Source of the DNA: Candidatus Latescibacterota bacterium
Lineage (GTDB): Bacteria; Latescibacterota; UBA2968; UBA8231
Assembly: GCA_965243025.1 (NCBI GenBank)
Contig: CBDETY010000003.1
Coordinates: forward strand, 5,408,001 to 5,472,000
Length of the DNA: 64,000 nucleotides
Direction of reading: 5' to 3'
Shown piece after piece: positions 1 to 64,000 of this stretch (positions within the stretch are counted from its first letter, which is position 1; each line of letters begins with the position of its first letter). The notes beneath the pieces are model-generated. The model had not been told where the DNA came from, made no database searches, and was given only the letters and a program-made list of their open reading frames with translations. A program made the translations under genes and the position numbers.

Positions 1-613
1 TGTCGCCGCGCGCGACCGCCGCGGTCTTGACCGGGATCGCCGCTTCCTCACCCGGGGAACCCCCTCCCCACTGGCCGCGGCCGCCGCCGCGGCTGCCGCG
101 GGACTGCTCCTCCTCCTCGCCGCCGCAGCCGCTCAGCAGGGCGCCGAGGGCAGCGGTCGCGGCGATTCGCACTGCGTGCACTGAAACCATGTTCGCTGGT
201 TCACCTTTCCGTTTGGCAAAAACGACAATCGACGTTGGACCACCGCAGGACGGGATCCGTTTAATCCTGTTGATCCTGCAATGTTCCGGTGCAGGGTGCC
301 CGAAATCCTGCGGACGACTGAATGAAAATCCGGGCCCGCATTGAAGGCGTACTGGAGGGTTCGAGTCCACCGCCGAAACAAGCTGCGGGAGAAGAGCGCC
401 GCCGCGGACTGCTTGCTTTGGCAGGCATGCTGTCCCGGGGCGCGCAATGCGAACCCGCTCCGGGCGCGAGAGGCCGAGGTTCCAGGTCGGGGGACATCCC
501 TGGCCGGCAGCTGCGCCGCGGCACCGGCCGGACCGGAGGAGTTCCGCCAGCCGGGGTGTCCAGAGCTCAGGTTGGGACAGGAAATCGAGAGGCAGCCCCA
601 ACCGCGGCGGCGA

Positions 614-1396
614 TCATCCGCCCTTTCCGGAAAGCTTGTAGCTGCTGGCCACGTAGGTGAGGGTCTGTCCAGCCCTCATCTCCTGCACCCGGGTGTTGGA
701 CGACAGGAACTCCACCGCCTGGGAGAGCGCGGAAATGTCTGCCGGCTGGCCCATGGTCTCGCCGTAGTGGCAGGGAATGACCACGTCCGGGTTGACGTAG
801 CTGGCGGCGCGCGCCGCCTGGCGGATGTCCATCGTGTACTTGCCGCCAACCGGAAAGATGGCGATCTGCGGCCCGTACATCTGGCCGATCAGCTGCATGT
901 CGCCGAACAGGCAGGTGTCGGAGGAGTCGTAGATCGAAATGCCGTTGTCGAAGGCGAGCACGAAGCCGCTGACAGCGCTGTCGGGGCGGAAGTAGTCGTT
1001 GCCCGTCGGCGGCCCCTTGACCAGGTGCGGAGCCATCGACAGCGAGTGGTGCGCCTGCACCATCGTGATCGACACGTCCTTGACCTTCACCGTTCCGCCC
1101 GGGTTCATGGTCAGGGCGCGGTTTTCCATCTCGAGGCCGTGCGCCTCGGCTACCTGGCACATCTCGTAGTTGCCGACGAACTTCGCGTTCGTGCGCCTGC
1201 AGATTTCGAAGGAGTCGCCGACGTGGTCCATGTGGCCGTGGGTGGCGATGACGATGTCGGCCTTGCGCACCTGCGACAGCTTGATCTTCGCCATCGGGTT
1301 GTCGTCGAGCCAGGGATCGAAGTAGATGGTCGTGCCCCTGTCCGACTCGAACTTGAACGAGGCGTGGCCGAGGAAGGTGATCTTTAGGGATGCCAT
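614..1396 (-). CDS. Metal-dependent hydrolase, metallo-beta-lactamase fold (UPF0173/UlaG-like)
   Basis: ITFLGHASF start, THGHMDH metal motif, PVGGKYTM and IPCHY motifs; GGAGG RBS upstream. Confidence 0.9.
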   Translation of the reverse strand: MASLKITFLGHASFKFESDRGTTIYFDPWLDDNPMAKIKLSQVRKADIVIATHGHMDHVGDSFEICRRTNAKFVGNYEMCQVAEAHGLEMENRALTMNPGGTVKVKDVSITMVQAHHSLSMAPHLVKGPPTGNDYFRPDSAVSGFVLAFDNGISIYDSSDTCLFGDMQLIGQMYGPQIAIFPVGGKYTMDIRQAARAASYVNPDVVIPCHYGETMGQPADISALSQAVEFLSSNTRVQEMRAGQTLTYVASSYKLSGKGG

Positions 1397-1493
1397 CTGT
1401 TCCTCCGGGGATTTGAAATGATGACGGTTGTCGCAGCCCTGAGAGGGCTGCGCGGCTGGCGCCGGCCCTCCGGCACTGCGCCTTGAAGTGCTT

Positions 1494-1814
1494 CTATTCG
1501 GCGCTCACCGCGGTGCCGCTGACCGAGACCATCAGCATGCTTCCGCCCTTGCCGATCACCTCGTAGTCGAGATCGATCCCGACCACCGCGTTTCCTCCCT
1601 GTTCCAGCGCCGCCTGGGCAATCTCCTTCATGGCGATCTCCCGGGCCTTTTGCAGTTCCTTCTCGTAGGCGGATGAGCGCCCGCCGACGATGTCGCGGAT
1701 TCCTGCGAAGAAATCGCGGAAGATGTTGGCGCCGACGATCGCCTCGCCGGTGACGACGCCGTGGTAGCGGCTGACGGTCATGCCCTCGATTGTCGGAGTG
1801 GTGGTAAGGATCAC
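1494..1814 (-). CDS. ybjQ: YbjQ/UPF0145 heavy-metal-binding domain protein
   Basis: [25 protein letters not shown]...[11 protein letters not shown]...[11 protein letters not shown] family signature, 106 aa. Confidence 0.9.
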
Positions 1815-1963
1815 GGGTGCGCCTCGTCGTCGATGGAGGAAACCGCGCGCCGGGTCGAGTCCGCGCGCGACTGGGTGAAGACGGGGGGGGTATAAAGGCT
1901 TTTCGCGGCCCGCGGGTCAAGCAGTCCGGGGGGCATTTCACTTCCCGGCGGTGTCCGCCAGAC

Positions 1964-4357
1964 TTACCGCGACTCCCGCTGCCTCGTCGTCGATGCGGCG
2001 AGAGAATCGACCTTGATCACCTCTCCGGTCTTGCGGTCGACCTGCCCGAACTGAAGCACCCCGGTGGGGCAGGACTCGACGCAGGCGCTGCAGCGCACGC
2101 ACTCCGGGTCGGCCATCGGCAGCCCCTTGTTGGCGAAGTTCATGATGTCGATGCCCTGGTGGCAGACCGAGGTACAGACGTTGCAGGAGATGCACTTCTT
2201 CTTGTCGGCGAGGATCCGGAAGCGGCTGAAGCGCGCGTACACGTGCATCAGCGCCGCCAGGGGACAGGCGAAGCGGCACCAGACGCGGCCGCTGAACCAG
2301 AAGTAGGCACCGTAGCCCACGATGCCGGCCAGCAGCAGGTCGACCGCCCACTTGTAGTTCAGCTGTATGCCGAACGGCTTCCAGCCGTAGAGCAGCCCGG
2401 CGTGAAAAGCGGCGAGGCTGCCGCCGAAGCCGGTGTCGGGCCATATCCAGCTGACGAGGCGGGTCGCCAGCAGCAGCAGGCATATCAGCAGGATCGCCTG
2501 GCCCACCATGTTCGCCCTGTTCCAGGCGGCCCCGTGCGGCATCTTGTGGCGGTGGGTGTCGCCGAGGGTCTCGGCCATGGCGCCGCAGGAGCAGATCCAG
2601 CCGCAGTACGCCCCCTTTCCCCAGAAGTAGATGATCAGCGGAATGAGGACGAAGGTCTGGACGAGGCTGATGCCCAGCCACCACCAGAGCGGCTGCGAGG
2701 TGAACACGTTCCAGATGAAGAGGGGCCAGGCGAGGACGAGCCCGAAGGCGCGCCAGTACTCGCGGCCGTGGCCGTAGTCGACGGCGGGGAACAGGGCGTC
2801 GGCGAAGCTCTTGCCGAAACCGCCGTCGAACCAGCCGTTGTACCCGAGCCAGGGGAGCAGGAGGTAGGGCAGGAAAAACAGGGGGATCACCTGTACCGCG
2901 GCGAGGGTCCAGGTCTGCACCTCGACGTACGGGGTGCGCCGCCGGCGGATGCGCCGGACTCCGAACAGGACGACGAGGGCGGAGTAGAGCAGGCTGTAGT
3001 AGAAGCCGGGTTCGCCGAGGTTGAGGTTGAGGGTGCCGAGGACCGTCGCAGGGTCCGCGGCCATCGCGCCCAAAGCTCCCCCCGCCTGGCCGAGCAGGGA
3101 GGGAACGCTGAACGGGAACCAGCCGCTCCCCTGGAACCAGCCGGTCAGCGAGCCTCCTGCCTTCCAGTTGTAGACGAAGGCGCACAGGGCGAGGAACAGC
3201 GCCAGGCCGGCCCAGTTGCGCGGCCGCATTTCGCCGCGGATCGCCACCCCGGAGCGGCGGAAGAACTCCAGCGGCGCCTCGCGGCCGATCATCGAGAAGA
3301 CCGCGTCGTTGGGGATGCGGACTTCCTGCCTGCCGGCGTCCTCGAGGACGACCTCGTTCTCCTCGATGGCCTTGAGGTTCGAGGCCATCATCATCCGGAT
3401 CGAGCCGGCGCGGCGGGCCCCTTCGAGGAATTCGCCGCTGCTCGTCGTCACCCGCTCGGAGGTCGGGGTGTCGACGGCGACGTCGGCCATCGGGTCGGCC
3501 GACAGCATCCCGAGCTTCTCGATGTTTTCCGGTTTGGGCCGGGCGAACTCCGGCTTGCGGTAGGAGAGGGTGACCCTGCCGCCGGCGAGGGCGACGGCGA
3601 TGGCGGTTTCGAGAGCGCTGTCGCCGCCCCCGACGACGAGGACGTCCCTGTCGCCGTAGTCCTTGGGGTCGTGCAGGCGGTTGGAGACCTTGTCGAGCTC
3701 TTCCCCGGGAACCCCGAGCTTGCGGAAGTTCCCCGAACGACCGATGGCGACGACGACCCGGCGCGCGCGCACCGTGCCTCGCCCGGGGACGACCAGCTCG
3801 AACAGCCCTCCCTCGCGGCGCACCTGCTCGACGCGCGCCATCGTCGGGGCGATCCCTTTCTCCAGGGTCTGGGCCTTGAGCTCGGCAACCAGGGGCTCCT
3901 TGACCCCGGCGGTGAACTGCAGGTCGCCGGCCGGCACCATTGCGGTCGGATAGGTGAAGATCGGCTTGCCGCGCGGGAAGTTGACGACCGTGGAGAACGG
4001 CTCGGTCGCCTCGAACAGCTCGAAGCTCAGGCCGGCTTCCCTGGCGGCGAGGGCCGCGGCCATGCCGCTGACCCCGGCCCCGACGATGGCGACGTCGAGG
4101 GCCTCCCCGTCACCGCCGGACTGCCTCTCCTGCTGAAAGCGCGGATCGCCGCGGATGTGCGCGACCGCCCTGGCGCCGCTGTCGGAGGAGAACTTCAGCA
4201 GCGGGATGCCGGTGAGGTCGCCGACGATGTACAGCCCGGGAACGTTGCTGCGGTAGTTGGCGTCGACCTCGGGAAGCTTCTCGACCACCCCGGCGGGCCA
4301 GCGGGTGTGCAGCCACTTCGCGTAGGATCCCAACGCTCCGAACATCCGGCGGATCAC
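1964..4357 (-). CDS. Thioredoxin-reductase-like FAD/NAD(P) oxidoreductase fused to a NapH/MauN-like membrane 4Fe-4S domain
   Basis: IVGAGVSG and VVGGGDSALE Rossmann motifs; TM helices; YCGWICSCG and WCRFACP; two CxxCxxCxxxC ferredoxin motifs. GTG start at 4357 overlaps the upstream stop; the ORF-track extension to 5272 is not credible. Confidence 0.82.
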   Translation of the reverse strand: MIRRMFGALGSYAKWLHTRWPAGVVEKLPEVDANYRSNVPGLYIVGDLTGIPLLKFSSDSGARAVAHIRGDPRFQQERQSGGDGEALDVAIVGAGVSGMAAALAAREAGLSFELFEATEPFSTVVNFPRGKPIFTYPTAMVPAGDLQFTAGVKEPLVAELKAQTLEKGIAPTMARVEQVRREGGLFELVVPGRGTVRARRVVVAIGRSGNFRKLGVPGEELDKVSNRLHDPKDYGDRDVLVVGGGDSALETAIAVALAGGRVTLSYRKPEFARPKPENIEKLGMLSADPMADVAVDTPTSERVTTSSGEFLEGARRAGSIRMMMASNLKAIEENEVVLEDAGRQEVRIPNDAVFSMIGREAPLEFFRRSGVAIRGEMRPRNWAGLALFLALCAFVYNWKAGGSLTGWFQGSGWFPFSVPSLLGQAGGALGAMAADPATVLGTLNLNLGEPGFYYSLLYSALVVLFGVRRIRRRRTPYVEVQTWTLAAVQVIPLFFLPYLLLPWLGYNGWFDGGFGKSFADALFPAVDYGHGREYWRAFGLVLAWPLFIWNVFTSQPLWWWLGISLVQTFVLIPLIIYFWGKGAYCGWICSCGAMAETLGDTHRHKMPHGAAWNRANMVGQAILLICLLLLATRLVSWIWPDTGFGGSLAAFHAGLLYGWKPFGIQLNYKWAVDLLLAGIVGYGAYFWFSGRVWCRFACPLAALMHVYARFSRFRILADKKKCISCNVCTSVCHQGIDIMNFANKGLPMADPECVRCSACVESCPTGVLQFGQVDRKTGEVIKVDSLAASTTRQRESR

Positions 4358-5808
4358 CTCACCAGGGTCATCACGCGGGTCTCGCTGACCCCTTCGCTCT
4401 CGACCAGGAGCCGGCAGAGGTAGCTGCCGCTGGCCACCTGGCCGCCGCCGTCGTCGCGGGCGTCCCAGCGGTAGACGTAGCGCCCGGCGCCCTGGAAGCC
4501 GCTGGCGAGGGTGCGGACCTGCTGGCCGGCGGCGTTGAAGATGGTCAGGTCGACCTCGGCGGCGCGCGGCAGGCCGTACTGGATGTGGGTGCCGGGATTG
4601 AAGGGGTTGGGGTAGTTCTGGGTCAGGGAGATCGCCCCGGGCAGCGATACCTCGGGCTCGACCGCGGTGTCGGGGTCGGGCAGCTCTTCGACGATCCCCT
4701 CCCCTTCCCAGACCGGGGCGCCGTTCCAGTAGGTGTCCCAGGCGAACCACATCGAGTTGTACGCCGGGATCTGCTCGAGGCGGGTCCCTTTCAGCTCGCC
4801 GGAGACCGCCTCCCCCAGCATGTTCCAGCGGCTGCGCGTCTCGATGTCGACGAACTCGACCGGCAGATGGCCCCGCGGCTCGGCGAAGACGAAGGTCAGC
4901 GACCTGCCGGCGACCATTCTGCTGTAGGGAATGGCGGTGCGCGAGGCGCGGTCGAAGACGACGAGCAGGCTGTCGCCGCCGAGGGCGTCGTTGATCACCA
5001 CCCCGTCCGGGATGTCCTTGAAGGGGTAGGACTTGACCTCGCCGTTGCGGCAGATCCCGAGGACGGTCTCCTTCGCCAGGATGCGTCCGTCGAGATCCGG
5101 CGTCGCCGTGGTCATCGGGAAGAAGATGTTCTGGTGATCCTCGCGGTAGGTGCCATACGGGTAGATCTCGTAGTGCCCCGCGCGCAGGTAGCGGTTGCGC
5201 TTGTCGCTGTCGTAGCGGTCGAGGCCGGTTCCCGAAAGGGCCACCACGGTGCCGGGGTACATCTGCTTCCACATCGACCAGGTGGTCTCGACGATCGGCA
5301 GCAGCTCGAGCTTCTCACCGGTGTAGTTGCCGCTGATGCCGGTGTAGATCATCTGCGGGTAGAGGCTCAGGCCGTCGCGGCGGTCGTACATCACGAGGTT
5401 GCTGTTGATAAGCTGCCCCGAGACGCCGAACTCGATCTGCGCCAGGTCGTCGCCGGTGGCGTTGAAGTTGAGGGCCGTGCCGGTGAGCGGACAGAGCGTC
5501 ACCGAGATGAACTGGCCGCCGATCCCGTCGTTGATGACTTCGTGCCACCACCCGAGGTTCTCCGGGTAGGCCTTGGCGACGCCGTGCATGAAGACCCCCA
5601 TCACGAGGTCGTCCTCGCGCACGTAATCCGCCTCCCCGGGCATGCCGAACACCGGGTTGGTGAGCGCCGGGATGCCGTCCTTGCCGGGGCCCCCGCTGAA
5701 CAGGTGCTCCGTCAACCCGGTTACGTCGTCGGGCAGGTACTCTCCCCCCCGGGCGGGCAGGGCTGCAAGGGTGCAGAGCGCCGCCGCTGCGGCCAGCCTT
5801 TTGCTCAT
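4354..5808 (-). CDS. Secreted DUF3179-family protein with C-terminal T9SS type-A-like/FlgD-Ig sorting domain
   Basis: Signal peptide from ATG 5808; GGPGKDGIPAL, HEVIND, TLCPLTGT, FGVSGQLINSNLVMYDR; tail TAVE...QNYPNPFNPGTHIQY...WDARDDGG...GSYLCRL. Confidence 0.82.
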   Translation of the reverse strand: MSKRLAAAAALCTLAALPARGGEYLPDDVTGLTEHLFSGGPGKDGIPALTNPVFGMPGEADYVREDDLVMGVFMHGVAKAYPENLGWWHEVINDGIGGQFISVTLCPLTGTALNFNATGDDLAQIEFGVSGQLINSNLVMYDRRDGLSLYPQMIYTGISGNYTGEKLELLPIVETTWSMWKQMYPGTVVALSGTGLDRYDSDKRNRYLRAGHYEIYPYGTYREDHQNIFFPMTTATPDLDGRILAKETVLGICRNGEVKSYPFKDIPDGVVINDALGGDSLLVVFDRASRTAIPYSRMVAGRSLTFVFAEPRGHLPVEFVDIETRSRWNMLGEAVSGELKGTRLEQIPAYNSMWFAWDTYWNGAPVWEGEGIVEELPDPDTAVEPEVSLPGAISLTQNYPNPFNPGTHIQYGLPRAAEVDLTIFNAAGQQVRTLASGFQGAGRYVYRWDARDDGGGQVASGSYLCRLLVESEGVSETRVMTLVR

Positions 5809-5834
5809 CTCGTCCTCCGTTGCTTCCTCACCGC

Positions 5835-6911
5835 CTACAGGTCGACTACCTGCAGCCGCTGTGCCAGCTTGTCTCCCAGAAGATCGGACTTGCTCTCGAG
5901 TTTCAAAACGCCGCGCGGGCAGACGTGGGCGCACATCCCGCAGCCGACGCAGGAAGCCCGCTTGACGTCCTGGTTGTTGCGGGCGTAGGCGCGCACGTCG
6001 ATCCCCATCTCGCAGTAGGCGCTGCAGTTGCCGCACGAGATGCACATGTCCGGCTTAACGCTGATGCGGAAGCGCCCGAACTTCTGGATCAGGCCGAGCA
6101 GCGCCGCCATCGGGCAGAAGAAGCGGCACCAGACCCGGGTGCCCAGCAGCGGGTAGAGAGCCACGGCGAACACCCCGGACAGCAGCGCCCCGACGATCAG
6201 CCCGTACATCTCCTGGATTTTGAAGGCCACCGCGGCGAACCCCGGGTGGTTCTGGCCGATGCCCCAGTTGATGAAGACGACGGCGGTGGTGCCGAGGGCG
6301 AGAAGCAGAACCCCGTGAACGGAGATCTGCTCGAACTTCCACGCCCGCGTCGACTTGTCGGAGAGGTGGCGCCAGGAGTCGCCGGCGGTCTCGGCGAGGC
6401 CACCGCAGCCGCAGATCCACGAGCAGTAGAAACGCTTGCCGAAGATGAAGGCCAGGGCGGGAAACAGGATCAGCGAGCCGATGAAGCTGTAGAGGGCGAT
6501 CAGCACCGGGTACTCGAGGATCGTGCCCGGGTAGAAGTACTCGATCTTCAGCGGCCACAGGTAGGAGAAGAAGAAATCCCTCTTTCCGAACAGCGCCATC
6601 GCGAACGGCAGGCAGAAGGCGAGGACTATCTGCACCGCCACCACGACCAGGGTCCTGACTCTCTGGTAGCGGCTGTTGCCGTGGCGGGCGAGGAAGAAGG
6701 CGCCGCCGGCGATCATCGCCAGCGAGTAGATGGCGCCGTAGAGCCACCACTTGTTGCGCAGGCCCAGGGCTTGCGCCAGCGGGTCGAACCAGTCGGTGAA
6801 GTAGGTCGCCAGGTAGAAGGCGAGGATGGCGGCCCCGAGTATCCAGGCGCTCGCTCCGCGCCGCCGCCATGCTTCCCGGTAGGTGCTCATCAGGCCGTGT
6901 TGGTACATCAT
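5835..6911 (-). CDS. Membrane 4Fe-4S binding protein (NapH/YccM-like)
   Basis: TM helices, GKRFYCSWICGCGGLAET, RVWCRFFCP, CISCGNCSAYC and CVGCGMCAHVCP. Confidence 0.85.
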   Translation of the reverse strand: MMYQHGLMSTYREAWRRRGASAWILGAAILAFYLATYFTDWFDPLAQALGLRNKWWLYGAIYSLAMIAGGAFFLARHGNSRYQRVRTLVVVAVQIVLAFCLPFAMALFGKRDFFFSYLWPLKIEYFYPGTILEYPVLIALYSFIGSLILFPALAFIFGKRFYCSWICGCGGLAETAGDSWRHLSDKSTRAWKFEQISVHGVLLLALGTTAVVFINWGIGQNHPGFAAVAFKIQEMYGLIVGALLSGVFAVALYPLLGTRVWCRFFCPMAALLGLIQKFGRFRISVKPDMCISCGNCSAYCEMGIDVRAYARNNQDVKRASCVGCGMCAHVCPRGVLKLESKSDLLGDKLAQRLQVVDL

Positions 6912-6943
6912 CTGCGCGCGCCCTCCTCGAAGAATTCGTTCTC

Positions 6944-8377
6944 TTATGTGACCGTCGCCCGCGCGGTGTCGAAAACCGGCGGGGGCGTCAGCTCCGGATC
7001 GTACAGGGCTTCCCGCAAGTGGGAAAGGACGTAGCTCAGGTCGCGGCGCTCCTCGATCCAGCGCACCAGGAAGGTGTGGTCCCAGCGGCGGCCCAGCATG
7101 TTGAAGCCGACGACGCGGTCGTTCTGCAGGACGATCCGCGTGGTGCTGCGCACCGCTCCGGTCTCCTCGTGGAACCAGTTCTTCTCCCCCTCGAGGTTGA
7201 AGTTGACCAGCCCGGCGGTGGTGTACTCGACGTCCATGAACTTCGCCGAGTTGTAGAAGGTCCCGCGTTCGTAGGCGACGGTGTCCCCCAGCATGGCCGC
7301 CCCGGCCACCCGGCCCTGGGCGCGCGAGGTGTACCACAGCTGCTCCGGCCTGCGGCTGCCGTCGAACCATGAGACCGCGGCGCAGTCGCCGGCGGCGTAG
7401 ACCCCGGGGGCCGATGCCGCCAGCCCCGCGTCGACGACGATTCCCCGGGAGCGCTCGTCGAGCTCGATCCGGGAACCGTCGAGCCACCCGGTGTTGGGCA
7501 TCACCCCGATGGTGATGACGGCGATGTCGCACTCGATCTCCGGACCGGCCGCCCAGGTTTCGTCGGGGAAGGCGTTGGGCCGGTGCCCGGAACCGGCGAC
7601 CCTGGTGTGCATCCCCGTCACCGCCCCGGCGTCGTCGCCGACGAACTCGTCGACGACGGTGTTGAGGTGCACGTGCAGGCCGTTCTCCTCCATCACCCGC
7701 GCGATCCAGGCGGCCTCGCGGCCGTCGATGGCCAGCGGCCAGTACCAGTCCTCCATGATCAGGAAATGGGTGTCAACCCCGGCATGGGCGAGGATCTCGG
7801 CCGCCTCGATGCCGACCAGTCCGCCCCCGATGACGGCGGCGCTCCGGGCGCGGCGCCCCCGTCGTTCGGCGACCGTGGGGCGCGGCCGGTAGGGGGAGTC
7901 CCCGGCGGTGGCCTCGAGGTGGTGTTCGGGACGCGGCGGTCTGCTTTCGCCGGGGCCGCCGTGGACCTCGCGTTCGAGCCACTCGAGGTCCTGCATGGTG
8001 ACGAAGTGGCCGATCCCGTCGAGGCCGGAGTTGGGCCAGGGGCCGGGGCGGGGCCGCGAGCCGCAGGCGATCAGCAGGCGGTCCCAGGGAAGCGGCTCCA
8101 GTCCTCCTGCCAGCTGCACCTGTCTGTTGTCGACGTCGACGCCGGTGGCGCGCGCCCTGACCCGGGCGAAACCGAGGCGCTCGTACAGGTCGCGCTCGTA
8201 GGTCTCGATGTCGCGGTGGGACAGCTGTCCGCAGAAGACGTACATCAGCGCCGTGCGGGAGAAGGGGTGGTCGGACTCCTCCGAGACGATGGAGATCTCC
8301 CAGTCCGGCTCGCGCTGGCGGATCGCCAGCGCCGCCTCCATGCCGGCGACTCCGTTTCCTATGATGACGGCTCTCAT
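6944..8377 (-). CDS. NAD(P)/FAD-dependent oxidoreductase (NirB/rubredoxin-reductase-like)
   Basis: MRAVIIGNGVAG, LLIACGS, VIGGGLVGIE, IGVMPN, VYAAGDCA; start at ATG 8377. Confidence 0.88.
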   Translation of the reverse strand: MRAVIIGNGVAGMEAALAIRQREPDWEISIVSEESDHPFSRTALMYVFCGQLSHRDIETYERDLYERLGFARVRARATGVDVDNRQVQLAGGLEPLPWDRLLIACGSRPRPGPWPNSGLDGIGHFVTMQDLEWLEREVHGGPGESRPPRPEHHLEATAGDSPYRPRPTVAERRGRRARSAAVIGGGLVGIEAAEILAHAGVDTHFLIMEDWYWPLAIDGREAAWIARVMEENGLHVHLNTVVDEFVGDDAGAVTGMHTRVAGSGHRPNAFPDETWAAGPEIECDIAVITIGVMPNTGWLDGSRIELDERSRGIVVDAGLAASAPGVYAAGDCAAVSWFDGSRRPEQLWYTSRAQGRVAGAAMLGDTVAYERGTFYNSAKFMDVEYTTAGLVNFNLEGEKNWFHEETGAVRSTTRIVLQNDRVVGFNMLGRRWDHTFLVRWIEERRDLSYVLSHLREALYDPELTPPPVFDTARATVT

Positions 8378-8647
8378 GGCGAATTGCTGTTTACCTGTTG
8401 GATGACCGAAGCGCGCGCCGGTTTCACGAAAGCGGCATCGGTTTAATGCCGAGCCGGGGATCGGCAGGCGGGAGCCTTCATCACCCGCCGGCTTCGGTAT
8501 CGTCAGGTCTTCCGTGCAGCGGTGAATCTCGCCAGGGTAGCGGTTGCAATCCAGGTTGCAGCGGCCGGGAGACCGGGAGTGTGCGCTTGTGGAACCAGGT
8601 TCCAGTTCGGATACTCCAAAGTGGTGCACAGCATCGATTGAACGGCG

Positions 8648-9700
8648 ATGAGCGAACTGGTCCAGATAGAAATCCCTCCCGCAGCGGCGCCCCGTCCGCG
8701 GGTCACCAGGTCGAACCGCGACCTGCTGGCCGGGGACTGGCCGCGCTTCCACGAGGTGCTCGACGGGCACGGGTTCCTCCTCGAGCGCCGCCGGCTCACC
8801 ACCCTGCAGGTCAACGTCGGCAAGCTCTGCAACCAGACCTGCCGCCACTGCCACGTCGAAGCCGGCCCCACGCGCACCGAACAGATGACCCGCCGGACCG
8901 CCGAGCGCGTCGTCGAGCTGATGGACCTTCCCGGCGCCGGGGATCTCGACCTCGTCGACATAACCGGCGGGGCGCCGGAGCTCAGCCCGCAGTTCCGCTT
9001 TCTCGCCGCCGAGGCGCGCGCCCGCGGCTTCCGCGTCATCGACCGCTGCAACCTCACCGTGCTGTTCGAGCCGGGCCAGGAAGACACCGCCGGGTTTCTG
9101 CGCGACCACCGGATCGAAGTAGTCGCCTCCCTGCCCTGCTACTCCAGCGAGAACGTCACGCGGCAGCGCGGTGAAGGGGTGTTCGGCAGGAGCATCGAGG
9201 CCCTGCAGCTGCTCAACTCCCTCGGCTACGGCCGCGAGGGGACCGGTCTCCTCCTCGACCTCGTGTACAACCCGGTCGGGGCCTTCCTGCCTCCGGACCA
9301 GGAGGAGCTGCAGGGGGAATACAAGGAACGGCTGCTCGCCGACTTCGGCATTGTCTTCAACCGCCTCTACACGATCACCAACATGCCGGTGAAGCGCTTC
9401 CTCTACGACCTCAAGCACAGCTGCCGGTTGGAGGAGTACATGACCCTCCTGGTCAACAGCTTCAACCTGCAGGCAGCCGAAAACGTCATGTGCCGCGACC
9501 TGGTCTCCATCGGTTGGGAGGGGACCATCTACGACTGCGACTTCAACCAGATGCTGGAGATGCCGGTCCCGGGTCCGCGCCGCAGCATCTGGGACCTCGG
9601 CTCCCTCGACGAGTTCAACCGCGGGCCCATCGCCGTCGCCGACCACTGCTTCGGCTGCACCGCCGGAGCCGGCAGCAGCTGCGGCGGCTCCCTCGACTGA
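8648..9700 (+). CDS. arsS: Radical SAM/Cys-rich protein of the arsenosugar-biosynthesis ArsS family (DUF3641 C-terminus)
   Basis: LQVNVGKLCNQTCRHCHV (CxxxCxxC), DITGGAPE, DRCNLT, ASLPCY, YDCDFNQML, terminal HCFGCTAGAGSSCGG. Confidence 0.85.
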   Translation: MSELVQIEIPPAAAPRPRVTRSNRDLLAGDWPRFHEVLDGHGFLLERRRLTTLQVNVGKLCNQTCRHCHVEAGPTRTEQMTRRTAERVVELMDLPGAGDLDLVDITGGAPELSPQFRFLAAEARARGFRVIDRCNLTVLFEPGQEDTAGFLRDHRIEVVASLPCYSSENVTRQRGEGVFGRSIEALQLLNSLGYGREGTGLLLDLVYNPVGAFLPPDQEELQGEYKERLLADFGIVFNRLYTITNMPVKRFLYDLKHSCRLEEYMTLLVNSFNLQAAENVMCRDLVSIGWEGTIYDCDFNQMLEMPVPGPRRSIWDLGSLDEFNRGPIAVADHCFGCTAGAGSSCGGSLD

Positions 9701-9738
9701 AAAACACCCGGTACCCGCGCAGGCACCGGGCTTCCGCC

Positions 9739-12144
9739 TTACTCCACCGTCAGGGGCAGCGTCCCGGAGACCTCCGCGGGGGGCATGCAGCGGCTGTCGT
9801 CGCAGGCCTGGTACTGCAGCAGCAGCCGCAGCTCCCCGGAGGCGCCGGCAGGGGCTCCGGCTTCTACCGTCCCGGCAAGCGCGGTTCCCCCGTCGTAGAC
9901 CGACAGGGTCTCACCGAGGGCCTCGAGAAACAGCGGCCGCCCCGGTGGGTAGTCGACCGAGGCGAGCCGCACTGGCAGGTCGGAGTTGGCGATCAGCGAG
10001 GTCGGTATCAGCCAGTCGTGGGAGGCGGGGTTCGAGTTGACGTGCCAGCCTTCGGCCAGGCGCAGCACGAGCCGGAAGCCGGCGCTGCCGCCGGGATTCA
10101 ACAGCAGCTCCGCCGGGGACGTCTCCAGCGCGAGGATTTCCGGTTTGAGGGGCGCCTCGCCAGGGTCGGGACCGCCGCGCCCCGGGAGCTCCCGACCCGG
10201 TGGGACTGCGGCTTTCCGGTCCCCGGTCAGGTAGTCGGCGGCCGCGGCCGCCAGGTGGGTATACGCCGCAGGGCTGGAGACCGCCGCTCCGGCGAAGAGG
10301 CGGAGGATCCCGGCGGCATGATCCCTGTAGGAAGAGTCCCCGGTCGTCCCCGCCAGCTGCAGGAGGCAGACCGCGGCCACGGCGTTGGGCGACGGCAGCG
10401 CCGAGTCGGTGCCGGTGGTGCTGCGCGCGATAAGGTCGGCCCCTCCCTCGGAAAAGAAGAAGCCGCCCCCCTCCGGGTCGCGGAAACGGCCGATCATTTC
10501 GTCGCAGATACCCCGCGCCTCGGCAAGCCACTGCTCCTCGCCGGTCGCCCGGTGAAGGGCGAGCAGGCCTTCGGCGAGGAAGGCGTAATCCTCGAGGAAG
10601 GCGCGCTGTTTCGCGGTCTCGTTGCGGTACACCCTCTTCAGCTCTCCGGACTTCGAGCGCATCCGCTCGAGCAGGAAGCGGGCGGCCTTTTCGGCGCGAA
10701 GCCGGTAGCGGGAGTCGTCGAAGGCCGCCGCGGCCTCGGCGCAGGCGGCGATCATCATGCCGTTCCAGGAGGTGATGATCTTGTCGTCGAGGAGGGGATA
10801 CTCCCGTTCGTCCCTGGCCTTGCGCAGGGAGGTGCGCAGGGGTTCGAGGCGCGCCTCCAGGTCTGCCTCGGACCACCCCCTTGCAGCGGCGATGCGGCCG
10901 GCGTCGCCGCGCCGGAACACCACCTCCTCATCCCCCTCAGGCATCGGCGCGAGCCCGTGGATCTCGAAGAACAGACCCACCTGCTCCGGTCCCAGGAGAT
11001 CGCGGATCCCCGCCTCGGTCCAGATGTAGTACTTCCCCTCGACGGTTTCGGTCTCGGCGTCGAGAGCGGAGTAGAAGGGGCCCTCCGGGGAGGTCATCTC
11101 CCTGTCGACGAAGCGGAAGATGTCCTCGGCCACGAGGCGCCAGCGTTCGTCGCCGGTCAGGGAGAAGGCGCGGGTGTAGAGGCGGGCGAGCTGCGCCTGG
11201 TTGTAGAGCATCTTCTCGAAGTGGGGGACGCGCCAGCGCGCGTCGGTGGCGTAGCGGTGGAAGCCGCCGCCGACCTGGTCGTAGATCCCCCCGTCCGCCA
11301 TCGCCCGCAGCGTGTGGTCGACGACGGCGGCCGCTTTTGGGCGCCGCCCGGCCACCCACGGATGCATAAGGAACTCGAGGTCGATGGAGGGCGGAAACTT
11401 GGGGGCGCCGCCGAAGCCCCCGTTGGCGCCGTCGTAGCGGCCGAGAATCGCGTCGGCCGCGGCGAGGACGAGGGTGGTGTCCGGATCCCGGGGGGGAGCC
11501 GGGCCCGCCGACAGCCTTGCCCGTATCGCCGCGGCGACCTCGGCAGCGGTACCGTCGACCCGCTCCCTGCTGTTGAGCCAGTGGTGGCGGAGGTTGCGCA
11601 GCAGGGACGGAAAGCCGGGGCGGCCGTAGCGGTCCTCCGGCGGGAAGTAGGTGCCGGCGTAGAAAGGCTCGAGATCCGGCGTCATGAAGACCGAGTTCGG
11701 CCACCCGCCGTGGCGGGTCATCAGCTGGGTGGCCGCCATGTAGATCCGGTCGATGTCGGGGCGTTCCTCGCGGTCGACCTTGACGTTGACGAACCACTGG
11801 TTCATCAGGGCGGCGATCTCCGGGTCGGCGAAAACCTCCCGCTCCATCACGTGGCACCAGTAACAGGTGCTGTACCCGACCGAGAGAAAGATCGGCAGGT
11901 CCTCGCGCCGCGCCCTGGCGAACGCCTCCTCCCCCCAGGGGTACCAGTCGACCGGGTTGTGGGCGTGCAGCAGCAGGTAGGGGCTGGTCTCCCCGGCGAG
12001 GCGGTTGGAATGCGAAGTGTCGGAGGGGGCGTTTCCCGCCGCCGAACTGCCCGGGGTCAGGCAGAGCAGGGCGGATGCCAGGCAGGCAGCGGGAAAGAGC
12101 CCTGAGAGGCGGGACACCAGGCCCGAATCGGTGGAGACAGTCAA
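9739..12144 (-). CDS. YyaL/SSP411 (DUF255) thioredoxin-domain protein with C-terminal DsbD-N-like domain; start uncertain
   Basis: [55 protein letters not shown]; C-terminal GWHVNSNP...[12 protein letters not shown]. Confidence 0.88.
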
Positions 12145-12439
12145 TCGAAGCTGTCGGTCAAGGGTGGTTGGCGGGAATGCCCGTTCAATCCGGTACCGGG
12201 TCTTCGGCCCGGCGCAATCAGGATCACAGGGGTGCGCGTTGCTCCATCGCTTCCCGGGGACCGGGCCCCATGGTTTCGGTGGCGAGGTGATCCCTCCGCG
12301 GTCGCGGCGGACCGTCCACTCCTTCTGCTGGGAATCGCGGCTGCTGGGGACGGTCGGTAGCGGGTGTGCTTTATATGCGGCGCTTACGTCAAACTTTGGG
12401 GGAAGATATGCCATTATCCAGTTTTTTTTACTGGCCCGA

Positions 12440-12690
12440 CGAAATCGTTCGGCTCCGGGTAGCTGACCGGTATCGCTTCGACCTTGGTGATCTTCAACAC
12501 GACCTCACAGTCACCGATGGGGTGGCCGGCGCCGGCGCCGTTGGAACAGCTCGAGGGTGATGCCGTCCGGGTCCCGAGGTAGCAGGCCTTGGCCCCTGCG
12601 TCGGGGCCGACGGTGACCGCAGCCGGGCCGGGACGTTCGCCGAGCTCGTCGACGCCTGTCGGGAGGAGAGCTTCCGGCACAGGCCAGTCA
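12440..12690 (-). pseudogene. Fragments: 3' end of a VOC/glyoxalase gene (frameshifted) followed by the first ~20 codons of an enolase-superfamily gene
   Basis: Manual translation gives GAKACYL/DPDGITLELFQ across a frameshift, then [19 protein letters not shown], which stops abruptly. Confidence 0.5.
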
Positions 12691-12699
12691 CCCACACCT

Positions 12700-12915
12700 G
12701 CCAGCGCGAATATAGTCTCCCGGGTAATGCCCTCCAAGATGTTGGCGTACGGGGTGAGCAGGGTGCTGTTACGTAGCGCAAAGACATTTATATCGGGCTG
12801 CCTCGGCTGCATAGCCGTTCACATATAGGTAAATACCGTCGTCAGCTCCTGCCTGGTTTGCCTCCATGCGCATCACCAGATTCAGAAAATTCAAGCTCTT
12901 TACCTTAGAATCGCA
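12700..12915 (-). pseudogene. Internal fragment of a class IV (IlvE-like) aminotransferase
   Basis: SKVKSLNFLNLVMRMEANQAGADDGIYLYVNGYAAEAARY / NVFALRNSTLLTPYANILEGITRETIFALA with one frameshift; no start or end. Confidence 0.7.
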
Positions 12916-13366
12916 TGCTCCTTCGATACGCCGGACTTCAATTTCCAGATGCGCCAGTCAGGCCAGTATCGAGGACAGTACACAATCTCGAAGAAGGCAA
13001 GGCCGCTGCTCCGGGAAATTGAAGAAACCCTCCGAGTTGCACAAAAGAAGCCTTGACCTTTTTCGTCTAAAGAGTTTTCGTCTGAAGAGATCGATAATGC
13101 CCGTTGTTTTTCTACACTCGGAGACGAGTCCGTGTTTCACCCGGTACCGGAGGGGCATGCTCCACTTGTCGAAGGGAAAAAAGCACCGCCTCACTGGTGC
13201 GGACATCGGGTCCACCGTTCTTGACTGTTACCGCAGCTCTCCGTGAGTTTGATGTAGCAAAGTTCATCCAGCGATTGTCATGTTCCCTGACTACGAGTCC
13301 AAGTTGACAGGCAAAGCTGTAGGCCTGCGCAGAAGACGCTGCCAAACACCGTTCGGAGTATGAGCC

Positions 13367-14515
13367 ATGGCCTCCCCAGGCATCACTCGCATCGAGAACG
13401 TGTTCTTCGGATATGACGTTCAGGACCTCGGAAGAGACTACAACGGGTTCAACCAGGTCTACGAGAAAGGCGCTGTGGCGAAGTCGTCGGCATGCGTCGT
13501 GCGACTGCACACGAGTATCGGCGTTACGGGCGTCTACAGCGGTCCACCGGTACCGGAGGAAGTGGCGCAGTATCTATTGGGGAGGAACCCGTTCCAGCGG
13601 GAGCGGATCTACAACGATCTCAAGCGCGGGTTGCGGCACACGGACCGCACGGCGATCTGTTCGGTCGACGTGGCTCTGTGGGATTTCGCGGGCAAGGTGT
13701 ACGAGGCGCCGATTCACCAGCTTCTCGGTGGATGGCGAGAGAAGCTGCCGGCCTATGCCTCGACCTATCACGGCGACGACAACGGCGGGCTGAGCACGCC
13801 CGAGCAGTTTTCAGATTTCGCCGAGCAGTGTCTGGAGATCGGCTACAAGGCATTCAAGATCCACGGCTGGGGGAACGGGCCGATGAAGCGGGAAGTAGAC
13901 AACGTGTTGGAGATGGGCAAGCGCGTCGGCGACCGCATGGACTTGATGGTCGATCCGGCCTGTGAATACGAGACCTGGGCCGACGCCCTGCGCATCGGTC
14001 GCGCCTGCGACGAAGCGGGCTTCTTCTGGCTCGAGGATGCCTACAAGGATGGCGGTGTGTCGATTTTCGCCCACCGGAAGCTACGGCAGTTGATCAAGAC
14101 GCCTATCCTGCAGACGGAGCACATCTTCGGGCTCGAGCAGCACGTGGACTTCATCGTCCACGAGGGGACCGATTTCGTGCGCACCGGAGTGTACGAGGAT
14201 GGAGGGATTACCGGCGCCATGAAGGTTGCCCACGCCGCGGAAGGTTTCGGCCTGGACGTCGAATTCCACGGCGGCGGGCTGGCACACCGGCACTGCATTG
14301 CCGCGATCCGCAATACGAACTACTACGAGAACGGACTGCTGCACCCGCTTGTCGAGAGGACGAAGCCGCCGATCCTGCCGCCTGAGTTCAGCGACGAACT
14401 GGAGAATGTGGACGGCGATGGCTGCGTGCCGGTGCCGGATGGCCCGGGGCTGGGGGTAGAGCTCGACTGGGACTACATCGAAGCGAACAAGACGGGGGAG
14501 CAGGTGTTCGAGTAG
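13367..14515 (+). CDS. Mandelate racemase/muconate lactonizing enzyme family protein
   Basis: VDVALWDFAGK, GYKAFKIH, LMVDP, WLED, GGITGAMK, VPDGPGLGVELD. Confidence 0.9.
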   Translation: MASPGITRIENVFFGYDVQDLGRDYNGFNQVYEKGAVAKSSACVVRLHTSIGVTGVYSGPPVPEEVAQYLLGRNPFQRERIYNDLKRGLRHTDRTAICSVDVALWDFAGKVYEAPIHQLLGGWREKLPAYASTYHGDDNGGLSTPEQFSDFAEQCLEIGYKAFKIHGWGNGPMKREVDNVLEMGKRVGDRMDLMVDPACEYETWADALRIGRACDEAGFFWLEDAYKDGGVSIFAHRKLRQLIKTPILQTEHIFGLEQHVDFIVHEGTDFVRTGVYEDGGITGAMKVAHAAEGFGLDVEFHGGGLAHRHCIAAIRNTNYYENGLLHPLVERTKPPILPPEFSDELENVDGDGCVPVPDGPGLGVELDWDYIEANKTGEQVFE

Positions 14516-14610
14516 GTCAGGGCGAGGAAGAGCGAAGGCTTGCGGATGATCGGCAAGGTGTGTCGGGCTCACGAGCAAGGCGCGTCGCGACACTTGACGG
14601 CTTCTAAAGC

Positions 14611-15996
14611 TCAGGCCTTCGCTTCGAGCTTCGGCGGCGGTGGCGTCAGGCGCCCCTCGCTATCGAAGACCCCGATGCGGTAGTTGCCCTGGGGGTTGCC
14701 GCCCTTGTTGTACGAATAATACTCGACGTCCGTGGTCGGCAAACCAAAGCTTCGGGTGACCGCCCGCCCTTCCTCGTCCTCTTCCTCTTGCCACATGCGC
14801 AACCACTTGCGGACCTCCCCGCCGTCCTCGAGCTGCCCGGCCGCAGCCGCTGCCTCCAGGTCGGCCGCAGCCAGCCAGCGGTGTTCCCCGCTGATCTCCG
14901 GCGCGGCACTGTGCAAGTGATGGCCGTACACCCGGGAGCGCCATTCGCCCGCCCCGCCGTCGGGCGCCACACTGGCAACATCTTGCAACCAGCTGAGCCA
15001 TGGCAGCGGCAGGCCCAGCTGGGCCCGCGCCTGGTTCAGCACAGACCCCATCACATTGCAGACATCCAGTATACTGGCGGTTTCGTCCTCCGCCGCCGCG
15101 TACCGCGGCAAGGCCCAGCCGCCCGCCCCGTCGCCCAGCACCAGCACCCGGCCCTCGCTATCTTCGATCAACAACCGTCCCTCGTCGACTCCGCCCACCG
15201 GCACATCGCGCACCTCCGCGTACTCGCCGTCGCCCCGGTGATAGGGCAGCAGGTGCTTGGCCTCCGGGCGCAAGACGCCGTGGGCCGCACTGGGATAGAT
15301 CGTCGGCCCGCAGGCCGGGGGCGAGGATTTGGCGAAGAACTTCATATAGAGGCCACAGCGGTCGGAATCGCCGTAATTGGGCCGGGCCTCGTGCCAGCAA
15401 AAGCCGTGCATCAAGACCACGTCCCCCTTCTTCAGCCCCGGATCGACAAAGTTGGTCTCCGCCGCCACCGGCACTTGCGCCGCGTCCACCTGGTGCACCC
15501 GCCCGTCCGAGGGTAGCACCTTGGTCTTGCGGTGGGAACCGGGGTCCACGCAGAGCGGCCCCACTTCTTCGGTATAGTCGACAAAGGGAATCACCGCGAA
15601 CATCCATTTGACAAAAGAGCCAACACAGCGCCACGGCTTGTAGTCGAAGTGGGCCCCGCTGCCTTTCACAAAAGGCTCGTCCCCGACCCCGGCCCCCGGC
15701 GGCCTCATAATCGACCAATATTGCACCACCGTCGCCGGCTCGCCGAAGAGCTCTTCTATTGCCCCGACGATCCCCGAGTGCGCCAAGCTGATCTCGGCAA
15801 TCTCCGGATGTTCTGCTAATACCCGCGGTCCCATCGAGTAAACCCCCGGCTGCGGATAGGCCGCCTCTGCTTTAAAGTTGTCGTATGTCCCGTTGGCAAA
15901 AGCGGCGCGGATCGGCCCGGCCAAGCGGTCGACTTCATCCTCGGTCAGCGCGCCCCGCAGGACGTAGAATCCATTTTCTTCGAATTCGGTCTGCAC
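14611..15996 (-). CDS. Phytanoyl-CoA dioxygenase (PhyH) family protein with additional NUDIX-like C-terminal region
   Basis: FEENGFYVLRGAL, HFD iron motif, GPLCVDPGSH, GDVVLMHGFCWHEARPN; C-terminal LLIEDSEGRVLVL..GGWALP resembles a NUDIX start. Confidence 0.72.
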   Translation of the reverse strand: MQTEFEENGFYVLRGALTEDEVDRLAGPIRAAFANGTYDNFKAEAAYPQPGVYSMGPRVLAEHPEIAEISLAHSGIVGAIEELFGEPATVVQYWSIMRPPGAGVGDEPFVKGSGAHFDYKPWRCVGSFVKWMFAVIPFVDYTEEVGPLCVDPGSHRKTKVLPSDGRVHQVDAAQVPVAAETNFVDPGLKKGDVVLMHGFCWHEARPNYGDSDRCGLYMKFFAKSSPPACGPTIYPSAAHGVLRPEAKHLLPYHRGDGEYAEVRDVPVGGVDEGRLLIEDSEGRVLVLGDGAGGWALPRYAAAEDETASILDVCNVMGSVLNQARAQLGLPLPWLSWLQDVASVAPDGGAGEWRSRVYGHHLHSAAPEISGEHRWLAAADLEAAAAAGQLEDGGEVRKWLRMWQEEEDEEGRAVTRSFGLPTTDVEYYSYNKGGNPQGNYRIGVFDSEGRLTPPPPKLEAKA

Positions 15997-16141
15997 AGTT
16001 CAATCCACCTTTTGACGTCGTTGCCACTTATGCCCCTTTGAGATCCGCAAGCATTTTTTGCAGATTTGACGCGATAACTTATATGTTATGCAAGCTAGCG
16101 CCATGACGACCAGGGACCGAAGACGGAAAGTAGGCGCGGGT

Positions 16142-16621
16142 ATGATCCAAGGCATTCACCACACGAGTTTCACGGTGAGCGATCTGGACGCGGCCGAGCG
16201 ATTCTTTGTTGGTCTGATCGGCATGCAGCGTATCGGCGGCGGGGTCTATGATTTCGACTATGTGCGGCGCAGTGTGGGCTATCCGGACGCGACGATGAAC
16301 ATAGCAGTCCTGGCCTTCACGGATCACCAGGCCGGCGAACCCGTGCTGGAGCTGATTCAGTACGTCCAACCCGCCGGCGAGCCGACGGACACAGCCAAGA
16401 ACCGGCCGGGCAACGCCCACGTGTGTTTCGTCGTTTCCGATATCGAGGCGGAAGTCCAACGCCTTCAGGCCGCGGGCGTGGCGTTCAAATCCCCCACCCC
16501 CAATGAAGTTACCTGGGGCATCAATAGGGGCGCCAAGGCGATCAACTTCAACGGACCCGACAACATCGCGCTGGAGCTTTTCGAGCCGGCGCCTGCCACC
16601 GCGGAGAGCGCGCATGAGTGA
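16142..16621 (+). CDS. VOC/glyoxalase family protein
   Basis: IQGIHHTSFTVSDLDAAERFF, LELIQY, HVCFVVSDI, GPDNIALELFE. Confidence 0.88.
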   Translation: MIQGIHHTSFTVSDLDAAERFFVGLIGMQRIGGGVYDFDYVRRSVGYPDATMNIAVLAFTDHQAGEPVLELIQYVQPAGEPTDTAKNRPGNAHVCFVVSDIEAEVQRLQAAGVAFKSPTPNEVTWGINRGAKAINFNGPDNIALELFEPAPATAESAHE

Positions 16622-16715
16622 TGAACCCAGGCAATCCGACATCGGCGTAAATCAGGGCACGTTTGACGAGGTCGCCGGCGCGCGACCGGAACATCCCGAC
16701 AAGCAGGTGCGCATC

Positions 16716-18115
16716 GAGTGATTGTCGGATCCCCCGACGAAGCCCAGCCGATGCCCTAACCGGAGCGCATCCTGGACGGACGCATTATTGTTCTGGTGCC
16801 ATCCCCGCCAGGCATCATCATATACGTTCTGCTCCTGGTTGCCCCGCGTCTGGAATATTTCAACAAGCCGCAGATACTCCTCGGGGGACTTCCACGGATA
16901 GGGATGCCAATACGGGGTGTCGTCCTCAATCTTGCGAGTCTCAGCGACGCTGTTGGTGTGATGCGGTATCGCAATGAACTGCCGCTTCGCATGAATACCT
17001 CGCAATCGTTCGGCGAGCTCATCCGGCCGCCCGCCCGTGATGCCGGCCTCGTCACCGCATACGAGCGGATGGTCGGGGGCTGTGAAGTAATAGTTCTCAT
17101 GACCGCGGTCTGTACCGTTCTCCCACCCAAGAAAGGTGGCAAACACATCATCCGCGTTGAACTCTTCCAGCGCAGCCACGGTCTCTTCCCACTTCTTATC
17201 CCTTGGATTGTGGTCGCCCGGGGCAACAAAGTCCATGTTGAGCGCATCTCTGGCACACATGAGCGCCTCAAGGATGGAGCGTTGTCCGTCCCCCGAGAAG
17301 TCCGTATGCCAGTGGAACTCACCGAAGGCGGCCCGCAATCCGTCCGGCCCTTCCGCCCAGACAGGATTGCCGGTGACAACGAGGCTGTCGTTCTCTCTAC
17401 GTCCATTGGCAATATTCTCATTGGGAGCTAAGGAGCTCATGGGTACACACACCGTTGCCCTCTCAATTCCTGTGGGTGCTGGAAGGTTGTGCAGCAGCGG
17501 GGCTTGAAGTTCTATGGCCGCTGCCGAGCCCAGCCACGTCAACTCACATGTTTGAGGTCGCACGAAGTGACTCGGGTTACCGAAACGGTCCTCAGGGACC
17601 AGCGCAGTGCGCACTGTGCCGTCAGGGCCCGGCATGGGACGACTGTACACGGAAAGCCGCTCGACTGGTCCGGCAGCAACGGACAGAGAACATTCCGATT
17701 GCCGCTCCTCAACCGGGCAAGGCATGTCTGGTGCGAAGTTGTTCGGGACATCAATGGTCCAGATTGAGAGAATGTTGTCGATTCCAGCCCAAATCGGTGG
17801 GATTACGGTCATCTCGAACGCGATCGGCTTCCCCTGTCGAGCGCCATACGGGAGCCGTGCCCGGAAAAGGACGCGTTCCATATTCTGTCCCAGCTCGGAA
17901 GCGCTGGGAAGGACCTTCCAGCGGAAAGTTACATCAGCTTCCCGAACCAGAAACTTCGCATAGCGCCAGGAGAGGAAGGCGCGCAAGCAATGGCTTCGCA
18001 CCTCAATCTGTGTCCCGGCAACATAGTGCTTCTCAGGTCGCCAGACGATGCGATACGTGAACTGCCTGCTCATCGTGCAGTACGCGTTCGGATTTTCGAC
18101 AATTTCCAGGCTCAC
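16716..18115 (-). pseudogene. 3'-truncated PHP-fold metallohydrolase (DUF3604/CehA-McbA-like)
   Basis: FGEFHWHTDFSGDG, DFVAPGDHN, IPHHT, LVEIFQTRG, GFVGGSDNH, then a head-on junction with the truncated start of another gene (16614-16716, +). Confidence 0.65.
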
Positions 18116-18330
18116 CGGGTCCTCCTTGTTCAAGTTCTGGAACACCGAACGTTTAGGATGAGTGGCCCGAAGCAGGCAAACCTGTGGCATCGGTATCATG
18201 CGTCGCGTGCCGGATGGCTAACGGTGCCGGATTGGTCCCTGCCCACTCCATCCTACGGATATTCCCCATATCAAAATATTGGGGTTTAAACTGATTTCAA
18301 CCGCACGGGCAGACGGTGAACCCGCCACGG

Positions 18331-19851
18331 CTACAGCCGTTGTCGCAACTTGCGCGCACGCTCGATCAGCCGCCGGCTGTCCTCGGCCCTGCCCAGCTTT
18401 CTGTAAGCGTCGCTGAGATAGATCAGGGCGCGCTCGTTTTCGGGGTCCAGCTCCAGCGCCCTCTCGTACGCGGCTGCCGCCTCTTCAAAGCGACCCAGCT
18501 TGAAGTGAGTAATCCCGATGCCAACCTGGGCTTCGAAATAGTCCGGGCGCAGCTCGAGCGCCCTGGTAAAATGACCGATCGCCTCCTCTGCCTCGCCCAT
18601 GCGGGCCGTGATCAACCCGAGGCTGCCGAACAGTTCGGGAATGGTGCTGTCGAGGCGGGCGGCGCGCTGAAAGGCCACGCGTGCCGCGGCCAGCTCGCCG
18701 AGGCGGAGGTAGACCTCGCCGAGACGCATATGCCCAACCGGGTCCGTGGGCTCCAAGTCGGCGCTCTTCTGCAAGTACACCGCCGCTTCGGAGAGCCGGT
18801 CCTGCTCGCTGAGAACGAGACCGAGACCGGTGTTGGAATCGCGGTGGTCGGAATCGATCTCGACGGCGCGCTGAAACTCCAGCAAAGCCTGTTCGAGCTC
18901 TCCGGCGAGCATGTGTTTCAAACCGAGGTGGTAGTGGTCTCGCAACGTCCCGATAGAGATCATCGGACCGGCGGGCGGTGTGATCTCGGTATGCAGCCCC
19001 TGCATCTGCCGTCGCAGCTCTTCTGACCTCTTGAGCTCGCGGTGGCCCTCGTCGCGGCGGCCCGTGAACATGTAGAGGTTCCCCAGAATGAGGCGCAGCT
19101 TCGGGGCGCGGGGATTCAGCTCCGCCGCCCTTTCCGTCACCTCGGCGGCTTCCTCGTACCTGCCCAGATCGCGATAAGCCAGTCCGAGCCGGTAGAGGGC
19201 TTCTGCATCAGTAGGCGCAAAGGAAGTGGCTTTGGCGAAGGATGTGGCGGCCTCTTCGGCCAGCCCTCTGTACCTGAGGATGCGGCCGAGCTTCTTGTGG
19301 GCCTGCGCCATCGTCGAATCCACTGACAGGGCGGCGCGGAAGGCATGCTCGGCAAGACGCGTGCTGTCGCGATACCCGTGCATGACCCCGAGGTTGTAGT
19401 GCGGTGAGGCGCGCTCCGGGTCCAGTTCGATCGCATCGCGAAATGCGGCAATGGCGTCTTCGGCGTCCTGTTCCTGGATTTCAGTCCAGGCGCGGGCGGT
19501 GTAGCGGGCGGCGTGGATCGACCCGTGAATCTCGTGCAGGTCGGCGCGTCTGGGCGCCAACGACAGCGCCTTTTCGATGGCGTCGTGCGCCTCGCCGTAT
19601 TTTCCCAACCCCAGCAGAGTTCTCGCTAGGTAGCTGTAGGTGACGTAGTGATTGCCGCCGGCGCTCTCGGCAGTGCGCAGGGCTTGCAGGGCAGCGGACA
19701 GGTCGCCGGCAACGAAATAGCGGACGCCGGCCGCCGTGTCCTCGTCAACCTCGGCATCCCCGCACGACAGGCAGATGGAGCACAGGGTCGAAAACAGCAG
19801 CAGTCTGCGGGGCGACAGGGGAGACCGACTACAGGTGTGGGAAACGGACAA
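18331..19851 (-). CDS. Tetratricopeptide-repeat protein, probable lipoprotein
   Basis: About a dozen TPR-like units (e.g. HYNLGVMH, AYERALELDPEN); lipobox-like CLSC after a hydrophobic stretch. Confidence 0.85.
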   Translation of the reverse strand: MSVSHTCSRSPLSPRRLLLFSTLCSICLSCGDAEVDEDTAAGVRYFVAGDLSAALQALRTAESAGGNHYVTYSYLARTLLGLGKYGEAHDAIEKALSLAPRRADLHEIHGSIHAARYTARAWTEIQEQDAEDAIAAFRDAIELDPERASPHYNLGVMHGYRDSTRLAEHAFRAALSVDSTMAQAHKKLGRILRYRGLAEEAATSFAKATSFAPTDAEALYRLGLAYRDLGRYEEAAEVTERAAELNPRAPKLRLILGNLYMFTGRRDEGHRELKRSEELRRQMQGLHTEITPPAGPMISIGTLRDHYHLGLKHMLAGELEQALLEFQRAVEIDSDHRDSNTGLGLVLSEQDRLSEAAVYLQKSADLEPTDPVGHMRLGEVYLRLGELAAARVAFQRAARLDSTIPELFGSLGLITARMGEAEEAIGHFTRALELRPDYFEAQVGIGITHFKLGRFEEAAAAYERALELDPENERALIYLSDAYRKLGRAEDSRRLIERARKLRQRL

Positions 19852-20108
19852 GCGATCCTCTCGCGACGAGTCGAATAAGATATCTCCAGAATCGCATTCG
19901 CGGAATTGACCGCTCAGGGGCGCCTGGTATGTTCAAAGCATGCGCCGTCTGATGTACCTCAACACACCGCACAAGGGAGGATCTGCCGAGCTTAGGTTTT
20001 GCCGAGCCGGGTCCAGGCCGGCCGCAAAAGCGACGCCCATCATTTCCGCAGTGGCCGTCGCAAGGATACGGTGAAGGCCGTCAGAGGAGCAAGTCCGTGT
20101 ATCCAAAG

Positions 20109-20208
20109 CGATTAGGGCTGGATCTGCCCCTCGATTAGGGCTGGATCTGCCCCTGTGTAGTACGTTGTGAAAGTTATCGGTGTGAAGTACCTTGTGAAAG
20201 TGATGGGT
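20109..20208. repeat. Two adjacent tandem duplications (2x23 bp perfect; 2x27 bp imperfect) in a divergent intergenic region
   Basis: cgattagggctggatctgcccct x2 (20109-20154); gtgtagtacgttgtgaaagttatcggt / gtgaagtaccttgtgaaagtgatgggt (20155-20208). Confidence 0.9.
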
Positions 20209-20229
20209 GCCGCTCACTGGAGCCCTTCT

Positions 20230-22203
20230 ATGAGAATCCATCCCTCATTCGCCGGCCTGCTGACATCGCTTTTCGTCCTCTCCGCATATCCGGCTGAAGC
20301 CCTCACCGTGTATCGCATCGGGGGCGAAGACCTTCCGCGTCCCGAAATCGCCGATGAACCGGGCGTCGATTTCGTACAAATCCCGTGGGACGATGTCGAT
20401 GACGACAAGTTCGGCGGCGCCAACCAGGTCGCCACCGAGGGCAGCCTGCAACCGCAGCAGCTCGATCCCAGTGTCAACCTGACGCCGCTGATCCGCGGCC
20501 TGGGGGGCTTCATCAAATCGTCAAATGGGTACGGATGGCGGGACGAAGACCTGCTCGATCTCGCCTTTGACGGCGACTACGACACGGCGTACAGCGGAAT
20601 CGGGAGCGAGTTCTCCCTCAACTGCGGAGACTGGGACGCAGTGCCCAGGTGCAAGGCAATCTGGGTAAAGTTCAACGGCATGTTTCCGATACGGCGCATC
20701 GTTCTGCAGCCCACGCCGGAGCGCGCGACGGAGCGCTTCATCCCCGATTTCCGGATCGGGACCACTGACGCTCCGGTGGAGCGCACGCTGACGACACTCC
20801 AGCTCGACCTGAAGCACGGCGCCAGGGATATGTACGTCGAATGGCGGGATGGGCGTAGAGTCTACTTCGACGAACAGTTCGACGTCCGCGAAAACAGAGA
20901 GCCCCTCATCGACCTCGAGCTTTCCGACAAACCGATATCCGAGTTGATGTTCGTGGCCGAAAGTGCGGTCAACTGGGAAATCGCCGAATTCGAGATTTAC
21001 GGCGACGGCTTCGCTTCGCAGGCGAGTTACTCGACCAACATCATCGACCTGGGGCGCAGCGCCAGCCTCGGCGATCTGACCTGGTCGGGAAGCGTGGACG
21101 ATGGCGCCCATGTCAATCTGACAATGCGCACAGGCGATGACGAAGACCCGAATTTCTACTGGCGTCTGACCTTTCGCGGAGATGAGCGCACCCGCTTCGA
21201 GACCGGCGGAAAAGAGCTGAGCCGCAAAAACTACGGCAGGCTCGAGGGGGGCGAGAAGGCCGGGATCAGTCCCGACACGGAGAACTGGGAATTCTGGAGC
21301 CCGCCGGTGAATTTTGAAAAGGGCGAGGCGGGGATTGTCGCCGACAAGCCCAGGCAGTTTGTGCAGTTCAAAGCCGACTTCACCTCCACGCGGGCCCAGG
21401 CACGTGCCGCGGTGGAGTTCCTCCAGTTCAACGTTTCCAGCCCGCCAGTCGCCAGCCAGGTGCTCGCCGAAATCGCGCCGACTCGAGCGCGCCTGGGCGA
21501 GATCACAACCTTCACCTACAAGATTCTGCCCGAGCTCGACGAAGACAATCTCGGCTTCGACAGCATAGAGATCTCCACGCCGATTGCGCCGGCGAGCGTC
21601 GACGCGGTGCGCATCGGCGCGCAGTCGTTAGGACAGTCCGAGTTCGAAGTCGGGGAGTACGACGGCGAGAGTTTTGTCGTCAAAATTCCGCATATCGACC
21701 TGCAGAGCTCGGGAGAGCTGATTGAAGTCGACTTCCGGAGCGAAGTCTTCAAAGTGGGCACTGTTTTCTCCGGTCGCGTGTTCGACAGCTCGCTGCCGAG
21801 CGAGGTGCGCCAGCGCGTGACCGAGGGAGACGCCGACCCCGTCGCAGAAGGCAACACGCTCAGCGTCGACCAGATGAGTCTCGGCCAGGACGCCATTCGC
21901 GCACTCAGGGTGTCGGCTCTCACACCGAACGGCGACGGCGTCAACGACGTCCTCGAGATCGAATACGACCTGGTGAATCTCTCAGGCGACGTCCCGATCG
22001 CCATCGGGGTGTACGACCTGGCGGGGAGCCAGGTGGCGGAGATAACGGCCGGCAACAGCGGCAGTGGCCGCTTCACCACCACCTGGGACGGCCGCGATGC
22101 CGCGAATGCCGTGCTGCCACCGGGGCTGTACCTGCTGCGTCTGGAAGTCGAGGCGGACCGCGGTACCGACATTGCCATCTCTACCGTACCGATCGTCTAC
22201 TGA
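20230..22203 (+). CDS. Secreted protein with C-terminal 'TPNGDG.ND' + FlgD-Ig domain (T9SS type-B-like tail), class I
   Basis: Signal peptide ending AEA; FDGDYDT jelly-roll-like motif; WEIAEFEIYGDGF; tail LTPNGDGVND...YDLAG...WDGRD...PPGLY. Confidence 0.78.
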   Translation: MRIHPSFAGLLTSLFVLSAYPAEALTVYRIGGEDLPRPEIADEPGVDFVQIPWDDVDDDKFGGANQVATEGSLQPQQLDPSVNLTPLIRGLGGFIKSSNGYGWRDEDLLDLAFDGDYDTAYSGIGSEFSLNCGDWDAVPRCKAIWVKFNGMFPIRRIVLQPTPERATERFIPDFRIGTTDAPVERTLTTLQLDLKHGARDMYVEWRDGRRVYFDEQFDVRENREPLIDLELSDKPISELMFVAESAVNWEIAEFEIYGDGFASQASYSTNIIDLGRSASLGDLTWSGSVDDGAHVNLTMRTGDDEDPNFYWRLTFRGDERTRFETGGKELSRKNYGRLEGGEKAGISPDTENWEFWSPPVNFEKGEAGIVADKPRQFVQFKADFTSTRAQARAAVEFLQFNVSSPPVASQVLAEIAPTRARLGEITTFTYKILPELDEDNLGFDSIEISTPIAPASVDAVRIGAQSLGQSEFEVGEYDGESFVVKIPHIDLQSSGELIEVDFRSEVFKVGTVFSGRVFDSSLPSEVRQRVTEGDADPVAEGNTLSVDQMSLGQDAIRALRVSALTPNGDGVNDVLEIEYDLVNLSGDVPIAIGVYDLAGSQVAEITAGNSGSGRFTTTWDGRDAANAVLPPGLYLLRLEVEADRGTDIAISTVPIVY

Positions 22204-22295
22204 GCTGTCCATGAACCTCCCCAATAGGTTCACATGGCGCACGAGCGGTGTAAGCCCGTGCGCCATTGTTCTTCCAAGAGACAACTGACTCGCTC

Positions 22296-23939
22296 ATGCA
22301 CTATCCCGTTTTCTCCGCCGCATGCGCGACGTTTCTCACGCTGGTGAATCCCTGTACTCCTGCCGTCGGGCAAGTGGCCGTGCTGGCGACGGTGGGGCAG
22401 GAGCAAATCGTCCCCGAAGATCTGAGAAGATTCGCCAGCTCACTTCCCCAGGGGTTTAAGCAGAGCAAAACGGGATTCGCCGCCGACAGCCTGTTGCTCG
22501 AGAGCCTCATCGACAGGACGGTGTTGGTAAAGGAGGCCGAAAATGCCGGTATCGACGACGAGCCCTGGCTCGATGTGCACATGCAGCGCTACGAGCGCGA
22601 GCAGGTACTCCTGCTCTACAAGCGTCTGGAGGTCAACGGCAAGGTCGAGATCACCGAAGAGGAGCTCATGGCGCAGTTCAAAGCCTCCGGCAGGGATCGC
22701 GCTTTGCGCATCGCCGGCATCCTGGTCGAGACCGAAGAGGAGGCGGCGCAGCTGAGAAGCGAGATTCTGGCAGGAGCTGACTTCGCCCAGCTTGCCAGAG
22801 AGCGATCGCTGTACGAGGAGGCGCGCGATCGCGGAGGGGACATGGGCCGCTACATGAGGAAGGACGAGACCTCGGGATTCCTCAAGGAAGCGGTGTTTGC
22901 CCTCGAGCCGGGAGAGATCACGCAGCCGCTGCGCTTCCTCTACGGGAAGAAGTGGCGCTACACCATCATCAAGATACTCGACGAGATCCCCGTGCCTTTG
23001 AGCGATGTCGAGAACCGGGTCGCCGAACAGGTCTTCGGCCGCAAGCGCGTGGCGCGCCAACAAGCACTGAGCGACTCGCTGCGATCGGAGTACGCGCCGC
23101 GCATTCACCGCGACAACCTCGAAGCCTTTCTCGGGTCTCGCGGCATGAGCGTCGACGAGCTCAAGGCCCTCGGCAAACGACCGCTGTGCAGCTACCGGGG
23201 CGGCCGGGTCACGGTGAACGACTTCTGGATGTTCGTACCCGAAGGCAAGAGAGACCCCGAGCGCTTGAAGGGCGTCGATCCATTCGCCGATTTCCTGCTC
23301 GAGGTCGTGGTGCCCTCACAGCTGTTCATCGAGGAGGCCCGTGCGGCCGGCTTATACGAGAACGCCAAAGTACTCGCCAAGGTCGAAGCAGAGAGGTACT
23401 CGGCGATGCTCGACACGCTGCGCATTCGCAGGGTCGACAGTCAGGTCACGGTCAGCGACGACGAGGTGCGCACCTTCTACCGCGACCACCCCGATCTGTT
23501 CATGTCCCTGGAAGAACTGGTTGTGAATGAAGTTCTCGTCGGCTCGCTGGAAGAAGCGCGGTGGATCCGCGCCCGGGCCGAGGCGGGCGATAGCATGGCG
23601 GAACTGGCGCAGGAGTACACCCTGCACGAAGAGATGGCCGACCACGATGGCACGGTGAAGATCAGCAAGTACAGCCATCACAGACAGCTGTACGAAGCCG
23701 CCAAGGGGGCGGACCCGGGGTCGGTGCACGGGCCCGTGAAGACCGGGGAGGGTTTTTCGGTATTCAAGGTGCGCGAGCGCACGGAATCGACGCTCAAACC
23801 CCTGAACCAGATCGAATACCGCCGCGCCAAGGCATTCGTCAAGATCCGCAAGCGCAAACTCGCCTATGTCGAGTACGTGCGCGAGTTGAGGGGCCAGTAC
23901 GAGGTAGCGGTATTCCACGATCGCCTGCGGCAATTGTAG
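22296..23939 (+). CDS. Parvulin-type peptidyl-prolyl isomerase chaperone (SurA/PrsA/PpiD-like) with two rotamase domains
   Basis: VLATVGQEQI; ILVETEEEA...GADFAQLARERS...GGDMG...VFALEPGEITQP; second domain VLVGSLEEA...GPVKTGEGFSVFKV. Confidence 0.85.
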   Translation: MHYPVFSAACATFLTLVNPCTPAVGQVAVLATVGQEQIVPEDLRRFASSLPQGFKQSKTGFAADSLLLESLIDRTVLVKEAENAGIDDEPWLDVHMQRYEREQVLLLYKRLEVNGKVEITEEELMAQFKASGRDRALRIAGILVETEEEAAQLRSEILAGADFAQLARERSLYEEARDRGGDMGRYMRKDETSGFLKEAVFALEPGEITQPLRFLYGKKWRYTIIKILDEIPVPLSDVENRVAEQVFGRKRVARQQALSDSLRSEYAPRIHRDNLEAFLGSRGMSVDELKALGKRPLCSYRGGRVTVNDFWMFVPEGKRDPERLKGVDPFADFLLEVVVPSQLFIEEARAAGLYENAKVLAKVEAERYSAMLDTLRIRRVDSQVTVSDDEVRTFYRDHPDLFMSLEELVVNEVLVGSLEEARWIRARAEAGDSMAELAQEYTLHEEMADHDGTVKISKYSHHRQLYEAAKGADPGSVHGPVKTGEGFSVFKVRERTESTLKPLNQIEYRRAKAFVKIRKRKLAYVEYVRELRGQYEVAVFHDRLRQL

Positions 23940-24019
23940 CCACATAACCCGTGACAGAACAGTGCGTTATCGACGAGCAGTCGCGGCTTGTCAAAGCCTG
24001 ACAAATCAACGACTTTGTA

Positions 24020-25108
24020 CTAGTGTTGTGTCGCAGAGATTCGTTCGCAAAGTCTCTTGATTTTCGCAAGGATGGAATCGGCCGTAGCCGTCCAGACGAA
24101 CGGGTGTGCGTTGGCGTTCCATTTGGCCGTGTAGCGTTCGATCCGCCCGATGAGCTCTGACACCTTACGGAACGAGTCCCGGCGAAGAGCTTGGCGGGTA
24201 ATGATGCTGAACCAAATCTCCACTTGGTTGAGCCACGAAGCATAGGTGGGGGTGTAGTGAACGTGAAATCGAGGCCGCCGTGCCAGCCATCGCTTGACCT
24301 TGGCATGCTTATGCGTGGCGTAGTTGTCGACGACAAGATGAATATCCAGGTCAGCGGGGACGTTGGCCTCAATGTGGCGCAGGAACTGGAGGAACTCCTG
24401 GTGACGATGACGAGACTTGCACTGGGTCATCACGGCGCCGGTGGCGATGTCCAGTGCGGCGAACAGGGTGGTGGTGCCATGCCGCTTGTAGTCGTGCGTT
24501 ACCCCTTCCACGTATCCCAGTCCCAGGGGCAGCATGGGCTGACTTCGTTCCAACGCCTGGATCTGGCTCTTCTCGTCCACGCACAGCACCATGGCGTGCT
24601 CGGGGGGATTCAGGTATAAGCCGACGATATCCCGTACTTTGTCGACAAAGAAAGGATCGGTGGAAAGCTTGAAGTGCTTGTGTCGGTGGGGCTGCAAACC
24701 ATACGTGCGCCAAATGCGATGAACGGCATCCTTGGTCAGGCCGGTTTCCTCGCCCATGGAGCGCAGCGACCACTGGGTTTGGTCTTTGGGCTTGGTCTTC
24801 AGGGTCTTGTATACCACCTCGGCTACCTGCTCGTCCGTGATCGATCGCGGCGCCCCTGAGCGCAGCTCATCATACAAGCCTTGGAGCCCGTTTTCGAGAA
24901 AGCGCCGGCGCCACTTGCCGACCGTAGCACGCGTCACACCCACCGCGGCCGCGACGGCTTCATTGGGCCAGCCTTCGGCGGCCAGCAGAATAATCTCGGC
25001 TCGCCGCACCAACCCGTGGGAAAGGCTCCGTGATTTGGCCATCGATTCCAATCGTTCCCGGTCCGACGGACTCAGCTCTAACGGCGTTAATGGACGCCCC
25101 GTCACCAT
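24020..25108 (-). CDS. IS630-family transposase
   Basis: HTH N-terminus; [51 protein letters not shown]. Confidence 0.95.
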
Positions 25109-25193
25109 AGGTCTCTCCTTTCAGAAAGAGGATCAAGAGAAACCTACGGCACCTTCAATTGTTTGTACAGTTACTTACACGACAGGACACTAG
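24020..25193 (-). mobile_element. IS630-family insertion sequence, copy 1
   Basis: 1174 bp bounded by CTAG on both sides; imperfect IRs TAGTGTccTGTCG / TAGTGTtgTGTCG; no difference seen from 28699-29872. Confidence 0.95.
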
Positions 25194-25235
25194 TTGAGTA
25201 CCCGCATCGGTGTCTCGACCAATCGGAGAGTGAAC

Positions 25236-27908
25236 ATGCGCAGAACCATCGCGATCTGCGGAGCGCTCGTGCTGCTCAGCTCGAGTGACAGTGTCCGGGC
25301 CCAGCAGGGCCATGCAGTGGGGGCCAATCAGGTTGTCGTCGAGCGGACTTCACAATGGCAGCAGTGGGAGTTCCCCTCCAACACGATCGACATCACGGCC
25401 GAGGGCGTGACCCCGCATTTCTGGCGCACCGACACCAATGCGATGCTGGAAATCGTCGACAACCTCCGCGCCAACCCCCCGTCGGCCCTGGCCAGCAAGA
25501 AACCCGAAGACATCACGGTACTCGACGCCATCGAGGCGGTGACGAATCGCGAGGACGTCGTCAACCTCTTTGACGGCGACATGACCACGTACTGGGAGCC
25601 CGAATTCCCCGAGAACGAGTCGACGGAGCTCAGCAATGTATGGTGGTTTACCATAGACCTAGGGCGGGTCGTGCTCGCCAAGAAGATCGTCCTGCGCTTC
25701 GTCGACGAAGAGATGGGCGACCCCTTTCTGATGTTCGAAGTCCTAACCTCCGACGGTCAGAAGCCCGTGAAGGCCCTGGCCGGCAAGACCCTGGAGTACT
25801 CGCGCATATTCCGCACCCTGCAGCCCAACAAGACGCAGCGGGAGTTCGAGTTCGATTTAACAGGGCTGTCGGGTGGTACCCTCGGTGAGGCCGGTGCGTC
25901 TCAGAGCTTCACGCCGGGCGAGGGGCGCAAACGCGTGGTGCGTCTGCTCCAGGTTAAGGTCAACGAGAGCGGTCTCCGGCGCGGGCGCGAGATCAGCCAG
26001 GAGGAGTACGAGCAGCTGCGCGTGGATGCGCCAGGCGATACCGGGTTCGTCGAGTACAACAAACTGCTGTCGACAGGCGGAGAGCTGCCGGTTTCGAAGA
26101 CGATCTACGACAAGCTCGACGACGACCGCAAAGGGGCAATTCGCCACTTCCGGCGCGAGCGGCCGCGACTGGCTGAGCTGGAGGTCTGGGGAGAAGGGGA
26201 CGACGTGTTCGCAGGTACCATCAATCGCGGGGGGACCATCACCGCCACCGATGGCGGGGAATTCGACGCCAGGGTCTTGATCGACTCGGATATCCTGAGC
26301 AATCTCCCCCTCCAAGTGTTGATACCACTTACCGAGGCCACCCTCATCGGCAACATCAGGCAGGAGGATGTGTTCGCCGATCTCGGTGGCTTCTTCTGGA
26401 TCGATCGACAACGGATGACGGTCAATTTCAGGCCTTCGGAACACTCGGGCACATGGGGCGAGTACTGGCTGGATTTCTCCGACGGCTCCCGCCAGATCGA
26501 CGGCAGCCTGAAGTGGATCACGAAGGGGTACAGCAACGAGATACCGGCGTCGGGCAACGTCGAGTCAGTGCAGGCGCACATACGCACCTACTACCACGAC
26601 TTCGAGCCGATCAAGGCGAGGTTCATGCGCGTCCACTACACAGCCAGTGGAGATTACCCCCGGGGGCCCAGTACGGTCTACCTGAGCGACATCCAACTGT
26701 TCGGAGAGGGATTTCAGCCGGAAGTCTCGATGACATCGGATCTCATTCGCCTGGGGGGAACGCGCAACCTGTCGACGATCGAGTGGGACGCCGACGCGCC
26801 TCCGGGGACGCGCGTGCTGCTGCAGACGCGCACGGGCAGCACGCTCGATACCCTGCTGCACTACTTCAAGAAAGACGGCACCGAAGTCACCGAAGCGCAG
26901 TACAACAAGATCCGCATCAAGTCGCAGAAAGGGGACATCGTCCCCGAAGAGGTGGCGAGCGCCGACTGGGAGCCGTGGAGCGCGCCCTATGAGCTCGCCG
27001 CCGGCAGCAGCATCACCTCGCCGTCGCCGCGCGAGTTCATGAAGATTCGGGCTACGCTGCTGTCCGATGATCCCAAGGCGCGCGCGCAGCTGCGATCGAT
27101 TCGCGTGAACTTCGCCAGCCCGCTGGCCACGAAACTCGAAGGTCGCGTGCTGCCGACCCGCGTCGACTCCCTCGGAGTAGACCGACTATTTTCGCTGATC
27201 GTCGACCTCGAATCGCTCGAGCGCGGGTTCGACGAGGTGCTGGTCCAGCCGCCGGCGGGCCTGGAGCTGTCCTTCGATCCCGCCAGCGAGTCGCTGTACG
27301 CGGGCATGACGGGCGATTTCGACGAGGGGTCCGATATGACGACCCTGGCTGACGTGCGCGTGCTGACACAGGGCGACACCCTGCACCTGGCCTTTCCCGA
27401 GGTCGGCGAAGCCGAGGTGCTGCGAGTCGACTTTCGCGGCAAGCTGTTTTCCTCGGGTGGTCGCATGCGCGCCTCGCTGCGCAGCTCGGAGGGGTCCGGG
27501 TTATGGCAGCACGTAGACGAGCAGGTATCGCGCAGCTCCATGCAGCTCGTGGCGCTGCCGGAGCGCAAGGAATTGTTCCTCGATCTGACGATCACTCCCC
27601 GGGTTTTCTCGCCCAACGGAGACGGGATCAACGACGAGACGGTCATGGATTTCACTCTGGTCCTCGTCGGGGCCAGTACACCGGTGGAAGCGGAGATCTT
27701 CGATCTCACCGGCCGGCAAGTCCGGCGTCTCGAGCAGCAGCGGGCAGTGAGCACGGGGCGGTATTCGATTCCCTGGGACGGAAAAGACGAGGCGGGCAAC
27801 ACGCTGCCGCCGGGAGTGTACGCGGTGCGCCTGAGTCTCGACGCCGACACAGATGGCACGGGCATCTCGCGGCGCGAGGTCATGCGTACGATCGCGCTCG
27901 GCTACTGA
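25236..27908 (+). CDS. Secreted protein with C-terminal 'SPNGDGIND' + FlgD-Ig domain, class II
   Basis: GGAGAG RBS, signal peptide ending VRA; FDGDMTTYWEP...WWFTIDLG; IQLFGEGF; WEPWSAPY...ITSPSPR; tail FSPNGDGIND...WDGKDEAG..LPPGVY. Confidence 0.78.
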   Translation: MRRTIAICGALVLLSSSDSVRAQQGHAVGANQVVVERTSQWQQWEFPSNTIDITAEGVTPHFWRTDTNAMLEIVDNLRANPPSALASKKPEDITVLDAIEAVTNREDVVNLFDGDMTTYWEPEFPENESTELSNVWWFTIDLGRVVLAKKIVLRFVDEEMGDPFLMFEVLTSDGQKPVKALAGKTLEYSRIFRTLQPNKTQREFEFDLTGLSGGTLGEAGASQSFTPGEGRKRVVRLLQVKVNESGLRRGREISQEEYEQLRVDAPGDTGFVEYNKLLSTGGELPVSKTIYDKLDDDRKGAIRHFRRERPRLAELEVWGEGDDVFAGTINRGGTITATDGGEFDARVLIDSDILSNLPLQVLIPLTEATLIGNIRQEDVFADLGGFFWIDRQRMTVNFRPSEHSGTWGEYWLDFSDGSRQIDGSLKWITKGYSNEIPASGNVESVQAHIRTYYHDFEPIKARFMRVHYTASGDYPRGPSTVYLSDIQLFGEGFQPEVSMTSDLIRLGGTRNLSTIEWDADAPPGTRVLLQTRTGSTLDTLLHYFKKDGTEVTEAQYNKIRIKSQKGDIVPEEVASADWEPWSAPYELAAGSSITSPSPREFMKIRATLLSDDPKARAQLRSIRVNFASPLATKLEGRVLPTRVDSLGVDRLFSLIVDLESLERGFDEVLVQPPAGLELSFDPASESLYAGMTGDFDEGSDMTTLADVRVLTQGDTLHLAFPEVGEAEVLRVDFRGKLFSSGGRMRASLRSSEGSGLWQHVDEQVSRSSMQLVALPERKELFLDLTITPRVFSPNGDGINDETVMDFTLVLVGASTPVEAEIFDLTGRQVRRLEQQRAVSTGRYSIPWDGKDEAGNTLPPGVYAVRLSLDADTDGTGISRREVMRTIALGY

Positions 27909-27918
27909 GAGTTTTCCC

Positions 27919-28510
27919 ATGAGAGCGAGCCCTCCGAGGCCGCTCGCCTGCGCACTGCTCTGCTGCGTGCTGACCGTGCCCGCATGGGCGCAAAGCGGGC
28001 ATGTCGTGCGCGCTGGTCAAGTGGTCGTCGAGAGGCAGCAACACTGGGAGAACTGGGAGTTCCCTCAGGGCACATTGGACATCTCGGCGGCGGGCGGGGT
28101 AACCCCGCACCGCTGGCGCAAGAACACCGACGCGGTGCTCGATATCGTCGAGAATCTGCGCCGCAACCCCCCGCAGTACCTCTCCAACAAAAAGCCCGAA
28201 GAGATCGAGCTGCTCGACGCCATCCAGGCGGGCTCGAACCGCGAAGATGTCGTCCATCTCTTCGACGGCGACATGACCACGTACTGAGAACCGAACCCGC
28301 CCAGCGGCGACGCCGACATAGCCACACAGTGGTGGTTCACCGTCGATCTCGGACAGCTCGCACTGACCCGCAAGATCGTCCTGCGTTTCGTCGACGAGGA
28401 GCTCGGAGATCCCTTCCTGCTGTTCGACGTGCTGACGTCCGACGGGCAGAAGCCGGTGTCGGCCCTCACCTCGAATGCGCTGGATTACGAACGTGTGTAC
28501 CAGACGATCC
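27919..28510 (+). pseudogene. Truncated paralog of the class II FlgD-Ig protein
   Basis: Colinear with the N-terminus of the 25236 gene; in-frame TGA at 28285 where the paralog has Trp (TTYWEP); homology ends ~28510. Confidence 0.85.
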
Positions 28511-28698
28511 GCGGCCCTCGACCGCAGCGGTCAGGCGGACGACACGCTGGTGGTGTTCAGCTCGGACCACGGCGATCTGCTGGGCAACCACGGGATGTTC
28601 CTGAAAAGCTGGATGCCGTACGAGGAAGCGCACCGCATCCCGATGGTGGCGCGCTGGCCCGGCAACATTCCGGCGGGCAGCAGAGCGAATCAACTCGT
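28511..28698 (+). pseudogene. Internal sulfatase fragment
   Basis: AALDRSGQADDTLVVFSSDHGDLLGNHGMFLK..MPYEEAHRIPMVARWPG; cut by IS630. Confidence 0.8.
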
Positions 28699-29872
28699 CT
28701 AGTGTCCTGTCGTGTAAGTAACTGTACAAACAATTGAAGGTGCCGTAGGTTTCTCTTGATCCTCTTTCTGAAAGGAGAGACCTATGGTGACGGGGCGTCC
28801 ATTAACGCCGTTAGAGCTGAGTCCGTCGGACCGGGAACGATTGGAATCGATGGCCAAATCACGGAGCCTTTCCCACGGGTTGGTGCGGCGAGCCGAGATT
28901 ATTCTGCTGGCCGCCGAAGGCTGGCCCAATGAAGCCGTCGCGGCCGCGGTGGGTGTGACGCGTGCTACGGTCGGCAAGTGGCGCCGGCGCTTTCTCGAAA
29001 ACGGGCTCCAAGGCTTGTATGATGAGCTGCGCTCAGGGGCGCCGCGATCGATCACGGACGAGCAGGTAGCCGAGGTGGTATACAAGACCCTGAAGACCAA
29101 GCCCAAAGACCAAACCCAGTGGTCGCTGCGCTCCATGGGCGAGGAAACCGGCCTGACCAAGGATGCCGTTCATCGCATTTGGCGCACGTATGGTTTGCAG
29201 CCCCACCGACACAAGCACTTCAAGCTTTCCACCGATCCTTTCTTTGTCGACAAAGTACGGGATATCGTCGGCTTATACCTGAATCCCCCCGAGCACGCCA
29301 TGGTGCTGTGCGTGGACGAGAAGAGCCAGATCCAGGCGTTGGAACGAAGTCAGCCCATGCTGCCCCTGGGACTGGGATACGTGGAAGGGGTAACGCACGA
29401 CTACAAGCGGCATGGCACCACCACCCTGTTCGCCGCACTGGACATCGCCACCGGCGCCGTGATGACCCAGTGCAAGTCTCGTCATCGTCACCAGGAGTTC
29501 CTCCAGTTCCTGCGCCACATTGAGGCCAACGTCCCCGCTGACCTGGATATTCATCTTGTCGTCGACAACTACGCCACGCATAAGCATGCCAAGGTCAAGC
29601 GATGGCTGGCACGGCGGCCTCGATTTCACGTTCACTACACCCCCACCTATGCTTCGTGGCTCAACCAAGTGGAGATTTGGTTCAGCATCATTACCCGCCA
29701 AGCTCTTCGCCGGGACTCGTTCCGTAAGGTGTCAGAGCTCATCGGGCGGATCGAACGCTACACGGCCAAATGGAACGCCAACGCACACCCGTTCGTCTGG
29801 ACGGCTACGGCCGATTCCATCCTTGCGAAAATCAAGAGACTTTGCGAACGAATCTCTGCGACACAACACTAG
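28699..29872 (+). mobile_element. IS630-family insertion sequence, copy 2 (inverted relative to copy 1)
   Basis: Same 1174 bp element with CTAG at both ends. Confidence 0.95.
28784..29872 (+). CDS. IS630-family transposase
   Basis: 362 aa, identical translation to 24020-25108; AAGGAG RBS. Confidence 0.95.
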
Positions 29873-30223
29873 GTCGACAGCGCGGCGGAAATAGGAAGCC
29901 GCCACGTCGATCTGGTTGCGCCGGAAGGCCAGCAGTCCGAGGCCTTCGTAACAGCGGGCGTAGTTCGGGTCCAGCGCCAGCGCCGTGCGGTAGCCCGCTT
30001 CGGCGTCGTCGTGGCGGCCGAGACGGGCGTGCACGACAGCGAGATTGTAATGGGCGCTGGCATCTCGCGGGTTTTGTGCCGCCCATTCCGAGCGTTCGCG
30101 AAGAAGGGATTGCGCCTTGCTGTCGACCTCGGTCTGAACCGAAGGCGACTCCTCATCGCGAGCGCACCCGGTCCACCCGAGCAACACTATCCATATGGGC
30201 AGTAACATACTACGGTTATTCAC
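29873..30223 (-). pseudogene. TPR lipoprotein gene truncated by IS630
   Basis: Lipobox-like WTGC; AHYNLAVVHARLGRHDDAEAGYRTALALDPNY; reading frame runs into the IS end. Confidence 0.8.
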
Positions 30224-30261
30224 AGCTTTGAAATACTTAATTCACAGCTTTGAAATGCTTG
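30217..30261. promoter_or_regulatory. Direct repeat (period 22 bp), candidate regulator site in a divergent promoter region
   Basis: attcacagctttgaaat occurs twice in an AT-rich patch between divergent genes. Confidence 0.5.
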
Positions 30262-30367
30262 ACGACCCGAGACCGAAGCCGTTGTTTACCCAGAAAATCT
30301 CGCGGAAATCGAGATACATCACAACTTCCGAGCGTTGCGCTAGCTCCGCGAAGCGAGGTCCCTGGCG

Positions 30368-32617
30368 ATGTTACGGAAATATAACCCCGTCGCCTTATGG
30401 CTGTCGGCGGCACTGGTGCTGGCAGCGAACGCGGCCGCGGTGGCCGTGACCGAAGTGATCGTTGTCGGCGGCGAGGACGGCGCGGCCTGGGAGAGCGGCG
30501 GAGGCGATATACCCGCCACATTGATCCTCAGCGCCAAATCGGTCGAGCACACGAACGCCCCCGGCGGCGTCGTCGACTTCGACCCCCTCGACAGGCCCAA
30601 CTGGATCTTCCCACAGCAAGCGGACACGTCAGACAACATCCTGATAGGGTTTGATTCCGCTGCGCGCGGCGGCAATGTGTTCACGCCGATCCCCTCCTTC
30701 CGGCACCTCGAGAGCGGCTTCTCCAACCTGCACGACAACGACGGTGACACGGCGCTGGAGGTGACAGCCGAATCTTCGGGATCGAGCGCGGGGGCGTTCG
30801 GTCTGATCTTTCAATTCGACCTCGGCGCGATTTTTGGCGTCAACCGCATTCGTTTCTTCCCGCGCAACGCCGCTGAAGACTTTCCCTCGCGTCTGTTCCC
30901 CAATCAACGAAAATTCCTCAAGGGATTCGAGATGTTCGTCAACGACGGATCGCCCGAGTCCATTCGAGACGAATCCCTCATCTGGGAGACGATCGCGCTC
31001 GTGGGCCAGAACGAGGATGCGGTAGTCGATATTCGCATCCCCACCCGGATTGTCCGCCACATCAGGCTGAAGTCCCTGACGCAGACGAGCTTTGAAATCG
31101 CCGAGTTTCAGGTTTTCACCGAGGGGTTCGTGCCGCAGGCGCGCTACGTGTCGAACATTTTCGATTTCGGACAGCAGGCCATTCTCGGCAACCTCCGCTA
31201 CATCGTCGAACAGCAGGGCGACCCGCAGCGATCTGACGTTCAGATCCGCACTCGAGCCGGCATCGATCCCAATCCGGTGGAGTTCACGCGGATCGGGTTG
31301 CAGCCTTCAGGCAGAGTGATAAAGCGCGTTGATCGAGCGAGCCTCGAGCCGGTTCCGATCGACGCGCCGTGGAAGCCGGCGGGGGAAGTGGAAGACGGCG
31401 AGCTATCCGACCTGATCAGCAATGTCCTCGACGACCCGGACGGCGACGGCCGCGAATCGCTGCTGCTCTACAACAGCCTGTCCCTCGAGGATCGCGAGAA
31501 GATCACCCTCGACGAAGACAGCTACTTCGATCTCGACAAAGAGGAGCGCTCGATCATCCGCGACGACCTCACCAACTGGAGCCCGTGGTCGCCGCCGTAC
31601 CCACTCACGGCCGTCGTAGGCGACACCGCGCTCGGCGAATCGACTGCCGGGACCGCGATCTTCGCCTCCGGTCCGCGCCGCTATTTCCAGTTCATGGCCG
31701 AATTCTCCAGCGAGACCTTCGACGCCGGGTCCGGGGTCGGGGCGCTGGCGTTCGACGTCTCGCGCCCGGCATTCGCCGACTCTCTCATCGCCGAGATCTT
31801 TCCGCGCGCCAGCACCTCGGGAGCGGAGACCGATTTCACGTATGCCGTCCTCTACACGAGCAAGGGCGCCGATATCGGTTTCGACCGGCTCCAGATCACC
31901 ACGCCGATCAAGACGCGCGAGATCGGGCTGGTCCAGTTCATCGCCACCGACGGCTCGGTCCAGAGCGAGGCCGATTTTACCGGCGTATCTCTCGATCAGC
32001 TTCCCATATCTCGCGGTGATGTGACGGTAACGGAGGTCACAGACGAAGACTTCACGCTGTCCTTCCCCCGCGTCGAGACCAGCGGGACCCTGTTGAAGGT
32101 CGCGTTCAAGAACACGGTGCTGAGGGTGGGCACGCGCTTCGCCGGGCTGGCGCTGAATTCCGATGATCTCACCTTCGGCCAGCCGGTAGAAGCGGGGAAC
32201 GCGGCGGATCTGAGCCTGCCGGAGCTGCAGGACCCGGACACCGAAGCGATAGGGACGACGATCACGAGCAACCTGTTCGTCGACGTACCGGTGATAGACG
32301 CGCTGTTGATAAACGTCTCGGCGGGCTCGGGGATCTTCACGCCGAACGGAGACGGCATCAACGACATCGCGCAGATCGAGTACGACGTCACCAATATCGC
32401 CCGCCTCACCGAGGTCACAGTCACGATATTCGATCTTTCCGGGAGAAGGGTGAGATCGTTCACCCAGTCCCAGGACAGCGGTCGTTACGCCCAGGAATGG
32501 GACGGGCGCAACGCAGCCGGCACCACCGTGCCGCCGGGCACCTACCTGTACCTCGTAGCGCTCGACGCGGGAACCGGCTTCGAGAAGGTACCGGGGGTAA
32601 TCAGCGTCGCGTACTAG
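30368..32617 (+). CDS. Secreted protein with C-terminal 'FTPNGDGIND' + FlgD-Ig domain, class III
   Basis: Signal peptide; FQFDLGAIFGVNRIRFFPR; FEIAEFQVFTEGF; WSPWSPPY; tail FTPNGDGIND...FDLSGRRVR...WDGRN..VPPGTY. Confidence 0.78.
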   Translation: MLRKYNPVALWLSAALVLAANAAAVAVTEVIVVGGEDGAAWESGGGDIPATLILSAKSVEHTNAPGGVVDFDPLDRPNWIFPQQADTSDNILIGFDSAARGGNVFTPIPSFRHLESGFSNLHDNDGDTALEVTAESSGSSAGAFGLIFQFDLGAIFGVNRIRFFPRNAAEDFPSRLFPNQRKFLKGFEMFVNDGSPESIRDESLIWETIALVGQNEDAVVDIRIPTRIVRHIRLKSLTQTSFEIAEFQVFTEGFVPQARYVSNIFDFGQQAILGNLRYIVEQQGDPQRSDVQIRTRAGIDPNPVEFTRIGLQPSGRVIKRVDRASLEPVPIDAPWKPAGEVEDGELSDLISNVLDDPDGDGRESLLLYNSLSLEDREKITLDEDSYFDLDKEERSIIRDDLTNWSPWSPPYPLTAVVGDTALGESTAGTAIFASGPRRYFQFMAEFSSETFDAGSGVGALAFDVSRPAFADSLIAEIFPRASTSGAETDFTYAVLYTSKGADIGFDRLQITTPIKTREIGLVQFIATDGSVQSEADFTGVSLDQLPISRGDVTVTEVTDEDFTLSFPRVETSGTLLKVAFKNTVLRVGTRFAGLALNSDDLTFGQPVEAGNAADLSLPELQDPDTEAIGTTITSNLFVDVPVIDALLINVSAGSGIFTPNGDGINDIAQIEYDVTNIARLTEVTVTIFDLSGRRVRSFTQSQDSGRYAQEWDGRNAAGTTVPPGTYLYLVALDAGTGFEKVPGVISVAY

Positions 32618-32694
32618 CACGCCGGCAAACCGCGCCACACGCCGAACCCGGCAGCCAGCCAGACCGGATTAGCCAAATACAGGGAGGGTCTGTC

Positions 32695-35505
32695 TTGCAC
32701 AGCCATCGTAAAGGTCGAGGAGGCGAACTGTACCGCTCGCTCCTGGCCGCTTGCCTGGTGCAGTTCGCACTGAGCGCAACCGCATTCGCCCAGGACTACG
32801 GCAGCCGCCTCGGGGTGCAGCGCGGAGGCAGTGTGAGCTTCGAGCCTACCGGGCCGGGAGTAATTTTCGGGGCACTGGACCCGACGGTGCGGCGATGGTA
32901 CGTGCCGCAGGAGTTATACAATGAATATGGCTGGCGGCAGTGGGAATACTCCAACTACGCGCGTCAGCCGTACCAGCGGTACGTCAGCACCAATCTCGAG
33001 GGCGGCTACTTCTACGACCTCTTCGGCGATTTCGTCAGCCGCGGCTGGCTGATCTACGACTGGCGCCAGGACCAGCCCGTCAAAGAGGGCAGCAGCATCT
33101 TCAAAGGCTCGAACTTCAACGGCTTCTTCAGCAGCCTCACCGTGAGCAGCGACTCCCAGGGGCAGTACGCGTACGCCATCACCGTCGGCAACCGGATCCG
33201 CAGCACGCTGACGCCGATGACGTTCTCGAAGCCGAATTTCAACGGCGTGCAGATAGACTTTGCCGCAGACAAGTACTCGGCCACGGTCCTCGCTTCGCGA
33301 ATCAGCGACCCCGCCGAGGGCACGACCCTGACTCCGAGGCAGTGGACCAACTCGACGAGCCTCGTAGGGGGGCGGGCGACCATCCAGGTGGGCGACTTCA
33401 TAACCGTGGGTGGAACCCTGGTCGACGCCCGCAACGCCAACACCTCTCTCGACATGTTCTCGGGCAACTTCATCGCCGGCAACCTGACGTCGGGGCAGAG
33501 CAGCACCCCCGTATCGGCGATCGCCATCGTGCTCAGCGACGACTCTCCCGAAGACGGGGAGGGAGGCGCCGCTCTCTTCAGCCACGACATCCGCGTGCGC
33601 ACCAAAGACTTCGAGTCCGGTCTCGAGCAGGTGCTGACCCTCGAACAGGTCGTGCGGCCGGGCGCCGAGTGGCCGGCTATCTTCGGCGGATTCCAGCGCG
33701 AGGGGTTTCTCGCCGCTGACGGCAACGAACGCGTCATCCTCAACTACGACTTCACGGACCCCGCCTACATCGGGCCCGACCTCACGAGCATAATCGACGT
33801 CGAGTTCGAATACCTCGTCGCCAACGATTACAAGATTCAGATGTGGTCGAACCGGCAGACGGGCCGGCGCGACACGCCGCCGTCACCGCTGACGAGCGCC
33901 GTCATCGACGAGTCCGAGCCGGTGCTGCTGACCATCAAGCGCGCCGGCGGCAACATCAAGGACATTTCGAATGTGCGCGTCGTGAAGTTCAACTACGGAC
34001 TGCCGACGGCGAACCTGATCGGCGGTTTCACGATCGAGGGCAAGGACGTGCTGGGGTGGGACTTCTACGGCGAGTGGGACCGCAACAAGCGCTACTCGCA
34101 GTACCCGAACGCGGCCCTGTTCGCCGCCGACGAGGGACATGAGATCTCCTCTGAGACGTCCGAAGCGACCCTGTTCACCATCTCCAAGCAGGAGTACCCC
34201 TACTTCGCCTTCGGCGAGTTCTACTCGATCGACGGCGACTACTCGACCAGCGCCTTCGTCACCGACGCGGAAGGCCAGCTGCGCTACGACTTTCCCCTGC
34301 ATCACGTGTACGAGTTCGTCGAGGACAACGACGACCAGGACAGCCGGCCCGACTGGGCGCGCGTCGGCAACCAGTCGGTCGACAGGCAGGTGTTCCCCGG
34401 TTGGGACGAGAACAACGACTTCATTTCCGATTTCAACCAGAATGACAACGCGTCAGTGCCTAACATCGTACCCGACTACGACGAGCCGTTCCTCAGGCAC
34501 TACGTAGACCGCCCCGAGTTCCTGTTTGGCATCGACCTCAACAACAACGGTTGGATCGACCGCTTCGAGGACGACGAGCTGCCGGACTACCCGTACAAAG
34601 CCGACCGCCGGGGTTACAACGTCTTCGCCGGGTTTCATCTGACGCCGGAATCCCGCGTCTTCGCCGGCCGCGTAGACGAGCGCATGTTCACCGACGATCG
34701 CGACAACCGCACGACGTACGGCATGTTCACCTTCGACAAGGACTACGCCGGCCTCGGCAGGCTGCGGATCTTCGACATGCTGAAGCGCGTCGAAGACACG
34801 ATCCCCGAGGATCGCCGAGCTCCGGCGCCGTTCCGCACGGCGCCGGCCCAGCCGCTCGTCAACGACATCCTCCCGGCGCCCGACACCTGGGTCAACACCG
34901 CCTGGATCGGCTTCGACTACACGGCGATTCCTCGGCTCAAGCTGATCAACAAGCTCAAGTACGAATTCTACAATCACGCCCAGGACGATCCGCGCGACAT
35001 CGACGGACGCCAGCTCCAGGGCGTCACCAACTTCTTCGGCCTCATCAACAAGGTCGAATACAACTACGCGATCGGCGCTCTCGAGCTGCAGCCGAAGCTC
35101 AAGAGCGAGCTGCTGAGCCAGGAGTCGTTCGCCAAGGAGGACGACGATCGCCGTCACTGGACCGGGCTGGCGACGCTGCTGGCTCAAGTGCCCGTTTTGC
35201 GGCGCAGCTCCATCACCGCCGGTGTCGAGCTCGCGCAGTTCGCCGACAGGGAGATCGACGAGGACGAGCTCGTCGACACGGGTCAGGCAGGGGAGACGGG
35301 AGATCAGCGCTCGGCCATCTTCGCGCTGCAGCTGAACAACCTGTCACAATACCTCGGGTACCGGTTGACGACCCAGGTCGGTCTGCGCTTCGGCCGCATT
35401 TTCCGGGAGCTCGTCGAACAGACCGAGCCGGGTGAGTACAAGAAGAAGTTCGAGGGGCGGACGGAGACGACCAGCTTCATAACGATCTATGCGGGAATCG
35501 AGTGA
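32695..35505 (+). CDS. Large secreted hypothetical protein, predicted outer-membrane beta-barrel with Ca-binding-like loops (paralog 1)
   Basis: GGGAGG RBS + TTG; signal peptide ending AFA; many amphipathic strands; DNDDQD, DENNDFISD, DLNNNGWID loops; terminal strand TTSFITIYAGIE. Barrel topology is inferred. Confidence 0.65.
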   Translation: MHSHRKGRGGELYRSLLAACLVQFALSATAFAQDYGSRLGVQRGGSVSFEPTGPGVIFGALDPTVRRWYVPQELYNEYGWRQWEYSNYARQPYQRYVSTNLEGGYFYDLFGDFVSRGWLIYDWRQDQPVKEGSSIFKGSNFNGFFSSLTVSSDSQGQYAYAITVGNRIRSTLTPMTFSKPNFNGVQIDFAADKYSATVLASRISDPAEGTTLTPRQWTNSTSLVGGRATIQVGDFITVGGTLVDARNANTSLDMFSGNFIAGNLTSGQSSTPVSAIAIVLSDDSPEDGEGGAALFSHDIRVRTKDFESGLEQVLTLEQVVRPGAEWPAIFGGFQREGFLAADGNERVILNYDFTDPAYIGPDLTSIIDVEFEYLVANDYKIQMWSNRQTGRRDTPPSPLTSAVIDESEPVLLTIKRAGGNIKDISNVRVVKFNYGLPTANLIGGFTIEGKDVLGWDFYGEWDRNKRYSQYPNAALFAADEGHEISSETSEATLFTISKQEYPYFAFGEFYSIDGDYSTSAFVTDAEGQLRYDFPLHHVYEFVEDNDDQDSRPDWARVGNQSVDRQVFPGWDENNDFISDFNQNDNASVPNIVPDYDEPFLRHYVDRPEFLFGIDLNNNGWIDRFEDDELPDYPYKADRRGYNVFAGFHLTPESRVFAGRVDERMFTDDRDNRTTYGMFTFDKDYAGLGRLRIFDMLKRVEDTIPEDRRAPAPFRTAPAQPLVNDILPAPDTWVNTAWIGFDYTAIPRLKLINKLKYEFYNHAQDDPRDIDGRQLQGVTNFFGLINKVEYNYAIGALELQPKLKSELLSQESFAKEDDDRRHWTGLATLLAQVPVLRRSSITAGVELAQFADREIDEDELVDTGQAGETGDQRSAIFALQLNNLSQYLGYRLTTQVGLRFGRIFRELVEQTEPGEYKKKFEGRTETTSFITIYAGIE

Positions 35506-38456
35506 TGAGTAGCTGCGCGCGAATTCCTGGAGCAGTTGCCTTCGCGGCGCTGCTCCTCGGCACCGCCGAGATCGAAGCCCAGCAGGACTACGGGACCCGC
35601 CTGGGGTCCCGGGTAGGCGACCGCCAGTTGTACAGGGCGTCCGGCGTCTACAGCTACATGGATGCCCTTGATCCCACTGTCCAGCGCTGGTACCTCGCGC
35701 CCGTTCACTTCAGCCAGTGGGGCCGGCAACAGTGGGAGTACACCAACTGGGCGTCCCGCCGCCAGCGGCGTTACGTCGACGCCGGACTCGAGGGCGATAA
35801 CTACTACGACTTCTTCGGCGACAGGATCACCCAGGGATGGCTCGTCTACGACTGGCGCCAGACGCAGCCGGTCATCTCCGAGGCATCGCGGGTCCGCAAG
35901 GCGAGCCGCTACAACAACTGGTTCAATCGCCTGGTCATCGCCCAGGACCTGAGCGGCGGCCGCGGTTTCTCGTTCGTGCTGGGCGACGAGATCCGCACGA
36001 CGCTGACCCCGATGACCTTCAGCAAGGCCGGTTTCAACGGGCTGGTGACCGAGTACACAGGCGAGCGGTTTCACGCCACCGGTCTGTTCTCGCGCGTGTC
36101 GCGCCCCATGATCAGCGGCGGCACCGGCATTTTTCAGAGTTGGACGAACCTCGCTGCCGGGCGCGCCACCGCCGACGTCACCGACTTTCTCACTCTCGGT
36201 GTCACCTACATCAACGCCCATCACGGCACCGGCTCGGCCGAGGCCTTCGAAAGCAACGCCTTCAAGGGCATCCTGAACGCCGAGCAGCTGTCCGAGCGAC
36301 TCGGCCTGCTCGCGCTGCGCCTCGCCGACGACTCACCCGAAGACGACGAGGGCGGGGCCATTCTCTTCAGCGACGACATCGAGATCTCGACCACGCTGAC
36401 GCGGGAGACCGAGGTCGACGGCGAGATGGTGATGGTCGAAACGGACACGGTGTTTTCGGCCAACTCCGTCGAGTTTCGGCCTCTGATCGAAGGGGGAAAG
36501 CTGCAGCAGGGCTTCCTCACGGCTGACGGCGCCGAAGATATCGTGATGAAATACTTCTTCGCCCCCGAGGAAGGCCAGGACGAGTCGTCGACGCTCAGGG
36601 CCAAGCTGCAGCAGCACCTCGGCCTGACGCTCGACGAGGCGGAGAACGCGATATCGGCGATCGAGAACGTGCGCTTCCGCCTGGTGCTGGCGAACGACTA
36701 CCTGGTGGAGATGAGCTCGAACAGGCAGACCGACCTCTTCGGCGTGCCGCAGTTTCGCGTCGTAACGCGGGCCGACGGCAACATCAAGAACCAGCTGAAC
36801 CAGCGCGAAGTGGTTTTCGACTACGGTATCCCAACGGCAAACCAGATATTCGGATTTACTACCGAGATCCGCGATTTTCACGGGGTCGATTTTTACGGCG
36901 AGGTCAATGTCAACACCGAATACCGGCAGTACCCCGCCATCGGCCGCACCAAACACAAGGCCCTGTCGGGCATCGAGGGCGACCGCAACGCCCTCGGATG
37001 GATGGCCAATCTCTCCTGGAAAGAGGGGCCCTGGTCGGTGTTTGCCGAGGGTTTCGGCATGGACGACGGCTATTCGACGAGCATCAAGCCACTGCGCGAG
37101 AGGGGAACGACAGATTACTCGCCCGAAGCGACCAACCTGCTCTACGACTACGTCGACGACAACGACGACAACGACAGGCACCCCGATCAGCTGCGGGTCG
37201 GCGAGGGCAGCCTGATCCCGCAACGCATCTTTCAGCGGGCCTCGAGCATCGAACTGCGGGGTACCGCCGATCCCGAAGTGTTCCCCGGGTACGACGAAAA
37301 CGGAGACTTCATTTCCGACTTCAATCAGAACAACCTGTTCGACCGCAGGAACTTCTTCCCCGATTACGAAGAACCCTTCCTGCGCTACCGCAGCGACCGA
37401 CCCGAGTTCCTGTTCGGGATGGACCTGAACAACAACGGCTGGGTCGATCGCTTCGAGAACGACGACGAGCCCGACTACCCCTACAAGAAGGACCACTGGG
37501 GCTACAACGTATACGGCGGCGCCGAGATCACGCCGGCGGCGAGATTTCGCGTGGGTCAGCTGCGGCAGGAGATGGAAAAGAGCGAGCGCGAAAACAGGAC
37601 GACGTACGCCATGGTGAGCATGGATGAAGACTTGGCGCAGTGGGGCCGGCTGCGGGTGTTCGACATGCTCAAGAGGACTCAAGACGACATCCCCGATCAC
37701 CTGGTGCAATGGGTCATGCCCCGGGCCGAATTCGGCGCTGCTTCCGAGTCGAGCGGCCGCCTCGAGGCGATTCAAGACCCGCTCGCCGCAGAGGACACCT
37801 GGATCAACACGCTCTACGGCGATTGGAGATACGAAAGCCGCAGCGGGTGGTCGACGTTCCACCGTTTCAAGTGGGAGACCTGGCGGCAGCAGGATGTCGA
37901 CGTCGAGTACCAGCTCGACGATGCCGGAGAACGCGTACTCGACGCCGACGGCGAGCCCATCGTGCTGTTCGACCCACTCGGCCCCGAAGAGCGCAACGGT
38001 CGCAAGACCTCCGGTTTCTTCGGTATCATCAACAAACTCGACCACGTGTTCTTTCTCGGGTCAGTGCGCGTGGATCCGCGGTACAAGAGCGAGTACTTGA
38101 GGGAGACGCCGTTCAGCCTCGGTCTCGACAAGAGGAAGTCATGGGATAACCTGTTCATGCTGCTGACCAGCGTACCCGCGTTCCGGGCCACCGTGTTTCA
38201 AGTCGGCCTGGAACAGCGCTTCTTCGTCAACCTCAGGGGGGACGAAGACGATTTACCGGCGGGCGACTTCACCGGTGACTTCCGCGGCTCCGTGCTGGCC
38301 CTGCAGCTGACTAACAAGAGCCAGTACCTCGGCTACGACCTGACCACCCAGCTCGGCATCCGGCTCGACCGCCGTTCTCTCGAGGTAGTCGATGGCGACC
38401 GTGAAACTCAGACATCGGGACTCTCATTCCTGTCAATTTTCGCGGGGCTCCGATAG
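35502..38456 (+). CDS. Large secreted hypothetical protein, predicted outer-membrane beta-barrel (paralog 2)
   Basis: Overlaps the stop of paralog 1; shares QDYG.RLG, ALDPTV.RWY, TLTPMTFSK..FNG, DLNNNGW.DRFE motifs; ends SFLSIFAGLR. Confidence 0.65.
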   Translation: MMSSCARIPGAVAFAALLLGTAEIEAQQDYGTRLGSRVGDRQLYRASGVYSYMDALDPTVQRWYLAPVHFSQWGRQQWEYTNWASRRQRRYVDAGLEGDNYYDFFGDRITQGWLVYDWRQTQPVISEASRVRKASRYNNWFNRLVIAQDLSGGRGFSFVLGDEIRTTLTPMTFSKAGFNGLVTEYTGERFHATGLFSRVSRPMISGGTGIFQSWTNLAAGRATADVTDFLTLGVTYINAHHGTGSAEAFESNAFKGILNAEQLSERLGLLALRLADDSPEDDEGGAILFSDDIEISTTLTRETEVDGEMVMVETDTVFSANSVEFRPLIEGGKLQQGFLTADGAEDIVMKYFFAPEEGQDESSTLRAKLQQHLGLTLDEAENAISAIENVRFRLVLANDYLVEMSSNRQTDLFGVPQFRVVTRADGNIKNQLNQREVVFDYGIPTANQIFGFTTEIRDFHGVDFYGEVNVNTEYRQYPAIGRTKHKALSGIEGDRNALGWMANLSWKEGPWSVFAEGFGMDDGYSTSIKPLRERGTTDYSPEATNLLYDYVDDNDDNDRHPDQLRVGEGSLIPQRIFQRASSIELRGTADPEVFPGYDENGDFISDFNQNNLFDRRNFFPDYEEPFLRYRSDRPEFLFGMDLNNNGWVDRFENDDEPDYPYKKDHWGYNVYGGAEITPAARFRVGQLRQEMEKSERENRTTYAMVSMDEDLAQWGRLRVFDMLKRTQDDIPDHLVQWVMPRAEFGAASESSGRLEAIQDPLAAEDTWINTLYGDWRYESRSGWSTFHRFKWETWRQQDVDVEYQLDDAGERVLDADGEPIVLFDPLGPEERNGRKTSGFFGIINKLDHVFFLGSVRVDPRYKSEYLRETPFSLGLDKRKSWDNLFMLLTSVPAFRATVFQVGLEQRFFVNLRGDEDDLPAGDFTGDFRGSVLALQLTNKSQYLGYDLTTQLGIRLDRRSLEVVDGDRETQTSGLSFLSIFAGLR

Positions 38457-38597
38457 GAGTCTTCTCTCCAAGTTATTGATTTTGTTCAATTAATGTGTAA
38501 ACATTCAAAATGCACCACATCTTCGTTCAGGATCTGCTACATCGGTATTAGAAATTGCTTGACCTGCCGTGTATAAATCAGTACCTAGTAGCTCTCT

Positions 38598-39382
38598 ACG
38601 GGGATCTCAGCGAGTGGGACATCATTCCCCCCGAGCTGTGGATCACCGAGCAGGACGTCGTCAACAGCTCCGACAGGGTGACGGCCTACACCGGAGACAT
38701 CGATGTCTCCTCCATGTCCTTCCGCTGGGTGCTCAGCTGGAACGACGAGACCAATCGCATCTACTTCGGCTACGAGCGCTTCGACGACAAGCACTGGGGC
38801 GGCGGCGAGCACTACGAGGGCGCCATGGACGCCGACCATAGCGGCGGTACCTTCTGGGATATCGAAGGTATGACCGACGAGGAGGCCCAGCGCCAGCGCG
38901 GTCGCCATGCCCAGATTTTTGGCTGGCATTTCGACTGGGAGGAGAGATGGTCGAACAACTGGATGACGCAGGCCGACTGGTACGACGACCCGCTGTATAC
39001 CGACCACGTCCACCGCGTCGAGGGCGTTCCTGGATCGACTGACGAGACCCGCCTCTTCGCCGAGTGGTACCAGATCTACTGGGACGACTTCAACTGGGAA
39101 GATCCTGAGGGAAGCATCGTGCACGAATTCGAAGACGATCAGATCATCGGCTACAGTGCTCACGTGTACGATAAGGACGATGCTTACGAAGACGAAAACG
39201 GCGAAACCAGAGAAGACTGCAACTGCCACTCGCGCTGGACCCTCAGCCCGAACGTCGAGTCGTTCGGCAATGCCGACTACCTCGCCGACTTCCTCATTCT
39301 GCCGATCGACGACAGCGCCAATTTCGTCACGGCAGTCGAAGAAGACAGCTGGGGCAGAATCAAGGCTTCGCTGGCCAAATAA
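38598..39382 (+). pseudogene. 5'-truncated duplicate of the CBM9/DOMON-like SWGRIK-tail gene
   Basis: 38598-39487 matches 53636-54525 with no difference seen; lacks RBS, signal peptide and first ~45 codons. Confidence 0.88.
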
Positions 39383-39405
39383 TCAGGCTGGCACAGCCGA
39401 TCATG

Positions 39406-39442
39406 AGGGATGGATCCGATTACCGGGTCCATCCCTTTTTTT
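39406..39442 (+). terminator. Intrinsic terminator
   Basis: gggatggatccg-attac-cgggtccatccc stem followed by T7, just after stop codon. Confidence 0.88.
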
Positions 39443-39500
39443 CGTACATTTCGCGGTATCTCGGTGTCTACGCGAAGCACGAACGGAATCAGGTATTACT

Positions 39501-40291
39501 ATGGCTAAACTGACGATGGGGGCGTTCCTAACTAATAGCCTCATGGCTGGCTGGCTACAGTCAGGTCGACGCACTGACCATTTACCGCCTCGGCGGAGAG
39601 GATCTCCCCGCGCCGGAAAAGGCAGAAGAGGTCGGTGTCGACTTCGTTCAGCTGATGTGGGAGGACCTCGACGAGGACCAGTTCGGTAGCGCTCACCAGC
39701 TCGAATTGACGGGATTTGCCGAGCCGGTGCGACTCGACCCCACCGTCAACCTCACGCCGCTTCTCAGGGACCGGGGCGGCGTGGTCAAGTTGAACAACTC
39801 GTACTCCTTCCTCGATCACCCCTCACTGGACTTTCTGTTCGACGGCGACTACGACACCGCCTTCTCCGGGCTGCGGGGGGACCAGAGCGGGAGCGCCTTC
39901 GTCAAATCGATCTGGTTCGGCCTGGGCGGTCTCTTTCCCATCAGCCGGGTGGTGATTCAACCGACAACCGACCACCACCACGACCGGTTCATTCCCGAAT
40001 TCACGTTGGGAACCAACGACGGGGACGAAAAGGAAGAAGGGGACCCGCGAAGGGAGTTACTGGTTTCGCGGCCGCTTCGTCGACTTCGAGATCCGGTTTC
40101 ACCGCAAGGAAAACACCGAATCCGTCCTCGACCTGCACCTGCCCGACGAGCCGATCGAGAACATGTATTTTCTGGCACCGTCGGCAAACTGGGAGATCGC
40201 CGAGCTCGAGATCTACGGCGACGGCTTTGCCTCGCGGGCAAACTACATCTCCAACATCGTCGATCTCGGTGGGCGCTCGAGCCTGGGCAAT
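39501..40291 (+). pseudogene. Frameshifted, 3'-truncated paralog of the class I FlgD-Ig protein
   Basis: MAKLTMGAFL/IASWLAGYSQVDA-LTIYRLGGEDLP (CTAA duplication at 39528-39535); second shift near 40030; WEIAELEIYGDGFASRANYISNIVDLG; ends at 40291. Confidence 0.85.
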
Positions 40292-40410
40292 CGACAACTC
40301 CGGTGACATCACAGCGATGCTGATCATTAACGGACGTTCGCTCAACAATGAATTCGCGAGAGTCAGAGATTGATGAGTTCCATTCCAGATGAGCTTCGAG
40401 ATGATCCTGA
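40292..40410 (+). repeat. Diverged inverted copy of the serine-hydrolase 3' end / adenylyltransferase 5' end (about 54757-54876)
   Basis: cgacaactccggtgacatcacagcgatgctgatcattaacggacgttcgctc is the reverse complement of about 54825-54876; several substitutions follow. Confidence 0.85.
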
Positions 40411-40669
40411 GTAAAAGCCAGGCGGCAACCGCAAGAGCAGTCCCAACCAGATAGCCACCAGACAGATTCGAGATGGGATCTAGCAACATCGGCCTATCAC
40501 CCCCACCCGCCACAATACATAGTGCATAGTCCGGTTAAATGGATAGCCCCAACCTGTAGTATCCGAGGCGCGGTGCGCCATTGTAGAAATATCCGATTCC
40601 CGTCCAACATCTCCCACCATTGGCCATCCTTTAAGAGGCGGGTTGTCGCGCAGGGCCATGCGGGCAGAC

Positions 40670-40962
40670 GTATAGGACGTACAAAGGCCCTTTTTTCCTG
40701 AAAGCGCTGGAAGTGATCACGGCTGTCCATATCTCTCACAGGACAGGGGCACAGGTGCCGCTGCCGCTGGCCGAGGGGCTGGATCTGCTAGAAATCCGCC
40801 CGACGGGAGAGTGATCCCGCCGTCCGGAGGGCGTGCTCTCCAACACATCGCTTCGGCTGTCTGGCACGGCAGTTGCAATGTCCGTATGGTAACCGCACGG
40901 GCTGGGTATGCCATGACGACACGATCCATCTGGTGTCTCGCCGGGCTCCTGCCATCAACCCC
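40670..40962 (-). mobile_element. Non-autonomous IS91-like mini-element B, copy 1 (293 bp)
   Basis: Same two ends as 43807-44099, two SNPs; minus strand ends ...GTCCTATAC followed by GTCT, resembling IS91/ISCR oriIS. Confidence 0.75.
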
Positions 40963-41658
40963 ATGGGATGGGGCGGCATCGCTAAGACCATCGGCGCCTG
41001 GTATCCGCCGCACCGACACGGCACGGTCATGGGGTTCGTAAGCATCAATTTTCAGTTCGGCGGTGTGGCGGCAGCGCTGTTTGCGGGCTTCCTGGTTGCA
41101 CAGGGCGTCGGCTGGACCTGGATCACCAAGTTTCTGGTCGACATCGGCATGGTCAACGTGGATGCTCAGATCAGGACCGCCGTGATCGCGGCACTCGGTG
41201 TGCTCGGGACAGTGCTATTAGGTTGGTATACGGATAAGTACGCAAAAGACGGAGACCGGGCGCGGGCCATGTGGATTATGCTGTCGGGACTGGGATTTTG
41301 CCTTCTGGCGGTCGCATTTTTGGCTAACGCGGGAGAGCAGGCGCATATTACGATCGTGATATTGCTGGGGTTGAGCAGCTTCTGTCTGCTGGGACCTTAT
41401 TCCATGAGTTCCGGATGTATAACCCTCGATATTTCCGGGTCCGAAGGGGCCGGCAGTTGCACCGGCATGATCGACGGTGTCGGATACTTCGGCGCCTCCC
41501 TGGCCACCATCGGCGCGGGTGTGATCTCCGACAGCATGGGCTGGAGCCAGGTGTTTGTTATTCTCGCAATATTAGCATTCATAGCCACCGGTGCTGCTTA
41601 TCTGATGAGCCGGGATTACAGGAAAGAATTGGTTCATTTAAAAACAAACGACCAGTGA
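40963..41658 (+). pseudogene. MFS transporter remnant (GlpT/UhpC-like), 5'-truncated with probable internal deletion
   Basis: MGWGGIAKTIGAWYPPHRHGTVMG...; jumps from GVGW to TWITKFL; GSCTGMIDGVGYFGA. Confidence 0.7.
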
Positions 41659-41677
41659 GCACTAAGCGTCTTCAACA

Positions 41678-43105
41678 ATGAATCAATGGAGAAATAGTTT
41701 GTCTAAACTGGATCGTCGCACATTTTTGCGTCATACGGTGATAGCAGCTGGAGCGGTAGCGTTACAGGGACTGGTAACGCGACAGGCGCTGGCAAGAATT
41801 AATACATATCAGAATCTCACGGCATCGTTAGGGGACGGCGGCTACGGACCGCTCTATCCGATGCATTCTGCCAATACGAATGAACTATGTCTGGAACTGC
41901 CTCAGGGATTCCGGTATACCGTCCTGGGTAAAACCGGCTCGATCATGTCCGACGGCAACCCTACGCCCCGGGCCCATGATGGGATGGCTGCGTTTTCGGA
42001 CGGAGACACCATCCGGCTTGTGAGAAATCATGAGATCAACAATCAGCGCGGCAAACCGGGCGTTGCGATCGGTGGCGATGCGCCGGGCTATGATCTCTCC
42101 GCAGGCGCTGGAACGACGACGCTGGTGATCGATCCTGAAAGCCGGGATCTTATCAAAGATTTCGTGAGCCTGAACGGTTCTCTTCACAATTGCGCCGGCG
42201 GCCCTACACCATGGGGAACCTGGATTACGTGCGAAGAGACGACCATGGGCAGAACGATTGTCATAAATAATCGAAATAAAACCCATTACGGCGGATTTAA
42301 CGAAGATCATGGATATTGTCTCGAAGTCTCCGCGCTGGAGAATGAGCCGGTAAAAACACAACCGTTGCGGGAAATGGGGCGGTTCATCCACGAAGCCATC
42401 GCAGTCGATCCCGCGACCAGCATAGTCTATGAGACCGAGGATAATTCGAGGGCGGCGGGTTTTTATCGCTATATCCCTAACGAATCACAAAAACTCGCGG
42501 CTGGTGGCCGGTTGCAGATGCTGGCGGTGAAGGATCAACCTGCCTACGATACCAGAGTAAACCAGACCATGGGCAACGTCCTGCCGGTCACATGGGTGGA
42601 CATCGATAACCCGGATCCTTTGACTGCGAGCACCGATTCATCTGCGGTATATAACCAGGGATACGAAAAGGGCGGCGCGAACTTCAGTCGCCTGGAGGGA
42701 TGCTGGTACAGCAACGGCAGCATCTTCTTTACCTCAACCAGCGGCGGAGATGAAAAACTCGGTCAGATATGGGAATACCGTCCAACGACTGACGGCAACG
42801 GCACGCTGAAGCTGGTTTTCGAGTCGCCGGCGGCGGCGTTGCTGCAATCCCCGGATACTATCTGCGTCAGCCCAAATGGCGGCCTGGTCATCTGTGAAGA
42901 CAGTCCGCCTGAGGTCTACATCCGCGGCCTCACCGTCGAAGGCCGTATATTCGACCTGGCCAAGGATATAGCCGGTATCGAAGCGCGAGGCGAATTTGCC
43001 GGCGCCACGTTCAGCCCCGACGGCCAGACGCTTTTCGTGAATATGCAGCGCCCCGGTATCACCTATGCTATCTGGGGACCGTGGTATAAAGGCGCGCTAC
43101 TGTAA
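41678..43105 (+). CDS. phoX: PhoX-family (DUF839) alkaline phosphatase, Tat-exported
   Basis: Tat motif DRRTFLR; HDGMAAF, LVRNHE, NCAGGPTPWGTWITCEE, MGRFIHEA, RLEGCW, GEFAGATFSPDGQTLFVNMQ. Confidence 0.88.
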   Translation: MNQWRNSLSKLDRRTFLRHTVIAAGAVALQGLVTRQALARINTYQNLTASLGDGGYGPLYPMHSANTNELCLELPQGFRYTVLGKTGSIMSDGNPTPRAHDGMAAFSDGDTIRLVRNHEINNQRGKPGVAIGGDAPGYDLSAGAGTTTLVIDPESRDLIKDFVSLNGSLHNCAGGPTPWGTWITCEETTMGRTIVINNRNKTHYGGFNEDHGYCLEVSALENEPVKTQPLREMGRFIHEAIAVDPATSIVYETEDNSRAAGFYRYIPNESQKLAAGGRLQMLAVKDQPAYDTRVNQTMGNVLPVTWVDIDNPDPLTASTDSSAVYNQGYEKGGANFSRLEGCWYSNGSIFFTSTSGGDEKLGQIWEYRPTTDGNGTLKLVFESPAAALLQSPDTICVSPNGGLVICEDSPPEVYIRGLTVEGRIFDLAKDIAGIEARGEFAGATFSPDGQTLFVNMQRPGITYAIWGPWYKGALL

Positions 43106-43163
43106 TGTGGAATGGGGAGTGCGGAACCACGAAGTGAATGCAAGCACTCCGCACTCCGCATTC
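43106..43163. repeat. Intergenic palindromic heptamer repeat
   Basis: tgtggaa/tggggag/tgcggaa facing cactccg/cactccg/cattctg. Confidence 0.5.
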
Positions 43164-43176
43164 TGAAAGGAATATC

Positions 43177-43806
43177 ATGACAACAGATCATCTCCCCTTA
43201 CGGCGTGTTGATCACATCAAATTCTTTGTCGGCAATGCCCGGCAGTCGGCTTATTTCTACCGCAATGCGTTCGGATTTGATGTGATCGGGTATGGAGGGC
43301 TGGAAACTGGAATGAAGAAGGAGGCGGGGTATGTACTCAAGCAGGGTAATATCACGTTTGTCCTTGTTTCACCGCTTCAGAGCGATCATCCGGACAGTGA
43401 ACGGTTGATGCTGCACGGCGACGGTGTTAAGGATGTGGCGCTGGAGGTGGATGATGTTGCAGCAGCATATGAGGCCACCGTCAGCCGCGGTGCGGTTGGA
43501 ATAACCGAACCGACGGTGATAGAGAACGAGGAGGGCATCTACGAGTTCGCCACGATCCGGACGTACGGCGATACCACGCATACGTTCGTGAACCACGACC
43601 GGTACGAAGGCGTATTAGCGCCCGGCTACCGGCCGATCGACCCGGCGCGGTACAGGGAGGACACGCGGAGACCAGTGGGACTGAGGGCGATTGATCACAT
43701 CGTCGGCAATGTGGAACTGGGTAAGATGGATGAGTGGGTGCATTTCTATGAGCATGTGATGGGGTTTACGCAGCTTATTCATTTCGACGACAACGACATC
43801 AGGAAC
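43177..43806 (+). pseudogene. hppD: 4-hydroxyphenylpyruvate dioxygenase, 3'-truncated by mini-element B
   Basis: DHIKFFVGNARQSA, HGDGVKDVAL, IRTYGDTTHTFV, IDHIVGNVELGKMDEWV..FDDNDI, then element B; remainder absent. Confidence 0.9.
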
Positions 43807-44099
43807 GTATAGGACGTACAAAGGCCCTTTTTTCCTGAAAGCGCTGGAAGTGATCACGGCTGTCCATATCTCTCACAAGACAGGGGCACAGGTGCCGCTG
43901 CCGCTGGCCGAGGGGCTGGATCTGCTAGAAATCCGCTCGACGGGAGAGTGATCCCGCCGTCCGGAGGGCGTGCTCTCCAACACATCGCTTCGGCTGTCTG
44001 GCACGGCAGTTGCAATGTCCGTATGGTAACCGCACGGGCTGGGTATGCCATGACGACACGATCCATCTGGTGTCTCGCCGGGCTCCTGCCATCAACCCC
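43807..44099 (-). mobile_element. Non-autonomous IS91-like mini-element B, copy 2 (293 bp)
   Basis: Direct repeat of 40670-40962; ori-like end CCTATAC abuts GTTC, a canonical IS91-family target tetramer. Confidence 0.78.
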
Positions 44100-44132
44100 C
44101 AGATCGATATAGACTACCGATAAACGACTCTC

Positions 44133-44999
44133 ATGCCGGAAGACGACGGCACCACCGCCCACCCGTGGACGGCTGAAGAGATCCAGGCACGACTCGGCAC
44201 CTCGACCATCGTATTCGAGCGCGACCGGCTCTTGCGATCCGAGGACCTCGCGATGATCGCCGAGAGGGGCATCGAGTACGTCGAACTGTGCGGTCTCGGA
44301 AATCCGGGCCACATGGACATCGACGATCCCAAATACAACGCATGGCTCCGTTCGGAGTGCGAGAAGCAGGGCCTGTCGATCGTGGTGACCCACTGTCCCG
44401 GTTTCCTGTTCAACTCCGACGAAAAGGAGAACCGACGGAAGGCTGTCGCGCAGGGTGTGCAGACGGCGAAGATCTCGGAGGAGTTGGGCGCAGGTATCAT
44501 GGTTTGCCACTTCCGGACCGAGGAGCCCTCGGAGAGAAGCATCCACGAGATGCTCGACCAGCTCCAGGACTGCTCCATCAAGCTCACCATCGAGAACGGT
44601 CGTGACCTGTCAGACTTCACCGCCTTCGTGGACAAGGTGGGTTCCGACCGCTTGGGCATGGTCGTCGACATCGGCCACACGCGGGACGAGGACGAGGTGA
44701 ATCCCTTCACCAAGGCTGAGCGCGCCCGCGAGACTCTGGCGCAGTGTGGAGACCGTCTTCTGCATCTGCACCTTCACGACTGGGTCGACCACGACCACTA
44801 TTCCCCGCTGGACGGCGAGATACACTGGCCCGGCGTGTTCGATGCCCTCAGGGATATCGACTACAAGGGCTACTATATGTTCGAAGCGCTGTACGTACCG
44901 CACAAACGAGGCGAGGAGCTCGAGCCCGACTATGTCCTCGATAAGGTCGCTGCCTTCCCAAATGATTTCGTCGAGCGCTACACTCACCTGGCGAATTGA
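44133..44999 (+). CDS. Sugar phosphate isomerase/epimerase (xylose-isomerase-like TIM barrel)
   Basis: GIEYVEL, LTIEN, VVDIGH, LHLHLHD..DH.SPLDGEIHW, YKGYYMFE. Confidence 0.85.
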   Translation: MPEDDGTTAHPWTAEEIQARLGTSTIVFERDRLLRSEDLAMIAERGIEYVELCGLGNPGHMDIDDPKYNAWLRSECEKQGLSIVVTHCPGFLFNSDEKENRRKAVAQGVQTAKISEELGAGIMVCHFRTEEPSERSIHEMLDQLQDCSIKLTIENGRDLSDFTAFVDKVGSDRLGMVVDIGHTRDEDEVNPFTKAERARETLAQCGDRLLHLHLHDWVDHDHYSPLDGEIHWPGVFDALRDIDYKGYYMFEALYVPHKRGEELEPDYVLDKVAAFPNDFVERYTHLAN

Positions 45000-45152
45000 A
45001 CCGGATGGATGGTCGATCGTCCGCGGGAGTTTGGATTTTTCGACTTCGACCGGGAAGCCTACATTGAGGAGTAACTGGCGCGTCAATAGCTGGAAATTTG
45101 GAGAATACTAATTGTTGGCAGTCGAACAATGGATCGCGGCCAAAACGGGTCA

Positions 45153-45770
45153 ATGACTGACGGCGCTTTGAAGATAACCGAGTCACAGCGGCAGCAGTTC
45201 GATGAAGACGGCTTCTTCCTGGTGGAAGAGGCCCTGGCCCCGGATGAGGTCGATGAACTCATCGAGCTCGTCGACGTGCTGTACGAGAAGTATCGACGTG
45301 AGCGCGACCTCGGTCCCCACAAGCGGTTTCAGATGCGCAACGTTGTAGCGGCCCATCCCCTGTTTCGGCGCCTCATAGACCATCCGGCCATTCTACCGCT
45401 TGTCGTCGACACCATCGGCTTCAACATCCAGCTTCGCACCTCGCACATGGACGTTCGCCCGCCGCAGGAGCTCGAGGACGGCGAAGCCGCCCTGGGGACG
45501 CCCGACAGCTTCTTCCCCTGGCATGCGGACGCCCCAGACTACGGCTGGGCACTGGTCGATGGCGTCATCCCCTTCATGGAGCTGAAGGTGGGCTACTACC
45601 TGACCGATCTCACTGCCCACAACAGCGGCGCCATCTGCGTGGTGCGCGGCAGCCACCGCCAGTCACCGTGGATGGAGAGCGACGGCGAGCGCGTGGCCGA
45701 TCCCGAGCGCATCGTCGAGGTCAACGTGAAGCCGGGAACGGCCATGATCTGGCACACCCAGCTCTACCAC
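45153..45770 (+). pseudogene. PhyH-family dioxygenase, 3'-truncated by mini-element A
   Basis: QFDEDGFFLVEEAL, WHAD, GAICVVRGSH, KPGTAMIWHTQLYHA, then element A. Confidence 0.8.
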
Positions 45771-45839
45771 GCCGGAGGTCTCGACCTCACGTCCCAACCG
45801 ATATAGACTACCAAGAATGGCCGCTTATCAGTCCTATCC
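45771..45839 (+). mobile_element. IS91/ISCR oriIS remnant A (69 bp)
   Basis: Identical to 51375-51443, the terminus downstream of the IS91-type transposase. Confidence 0.85.
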
Positions 45840-46489
45840 GTAAGCAGCGGCTGTTTGCCGCGACGGAAGACCTGCTGGACGACCGTCTCCCGCTCGTCGT
45901 AATCAAAATTCTCAGGCAGGGGCGGGAGCGCGTCGGGAGAAAACCCTTGCGCTTCCGGGCCGGGGATCGCTTTGAACTCGTGGGTGTGCTCGTACTCGCA
46001 GATGTCGTGGGGGTTGACGAGGCCGATCTGGAGATAGAACGGCTTCGACGAATTACGGCTGTCGAGGAAGTCGATCAGAGCGTGGGTGGAGACGCGATCG
46101 TAGTATTCCGCTCCTCCCGCAGCGATGTCCCTGTTGCCCGTGTAGAGGTTTTGGAAGCTGTCTCTCATCGACCGACCGCGTATGTGCCACTTCCCACAGT
46201 GGACGGCGTCGTAGCCGTTCCCGTTCAGGATCTGTCCCAGATCGGGAATGTCCTCGTGCATCAGGCCGGGGTTGAAGCAGACGCCGTTCTCCGATGTGTA
46301 CCGTCCGGTCATCCAACTGGCCCGTGAGGCTGAGCAGACCGGATCGGCACAATAGCTCCGCATGAAGGAGGTCCCGTTGTGGTGCAGGCGATCCATGTGG
46401 GGCGTGCGGACGTGCGGATTGCCGTACGCCGAGACGACATTCCACGTCTGCTGGTCGGTGTTGATGAAGAGGATGTTCGGCCGGTCCAT
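45840..46489 (-). pseudogene. Sulfatase, 3'-truncated at oriIS remnant A
   Basis: RPNILFINTDQQ, CSASRASWMTG (CxxxR), GKWH, NPHD; only about 215 codons remain. Confidence 0.85.
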
Positions 46490-47253
46490 CACGTCCCTCG
46501 CTCGCAGAGGACGTAGGTGGAGAGGATCGTGGAAACGAGGGCTACGTCGCCGGACTCGGTCAGCCACCAGTACGAGGGGGGCAGGCCTTCGCCGGAAAGC
46601 ACGTGTCCAGTCAGCTTGTGTGATGCGAAGGTCCACGTCTCGAGGGGATGGATCCGGCAGCCGAGTTTGAGCGTTTCGAGGTCTTCGAGGATGGAGAATC
46701 CATCACCCCCGCCGGTCAGTGTCGGGAGGACGTCGAGGAGGGCCCAGATGGTCGTCAGCGGCGTGCCGGGCGGCACCTCACCTGCTTCGAACGAGAGTCC
46801 ACGCGAGGTGGTGAGCGAGATCGTCGCCCCCTCGATCGATCCCTTCCAGTCGACTTCGCTGTACACGCCGTCGGCGACGTTATGTGCCAGAATCCGCCAG
46901 GGGCTGCGGAGTGGACGGAGCGGTTCGTCGCCGCAGGTGAAGTCGAGGGTGAGGCGCTCGCCGCTCGGCGCGTTGTCGTGGATGACGCGATAACGCCATC
47001 CGGATTCGGCCAGTGTTCGCTCGACGAGGAGTGATCCGATGCTGAACTGGGCGCTGTGCGTCGCGTCCTCATTGTAACCACACCAGAAGTTGGGGAGGAT
47101 CGTGTAGCTGTGCGTCTTGGCGGATGCGTTTGGATCGACAGATGGGGAGGAGAGGGCTTCGGATAAAGGCTGTGAGAGCTCGGAGCGGACGTCCCAGTGA
47201 TCCGTCTGGGCCGTGTAGTCGACGCTCCAGTGCAGGTCGCTCACGTCGCGCAT
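46489..47253 (-). CDS. Hypothetical protein
   Basis: 254 aa ORF with host-like codon usage, stop overlaps the sulfatase start. Confidence 0.6.
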   Translation of the reverse strand: MRDVSDLHWSVDYTAQTDHWDVRSELSQPLSEALSSPSVDPNASAKTHSYTILPNFWCGYNEDATHSAQFSIGSLLVERTLAESGWRYRVIHDNAPSGERLTLDFTCGDEPLRPLRSPWRILAHNVADGVYSEVDWKGSIEGATISLTTSRGLSFEAGEVPPGTPLTTIWALLDVLPTLTGGGDGFSILEDLETLKLGCRIHPLETWTFASHKLTGHVLSGEGLPPSYWWLTESGDVALVSTILSTYVLCERGT

Positions 47254-47551
47254 CTCAGATTGAGGCGACTGTCAGAAAGAGAAATCGAAAAGGTGTAGGA
47301 CCGACGTGAAATCGGCTCTCCCGTAGAATGCAATAGCACCCATATCTGCTGAGTGTACTCCACCCGGCAAGATGATGCGAGATCGGTAGAAATGGCGAGC
47401 AGCCAACTATTCTGAACGACCATTCGTCATCTGCACAGATCGTGTTGACGTGGTTCTGGCGGCGCCATAGTATACCGAGCGGATACGGATAGCTCGCTGA
47501 GAGACTGTGCTCGTGAGTTCCTCGTGCATTTCAAGCAAGCGGAGGGAAACC

Positions 47552-50212
47552 ATGGCAGACGCCCTGAGAAGCGTCAACACATTGTTGAGAAGGCCACCGT
47601 CGAGGTCTGCAACAGCGCTGATGCCGCTCGCAATCGTCGGTGTATTGGTACTGTCTCCCCTTGTCACGCCAGCCGCCGCTCGAACGGAGGCATTTGAAGT
47701 CGGTGATGCCAACAAAGACCAGCTGCCAACCGGCAAGGAGGCTGACGGCATACTCGGCGACTTCGTGATGCGGAATGACCTGATCGAAGCGACTATCTCA
47801 GGCGATCTGCCAAGACGCAAGGCGAATATTGCCGCGTTTTACGCTGCCATCACACCGGGCTGCGTGTATGATCTCTCCGTACGAGGTTCCAGAAACGACC
47901 AACTCACCCTGTTTTCCCCGTCTTTCCAGCACGGGGATGTCAATTATGTCCGAATCCTGGATGGTGGGAAGTCGGGCAAAGCGAGCATTGAGACGGTCGT
48001 ATCTGCGGCCAGGAACAGTGGTCTCTACAAGCGCCATCTCTATCACCTCCAGGATGGCTGGCGAGGCCTTCTCATCGAGACGACCCTGCGCAACGAAGCC
48101 GATTCGACCCACCGAGTCGGCACGGAGGACCGGCTCGAAGATCAGGCCGATGCCCGCAACGTGGGTGAGAATACGGTCATCTACATTACTGATCCGGCGG
48201 ACAAGGCGGGGTACGCATTCGGTTGGGTCGGTGAAGCGCCGGCCGATACACTGGAGCTGCTGCCCGGTCAGGAGGTCACCTACAAGCGCTTTCTGGCTGT
48301 CGGCACATCTCCCGCAGAGGCATACGGACTGGTGGTCCAGCGCCAGGGCGAATTCGGCACTGTTTCGGGTGTGATTGTCGGTCCCAGCGGGAAAGGCGTA
48401 CCGACGGCACACATCGAGATAACAAGCGACGACGATACACTGGCAACCTATCCCGATGCTGACGGCAGGTTCAATTTTGCACTGCGACCGGGATCGTACG
48501 ATTTCCTAGTGACGGACGTGGGACGAGCAGAGGTACGTCAATCGTTGGCGCTAGTCTCCGGTGAGGTCCGATCGCTGAGTTTTGAGATGGACCGGGCCTC
48601 CACCGTCGCCCTGGACATTCGCGATGAGGACAGCGGGAGCATCCCCTGTAAGGTCCAATTCATTGGCATTGAGGGCAGCGAGTCACCCGATCTGGGACCC
48701 AGAACAAGGGCGCACGGGTGTCTCGACCAGTATCACTCGGAGACTGGTCAGTTCGAAGTGCAGGTTCCGCCGGGAGATTACCGCGTTGTGGTAACCCGCG
48801 GCATCGAGTTCGGCCATCTCGAGAAGGAGATACAACTGCGTCCGGGTCGTACCGAGAAAATTCGGGGTGTACTCCGCCGGCTCGTGGACACAGAGGGTTG
48901 GGTCAGTACCGACTTCCACAACCACTCGACGCCCAGCGGCGACAATGTGACCAACTCCCGCGACCGCGTAATCAACCTGGCGGCAGAGCACATAGAATTC
49001 GCGCCAACAACCGAGCACAATCGGCTCTACGATTGGCAGCCGTTCATCGACGAGCTGGGTCTGGCCGACGAGGTTGTGACGATCCCTGGCCTCGAGTTGA
49101 CCGTGAAGGGTCCCCACCTCAACGCCTTCCCATTTGTTCCGGACCCGTACGCTCAGGATGGGGGAGCTCCGCAACGACAGCTGAGGTATCTCTGGCCAGC
49201 TGCCCCGAGATACACCGATCCTCGGATCAACGCCATCCTGCTGCGCGATTTTCAGCGTTCGTCGGAAGACCTCATGCCGGAGCGATGGGTCCACCTCAAC
49301 CACCCGAACATGTCGTTGAATTTTGTCGACCGGGACAAGGACGGTCGAGAAGATGGCGGCTACCGCGGGTTGGCTGCGTTGATTGACGGGTCCGAGTTGT
49401 GTGGGTTTTGGACCTGTACGGAGAGGGGTGAGGACATACTGGCTCGTTCACCGTGGCGGATCGTGACTCGAGACGAGGAGGAGTTAGTGCGGCATCGTCG
49501 CGAGTTCATCTGGCTGCAGTTGCTCAATCGCGGTCATCGTTATACCGCCATCGCAGTATCCGACGCACATACGATCCACGGTAACGGCGTCGGCGGCTGG
49601 AGAACATACATTACTAGCAGCAGCGATCGACCGGCCGATATCGACTGGAAAGAGGTCGTAGGCAATGCCAAAGCCGGTCAGGCTCTGATCACCAACGGTC
49701 CCTTCCTCAGGGTCGAGACGGTCGACGGTACGTTGCCGGGAGGCAGTGCGCGAGCGCAGGGATCAATCGCACTGCGTATCGAGGTACAGTGCACTGACTG
49801 GATCGACATCGACCGCGTCCAGATCCTCGTCAACGGCCGGCAGCAGCCGGATCTCAACTTCACGAAGGAATCTCATCGCGACTGGTTCAGCGATGGCGTG
49901 GTGAAATTCAGCCGAGTCATCGACGTACCCCTAAGTCAGGACAGTCATATAATCATTGCCGCTATAGGCGAAAACTCGGATCTGTCGGTTGGGTACGGCA
50001 GCAGTTGGCAGGCACGGATGAAGCCGGTGGCCTACACGAATCCGATCTGGGTCGATGTGGACGGAGGCGGATTCGTGCCTAACGGGGATGATCTCGGTTG
50101 GGACTTGCCCGTAATGGAGAAGGCTCCATCTTGGCGCGGTCGTCCCAGTAAGACGGTGGAGGAAGTACGCAAGATGCTTCTAGCCGCCGGGCTGGACGAT
50201 TCTGGCGTCTAG
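47552..50212 (+). CDS. Secreted CehA/McbA-like PHP metallohydrolase with carboxypeptidase-regulatory-like domains
   Basis: GGAGG RBS; signal peptide; GWVSTDFHNHSTPSGD, PTTEHN, HLNAFP, LNHP, AVSDAH, ITNGPFL, AYTNPIWVDVDG. Confidence 0.8.
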   Translation: MADALRSVNTLLRRPPSRSATALMPLAIVGVLVLSPLVTPAAARTEAFEVGDANKDQLPTGKEADGILGDFVMRNDLIEATISGDLPRRKANIAAFYAAITPGCVYDLSVRGSRNDQLTLFSPSFQHGDVNYVRILDGGKSGKASIETVVSAARNSGLYKRHLYHLQDGWRGLLIETTLRNEADSTHRVGTEDRLEDQADARNVGENTVIYITDPADKAGYAFGWVGEAPADTLELLPGQEVTYKRFLAVGTSPAEAYGLVVQRQGEFGTVSGVIVGPSGKGVPTAHIEITSDDDTLATYPDADGRFNFALRPGSYDFLVTDVGRAEVRQSLALVSGEVRSLSFEMDRASTVALDIRDEDSGSIPCKVQFIGIEGSESPDLGPRTRAHGCLDQYHSETGQFEVQVPPGDYRVVVTRGIEFGHLEKEIQLRPGRTEKIRGVLRRLVDTEGWVSTDFHNHSTPSGDNVTNSRDRVINLAAEHIEFAPTTEHNRLYDWQPFIDELGLADEVVTIPGLELTVKGPHLNAFPFVPDPYAQDGGAPQRQLRYLWPAAPRYTDPRINAILLRDFQRSSEDLMPERWVHLNHPNMSLNFVDRDKDGREDGGYRGLAALIDGSELCGFWTCTERGEDILARSPWRIVTRDEEELVRHRREFIWLQLLNRGHRYTAIAVSDAHTIHGNGVGGWRTYITSSSDRPADIDWKEVVGNAKAGQALITNGPFLRVETVDGTLPGGSARAQGSIALRIEVQCTDWIDIDRVQILVNGRQQPDLNFTKESHRDWFSDGVVKFSRVIDVPLSQDSHIIIAAIGENSDLSVGYGSSWQARMKPVAYTNPIWVDVDGGGFVPNGDDLGWDLPVMEKAPSWRGRPSKTVEEVRKMLLAAGLDDSGV

Positions 50213-50316
50213 CAGCAACGCGCGCAATCACCGCGGATAGGGGAACCCTCCTCCCCATGCAAGATCACTTGTTGCTCTTGCCCACGACTACCCAAATGAG
50301 CCACTGCACTCACATT

Positions 50317-50579
50317 TGGCTACAGTCAGGTCGACGCACTGACCATTTACCGCCTCGGCGGAGAGGATCTCCCCGCGCCGGAAAAGGCAGAAGAGGTCGG
50401 TGTCGACTTCGTTCAGCTGATGTGGGAGGACCTCGACGAGGACCAGTTCGGTAGCGCTCACCAGCTCGAATTGACGGGATTTGCCGAGCCGGTGCGACTC
50501 GACCCCACCGTCAACCTCACGCCGCTTCTCAGGGACCGGGGCGGCGTGGTCAAGTTGAACAACTCGTACTCCTTCCTCG
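50317..50579 (+). repeat. Duplicate of 39552-39814 (5' fragment of class I FlgD-Ig paralog)
   Basis: 263 bp with no difference seen. Confidence 0.92.
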
Positions 50580-51228
50580 GGAGCGCGCTGGCCAACGTCT
50601 TCGACGGGTGCTCCGGGATCCCGCCACTGGGGTGCGCACCGCGCCCCTGTGCTTTGCGTCGCGCGGCTTCTCCCTGCATGCGGCGACCCGGATCGCGGCC
50701 GATGACCGGTTGGGGCTTGAGAAGTTGTGCCGCTATGTCGCCAGACTCGCCCTGGCGGCGGGACGATTGTGCATCATCAACACCGACCAGCTTTCCTTCG
50801 AGCTCAAAACGCCCTGGTCAAACGGCACCACCCATCTCGTGCTCTCGCCCCACGAATTGCTCGAGAAACTGGCCGCCCTCGTACCCCCACCACGGCTCAA
50901 CCTGATACGATATCATGGCATCCTGGCGCCCAGTGCCCGAGACCGCGCCCACATCGTTCCGGGCACCGAAAACCAGTCCGAGGCTACGTCCGGGTCGGCC
51001 CACCCGCCTTGCCCTCATCGGCTCTCCTGGTGCCAATTGCTCGCACGCGTGTTCGCCCTCGACGTCACTGAATGCCCGCGTTGTGGAGGACCCATGCGCA
51101 TCATCGCGGCCCTGACGGAGCCCGCCTCGATTCGCTCCTACCTCACAGGCGTCGGCCTGTCGGCACGGCCCCCACCGATCGCACCGGCACGACCGCCCCT
51201 GCAGCCCGAGCTCGAATACGCGGCCTGA
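50580..51228 (+). pseudogene. C-terminal half of an IS91/ISCR-type rolling-circle (HUH) transposase
   Basis: GFSLHAA, LEKLCRYVAR, LKTPWSNGTT, LAALVPPPRLNLIRYHGILAP, WCQLLARVFALDVTECPRCGGPMRIIA; N-terminal half missing. Confidence 0.9.
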
Positions 51229-51384
51229 TCCGGACGCACCGCCGTAGGATCCGTACGCCTGAATCGTCCTTTCGGGCCTGAAAACTCCCAAGAATTTGTC
51301 GCTCAACCCAACCCCGCCCGCAATCCATGCTCACCATCGGCCGGTGAGCCTCGCGCAGCATCCATCCCCGTCGAGCCGGAGGTC

Positions 51385-51413
51385 TCGACCTCACGTCCCA
51401 ACCGATATAGACT
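51385..51413 (+). promoter_or_regulatory. Candidate outward-facing sigma70-type promoter within oriIS A
   Basis: TCGACC-17 bp-TAGACT; retained in all four A copies. Confidence 0.55.
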
Positions 51414-51446
51414 ACCAAGAATGGCCGCTTATCAGTCCTATCCGTC

Positions 51447-53174
51447 ACCGATCTGTTCGGGGTGCCGCAGTTCAGACTGGTCACCAGGGCGGATGGCAAC
51501 ATCAAAAACCAGCTGAATCAGCGCGAGGTCGTCTTCGACTACGGCATTCCCACGGCCAACCAGATCGTCGGACTGACGACCGAGATCCGCGATTTTCACG
51601 GCTTCGATCTCTACGGCGAGGTCAACGTCAATACGGAGTACCGAAAATACCCCGCCATCGGCCACAAGAAACACAAGGCATTGTCGGGTATTAGGGGAGA
51701 CCGCAACGCCCTGGGCTGGATGGCGAACCTTTCCTGGAAGGAAGGGCCGTGGTCGCTGTTCGCCGAGGGTTTCGGCATGGAAGACGGGTATTCGACCAGC
51801 ATCAAGCCGCTGCGCCAGAGAGGAACGACGGATTACTCGCCGGAAGCCACCAACCTGCTGTACGATTACGTCGACGACAACGACGACAACGACAGGCACC
51901 CGGATCAGCTGCGCGTCGGCGAGGGAAGCCTCATCCCGCAGCGCGGTTTCCAACGTCAGTCCACCATCGAGCCACGGGGTACCGCCGATCCCGAAGTGTT
52001 CCCAGGGTACGACGAAAACGGCGACTTCATCTCCGACTTCAACCAGAACAACCTTTTCGATCGCCGGAACTTCTTCCCCGACTACGACGAGCCCTTCCTG
52101 CGTTACCGCAGCGACCGTCCCGAATTTCTGTTCGGGATGGACCTCAACAACAACGGCTGGATCGACCGCTTCGAAAACGACGACGAGCCGGACTACCCCT
52201 ACAAGAAGGACCACTGGGGGTACAACATATACGGCGGCGCCGAGATCACTCCCGCAGCCAGGTTTCGCGTAGGGCAGCTGCGGCAGGAAATGGAGAAGAG
52301 CGCGCGCGCGAGCACCACCTCATATGCCATGATCGCCTTCGACAACGACTGGGCGGACTGGGGTCGAGTGCGCGCCTTCGATATGCTCAAGCGAGCTAAG
52401 GACGACATCCCCGATCACCTGGTGCAATGGGTCATACCTCGCGCCGAGTTCGGCTCCTCGTCCGCATCCAGCGGCCGCCTGGAAGCGGTGGAAGATCTGC
52501 TCGGCGCGGAGGACACCTGGATCAACACACTCTACGGAGACTGGAAATACGAGAGCCGCTGGGGATGGTCGACGTTTCACCGTTTCAAGTGGGAGACCTG
52601 GCGGCAGCAGGATGTCGACGTCGAGTACCAGCTCGACGATGCCGGAGAACGCGTACTCGACGCCGACGGCGAGCCCATCGTGCTGTTCGACCCACTCGGC
52701 CCCGAAGAGCGCAACGGTCGCAAGCAGTCCGGTTTCTTCGGTATCATCAACAAACTGGACCACGTGTTCTTTCTCGGGTCGGTGCGCGTGGATCCGCGGT
52801 ACAAGAGCGAGTACTTGAGGGAGACGCCGTTCAGCCTCGGTCTCGACAAGAGGAAGTCATGGGATAACCTGTTCATGCTGCTGACCAGCGTACCCGCGTT
52901 CCGGGCAACCGTGTTTCAAGTCGGCGTGGAACAGCGCTTCTTCGTCAACCTGAGGGGGGACGAGGACGATATTGCGGCCGGCGAGTTCACGGGTGATTTC
53001 CGCGGCTCCGTGCTGGCCCTGCAGCTCACCAACAAGAGCAAGTACCTCGGCTACGACCTGACCACCCAGCTCGGCATCCGGCTCGACCGCCGTTCTCTCG
53101 AAGTAGTCGACGGCGACCGGGAATCCCAGACATCGGGACTGTCGTTCCTGTCGATCTTCGCGGGCCTCCGCTAG
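51447..53174 (+). pseudogene. 3' portion of a third predicted barrel gene, close paralog of 35502-38456
   Basis: Colinear with 36729-38456, many synonymous differences; begins mid-gene directly after oriIS A. Confidence 0.88.
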
Positions 53175-53502
53175 GAGTCATCGTAAGTTATTGATTTTTT
53201 TCGATTAATGAGTAAACCTTCAGAATGTATCACAGCTCCGTTCTGAATCTCCTACATGGAATCAGAATTTTCCTTGACCTGCCGCGTTTAAATCAGTACT
53301 TACTAGCATTAGCATTCTCAGAGTGCCGCTCTGTGCTTGAACGAAGCGCGCGAAGGGGGTGAGCTCGGGTACCAGAACGCAACAGCTAACATCTGAACTT
53401 TATTTCATCTCAATCCACCCTTTCACATCACATCCTTAGCTAAGGAGTAGTATCATGGTTGGTCCAGTATCGGCCTTGGGGGAACGGGAGGAAGTAGTTT
53501 TC

Positions 53503-54420
53503 GTGAAGAAGATTTCCCTGCTGTTGGCTGCCGGCGCCTTGGTGTTCGCACTGAGCACGGCGGTCACAGCGCACGATCCACCCGATTTCCTCGGCGCCGT
53601 GTGGGCATGGCCTGAAAACGCCCTGCCCGTGCTCGACGGGGATCTCAGCGAGTGGGACATCATTCCCCCCGAGCTGTGGATCACCGAGCAGGACGTCGTC
53701 AACAGCTCCGACAGGGTGACGGCCTACACCGGAGACATCGATGTCTCCTCCATGTCCTTCCGCTGGGTGCTCAGCTGGAACGACGAGACCAATCGCATCT
53801 ACTTCGGCTACGAGCGCTTCGACGACAAGCACTGGGGCGGCGGCGAGCACTACGAGGGCGCCATGGACGCCGACCATAGCGGCGGTACCTTCTGGGATAT
53901 CGAAGGTATGACCGACGAGGAGGCCCAGCGCCAGCGCGGTCGCCATGCCCAGATTTTTGGCTGGCATTTCGACTGGGAGGAGAGATGGTCGAACAACTGG
54001 ATGACGCAGGCCGACTGGTACGACGACCCGCTGTATACCGACCACGTCCACCGCGTCGAGGGCGTTCCTGGATCGACTGACGAGACCCGCCTCTTCGCCG
54101 AGTGGTACCAGATCTACTGGGACGACTTCAACTGGGAAGATCCTGAGGGAAGCATCGTGCACGAATTCGAAGACGATCAGATCATCGGCTACAGTGCTCA
54201 CGTGTACGATAAGGACGATGCTTACGAAGACGAAAACGGCGAAACCAGAGAAGACTGCAACTGCCACTCGCGCTGGACCCTCAGCCCGAACGTCGAGTCG
54301 TTCGGCAATGCCGACTACCTCGCCGACTTCCTCATTCTGCCGATCGACGACAGCGCCAATTTCGTCACGGCAGTCGAAGAAGACAGCTGGGGCAGAATCA
54401 AGGCTTCGCTGGCCAAATAA
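53503..54420 (+). CDS. Secreted acidic CBM9/DOMON-like protein with C-terminal TAVE...SWGRIK tail
   Basis: GGAGG RBS + GTG; signal peptide ending VTA, mature N-terminus HDPP; PVLDGDLSEW motif typical of CBM9/DOMON-like domains; ends TAVEEDSWGRIKASLAK. Confidence 0.72.
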   Translation: MKKISLLLAAGALVFALSTAVTAHDPPDFLGAVWAWPENALPVLDGDLSEWDIIPPELWITEQDVVNSSDRVTAYTGDIDVSSMSFRWVLSWNDETNRIYFGYERFDDKHWGGGEHYEGAMDADHSGGTFWDIEGMTDEEAQRQRGRHAQIFGWHFDWEERWSNNWMTQADWYDDPLYTDHVHRVEGVPGSTDETRLFAEWYQIYWDDFNWEDPEGSIVHEFEDDQIIGYSAHVYDKDDAYEDENGETREDCNCHSRWTLSPNVESFGNADYLADFLILPIDDSANFVTAVEEDSWGRIKASLAK

Positions 54421-54443
54421 TCAGGCTGGCACAGCCGATCATG

Positions 54444-54480
54444 AGGGATGGATCCGATTACCGGGTCCATCCCTTTTTTT
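54444..54480 (+). terminator. Intrinsic terminator
   Basis: Same hairpin + T7 as 39406-39442. Confidence 0.88.
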
Positions 54481-54525
54481 CGTACATTTCGCGGTATCTC
54501 GGTGTCTACGCGAAGCACGAACGGA

Positions 54526-54793
54526 GTCTCGCGCGATTTGTATATCGGATCCCAGTAAGTGGCCAATGCAATGCGTCACCAAAATCAGCGATCCAACTTC
54601 GCTCCCGATGGTATGGCTGGATATCGGGAACCACCAGGATGACATCATAATCCGACAACGCATCGACGTCCGAGTTGGGGTAGGCTCGCGTGCTGGTCAA
54701 TAACATGGCCCTGACGGCAGGCCGGGCATGTGCCCATTCCAACAATTTCGCAACCACCGAATCATCGCGAAGCTCATCTGGTAAGGAACTCAT
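54526..54793 (-). pseudogene. 5' fragment of an aminoglycoside 6-adenylyltransferase-like nucleotidyltransferase
   Basis: VRAMLLTSTRA...VDALSDYDVILVV...WIADFGD; 5-bp duplication (caatg x2, 54564-54573) shifts frame; truncated at 54526. Confidence 0.7.
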
Positions 54794-56406
54794 GCAACTC
54801 TCTTACTCTCGCGAACTCGTTGTCGAGCGAACGTCCGTTAATGATCAGCATCGCTGTGATGTCACCGGAGTTGTCGCGGACGAACTGGACAACCGATGCG
54901 AACCAGAGACTGCCTCTGAACTCGTCGCGCTCCAGGGGACACAGCTCGATCGCCTGGTGACGACGATGCTTGGCGATGAGCGTTTCACCGCGCAATTCGA
55001 CCGAATAGACAGCATCGAGCTCCTCGCTGTAATACCGGCCTTCGAATGCGCGCAATTCCTCGGCGGACGGATTCCACGCTTCCACCCGCTTCCTCTCGAT
55101 ATCACGGTAGTCGAGGTGTGTTACCTGGCCACTGGCATTCCGGCGGAATCTCATGGCGGCGTTATATGCCGGTACGTAGAACTCCTCTTGCGATATCGCG
55201 ACCATCGGAAATCGGGACTCACGTGTCGCCTGAGTCATCAGTTGATCTCCATCGCGTGTAATCTCCAGTAACAAACCGGGGTCGAGCCTGTAAGTGCCGA
55301 CATAGCTGTCAAGCGTTGCCGCATCAACCGGCACTGAGTCTTCCGGTCCTGGCTTATCGTCTCGTTCTCGACCGTGAGAACATCGGCAAGATACATATCC
55401 GCGATCTGATAGGCCGAGCGCGAGGGATTGAAACTCGAAGAATTCCCCAGGACAACAATGCCCAATCGCTGCTCCGGGAAGTGGAGCAGCGTCGTACTAA
55501 ACCCGGCCCAGGAGCCGTCATGGGATGCAGTTGGTTGTCCGCGGTACTCACCGATGTTTAGACCATATGCATAGGAAATCGTGTCTCCGTTGTTGAGCAC
55601 ACCACGGGTTCTCATCCGTTCGATTACAGCGGGACCGCCGACAACAGCCGCATCGAAGTTCGTCACCCACTTGCCAAGATCGTCTACAGTAGAGAACAGA
55701 GAGCTCGAGCCGAGGGCCGTGAGGCCGTTCATGACAGCCTCGTAGTGGCCGTCATTCCCGCCATACCCGTACACCCTGCGGGGGACGACTTCTGAATGGT
55801 CATCGTGGAAGTGGGTATCATTCATCCCGAGCGGTGCGAAGAGGTTTTCGTGTGTCCACTCACGAAAGCTCTTGCCCGTGACTCGTGAGACCAGCTCAGC
55901 TAGAAGATTGTATCCCGTGTTCGAGTACAGATGGCGCTCGCCAGGAGTGAAGTTCAACGTCTTCTGGTGATACGCCATGGTCAGGATCTGACTGAAAGAG
56001 ATCACGTCGTCCATTTGCCATCCGGCTATGGCAAGTGTTCCCACCCAGTCTCGTACCCCGCTTATGTGGTGGAGAAGATGGCGAACAGTGATGGTCTTAC
56101 CGAAGTCGGAAAGCTCATGGATGTAGTCCCTGATATCATCGTCGGGATGCAACTTGCCCCCTCGACAAGCATGCTGATCGCCATACCGGCGAACTGCTTC
56201 GACACCGAGGCGATGTCAAACACCGACTCGGGCGTGATCGAGATCTGGTGCTCAATATTGGCGCTTCCATATCCCTTTCGGTGGAGCACCACTCCATCCT
56301 TTATGACAAGAACGGCCGCGCCGGGCTTATCAGGTTGGTCCATCTCTACAAACAAGGCGTCGATCTGAGCCGAAAGAGAGTCGCCCTGCGTCGAAGTACG
56401 ATTCAC
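54774..56406 (-). pseudogene. Serine hydrolase (class C beta-lactamase/PBP-like) with C-terminal DUF3471-like domains, two frameshifts
   Basis: FDIASVSKQF (SxxK), ITVRHLLHHISG, YSNTGY, HDGSWAGF split over three consecutive ORFs (56062-56406, 55238-56152, 54774-55334). Confidence 0.82.
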
Positions 56407-56499
56407 GGATGCATCTCCGGTCTGTAGCTAGTTATTGAGCGCCGAATTGTCGCCTTCTAGCCAGGACCTGGATGTTGGTCGACGAATCGGCCCTCACTC

Positions 56500-56892
56500 A
56501 CCCGTCTTCATTTGCCTTCAGACCGGGGACGAACACGTGAGGAGGGAGAACATGTTCGACAGAAGGAAATCAACATAGTCCTTTCTCTTCAGCCTCAGGT
56601 GATCATTGGCGATTTTAACGTTCGACCTGGTGAACCAGTCTATCAGAGGATGAAAAAAATGGGATATATAGATGCAGCGGTTAAGGTGGGAAAAGATAAA
56701 ACTCCTACAACTGGCAACGTTCGTGTTGATTACGTATGGATCCAGAGTGCAGTTAACTTGGAATTGATAGACTATACTGTGCTTGGTCAGAGGGAGTTCA
56801 ATCACACGATTGGAGATGAAATTCATATCTTAAGCGATCATTTACCGGTTAAAGTAACGTTTAGCACGGAAAAGGGAAATACCCAAATATGA
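56500..56892 (+). pseudogene. C-terminal fragment of an endonuclease/exonuclease/phosphatase (EEP) protein, low GC
   Basis: IIGDFN, RVDYVW, SDHLPV motifs; no N-terminal half; AT-rich relative to flanks. Confidence 0.75.
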
Positions 56893-56990
56893 AATTTGAT
56901 GCTATTTTCTTTGATTCTGGTGGAACTCTGTTTGATTTTTCAAATCCATTGTTAAGAAGGAATCGGTACTATGAGAAACAGAAAAAGATG
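56889..56990 (+). pseudogene. N-terminal fragment of a HAD-family hydrolase
   Basis: MKFDAIF/DSGGTLFDF across a 1-bp frameshift, overlapping the EEP stop. Confidence 0.5.
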
Positions 56991-57072
56991 TCCCGCCCAT
57001 CCAGGACAGTGTAAATTTGGATGACTCCCTTAAGACTATGAGGTTGATGGAGAAAATAGGGGAGATCTCTAG

Positions 57073-58629
57073 CAGGCCGTTGAAAATCCGGGTTATTCCG
57101 GAAACCCCGGACGTCGCGGATGTATGATTTCCTTTCCCAAGAAAATCGGTTATCAGGCTAAACATTCCCATTTATAGAAATGGTCCCGAAAAGGACAGCT
57201 CAACAATCGCAAATAACCGAAAATTCGACCCAAAAGAGCGTTTGCGCGATCGGCAAAAGTCGAGAAAACCGATGCCAATCCATACAACCCTTTCGGCGTT
57301 CCCTTTCCGGTGAGCTTGCGCATCACCAGCCCGAGATTGAAGGCGCCGCCATGAATACACAGACGCTTGTAGATGTTGGTGTGGCCGCGCAGGTGAGTGC
57401 GGCGCATGCCTCCCGTTTCGTAGGTATGAGCGAAACTGCGCTCCACGTGCTCGGCGCGAAGCCGCTGCAGCCTCTTGCCGCGGTCTCCCCGTATACGCCG
57501 ACGATTCGCATACACCGCCGTCTTGGCCGGCGCATCCTTCTTCCAGTTGCGCCGACCGCGATCCGGTTCGGCCACGTAGCTGCGGATCTCCGCCGTCCTC
57601 AGCATCTTCATCGTGTCATTGCTGTGATACCCCCGGTCCGCCACCACTTCGCTCAGCCTGATCTGCTCATCGACACCGACCTCTTTCAGGCTGCGGTCCG
57701 CCTGCACCAGACTCCACAGCAGCGACGCGGTATCCCCTTCATCGGCGCCGCACACCTGCAGGGCCACCAGCGCCTGCGTGTCCAGATCGACCGTATGTTC
57801 GGCCTTGTGGGCCATATGCGTGCGGCCGTCTTTCATCCTGGTTATGCGGGCCTCCCGATCATGGGGATGCGCCCAGTCCCGGTTGGACGCCTTGTTGGCC
57901 CGCTTGCGGTCGAGCCGGGCCACCTCCTGCCGGGTCGGCTCCGGAATGCCTTCGGCCCGGGCCAACCCTTCCAGATACTCGCGGTAGCCCTGGCCCGTAT
58001 CCCGGCGCACGATGCTGCGCATCGCCGCGTTGGCCTCCAGCGTGGTGGCGTCCACCGCCACCGTCTTTCCCTGCAGCAGGTCCCGGTCGGACAACACCTT
58101 CAGCACCCAGTCGAAGACCGCTTCGTGCACCGCTTCGGGCAGGCGCTGACGAATACGCGACAGGCTCGAATGATCCGGGGTGGACTCGGTCAGGGCGTAG
58201 CCGAGAAAGCGACGCAGAGCCAACGAATCGGCGACCCGCCAGGCAATGGCCCGCTCCGATCCCAGGCCTTCGAAATAGCCGATCATGAGCATGCGGAAAT
58301 ACACCCCGGGAGCAATACTGGGACGGCCCAACCTCTGGGCGTAATACGGGGCGCACTGCTCTTCTACAAAGGAATCAAACCCATGCTCTTCCAGCAGCCG
58401 GTTGAGTTGGGTGTAAAACGGATGGCTCGGGGTCTCGGGGAGGGTATGGGTCGGCACCCAGATCTCCTGCTGCTGACTTTTCCGACGTTTGCTCATCGAC
58501 ATCACCGGCCTCCTTGGGGCATCGGCTCGTTTTTCTTGGATCTTTCATAAATCTAGAAAAGGGCGGGTACGACGGGCAATCGTCTGAGGCTATGTTTTTA
58601 TTAGGAAATAGGACTTTTTCAACAGCCTG
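57073..58629 (-). mobile_element. IS5/IS1182-type insertion sequence
   Basis: IRs CAGGC(C/T)GTTGAAAA; CTAG duplicated on both sides (57069-57072, 58630-58633); GC-rich element inside AT-rich DNA. Confidence 0.9.
57153..58505 (-). CDS. IS5/IS1182-type DDE transposase (DUF772 N-terminus)
   Basis: GRPSIAP..YFRMLMIGYFEG..SER, TPDHSSLSRIR, VAVDAT, VVADRGY, RAEHVERSFAH. Confidence 0.92.
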   Translation of the reverse strand: MMSMSKRRKSQQQEIWVPTHTLPETPSHPFYTQLNRLLEEHGFDSFVEEQCAPYYAQRLGRPSIAPGVYFRMLMIGYFEGLGSERAIAWRVADSLALRRFLGYALTESTPDHSSLSRIRQRLPEAVHEAVFDWVLKVLSDRDLLQGKTVAVDATTLEANAAMRSIVRRDTGQGYREYLEGLARAEGIPEPTRQEVARLDRKRANKASNRDWAHPHDREARITRMKDGRTHMAHKAEHTVDLDTQALVALQVCGADEGDTASLLWSLVQADRSLKEVGVDEQIRLSEVVADRGYHSNDTMKMLRTAEIRSYVAEPDRGRRNWKKDAPAKTAVYANRRRIRGDRGKRLQRLRAEHVERSFAHTYETGGMRRTHLRGHTNIYKRLCIHGGAFNLGLVMRKLTGKGTPKGLYGLASVFSTFADRANALLGRIFGYLRLLSCPFRDHFYKWECLA

Positions 58630-58850
58630 CTAGTGTTTAGTAGAGGATCGTCTTATTAAGAGAATTAGCCCAGATTAAGACAAGTATATATTAGTAACGG
58701 ACCACCAAAGTGTGGGGTAAATCGAGGAAAGGAACAAAAAACATCCCCAACCGTAGTTCAGGCACCCCTGCCTAAACGCTTCGGCAAGGGCCGAAGCTAC
58801 GAGTGGTTCGTTGTAAGATCATGTTTGGAAGAGCACTTGAGGAGGTTCGG

Positions 58851-59654
58851 ATGGACAAGGATAGAATAGTTTTACCCACATGCGAAGTCAGCATGGACCC
58901 TGAGACAGCCATTGAGATGGGGAGAAGCTGGGGAATAAAACACTTTGAGATAAAGACCCTATGGGAAAATAGAAGAATACCCTTTATAACGGAGGAGCAG
59001 AAAGATCATCTGAAACGCGTGGTAAAGGACTACGGCGTAGATATAACCGCTATCTCTCCGGGGTTGTTTATCGGCAGCGAAGCAAGGGAAGATTTAGCAA
59101 AGAAAGAGCTTGATGAGAAGTTACCCCTCAGCATAGATCTTGCAAAAGAACTTGATGTTAAGATAATGGTCATATTCAGTTTCAGGAAGGCCGAGAGGGT
59201 GGAGGAAAGTTGGGTAATAGACAAACTTGGAAAAGTAGTTGACGCCGCTAAGGACGCCGAAATAACTCTCGTAATAGAGCCTTTGATTGGCAACTACTGC
59301 GATAGTGGGGGGGCTCTAAGCAGAGTTATTAGAGGGGTGGGCAGCGATACTCTTCGTGTAAACTGGGACGCCGGAAACGTTGCTAAAGCCGGTTATAAAG
59401 CTTTTCCAGATGAGTATGACCAAGTAAAAGACCTGGTGTCGTATGTTCACCTAAAAAACTATTCATCCACCGGTGACAAGTGGGCTGTCTTTGACGAAGG
59501 AGATATTGACCTTAAAGCCCAACTGGATGCTTTAGGTAAAGATGGTTACAATGGTTATTTGTCGATTGAAACACACACCAGATATAACAAGAGCTTCCAG
59601 CCGGTTTTGGAGGCGAGTAAGTGGAATTTCGATATTTTAACCAAGTGGAGATAA
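58851..59654 (+). CDS. Sugar phosphate isomerase/epimerase TIM barrel, low GC
   Basis: GAGGAGG RBS; LVIEP, VNWDAGN, YVHLKN, GDIDLKAQL, GYNGYLSIETH; ATA/AGA-rich codons. Confidence 0.85.
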   Translation: MDKDRIVLPTCEVSMDPETAIEMGRSWGIKHFEIKTLWENRRIPFITEEQKDHLKRVVKDYGVDITAISPGLFIGSEAREDLAKKELDEKLPLSIDLAKELDVKIMVIFSFRKAERVEESWVIDKLGKVVDAAKDAEITLVIEPLIGNYCDSGGALSRVIRGVGSDTLRVNWDAGNVAKAGYKAFPDEYDQVKDLVSYVHLKNYSSTGDKWAVFDEGDIDLKAQLDALGKDGYNGYLSIETHTRYNKSFQPVLEASKWNFDILTKWR

Positions 59655-59881
59655 TTTCTCAGACCCGGGATGGGTTTCATTTTGGTAGAAATGGATAATA
59701 TCAGTTTGCGAAGTTAACATTTGGTAGGAATTGAGCCTTCAGGCGGGTGTTTTGGGGGTAAAAACCGACTAAAGTCTCTATTCCAGAGAGCCGCATGAAG
59801 CTCGGTCTGGGCTTGGCACCGAGACAGATTACCCTGGATTTCCGAAGAGAGAGACAGAACGGAAGGACGGCTGGCTGAAGG

Positions 59882-61660
59882 TCACTTCCTTCCGCCGATG
59901 GTGGTCCCGTGGGTGCGCTCGGGTGCGTCGGGCGCTCGATCGATCATGCGGTTGGGTCGCCCGTCCTGCTTGACGAGATCGAAGGCGTCGTAGAGCTCTC
60001 CGGTGGCGGTCATCGCGCGGTATTCGAGCGTGTCTCCATTGACGGAGATGACCTGGTAGAGCTGCGTGTTCTCCGCCGCGCGGTCCCACCATTTGTTCGG
60101 GGTGAGCTTGTACTGCTTGGGTCCGCTCACGGAGACGACGTACACGGTGCCGATGTCCGCGTCGGTGGCACTGACCCCGGTGGGCAGGTTCCGGCCGCGA
60201 CCGTACGCGTGGTCATGTCCCGTGAAGACGAGGTCGACGCGATACTTGTCGAAGATGGGCTTCCACAGCTCGCGCAGGCCTTTATTGTCCCGGCCCTCCG
60301 CTGTGGAGTAGATGGGATGGTGGAAGGTGATGAAGGTCCACCGGTTCGGGTTGTCGCTCAGGACGTGTTCGAGCCAGGGCGCCTGGGCGTCGCGCTTCTC
60401 GTTGGAGTTGAGGGAGATGATACGGACGCCCTGGTAGTCGACGTAGTAGACGGATTCCTCGAGTCCCTCGATGCCTCCCTCGGGAAGGGTGAAGTGAGGG
60501 CGCCAGAGCCGGGAGAGACGCCGGGGTAGATTCGTGTGGGTAACGGAACCGTGATCCCAATGTCCAGAGGTATTATTATCGACCGCTCTTTGGGGACCTC
60601 CTCCAGGATATGTACTGGACTGTCTCGCTATCTTGCCGAGGGCTACATTTGTGAGTGTAGCTTCTGCGGATTCTTCGTCTTTACCCCCCATCACCTGGAC
60701 TTCAGCTAAGGAGAGATAGTCCTTTCCCGCTAATTCTATGCGAACATAGCGACCCTTTTTGTTGTTGAGGGGAATAGTCACGGAGGGATTTGGAGGATTC
60801 TTGATATGCGCAACTCTCGACCCTGATACCGTTACGTAAAAATTGGCCAATCGCTCCCCGCAGCAGTCCGTCCGATTCCAGATAACAATAGAATCGATGA
60901 GGTATTCTTCCCCGAGATCGACTTCCCACCATACACTCTGTACGCTTGTGGTGTCCGTGGCGTACTCGTGGTTCCCGGGTGACGGAATGCCGGGAACTGT
61001 CGCGTGGATCCAGCCCCCGGATTCGAACCATTCGCCCCACTCGATGTCCCGGTTGGGGCGATTGACGAGGTCTCCCGCGTGGAGCAGAAAGGCAGCGTCC
61101 GGCGCATCGGAGTAGGCTTCGCGGATGGTGCGCGACCAGAGGGACAGGAGGTTGTTCTGGGCGTCTCCGAAGTAGACGAACGAAAACGGTTCCGCCTTGT
61201 TACTGGCGGTCTCGAACTGAAGCCACTCGCTCCAGAAGTCGCCGCCGCCGACCCGGTAGCCGTAGGTCGTGGCCGGAGTCAGACCGGTCACGACAGCGGA
61301 GTGGTAGAGGGCGACGCCGTTCTCGGTCTCCACTCGCTCGGACTTCGCCGACACTTTGCTCGCATTCAGAAAGAACTTGGGCGAGGCCGTGGCAGGAGCG
61401 ATCTCGACGACAGGCTCGGCCATCGTCGTGTCCGTCCGCCAGGTGACCGCAATCGAGGTGGCCGGATCGCCCTTGAAGTTGAGAACGATGCGATCGGGCA
61501 GGGGCGACGGCCGGGGATCGTGAGCCGCCGTTCCGTATGAGGCGTTGAGCTGGGCTTTGTGATCGGGGGCGGGCTGCTTCACCGCGCAGGATACCGCCAG
61601 GGCCATAACCGACAGACCTGCAACGAGTTGCCGGATCGTGAGGAAGGGAGATCGGGCCAT
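59882..61660 (-). CDS. Purple acid phosphatase-family lipoprotein (FN3-like + metallophosphoesterase) with an in-frame fucolectin/F5-8-type insertion
   Basis: Lipobox LAVSC; YFGDAQN, HAGDLVN, PGNHEY, TFHHP, TGHDHAYGR motifs all present; AGGAG RBS. Confidence 0.85.
   Translation of the reverse strand: MARSPFLTIRQLVAGLSVMALAVSCAVKQPAPDHKAQLNASYGTAAHDPRPSPLPDRIVLNFKGDPATSIAVTWRTDTTMAEPVVEIAPATASPKFFLNASKVSAKSERVETENGVALYHSAVVTGLTPATTYGYRVGGGDFWSEWLQFETASNKAEPFSFVYFGDAQNNLLSLWSRTIREAYSDAPDAAFLLHAGDLVNRPNRDIEWGEWFESGGWIHATVPGIPSPGNHEYATDTTSVQSVWWEVDLGEEYLIDSIVIWNRTDCCGERLANFYVTVSGSRVAHIKNPPNPSVTIPLNNKKGRYVRIELAGKDYLSLAEVQVMGGKDEESAEATLTNVALGKIARQSSTYPGGGPQRAVDNNTSGHWDHGSVTHTNLPRRLSRLWRPHFTLPEGGIEGLEESVYYVDYQGVRIISLNSNEKRDAQAPWLEHVLSDNPNRWTFITFHHPIYSTAEGRDNKGLRELWKPIFDKYRVDLVFTGHDHAYGRGRNLPTGVSATDADIGTVYVVSVSGPKQYKLTPNKWWDRAAENTQLYQVISVNGDTLEYRAMTATGELYDAFDLVKQDGRPNRMIDRAPDAPERTHGTTIGGRK
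60527..60950 (-). other. Lower-GC in-frame insertion encoding a circularly permuted fucolectin (FTP/F5-8 type C) domain
   Basis: WWEVDLG...IWNRTDCCGERL...GRYVRI...LSLAEVQV precedes NVALGKIARQSST...RAVD...SVTHT, the reverse of the native order; boundaries +/- ~10 bp. Confidence 0.8.
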
Positions 61661-61699
61661 TTCTAGAGACTCCTGAAAGGGTGACACCCGGTGTGGAAC

Positions 61700-61770
61700 G
61701 GATAGGACTGATAAGCGGCCATTCTTGGTAGTCTATATCGGTTGGGACGTGAGGTCGAGACCTCCGGCTC
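61700..61770 (-). mobile_element. IS91/ISCR oriIS remnant A (71 bp)
   Basis: Reverse complement of 51373-51443; end CCTATCC abuts GTTC. Confidence 0.85.
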
Positions 61771-61928
61771 AACCCGCGTAGCGGGTTGGCGAAGTCCAAG
61801 CGGCGAATGCCGCGCTGCATTAACCCGCTGTTAGAGGTGCGTTGGATTTTTGCTCTCCAAACTCAAATACTAAGAGCCTATTCGGAGATTTCTATACTCG
61901 AAACTCATCTGAATACGGGTGTTCAGAA

Positions 61929-62879
61929 TCAATGGGGGGCAGTCGGATAGGTCCCGTCCAGAGCCCGCTCCCGATCGCGGCGCACCCTGGCCAGATAATC
62001 GCACATCGGCTCGATCTCAAACTCCGCGATTAACTCATCGGTGCTCTTATGCGGCAAGTGTGAGCGCAGCGTCAACAGACACTCGTCACCGAGATGCTCC
62101 GCCGTTGCAGCGTCCGGACCGTAGCGTTCAAACAAGGACCGCACGCGCTGGATGTTGCCGTCGTGATGCACCACCCGCATATCGAGATCGAGGTCGGCAC
62201 TGATCAGCGGCGCCATGCCGGTCTCATCGCTGGTTCGGCGCGGCACACTGCGAATGAGCCGCCCGGCCGGATCAATAAACGAGCTGCCGCCGGCAAATAC
62301 CCCCGCCATATAAAAACCAAACTCAATAGCCCAGCGGCTCATCATCCGTACGCCCGTCCACATGGATGACCAGACGACCAGCTCGGGGCGGTTAGCGCAG
62401 GTTGCATGTCCTACTTCCCAGTAGTTGATATCAAAGCAGATGGTCAAAGCAATGCGGCCAAAGTCGGTTTCAAAAACAGGGGTTTCCGTGCCGGGGATAA
62501 TGCCCAGGTCCAGCTCTGGATGGGTCGGCATGTTTTTGTGATGCACGCCAACCACTTGGCCCGCACGGTCGATGAGGATGGAACTGTTGCGGCGCTTGTC
62601 ACCTTCCATAATTGCCTGCGGAATTACAACATACACCGAATGGGTGCGGGCGGCAGCAGCCATGGCCGTAACCGTGGGGCCGTCGAGTTCTTCAAAGACC
62701 CATGCGTCGGGCGCGCCCAGATAAGAGCAGATCTCCGGAAAGACAACGAGGTCGGCCTTTTGTGAGGCGGCCTGGGTTATGTGCATCCCCATCTTGTCAA
62801 GGGTTTTGGATAGCCGGTCAGGGTCATCGCCTGCAACCGGGCTGTAGCTGACCAGAGAAACAGTCGCGTTCCGATTCAT
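61929..62879 (-). CDS. Carbon-nitrogen hydrolase (nitrilase superfamily)
   Basis: ADLVVFPE, RNSSILIDR, HHKNMP, TICFD catalytic E-K-C triad; start ATG 62879. Confidence 0.88.
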   Translation of the reverse strand: MNRNATVSLVSYSPVAGDDPDRLSKTLDKMGMHITQAASQKADLVVFPEICSYLGAPDAWVFEELDGPTVTAMAAAARTHSVYVVIPQAIMEGDKRRNSSILIDRAGQVVGVHHKNMPTHPELDLGIIPGTETPVFETDFGRIALTICFDINYWEVGHATCANRPELVVWSSMWTGVRMMSRWAIEFGFYMAGVFAGGSSFIDPAGRLIRSVPRRTSDETGMAPLISADLDLDMRVVHHDGNIQRVRSLFERYGPDAATAEHLGDECLLTLRSHLPHKSTDELIAEFEIEPMCDYLARVRRDRERALDGTYPTAPH

Positions 62880-62941
62880 TATGCTTCCCGTTTTATTCCC
62901 ATTACTCCTAACGTTTTGCCGCTTTGCGAATCGCTCTGAGC

Positions 62942-63138
62942 GTATAGGACTGATAAGCGGCCATTCTTGGTAGTCTATATCGGTTGGGACGTGAGGTCGA
63001 GACCTCCGGCTCGACGGGGATGGATGCTGCGCGAGGCTCACCGGCCGATGGTGAGCATGGATTGCGGGCGGGGTTGGGTTGAGCGACAAATTCTTGGGAG
63101 TTTTCAGGCCCGAAAGGACGATTCAGGCGTACGGATCC
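62942..63138 (-). mobile_element. IS91/ISCR oriIS remnant A (197 bp)
   Basis: Reverse complement of 51247-51443 with one terminal difference (CCTATAC); abuts GCTC. Confidence 0.85.
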
Positions 63139-63470
63139 GCAGGCCATTTTTCCCAAAACCGGCCTATATCCTACCCGGCGATCAGCTTCCCTACCCGACT
63201 CGAGTCTATGGACCGCGGGTCTATGACAAGCTGATCGCGAAGGGCTTCAACCTCATCGTGACCAATCTGTTTCCGGTCTGGAACTGGACCACACACCAGG
63301 TGAAACCGGCGAACGGACCGGCCGATATCAACCTGATGCTGTGGCACCAGCGTGGCAACTACCGCTCGGAGGATCGCGACGAGACGCCCGATACGCGTAT
63401 CTACGATACCGACCGAATGAACCTGTTTACCTGGAAGCGCATCGAGGACCACATCGGATACCTTGCCCGG
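63139..63470 (+). pseudogene. Internal fragment of a DUF4038/glycoside-hydrolase-like gene
   Basis: YDKLIAKGFNLIV...DTDRMNLFTWKRIEDHIGYLARR resembles DUF4038 barrels; no start, breaks near 63470. Confidence 0.4.
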
Positions 63471-63512
63471 CGTGCTGTTCTTGAAGGCGCGATAGCGGCG
63501 GCCGACCCGTCG

Positions 63513-64000
63513 CTAACGGAAGGCCCAGCCAAACGCCCCGACGGCGAACGGATAGAGCAGTGTCGATCCGGACAGCACCGCGGCGAATGCCACCAGATGG
63601 CGGATCCCGGCGGGCCGCGACGATATCCGATCCAGTGCAAACCACCCCGCGACGGCCAGCGCCAAGGGGGCGTAGACCCATGAGCGCGACGCCGTATCCG
63701 GGTCGACCGAAAGCGCGATCAGTAACACCGCCAGGCCGCACAGCATTGCCGCCAGACCGGTGATCGATATCGTGGTCCACCCCGACAGGCCGCGGTCTTG
63801 GCCGGCGGGCAGGCCGAACGCATGGGTTAGAATTGCACCGGCCGTCGCCCCGCACGCGTTGCTTGCCATGTCCACCAGACCGTAGGTCCGCACGGGGTGC
63901 AGACCTTGAATGAGCTCGTCATGGACGCCGTACAGGCTGGCGATCAGGGCCGCTCCCACGGTCAAGGACCAGCCGTTCAGATAGTGCCGAAGGCCGGCGC
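63513..64000 (-). CDS. VanZ-like membrane protein (5' end outside window)
   Basis: SLYGVHDELIQGLHPVRTYGLVDMASNACGA plus further TM helices. Confidence 0.7.
   Translation of the reverse strand, partial: AGLRHYLNGWSLTVGAALIASLYGVHDELIQGLHPVRTYGLVDMASNACGATAGAILTHAFGLPAGQDRGLSGWTTISITGLAAMLCGLAVLLIALSVDPDTASRSWVYAPLALAVAGWFALDRISSRPAGIRHLVAFAAVLSGSTLLYPFAVGAFGWAFR

Follow-up and report, generated by a model that had tools for sequence, protein, structure and literature searches.

An IS-damaged gene cluster as one copy of a candidate outer-membrane module multiplied in Latescibacterota-type bacteria

What purpose is served by a gene cluster that combines secreted, tailed proteins with two giant putative barrels is the question raised by positions 18331-40323 of a 64,000-nucleotide stretch of DNA (the window) from Candidatus Latescibacterota, an uncultivated marine bacterium. 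This region encodes three secreted paralogs (TAIL proteins), a double parvulin, two paralogs of a barrel family (BAR) and a protein of CBM9 fold. The best explanation is that it represents a single copy, damaged by IS elements, of a modular outer-membrane system confined to Latescibacterota-type bacteria and strongly amplified in them. The module is present approximately twenty times in the genome of this bacterium, and the stretch itself is found in DNA sequencing runs whose labels are sponge metagenome and seawater metagenome. A preliminary description of this DNA had proposed an undescribed system, and this stands: together the genes make up a dedicated outer-membrane module that is conserved, literature and family searches returned no description of it, and the Latescibacteria and T9SS literature searched does not mention it.

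TAIL proteins A (678 aa, 20167-22203), B (904 aa as listed, 25194-27908) and C (749 aa, 30368-32617) are all encoded on the plus strand and carry signal peptides. TAIL A possesses a discoidin-like N-domain, a core common to the paralogs and a type-B-like C-terminal domain, with FlgD_ig and CHU_C scoring 35.1 and 31.4 bits (cut-offs 27). TAIL B was matched by FlgD_ig (37.6 bits), CHU_C (26.8 bits, just below the cut-off of 27) and, weakly, F5_F8_type_C (26.5 bits); its true start is probably a Met codon located 14 codons inside the listed ORF. For TAIL C, CHU_C and FlgD_ig gave 45.2 and 37.3 bits (cut-offs 27). This protein belongs to the class situated directly upstream of the barrels: its orthologs precede BAR in related loci, and BAR1 directly follows it in the window. 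The gene set is confirmed as claimed, and alignment of the three paralogs showed the common core and PNGDGxND tail previously ascribed to them. CHU_C, the type-B signal domain, is over its cut-off in two of the three, with FlgD_ig at 35-38 bits in all. It weighs against a type-B reading that FlgD_ig is about as strong as CHU_C and that TIGR04131 scores in TAIL C only, at 33.0 bits and below its cut-off of 35. The strict motif [ST]PN[GN]DGx[NQ]D, sought within the last 120 residues, was identified in 50 ORFs, every one a member of the TAIL family; no other ORF of the genome carries it. Of these, 32 are located within 10 kb of a BAR gene. The other tails of the genome resemble the C-terminal domain of PorU itself and carry an NPFN type-A-like motif, with 6 of 45 found near BAR.

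Two IS630 copies of 1180 nt, 100% identical and inverted relative to each other, were found at 24020-25199 (minus strand; 362-aa transposase, NF033545 at 275.9 bits, cut-off 100) and 28693-29872 (plus strand). They flank the gene for TAIL B and a 5' fragment of a TAIL B paralog (27984-28692, plus strand), which is cut by the second copy and holds a 144-aa ORF classed as TAIL. Direct repeats at 25396-25799 and 28088-28488 share 75-77% identity. At the other end of the region lies a frameshifted, 3'-truncated fragment (39503-40323, plus strand), also classed as TAIL, whose translation resembles the N-terminus of TAIL A. The second copy of the barrel and CBM9-like genes, earlier placed at 51447-54480, is real and keeps their order, but it is truncated: a Y2 transposase fragment (50608-51228) precedes a partial BAR2 duplicate (51441-53174, plus strand) that corresponds to BAR2 residues 408-984 only (match 51441-53171, 91% identity). 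The IS scars and the approximately 22-copy status of the module were overlooked in the preliminary description.

BAR1 (approximately 936 aa, 32695-35505, plus strand) starts at a TTG codon at 32695 behind a GGAGG-like site and possesses a clear signal peptide. Its TGA stop overlaps the start of BAR2 (984 aa, 35502-38456, plus strand; signal peptide) at 35502/35505, so that the pair is translationally coupled, in agreement with the overlapping paralogs of approximately 940-980 aa noted before. Sequence identity between the two proteins, taken over the whole length, is 38%. The AF2 model of BAR2 (pLDDT 70, pTM 0.68) shows approximately 28 long strands across residues 147-984, with an acidic DxNxD-rich insert at 556-652; a conserved N-terminal region of 150 aa lies outside the modelled barrel. 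Foldseek returned 71 matches at E<=1e-3, all of those among the matches listed being membrane barrels, as were all VIA fold matches. As modelled, BAR2 is a membrane barrel and not a soluble fold, and BAR is a predicted outer-membrane barrel protein of a new family with approximately 28 strands.

Neither BAR1 nor BAR2 gave a match in Pfam (even at E<=5) or NCBIfam, or with the PorP/SprF profiles (TIGR03519, PF11751), and no Plug, TonB_dep_Rec or TonB-box-like feature was detected in them, while the Plug profile finds 29 other genes of the genome. A BAR profile of 56 sequences hit none of the solved structures, its sole row being EGFR at E=1. It is most improbable that BAR is a known family (TonB-dependent receptor, LptD, usher, DUF6029 or another) hidden by divergence. 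All barrels look alike in fold searches, and the nearest Pfam-bearing Atlas cluster is indeed DUF6029, 'TonB-dependent receptor-like barrel', but its score of 0.89 falls below the tool's lead threshold of 0.9; the best 30 Atlas clusters have no Pfam family in common, and the silence of the family and structure searches also speaks against it.

The best fold match of BAR2 is the Deinococcus SlpA barrel (7zgx, Z 13.5, 408 residues aligned; 8ae1, Foldseek E 8.8e-8). This match is what a structural envelope or S-layer-like scaffold would predict, in which BAR and TAIL would build a layer on the cell surface comparable to that of SlpA in Deinococcus, and the share of the genome given to the four module families (BAR, TAIL, parvulin and CBM9-like; together up to 7.3% of 6.8 Mb) would suit such a role. 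The TM-scores are low (<=0.25), however, with other large barrels nearly equal to SlpA; a Pfam scan of the window proteins detected no SLH-type domain, and twenty diverged paralogous loci suit ligand diversification better than one lattice. A scaffold is considered very improbable.

The SWGRIKASL-tailed, CBM9-fold gene at 38555-39382 (plus strand) lacks the 5' UTR, start codon and signal peptide of its second copy and is a probable pseudogene in this strain; 91 nt of the window correspond to 434 nt on a contig of a related strain. The hairpin and T run of an intrinsic-terminator-like element (39405-39437, plus strand; 14 pairs, 8 GC) agree with the terminator described after this gene. The promoter-like AT-rich region reported nearby did not hold up, a sigma-70 scan giving 0 promoter-like sites in 38300-40400. 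The intact paralog (321 aa, 53455-54420, plus strand; AF2 pLDDT 79.5) matched 1i82, the CBM9 of Thermotoga Xyn10A (Z 17.6, rmsd 2.6 A, 180/189 residues, far above background), and 7nwn at E 1.8e-9 and TM 0.70; the CBM9/DOMON assignment is right by modelled fold. The protein had no match in Pfam, PF06452 included, at E<=5, nor did its family profile among PDB sequences at E<=10. Members of this family possess an invariant His directly after the signal peptide and a conserved C-terminal tag.

The parvulin (557 aa, 22266-23939, plus strand) indeed contains two domains, with Rotamase_2 and Rotamase (71.6 and 70.3 bits) matching in two stretches. It resembles SurA, PrsA and HP0175, all three of which were PDB matches, and possesses a signal peptide and an N-terminal chaperone-like region; all scores against NCBIfam equivalogs were far below cut-off. 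Judged from its sequence, it is a putative periplasmic chaperone. Of the TPR genes said to lie divergently to the cluster, only one is divergent (506 aa, 18331-19851, minus strand; lipoprotein-like N-terminus, TPR families at E 1e-62); 16652-18199 gives a weak DUF3604 match. Of 78 related loci, 39 gave TPR matches as well, TPR profiles being promiscuous.

The bacterium's own genome contains 41 BAR genes in 22 loci, approximately 110 TAIL ORFs, 20 parvulin ORFs and 71 CBM9-like ORFs. The 10-kb neighbourhood of BAR loci contains 61 of the 110 TAIL ORFs (9.9 expected), 14 of the 20 parvulin ORFs (1.8 expected) and 14 of the 71 CBM9-like ORFs (6.4 expected). Public data hold 963 cluster representatives of the module families. 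The gene arrangement holds in other genomes: 36 Latescibacterota-type MAGs supplied 78 foreign BAR loci, and in 71 of these BAR is preceded, at less than 400 nt, by a TAIL gene of the same orientation. None of the outcomes that the preliminary description had named as refuting it (a soluble fold, a known family, lack of synteny elsewhere) was thus observed. The heteromeric barrel pair, previously assumed for the system, is not a constant feature, a single BAR being present in 10 of the 22 own loci and at least two in 53 of the 78 foreign ones. The SWGxIK-tailed protein is only loosely tied to the module: it accompanies 12/22 own and 52/78 foreign loci, and most of its 71 paralogs are encoded elsewhere. 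In a survey of 121 genomes of the phylum, 60 had both BAR and TAIL, 49 neither, 10 BAR only and 2 TAIL only, the absence of TAIL meaning none at E<=1e-20. SprA was present in 116 of these 121, including the BAR-negative families f2 (29/29) and f3 (13/13).

The joint gain and loss of BAR and TAIL, with SprA there whether or not they are, could indicate an autonomous exporter, in which the BAR pair and its own parvulin form a SprA-independent outer-membrane translocon for the TAILs of the locus. The barrels are within the translocating size range, LptD, ushers, MtrB and SprA are among the fold matches of BAR2, and 13 of the 22 own loci contain a dedicated chaperone gene. We nevertheless regard such an exporter as improbable: the neighbourhoods of BAR loci hold no conserved energy-coupling or periplasmic partner, approximately 20 translocons side by side in one cell would be unprecedented, and the tails of the TAILs resemble signals of the T9SS, parts of which the genome encodes. 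The T9SS core genes SprA (470 bits, cut-off 200) and PorU (two copies, 621 and 615 bits, cut-off 420) are over cut-off, and a PorV-like gene, below cut-off, adjoins one PorU. PorP/SprF (TIGR03519, PF11751) gave no match in the genome, the same profiles being silent in control genomes; GldL and GldM were likewise not found, with control genomes silent too, and GldK gave sub-cut-off domain matches only. Since GldL/GldM are undetected and GldK stays below cut-off, a working T9SS motor remains putative.

PorP/SprF barrels are approximately 300 aa long. A type-B cargo gene is described as being followed by porP/sprF (PMC12618676; PMC9143113), an order that TAIL and BAR share. We propose, with a confidence just short of even, that the TAILs are T9SS cargo, that the next gene downstream encodes the barrel serving as their cognate shuttle/anchor in place of PorP/SprF, and that the products are surface glycan-capture complexes. 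A module encodes one to five secreted TAILs, each with a discoidin-like N-domain, the core and a C-terminal Ig-like domain with (F)(T/S)PNGDGxND; one to three BAR proteins (900-1000 aa), from genes directly downstream that are often translationally coupled; usually one SurA/PrsA-like double parvulin; and often one stand-alone CBM9-fold protein. The TAILs, which carry signal peptides, would cross the inner membrane by Sec and then pass the outer membrane, in a genome where SprA and PorU are present, through the SprA translocon. Whichever barrels the same locus encodes may then receive them and hold them at the surface, in the shuttle/anchor role of PorP/SprF for Bacteroidota type-B cargo, as tail type, gene order and co-distribution suggest. 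In the periplasm, the parvulin may act as a chaperone for the cargo or for the giant barrels. The outcome would be approximately 20 locus-specific surface complexes, predicted to bind glycans or other polymers via their discoidin-like and CBM9-like domains. Several observations count against the shuttle/anchor reading: BAR has no detectable sequence relation to PorP/SprF and is approximately three times larger, 10 of the 70 BAR-positive genomes are without TAIL, 34 of the 91 core-bearing TAILs have no BAR within 10 kb, and the flanking genes suit uptake at least equally well.

Uptake in the manner of a PUL, with BAR as a substrate-specific import channel (a functional analog of SusC and not its relative), TAIL and CBM9-like proteins as the surface binders that feed it, and many loci for many substrates, is the main rival; it appears somewhat unlikely as the explanation and is compatible with the anchor reading. 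Consistent with it are the 22 loci per genome with variable sets of binding proteins, their discoidin-like and CBM9-fold domains, and the width of a barrel of approximately 28 strands. Recurrent neighbours point the same way: polytopic membrane proteins (DUF6785/DUF6784) at 17 of 78 loci, FG-GAP/ASPIC in 16 of 78, enolase-superfamily, SDR and amidohydrolase genes (sugar-acid-type enzymes) and sulfatase genes in approximately 5 of 78 each, and in the window an MR_MLE enolase gene (13367-14515). Each of these enzymes is confined to a small minority of loci, however, a scan of the ten unclassified neighbour families that recur most often detected no glycoside hydrolase, and the absence from BAR of receptor features, in a genome that already has 29 ordinary Plug-domain receptors, argues against import. 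Import would also leave one special tail class on the binding proteins of all modules unexplained. A combined form, T9SS-assembled 'utilisomes', is judged unlikely: giant, often heteromeric barrels would replace PorP/SprF as receivers of type-B-like cargo and also be import pores for what the displayed discoidin-like and CBM9-like proteins capture. Such utilisomes, occupying up to approximately 7% of the genome and with a SurA-like chaperone for each module, would have solved the SusCD problem a second time by independent evolution.

Up to approximately 7% of a 6.8-Mb genome and hundreds of public protein clusters belong to this module, which databases leave as 'hypothetical' and in which sorting signals like those of the T9SS are linked, outside Bacteroidota, to a new family of giant barrels. 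The occurrence of SprA in 116 of the 121 genomes surveyed stands against the description of the T9SS as exclusive to Bacteroidota (PMC12618676). If the barrels are cargo receivers, the known ways of T9SS cargo sorting would be widened; if they are import pores, a new nutrient-uptake principle would be present in a widespread uncultivated lineage. Defined by alignments, conserved motifs and gene order, the families are now testable.

Comparison with known systems places the module nearest to several without equating it with any. Like the type-B cargo of Bacteroidota and its PorP/SprF partners (SprB-SprF, PG1035-PorP), it has a CHU_C-like domain with PNGDGxND, a barrel gene directly downstream, many cognate pairs per genome, and SprA and PorU. 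It differs from them in its location outside Bacteroidota, in the unrelated BAR family (900-1000 aa, approximately 28 strands, often two or three tandem paralogs), in several cargo genes per barrel, in the added parvulin and CBM9-fold genes, and in that GldL/GldM are undetected. With SusC/SusD PULs it shares tens of paralogous loci, each with a large barrel and surface proteins resembling carbohydrate binders, some adjoining sugar-catabolic or sulfatase genes. Unlike these, it has neither Plug/TonB-dependent receptor domains nor SusD, its binders are non-lipoproteins with T9SS-like tails, CAZymes are irregular in the loci examined, and BAR2 matches SusC in fold (Z 10.1) no more closely than it matches unrelated barrels. 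The barrels of LptD/LptE, MtrB/MtrA and Deinococcus SlpA (plugged) are alike in a predicted 26-30 strands and are the top fold matches (Z 9-13.5), but BAR has no sequence relation to them, TM-scores do not exceed 0.25, no gene for an LptE- or MtrA-like partner is present, and BAR possesses its own N-terminal region and acidic insert. The SWGRIKASL-tailed protein has the fold of CBM9 modules (1i82) and their DOMON/EB_dh relatives, but it is stand-alone and secreted and not a module of an enzyme, and it has no Pfam CBM9 match. In common with SurA, PrsA and HP0175/PEB4, the parvulin has two PpiC-type domains, a chaperone-like N-terminal region and a signal peptide; unlike them, it is one of 20 paralogs in a single genome, 14 of which lie inside BAR loci.

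On the window's forward strand, a listing of ORFs and scans against family models place TAIL A (20167-22203, 678 aa) ahead of a parvulin (22266-23939, 557 aa) that has two PpiC-type domains, as the preliminary description had proposed. These are followed by TAIL B (25194-27908, 904 aa), TAIL C (30368-32617, 749 aa), the large outer-membrane barrel genes BAR1 (32695-35505) and BAR2 (35502-38456), a first CBM9-like ORF (38555-39382, 275 aa) and an ORF of 222 aa (39655-40323). A TPR protein is encoded divergently at 18331-19851, and the intact twin of the CBM9-like gene (321 aa) is located at 53455-54420. The TAILs are secreted paralogs, and the core and tail that they had been said to share are both aligned across the three proteins (alignment A2; FTPNGDG(I/V)ND ... 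WDG ... PPGxY). All three match FlgD_ig at 35-38 bits (cut-off 27) and score 45.2, 31.4 and 26.8 bits with CHU_C, the Pfam model for the signal of type-B cargo of type IX secretion systems (T9SS). The domains found in their Atlas relatives are FlgD_ig, CHU_C and F5/8 type C alone, and a TAIL profile (A5) hit only FlgD and C5a-peptidase Ig-like domains among PDB sequences, in the tail region. The parvulin shows likeness to HP0175, PrsA and SurA. Elsewhere in the window, a DUF3179 protein (4354-6045, reverse strand) whose tail scores 44.3 bits with FlgD_ig, encoded among Fe-S/flavin oxidoreductase genes, is a candidate for further T9SS cargo. A 901-aa protein with a CarboxypepD_reg domain and no TonB-dependent receptor match (47507-50212) may be an Oar-like barrel missed by the models.

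BAR1 and BAR2 share 38% identity over their whole length, and neither is matched by any Pfam or NCBIfam model (Pfam even at E<=5). BAR1 has a TTG start behind a GGAGG-like site and a textbook signal peptide, and the start of BAR2 overlaps the stop of BAR1, which suggests coupled translation. In the fold of BAR2 predicted with 56 homologs (pLDDT 70, pTM 0.68), residues 147-984 contain about 28 long strands, as counted from the DSSP string. The N-terminal 150 residues are conserved and unmodelled; likewise unmodelled is an acidic insert (556-652) with many invariant D/N motifs (FPGYDENGDFISDFNQN, DLNNNGW.DRFENDDEPDYPY). Fold searches returned membrane barrels only, none prominent: Deinococcus SlpA was aligned over 408 residues at Z 13.5, and MtrB, LptD, ushers and SusC followed at Z about 10 with TM-scores of 0.25 or below. 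That BAR and TAIL build an S-layer-like scaffold is, in our judgement, highly improbable. It is scarcely credible that BAR is a known family in disguise: a profile of the BAR alignment (A1) found nothing meaningful among PDB sequences, and the family libraries, PDB and Atlas hold no name for it. DUF6029, the only Pfam-bearing Atlas neighbour of BAR, was set aside, its value of 0.89 lying below the lead threshold and hmmscan giving no support. Among shorter proteins, the N-terminal 125 residues of BAR2 gave six matches, all lacking a Pfam domain and apparently fragments; no family of the domain on its own emerged. No TAIL-BAR fusion protein was found in the window's own genome, the long ORFs there being upstream over-extensions.

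The own genome (GCA_965243025.1) encodes SprA (contig C3, 6660469-6665319; 470 bits, cut-off 200) and two PorU sortases (C3:3585492-3588665 and C3:6052108-6055281; 621 and 615 bits, cut-off 420), all as profile matches over the cut-off. A PorV-like gene adjoining one PorU is below its cut-off, and GldK gave sub-cut-off matches only. Profiles of GldL, GldM and PorP/SprF had no match in this genome and were silent in the control genomes too. BAR might itself be an autonomous exporter, a reading that we consider unlikely beside the SprA and PorU genes. Two tail classes are present. ORFs were recovered behind 45 of the places with PorU-CTD-like tails, most with an NPFN motif and on large, varied proteins; six of the 45 are near a BAR. 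NPFN is a hallmark of type-A tails. Fifty ORFs, all of the TAIL family and 32 of them within 10 kb of a BAR, have the strict PNGDGxND-type motif among their last 120 aa; the own genome's ORFs have it at no other place. Some proteins carrying FlgD_ig/PorU-CTD-like tails with NPFN are very large, reaching about 3200 aa (for example C3:5937695-5947288 and C3:234781-243813); this second tail class is unlinked to BAR. Inside one BAR locus, a 1842-aa ORF with a TAIL-like tail (C3:5086297-5091825, reverse strand) is matched by 730 positions at the N-terminal end of the profile for PorU sortases (260 bits, below the cut-off).

The CBM9-like proteins have no match in Pfam (even at E<=5) or NCBIfam, and a profile of their alignment (A4) found nothing meaningful among PDB sequences. 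The predicted fold of the intact protein (pLDDT 79.5) is best matched by Thermotoga CBM9 (Z 17.6, rmsd 2.6 A, 180 of 189 residues), followed by a putative carbohydrate binder of Bacteroides and then by DOMON-type subunits, namely those of ethylbenzene dehydrogenase and nitrite oxidoreductase. Throughout the family (alignment A4; in the window, 53455-54420), an invariant His is the first residue after the predicted cleavage site (AxA|H); Y116, D123, D252 and D254 are invariant and H141 (DADHSGG) nearly so. On residue conservation, a histidine-brace-like metal site made up of the first-residue His, Y116 and H141 is conceivable. The end of these proteins, (T/S)AVExx(S/T)W(G/A)RIKASL, is found twice in the window (39340-39382 and 54378-54420) and in the last 20 residues of about 115 own-genome ORFs (120 pattern matches, a few of them due to chance, against 5 at a control position set 40-60 residues before the end). 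The CBM9-like family accounts for 68 matches, and the rest are mostly proteins of ~300 aa, some of 190-1056 aa. This end resembles a C-terminal tag used in sorting or anchoring.

A search with BAR2 found about 40 places in the own genome of 6.8 Mb. A scan of all its ORFs of at least 100 aa (phmmer, E<=1e-5, class by best hit) gave 41 BAR ORFs of more than 500 aa in 22 loci, of which ten have one BAR, six have two and six have three or more. Family totals were 110 TAIL, 71 CBM9-like and 20 parvulin ORFs. TAILs are present in 21 of the 22 loci, with 61 of the 110 ORFs at most 10 kb from a BAR locus (9.9 expected by chance). For the parvulin the figures are 13 loci and 14 of 20 ORFs (chance 1.8), and for the CBM9-like family 12 loci and 14 of 71 (chance 6.4). 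Together the four families occupy no more than 7.3% of the genome, and this value is a ceiling: with starts that are often over-extended at 62% GC, the ORFs come out too long.

In a collection of 5.8 billion proteins, BAR2 homologs with names are all 'hypothetical' and without a Pfam domain, and they come from Candidatus Latescibacteria/Latescibacterota MAGs and a few labelled Gemmatimonadetes. With the BAR profile (56 members), 963 of 1.84 billion cluster representatives were matched at E<=1e-3; the stricter limit of E<=1e-30 left 319. When each species was represented by one genome, scanning yielded 78 related loci in 36 MAGs, Latescibacterota or Gemmatimonadota being the label of most; the labels Planctomycetota, Chloroflexota, Bryobacterales, Rhizobiaceae and Handelsmanbacteria each stand on single contigs, with the binning taken as given. 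The gene neighbourhood proved to be conserved elsewhere: a TAIL is present in all 78 loci and stands on the same strand less than 400 nt upstream of a BAR in 71. Having been selected through BAR, and in many cases sharing a MAG, the loci are not independent. At least two BARs occur in 53 loci, and 38 of the 53 BAR-BAR junctions are no wider than 30 nt; a CBM9-like gene occurs in 52 and a parvulin in 51. Contigs from 20 public runs of 11 studies, including ones labelled sponge metagenome and seawater metagenome, cover window positions 29880-40400 or close relatives. These contigs have many joints between paralogous barrel segments, which are probably assembly cross-talk among paralogs. In one metatranscriptome run (X20), TAIL C, BAR1 and BAR2 are matched by short contigs that are nearly identical, and the CBM9-like gene by a contig of roughly 95% identity; contigs from an RNA library do not show transcription, and gaps in their cover carry no meaning.

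The commonest unclassified neighbours of BAR are polytopic membrane proteins with DUF6785 and DUF6784 (17 of the 78 loci) and FG-GAP/UnbV_ASPIC proteins (16 of 78), as at L074:3095-5053, L010:12343-14037 and relatives. Both favour the main rival reading, in which the wide BAR barrel is an import channel like those of polysaccharide utilization loci (PULs), as do the enolase-superfamily, SDR, amidohydrolase and sulfatase genes found in about five of the 78 loci each. However, BAR is without Plug or TonB features and the own genome already has 29 ordinary Plug receptors. We regard import as rather doubtful; it is compatible with an anchoring function.

Among 121 genomes drawn from across the phylum and searched at E<=1e-20, BAR is present in 70 and TAIL in 62; 60 have both and 49 neither. 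BAR occurs alone in ten genomes, nine of family f10, where the BAR matches are weak, and one of f7; TAIL occurs alone in two. All 40 genomes of family f1 have both, and families f2 (29 genomes), f3 (13) and f4 (2) have neither. SprA was found in 116 of the 121, including all of f2, f3 and f4, and is over the cut-off in 115. BAR and TAIL thus travel together and are accessory on a SprA-carrying background; this co-distribution is a pattern and not a statistic, kin not being independent. The 44 genomes of f2, f3 and f4 belong to the same class as the window's genome, keep SprA and lack BAR and TAIL at this threshold, and provide a natural with/without contrast for comparative work. The T9SS has been called exclusive to Bacteroidota in the available text of PMC12618676; the phylum with these 116 SprA-positive genomes is a non-Bacteroidota one.

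The window's copy of the module is partly decayed: IS630 has inserted, one CBM9-like gene is truncated, one TAIL copy is a pseudogene and one barrel is a half; intact examples are provided by loci L013-L016. Two inverted, 100% identical IS630 copies of 1180 nt (24020-25199 and 28693-29872) enclose TAIL B together with a TAIL B paralog represented by its 5' part (repeats of 75-77% identity), a composite-transposon-like or inversion-prone structure. IS630-type ORFs number 14 in the own genome. In the orthologous layout (for example L013-L016, L021-L023), a parvulin on the minus strand is followed by a TAIL of ~760 aa, two BARs, a CBM9-like gene and TAILs of ~640, 650 and 870 aa. Against this the window locus looks rearranged, plausibly by the IS630 copies. 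In loci of that layout, BAR2 and the CBM9-like gene are separated by a gene for a 581-aa protein (L013:12989-14734, and in the others at the same position); the protein's N-terminal half is polytopic-looking without a family match, its C-terminal half consists of TPR repeats, and it is missing from the window and its closest relatives, L009-L012.

Compared with its intact twin, the 275-aa CBM9-like ORF shares a conserved upstream block and then jumps directly into the mature protein, leaving the first copy (38555-39382) with neither the 5'UTR nor the start codon nor the signal peptide. The 91 nt of the window correspond to 434 nt in a related strain, on a contig from a public DNA run; the 5' deletion is therefore specific to the window's strain. 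The terminator claimed behind this gene was located, and the promoter-like character claimed for the region before it found no support in a sigma-70 scan of 38300-40400, which gave no site. Positions 39503-40323 read as a frameshifted and 3'-truncated copy of a TAIL A-like gene. A diverged second copy of the barrel had also been described: it exists at 51441-53174, behind a Y2 transposase fragment, and is 91% identical, but it covers only residues 408-984 of BAR2.

In Bacteroidota, according to the available text of two reports, type-B cargo depends on cognate PorP/SprF barrels, which act as shuttle and anchor and are usually encoded directly downstream of that cargo (PMC9143113; PMC12618676). 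By analogy, the TAILs would pass through SprA, and the BARs of the same locus would then receive and hold them through TAIL-BAR contact; we favour this reading tentatively, at somewhat less than an even chance. The parvulin would have a part in the module. This would yield some twenty distinct complexes at the surface that bear lectin-like domains. The tails, the order of the genes, the joint distribution, the barrel fold and the SprA and PorU genes were observed; the passage through SprA, the touching of TAIL and BAR and the parvulin's part are inferred from them. Searches of the literature on Latescibacterota and T9SS and on the tail motif, with supplementary gene lists outside their scope, found no publication treating these genes, and the available parts of PMC4454575 and PMC12993501 make no mention of these families. 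The module reproduces the type-B/PorP-SprF arrangement in its own distinctive class of tails, a barrel encoded immediately downstream, numerous cognate sets, and a genome that also has SprA and PorU. Unlike PorP/SprF, the BAR barrels are unrelated to them, far larger and often duplicated. The logic of the module thus resembles the known type-B/PorP-SprF scheme, and its new part is the barrel family.

Follow-up and report, generated by a model that had tools for sequence, protein, structure and literature searches.

Canonical IS91 insertion is marked by a GTTC or CTTG taken from the target without target duplication, and in the IS91 model the DNA on the terminus side of the element is the target. 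Gene mobilisation by IS91 and ISCR elements is widely invoked for antibiotic-resistance genes. For IS91, IS1294 and IS1294b, the excerpted text of one study gives termination failures of 1-14%, and reports that 82 bp from the very end of the IS91 ori side, plus the neighbouring tetranucleotide, served as a sufficient right end (PMC13181058). The evidence for IS91-type transduction is called circumstantial in the available part of another source, which also describes Helitron insertions that abut other copies end to end or lie beside truncated ones (PMC4778049). Direct evidence for ISCR transposition is described as lacking in the accessible passages of two further papers (PMC6218425, PMC9376610).

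Here we examine a stretch of 64,000 nucleotides (the window) from a Candidatus Latescibacterota genome (G000), in which a sequence-only reading had reported six oriIS-like termini between truncated genes and had proposed a serially assembled array of metabolic cargo. Our analyses indicate that the region is probably a fossil field of IS91-family rolling-circle elements in a strain-specific island.

Six repeats with IS91-type ori ends

The bare heptamer CCTATMC occurs 13 times in the window, with 7.7 expected and 13 or more found in 8 of 100 shuffles; by itself, it is not above chance. The six termini named in the sequence-only reading are all present, and each coincides exactly with the end of a long repeat. 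A model of IS91-type ori ends built from sequence only (R1) matches all six at E<=7e-7, the next-best match in the window reaching E=0.12, and the remaining 7 of the 13 heptamers are neither at repeat ends nor matched by the model.

The repeats form two families (Table 1). Family A has two copies with 99% identity and an identical inner edge; in A1 only the last ~36 nt are ori-like, the remainder being captured gene debris. Family B has four copies of 71-202 nt with a common core of 71-76 nt at 99-100% identity, B2 and B4 having 198-202 nt in common (99% identity). B4 begins about 19 nt past the expected position of the transposase stop, and the inner ends of B1 and B3 lie within 5 nt of each other, beside a subterminal palindrome. 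The palindrome in the ori ends reads GTCGAG...CTCGAC or GGAGGTC..GACCTC, and the A and B ends fold no better than shuffled sequences (z -0.01 to -1.27). Ori-anchored copies without the transposase side measure 36, 71, 76, about 200 and 865 nt in the region, and three direct pairs occur in the window: A2...A1 (3137 nt apart), B1...B2 (5604 nt) and B4...B3 (1242 nt).

The identification of the six as IS91-family oriIS ends is supported because one of them follows a Y2 transposase remnant and because full-length relatives have homologous tnpA-distal ends. From the stop codon of the remnant to the B2 terminus is 217 nt; in the remnant, Pfam Y2_Tnp positions 88-178 of 183 are matched at 50608-51228 and no Zn domain (Zn_Tnp_IS91) is found. 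In related genomes, full-length relatives share the ...CCTAT(A/C)C terminus, at 200-300 nt past the transposase gene, and 12 of 22 related loci have a CCTAT(A/C)C or CCTAACC end at that distance 3' of the gene; where a genome has several copies, their sequences part just past the terminal motif. Two relatives (L010 and L014) have both Y2_Tnp and Zn_Tnp_IS91 or are of near-full length. None of the window copies extends to the 5' (terIS) boundary, a genome-wide search of G000 found no intact IS91 transposase, and no cognate transposase of family A was found in G000, G001 or G013, and a 29-mer scan of genome contigs likewise yielded none.

The earlier statements that only half a transposase remains and that the ends belong to the IS91 family are borne out by these results; the proposal that the ends were acted on in trans finds no intact enzyme in G000. 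Because that genome lacks an intact transposase, the array is to be regarded as a fossil, now immobile, any activity belongs to the past or to a donor, and none of the events can be assigned to an enzyme of this genome.

The tetramers following the six heptamers had been read correctly as GTCT, GTTC, GTAA, GTCA, GTTC and GCTC, with T at position 2 in five of the six. Their interpretation as a G-initial insertion target is not supported: the first two bases are the repeat's own (GT; GC in B4), GT is common to all nine A- and B-type copies that end in it, each on different flanks, and it is missing from the parent sequences of both cut flanks open to checking (n=2). The two bases past the heptamer appear to travel with the element rather than to be target, and GTTC stands at only two of the six termini, without a GTTC/CTTG consensus.

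Genes cut, kept and duplicated at the termini

All five genes previously described as cut and not resumed (hppD, PhyH, sulfatase, MFS and the barrel gene) proved to be so. The N-terminus of the MFS transporter was sought beyond A1, where no coding frame was found, and reading of the translation suggests that an internal stretch is also missing. The missing half of the HPPD-like gene was not found at the locus, which has a single VOC domain (the C-terminal domain could escape PF00903), and a search of 40 further genomes of the family yielded no homolog and hence no full-length HPPD reference. A tblastn search of the window and island for the C-terminal remainder of PhyH returned one non-significant match (E=2.3, at about window position 9150, outside the island); all significant matches fall in other parts of the genome, at the positions of other PhyH homologs.

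Table 1. Features of the region, in order of their position in the window
Feature	Coordinates	Strand	Remarks
A1, family-A ori-end repeat, 295 nt	40668..40962	-	terminus 40668, ...GTCCTATACGT
MFS transporter pseudogene	40963..41658	+	5' part cut at A1 inner edge
PhoX alkaline phosphatase gene, full length	41678..43105	+	Pfam 11-515/515
HPPD-like dioxygenase fragment, N-terminal VOC domain only	43138..43804	+	cut at A2 terminus
A2, second family-A ori-end repeat, 295 nt	43805..44099	-	terminus 43805
Possible seventh, degenerate B-like ori remnant without terminal heptamer (weak)	44091..44134	+	E=0.12, best sub-threshold match
Xylose-isomerase-like TIM-barrel gene, intact	44133..44999	+	
PhyH dioxygenase gene, about 85 C-terminal residues missing	45129..45770	+	cut at B1 inner edge
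B1, solo family-B ori end, 71 nt	45771..45841	+	terminus 45841, ...GTCCTATCCGT
Sulfatase 5' half and upstream region	45842..47304	-	95.7% identical to intact paralog C3:2633460-2634919
901-aa CarboxypepD_reg-domain protein gene	47507..50212	+	about 96% identical to G002 gene
c', 263 nt	50317..50579	+	100% copy of 39552-39814, fused to truncated transposase gene
3' part of IS91-family Y2 transposase gene	50581..51228	+	aligns to residues 192-406 of 406-aa relative
B2, ori-end region of truncated element	51229..51445 (repeat 51247-51445)	+	terminus 51445
Outer-barrel-like gene, C-terminal 570 of 984 aa	51447..53174	+	87% identical to 36729-38592; cut at B2 terminus
x', second copy of gene after barrel gene	53455..54525	+	53632-54525 99.9% identical to 38594-39487
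Beta-lactamase-family/DUF3471 hydrolase pseudogene	54774..56152	-	N-terminally short; two frames
Unrelated DDE-transposase IS, about 10 genomic copies	57067..58637	-	absent here in sponge-metagenome run X1
Second TIM-barrel gene, intact	58803..59654	+	
Purple-acid-phosphatase-like gene, intact	59882..61687	-	
B3, solo family-B ori end, 76 nt	61698..61773	-	terminus 61698
CN-hydrolase gene, intact	61929..62885	-	homology to paralog C3:6556475-6557435, start to stop codon
B4, solo family-B ori end, about 200 nt	62941..63138	-	terminus 62941, ...CCTATACGC

The joints are precise. Homology of the sulfatase to its paralog and to the G002 ortholog begins at the first base past the B1 terminus (...CCTATCCGT), and that of the barrel gene to copy 1 and to G013 begins 2 nt past the ...CCTATCCGT end. 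In G002, the counterpart of the 901-aa gene lies a few kb from the sulfatase ortholog. Compared with copy 1 and with G013, the operon copy, c'-tnpA'-ori joined to b'-x', shows a circular permutation, with the joint between ori and cargo kept. Breakpoints without an ori also occur in the region, at 38593, 50316, 50580 and 54525 and in the internal loss of the MFS gene.

B3 is intergenic, directly past a terminator-like hairpin, and the purple-acid-phosphatase-like gene has its likely start about 37 nt past the B3 terminus, on the strand of the ori. Intact genes with ribosome-binding sites stand 13-55 nt past a co-stranded ori terminus in the case of this phosphatase, of the CN-hydrolase and of a GDSL lipase in G001; a sigma-70 promoter scan of 61500-63300, which may not suit the host phylum, returned 0 sites. 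Since the flanking CN-hydrolase and phosphatase genes are intact, B3 and B4 could be simple insertions. The claim that no end is a simple insertion stands insofar as unrelated DNA meets exactly at the terminus, but finds no backing at B3 and B4 beside their intact genes. Nor is it supported that everything is captured cargo, as had been supposed: the IS91 model treats terminus-side DNA as target, and among the flanking genes several are intact. We propose that the flanking genes are mixed, some having been dragged in, others being cut targets and others intact neighbours.

Island, alternative flanks and related genomes

The region lies within a 71.6-kb island that is absent from two congeners. 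No tRNA genes and no direct repeats beyond chance were found at the island borders, no integrase or conjugation genes among the subset of island ORFs scanned, and no helicase domain in any scanned ORF of the region. Metagenome contigs L037 and L038 add two flanks for B ends, with 100% identity over 60-69 nt, and in an X1 metagenome contig the A2 terminus (43805) adjoins position 54761 of the opposite strand. This contig also contains 1234 nt of A2 plus the TIM-barrel gene, with 1 difference, and crosses the inner edge of A2. One ori end was found on at least five different flanks. The view of these termini as mobile ends joining unrelated DNA is upheld by the identical B ends on other flanks and by the A terminus on a different flank in a related strain. 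The permuted operon copy, the alternative flanks and a tandem reiteration of terminal bases would be indirect traces of rolling-circle transposition through circular intermediates.

The genome assembly consists of three contigs, the chromosome contig having 6.78 Mb. Contigs of isolate runs X15 and X18 contain every repeat edge with its own flank, but stop 30 nt inside each repeat and bridge none; because they end inside the repeats, they are no proof of which flanks pair across them. An X15/X18 joint, 45788>51598, was left out because one side has only 22 nt, and an X2 piece (62673-62969) was not taken as bridging because it reaches only 29 nt past the B4 terminus.

Across four genomes, R1 identified 94 ends (G000 10, G001 32, G002 18, G016 34); of the 41 neighbouring pairs spaced by at most 10 kb, 38 have the same orientation. 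In G001, a 6.2-kb segment holds five co-oriented ends, among them a solo end of 213 nt and a partial duplication of the terminus. Replication-strand bias as the source of co-orientation was rejected, as the + strand ori ends of G000 lie in both replichores. Co-oriented ori arrays are common among relatives, so that the uniqueness implied for this locus falls away. A bias towards truncation is suggested by 22 transposase 3'-part loci, picked for possessing the 3' half, of which 14 begin at or after residue 123 and 8 at or before residue 33. Furthermore, 46 of 57 Y2_Tnp matches in five genomes extend to the C-terminal end of the profile and the N-terminal Zn domain has 16 matches, in counts for which the HMM splits some complete proteins (L007).

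Competing readings and known systems

The fossil field that we favour starts from what was observed, namely what the ends are, the base-exact joints, the truncated genes, the island, flanks that differ between samples and co-oriented arrays throughout the lineage; the order of events we infer. An IS91-type HUH transposase would nick the ori end, at ...CCTAT(A/C)C plus two further bases, and the strand would be peeled off back through the transposase's own gene. Termination would be imprecise: if too early, it would leave ori-anchored copies without the transposase side, presumably the source of the short copies (which could instead have arisen by deletion), and if too late, neighbouring DNA would be dragged along in one-ended transposition. 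Copies would then land, or be re-joined, head to tail beside earlier copies, and the nick site may also mediate local rearrangements. The outcome would be the patchwork observed, with ori termini as the exact joints between unrelated genes, three direct pairs of the ori-cargo-ori type and a permuted operon copy.

A bolder view, which we hold to be rather improbable, is that in this lineage the IS91 ori end is a stand-alone recombination site, both start and stop, and that DNA between co-oriented ends is a cassette, excised as a circle by a transposase in trans and re-inserted beside another ori, which would build integron-like metabolic arrays with the upstream ori as a possible promoter. It also seems unlikely that the DNA between two co-oriented ori ends is a mobilisable unit, the transposase starting at one nick site and stopping at the next, so that arrays would lengthen head to tail as integron cassettes do, with the next gene perhaps driven by the upstream ori region. 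The three ori-cargo-ori pairs of the window, the dense array of G001, the co-orientation of neighbouring ends and the intact genes just past same-strand termini agree with such cassettes, and outward promoters are documented for the ISCR1 oriIS region in the accessible part of PMC6218425; against them, no cassette was seen in two contexts, the A1 cargo and part of the B2 unit are antisense to the ori and composed of gene fragments, the sigma-70 scan, with its doubtful fit to the phylum, was empty, and no circles came to light.

Independent insertion of fixed, MITE-like, ori-only mini-elements (71-76, about 200 and 295 nt) into a decaying island, with the gene cuts due to unrelated deletions or other IS, would account for the shared inner edge of A1 and A2, the nearly coincident B1 and B3 ends beside the palindrome, the intergenic position of B3 past its hairpin and the other IS elements of the region. 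We regard it as quite unlikely, since A2, B1 and B2 each separate unrelated sequences, with the cut at the terminus to the base, the lost gene halves are not across the repeat, and B2 comes with a transposase remnant of variable length, like many relatives. Very little probability attaches to the idea that the ori ends are passive and that generic island turnover and homologous recombination between repeats made the mosaic: identical repeats in direct and inverted orientation, 99.9-100% segments beside 87% segments, suggesting gene conversion, and several breakpoints without ori speak for it; however, homologous recombination does not put unrelated DNA at a repeat's terminal base, the X1 joint has no explanatory repeat at its second endpoint (the d/d' repeat predicts 40406), and one end recurs on so many flanks. 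Assembly misjoins at short repeats, to which the unbridged isolate contigs might point, are extremely improbable, given repeats of only 71-300 nt in a three-contig genome, the own flank of each repeat edge, the independent X1 contig and arrays of the same kind in other assemblies.

Read as a field of rolling-circle remains, the lineage offers a natural record of dozens of ori ends, with truncations of many lengths, base-exact joints, alternative flanks between close strains and co-oriented arrays with ordinary metabolic genes. Ends of 36, 71 and about 200 nt can serve as defined substrates, and the relatives supply candidate full-length transposases; the nick position, the ori as terminator and how much ori suffices are questions that can be addressed.

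The co-oriented genes, each followed by a short recombination site, recall integron cassette arrays by analogy only: the enzyme is of HUH type instead of a tyrosine recombinase, there is no attC or integrase, and many of the 'cassettes' are gene fragments. Helitrons are likewise rolling-circle elements in which imprecise termination yields truncated copies and captured gene fragments, and here the likeness would be one of mechanism, not of membership; Helitrons are eukaryotic and have a Rep-helicase transposase, whereas this genome is bacterial and the ORFs scanned in the region have no helicase domain. In ISCR elements (ISCR1 in complex class 1 integrons; ISCR2 with tet(X), sul2 and floR), as far as the excerpted sources describe them, a variable region, often with truncated genes, adjoins oriIS, intact and partial copies occur with tandem structures, and the oriIS region can drive downstream genes. 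Unlike in ISCR, the cargo here consists of phosphatases, dioxygenases and hydrolases and not of resistance genes, and the arrays are mostly solo ori ends, in a chromosomal setting and a non-clinical lineage; by Pfam, the transposase remnant is of IS91/Y2_Tnp type. Differences from IS91 itself are the missing intact transposase, the terIS boundary absent from the window copies, the prevalence of ori-only copies, the two post-heptamer bases that move with the element and the lack of a GTTC/CTTG consensus; unlike that of IS91, IS801 and IS1294, the host here is an environmental FCB-group bacterium. Shared with those three elements are a Y2 transposase (here a remnant), an ori end 200-300 nt past the gene, a conserved terminal motif with a subterminal palindrome, joints that coincide exactly with the ori terminus and the movement of adjacent DNA, and the about 70-80 nt of ori kept here compare with the 82-bp IS91 right end given in the excerpted text of PMC13181058. 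The array is variation within known IS91/ISCR biology.

Repeat termini and their identity as ori ends

The window contains the heptamer CCTATMC 13 times where 7.7 would be expected, a count reached or exceeded in 8 of 100 shuffles, so that the motif alone proves nothing. The six oriIS-like sites named by the sequence-only reading were nonetheless confirmed as real, each being the exact end of a long repeat of family A or B. In the window scan with R1, a sequence-only model of IS91-type ori ends, these six scored E<=7e-7, the best remaining match (44091-44134) reached E=0.12, and the other seven heptamers gave no R1 match. We take CCTATAC to be the published ISCR/IS91 ori consensus. A sequence search of the genome (G000) revealed no further family A or B copies outside the window. 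Family A is a mosaic whose resemblance to ori ends is limited to its last ~36 nt; the remainder includes a segment homologous to a locus in the related genome G013, which we read as the putative 3' end of a gene, and probably 17 codons of another gene.

Repeats and interrupted genes of the array (window coordinates)
Feature	Position	Strand	Description
A1	40668-40962	-	295 nt, 99% identity with A2
A2	43805-44099	-	
B1	45771-45841	+	71 nt
B2	51247-51445	+	after transposase remnant
B3	61698-61773	-	76 nt
B4	62941-63138	-	198-202 nt in common with B2 at 99%
HPPD gene			cut, not resumed; N-terminal VOC domain only
PhyH gene			cut, not resumed; without ~85 C-terminal residues relative to G018 homolog
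Sulfatase gene			cut, not resumed; Pfam 1-181 of 301
MFS transporter gene			cut, not resumed; 5' end gone at A1 inner edge
Barrel gene			cut, not resumed; last 570 of 984 aa only
Transposase gene	50608-51228		cut, not resumed

As had been proposed, only half a transposase remains: its open reading frame matches Pfam Y2_Tnp positions 88-178 of 183 and aligns with residues 192-406 of a 406-aa relative, and the B2 terminus lies 217 nt past its stop codon. Related loci with the 3' part of a gene of this kind number 22 (G001, G002, G010, G012, G016 and G029); at 12 of them the motif CCTAT(A/C)C or CCTAACC marks an end 200-300 nt downstream, and copies inside one genome diverge just past this motif. 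Because oriIS is by family definition the 3' boundary of an IS91-family element, as described in passages of PMC13181058 and PMC9376610, the termini are, judging from sequence, oriIS ends. A search of G000 for cognate transposases identified no intact IS91-type gene, and just two sizeable remnants, that of the window and one on the chromosome contig C3 (C3:3439819-3440256, interrupted by another IS), plus a few tiny pieces.

The G-initial tetramer following each heptamer had been viewed as an insertion target, an interpretation that was not supported, as its first two bases appear to travel with the repeat and not to come from the target. GT directly follows CCTATCC in all family B copies with that ending, and likewise occurs in both A copies, three A-like copies of the congener G001 and two metagenome copies, while B4 reads CCTATACGC; another subfamily has TT there, and B-like copies of G001 have TC. 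The flanks of nine GT-ended copies are all different past those two bases. Homology of the sulfatase fragment to its paralog and its ortholog in the congener G002 starts right after ...CCGT, where both parents read TG, and that of the barrel gene (to operon copy 1 and G013) starts 2 nt past ...CCGT, the parents reading CAG or CAA. Since GT is common to copies on differing flanks and absent from the parents, the tetramer would be composed of two element bases and two flank bases. IS91 targets GTTC/CTTG, with T at position 2 in all the motifs reported in PMC13181058; the tetramers of the window do not look like a target of that kind.

Array architecture and its possible origin

The interruption of the hppD, PhyH, sulfatase, MFS and barrel genes without resumption was borne out in all five. 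No second HPPD domain was found near the fragment, the missing PhyH remainder is not in the island, and the translation of the MFS transporter appears to lack an internal stretch too. PhoX, both TIM-barrel genes, the 901-aa gene, the CN-hydrolase (paralog homology covering it from start to stop codon) and the phosphatase are intact. The broader claim that none of the termini is a simple insertion is thus weakened for B3 and B4, which may be simple insertions because the adjoining genes are intact; that the whole array arose as mini-elements inserted independently into an island already in decay seems to us quite unlikely. Three head-to-tail ori-cargo-ori pairs are present (A2...A1, 3137 nt; B1...B2, 5604 nt; B4...B3, 1242 nt), and the movement of ori-to-ori cassettes is an unlikely, if conceivable, account of the array. 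The second operon copy reads c'-tnpA'-ori|b'-x', against b-x-c in copy 1, an order also seen in the syntenic contig of G013 (b, barrel gene; x, next gene; c, following segment; tnpA', truncated transposase gene); copy 2 is a circular permutation with its permutation point at the ori|b' joint, the layout that a circular or tandem intermediate would give. We regard as probable, with some reservation, that the array comprises ori-anchored copies, arising when rolling-circle transposition stops too early or too late, which would have landed or been re-joined head to tail, with local rearrangements at the ori nick; the array is no longer active.

Contigs from the isolate runs X15 and X18 match every repeat edge and end 30 nt inside each repeat, so no repeat is bridged by them. 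A sponge-metagenome contig (run X1) spans A2 and the TIM-barrel gene over 1234 nt with 1 difference, and in it the A2 terminus is fused to opposite-strand sequence at 54761. A contig of that run also lacks the DDE IS at 57069-58629, an empty site. Assembly misjoins are a highly improbable source of the array. B ends with 100% identity also occur on new flanks in two metagenome contigs, and in one of these (L037:1537-1762) the end lies 12 nt from four ~29-nt repeats with 60-61 nt spacing that look like a CRISPR array. Passive repeats reshuffled by homologous recombination are a very unlikely explanation.

At 38593/38594, the gene that follows the barrel gene is missing its 5' end in copy 1, and G013 homology of copy 2 extends 128 nt further upstream, so copy 1 is rearranged too. 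Segments 38594-39487 and 39552-39814 show 99.9-100% identity with copy 2 and adjoin an 87% segment. Contigs from X1 and X18 leave the window sequence at 45655-45657, inside the PhyH gene and ~115 nt before B1, which suggests a variant allele or arrangement. The G002 orthologs of the sulfatase fragment and the 901-aa gene lie a few kb apart in a different order; the corresponding locus of G000 keeps the whole sulfatase, the 901-aa gene being absent.

Island setting and lineage-wide pattern

The array lies in an island (window 12105 to about 83698, L011:19698) absent from both congeners, whose synteny ends at 12104 and picks up again 71.6 kb on, the flanks being about 235 nt apart in G001 and G002. 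GC content is 61.1% in the island, 57.6% in the array region and 65.4% in the chromosome. PhyH, TIM-barrel and T9SS-tagged genes are abundant in the island. Searches for a tRNA gene, a border repeat or an integrase gave none, and the HPPD fragment had no homolog among 40 other genomes of the family. Two copies of a ~1.17-kb DDE_3/HTH IS in inverted orientation (24020-25194 and 28700-29873), present in dozens of G002 copies at 93-96% identity, bracket a 904-aa T9SS-tagged gene in what may be likened to a composite transposon.

R1 identified 10 ori ends in G000, 32 in G001, 18 in G002 and 34 in G016. Neighbouring pairs <=10 kb apart were co-oriented in 38 of 41 cases by our own count, taken over related genomes that are not independent; replication direction does not account for the pattern in G000. 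The transposase gene starts at residue >=123 in 14 and <=33 in 8 of the 22 loci, counts that carry the selection of these loci for the 3' half. Of 57 Y2_Tnp matches in five genomes, 46 extend to the profile's C-terminal end, against 16 matches to the N-terminal Zn domain, a comparison weakened by the splitting of some complete proteins by the HMM. In G001 (L036:1453-7891), five co-oriented ori ends lie within 6.2 kb: A-like; truncated tnpA and B-like; a 608-aa gene and a solo 213-nt B-like end, which begins at the transposase stop codon; A-like; and GDSL lipase and metallophosphatase before an A-like end with a 27-nt terminal duplication. G000 has another cluster outside the window (C3:3433168-3458067), which holds three co-oriented ends (3433235, 3440538, 3458067) with transposase crumbs nearby, and at C3:3458059-3458157 an ori end is continued by 11 tandem terminal 9-mers (CCTATACTT, the ori heptamer plus TT), a pattern suggestive of slippage or of stuttering at the nick site.

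Comparison with known systems

A keyword literature search retrieved no earlier description of such ori-end arrays, which may still exist. Already in print are one-ended transposition of IS91 (PMC13181058), variable or truncated genes abutting ISCR oriIS, partial ISCR copies and tandem structures (PMC6218425 among the sources), and Helitron insertions beside truncated copies (PMC4778049). New are the host lineage, the cargo of metabolic and not resistance genes, the fact that most copies are minimal, solo ori ends, the arrangement of these ends in co-oriented arrays, and the two bases past the heptamer that belong to the element.
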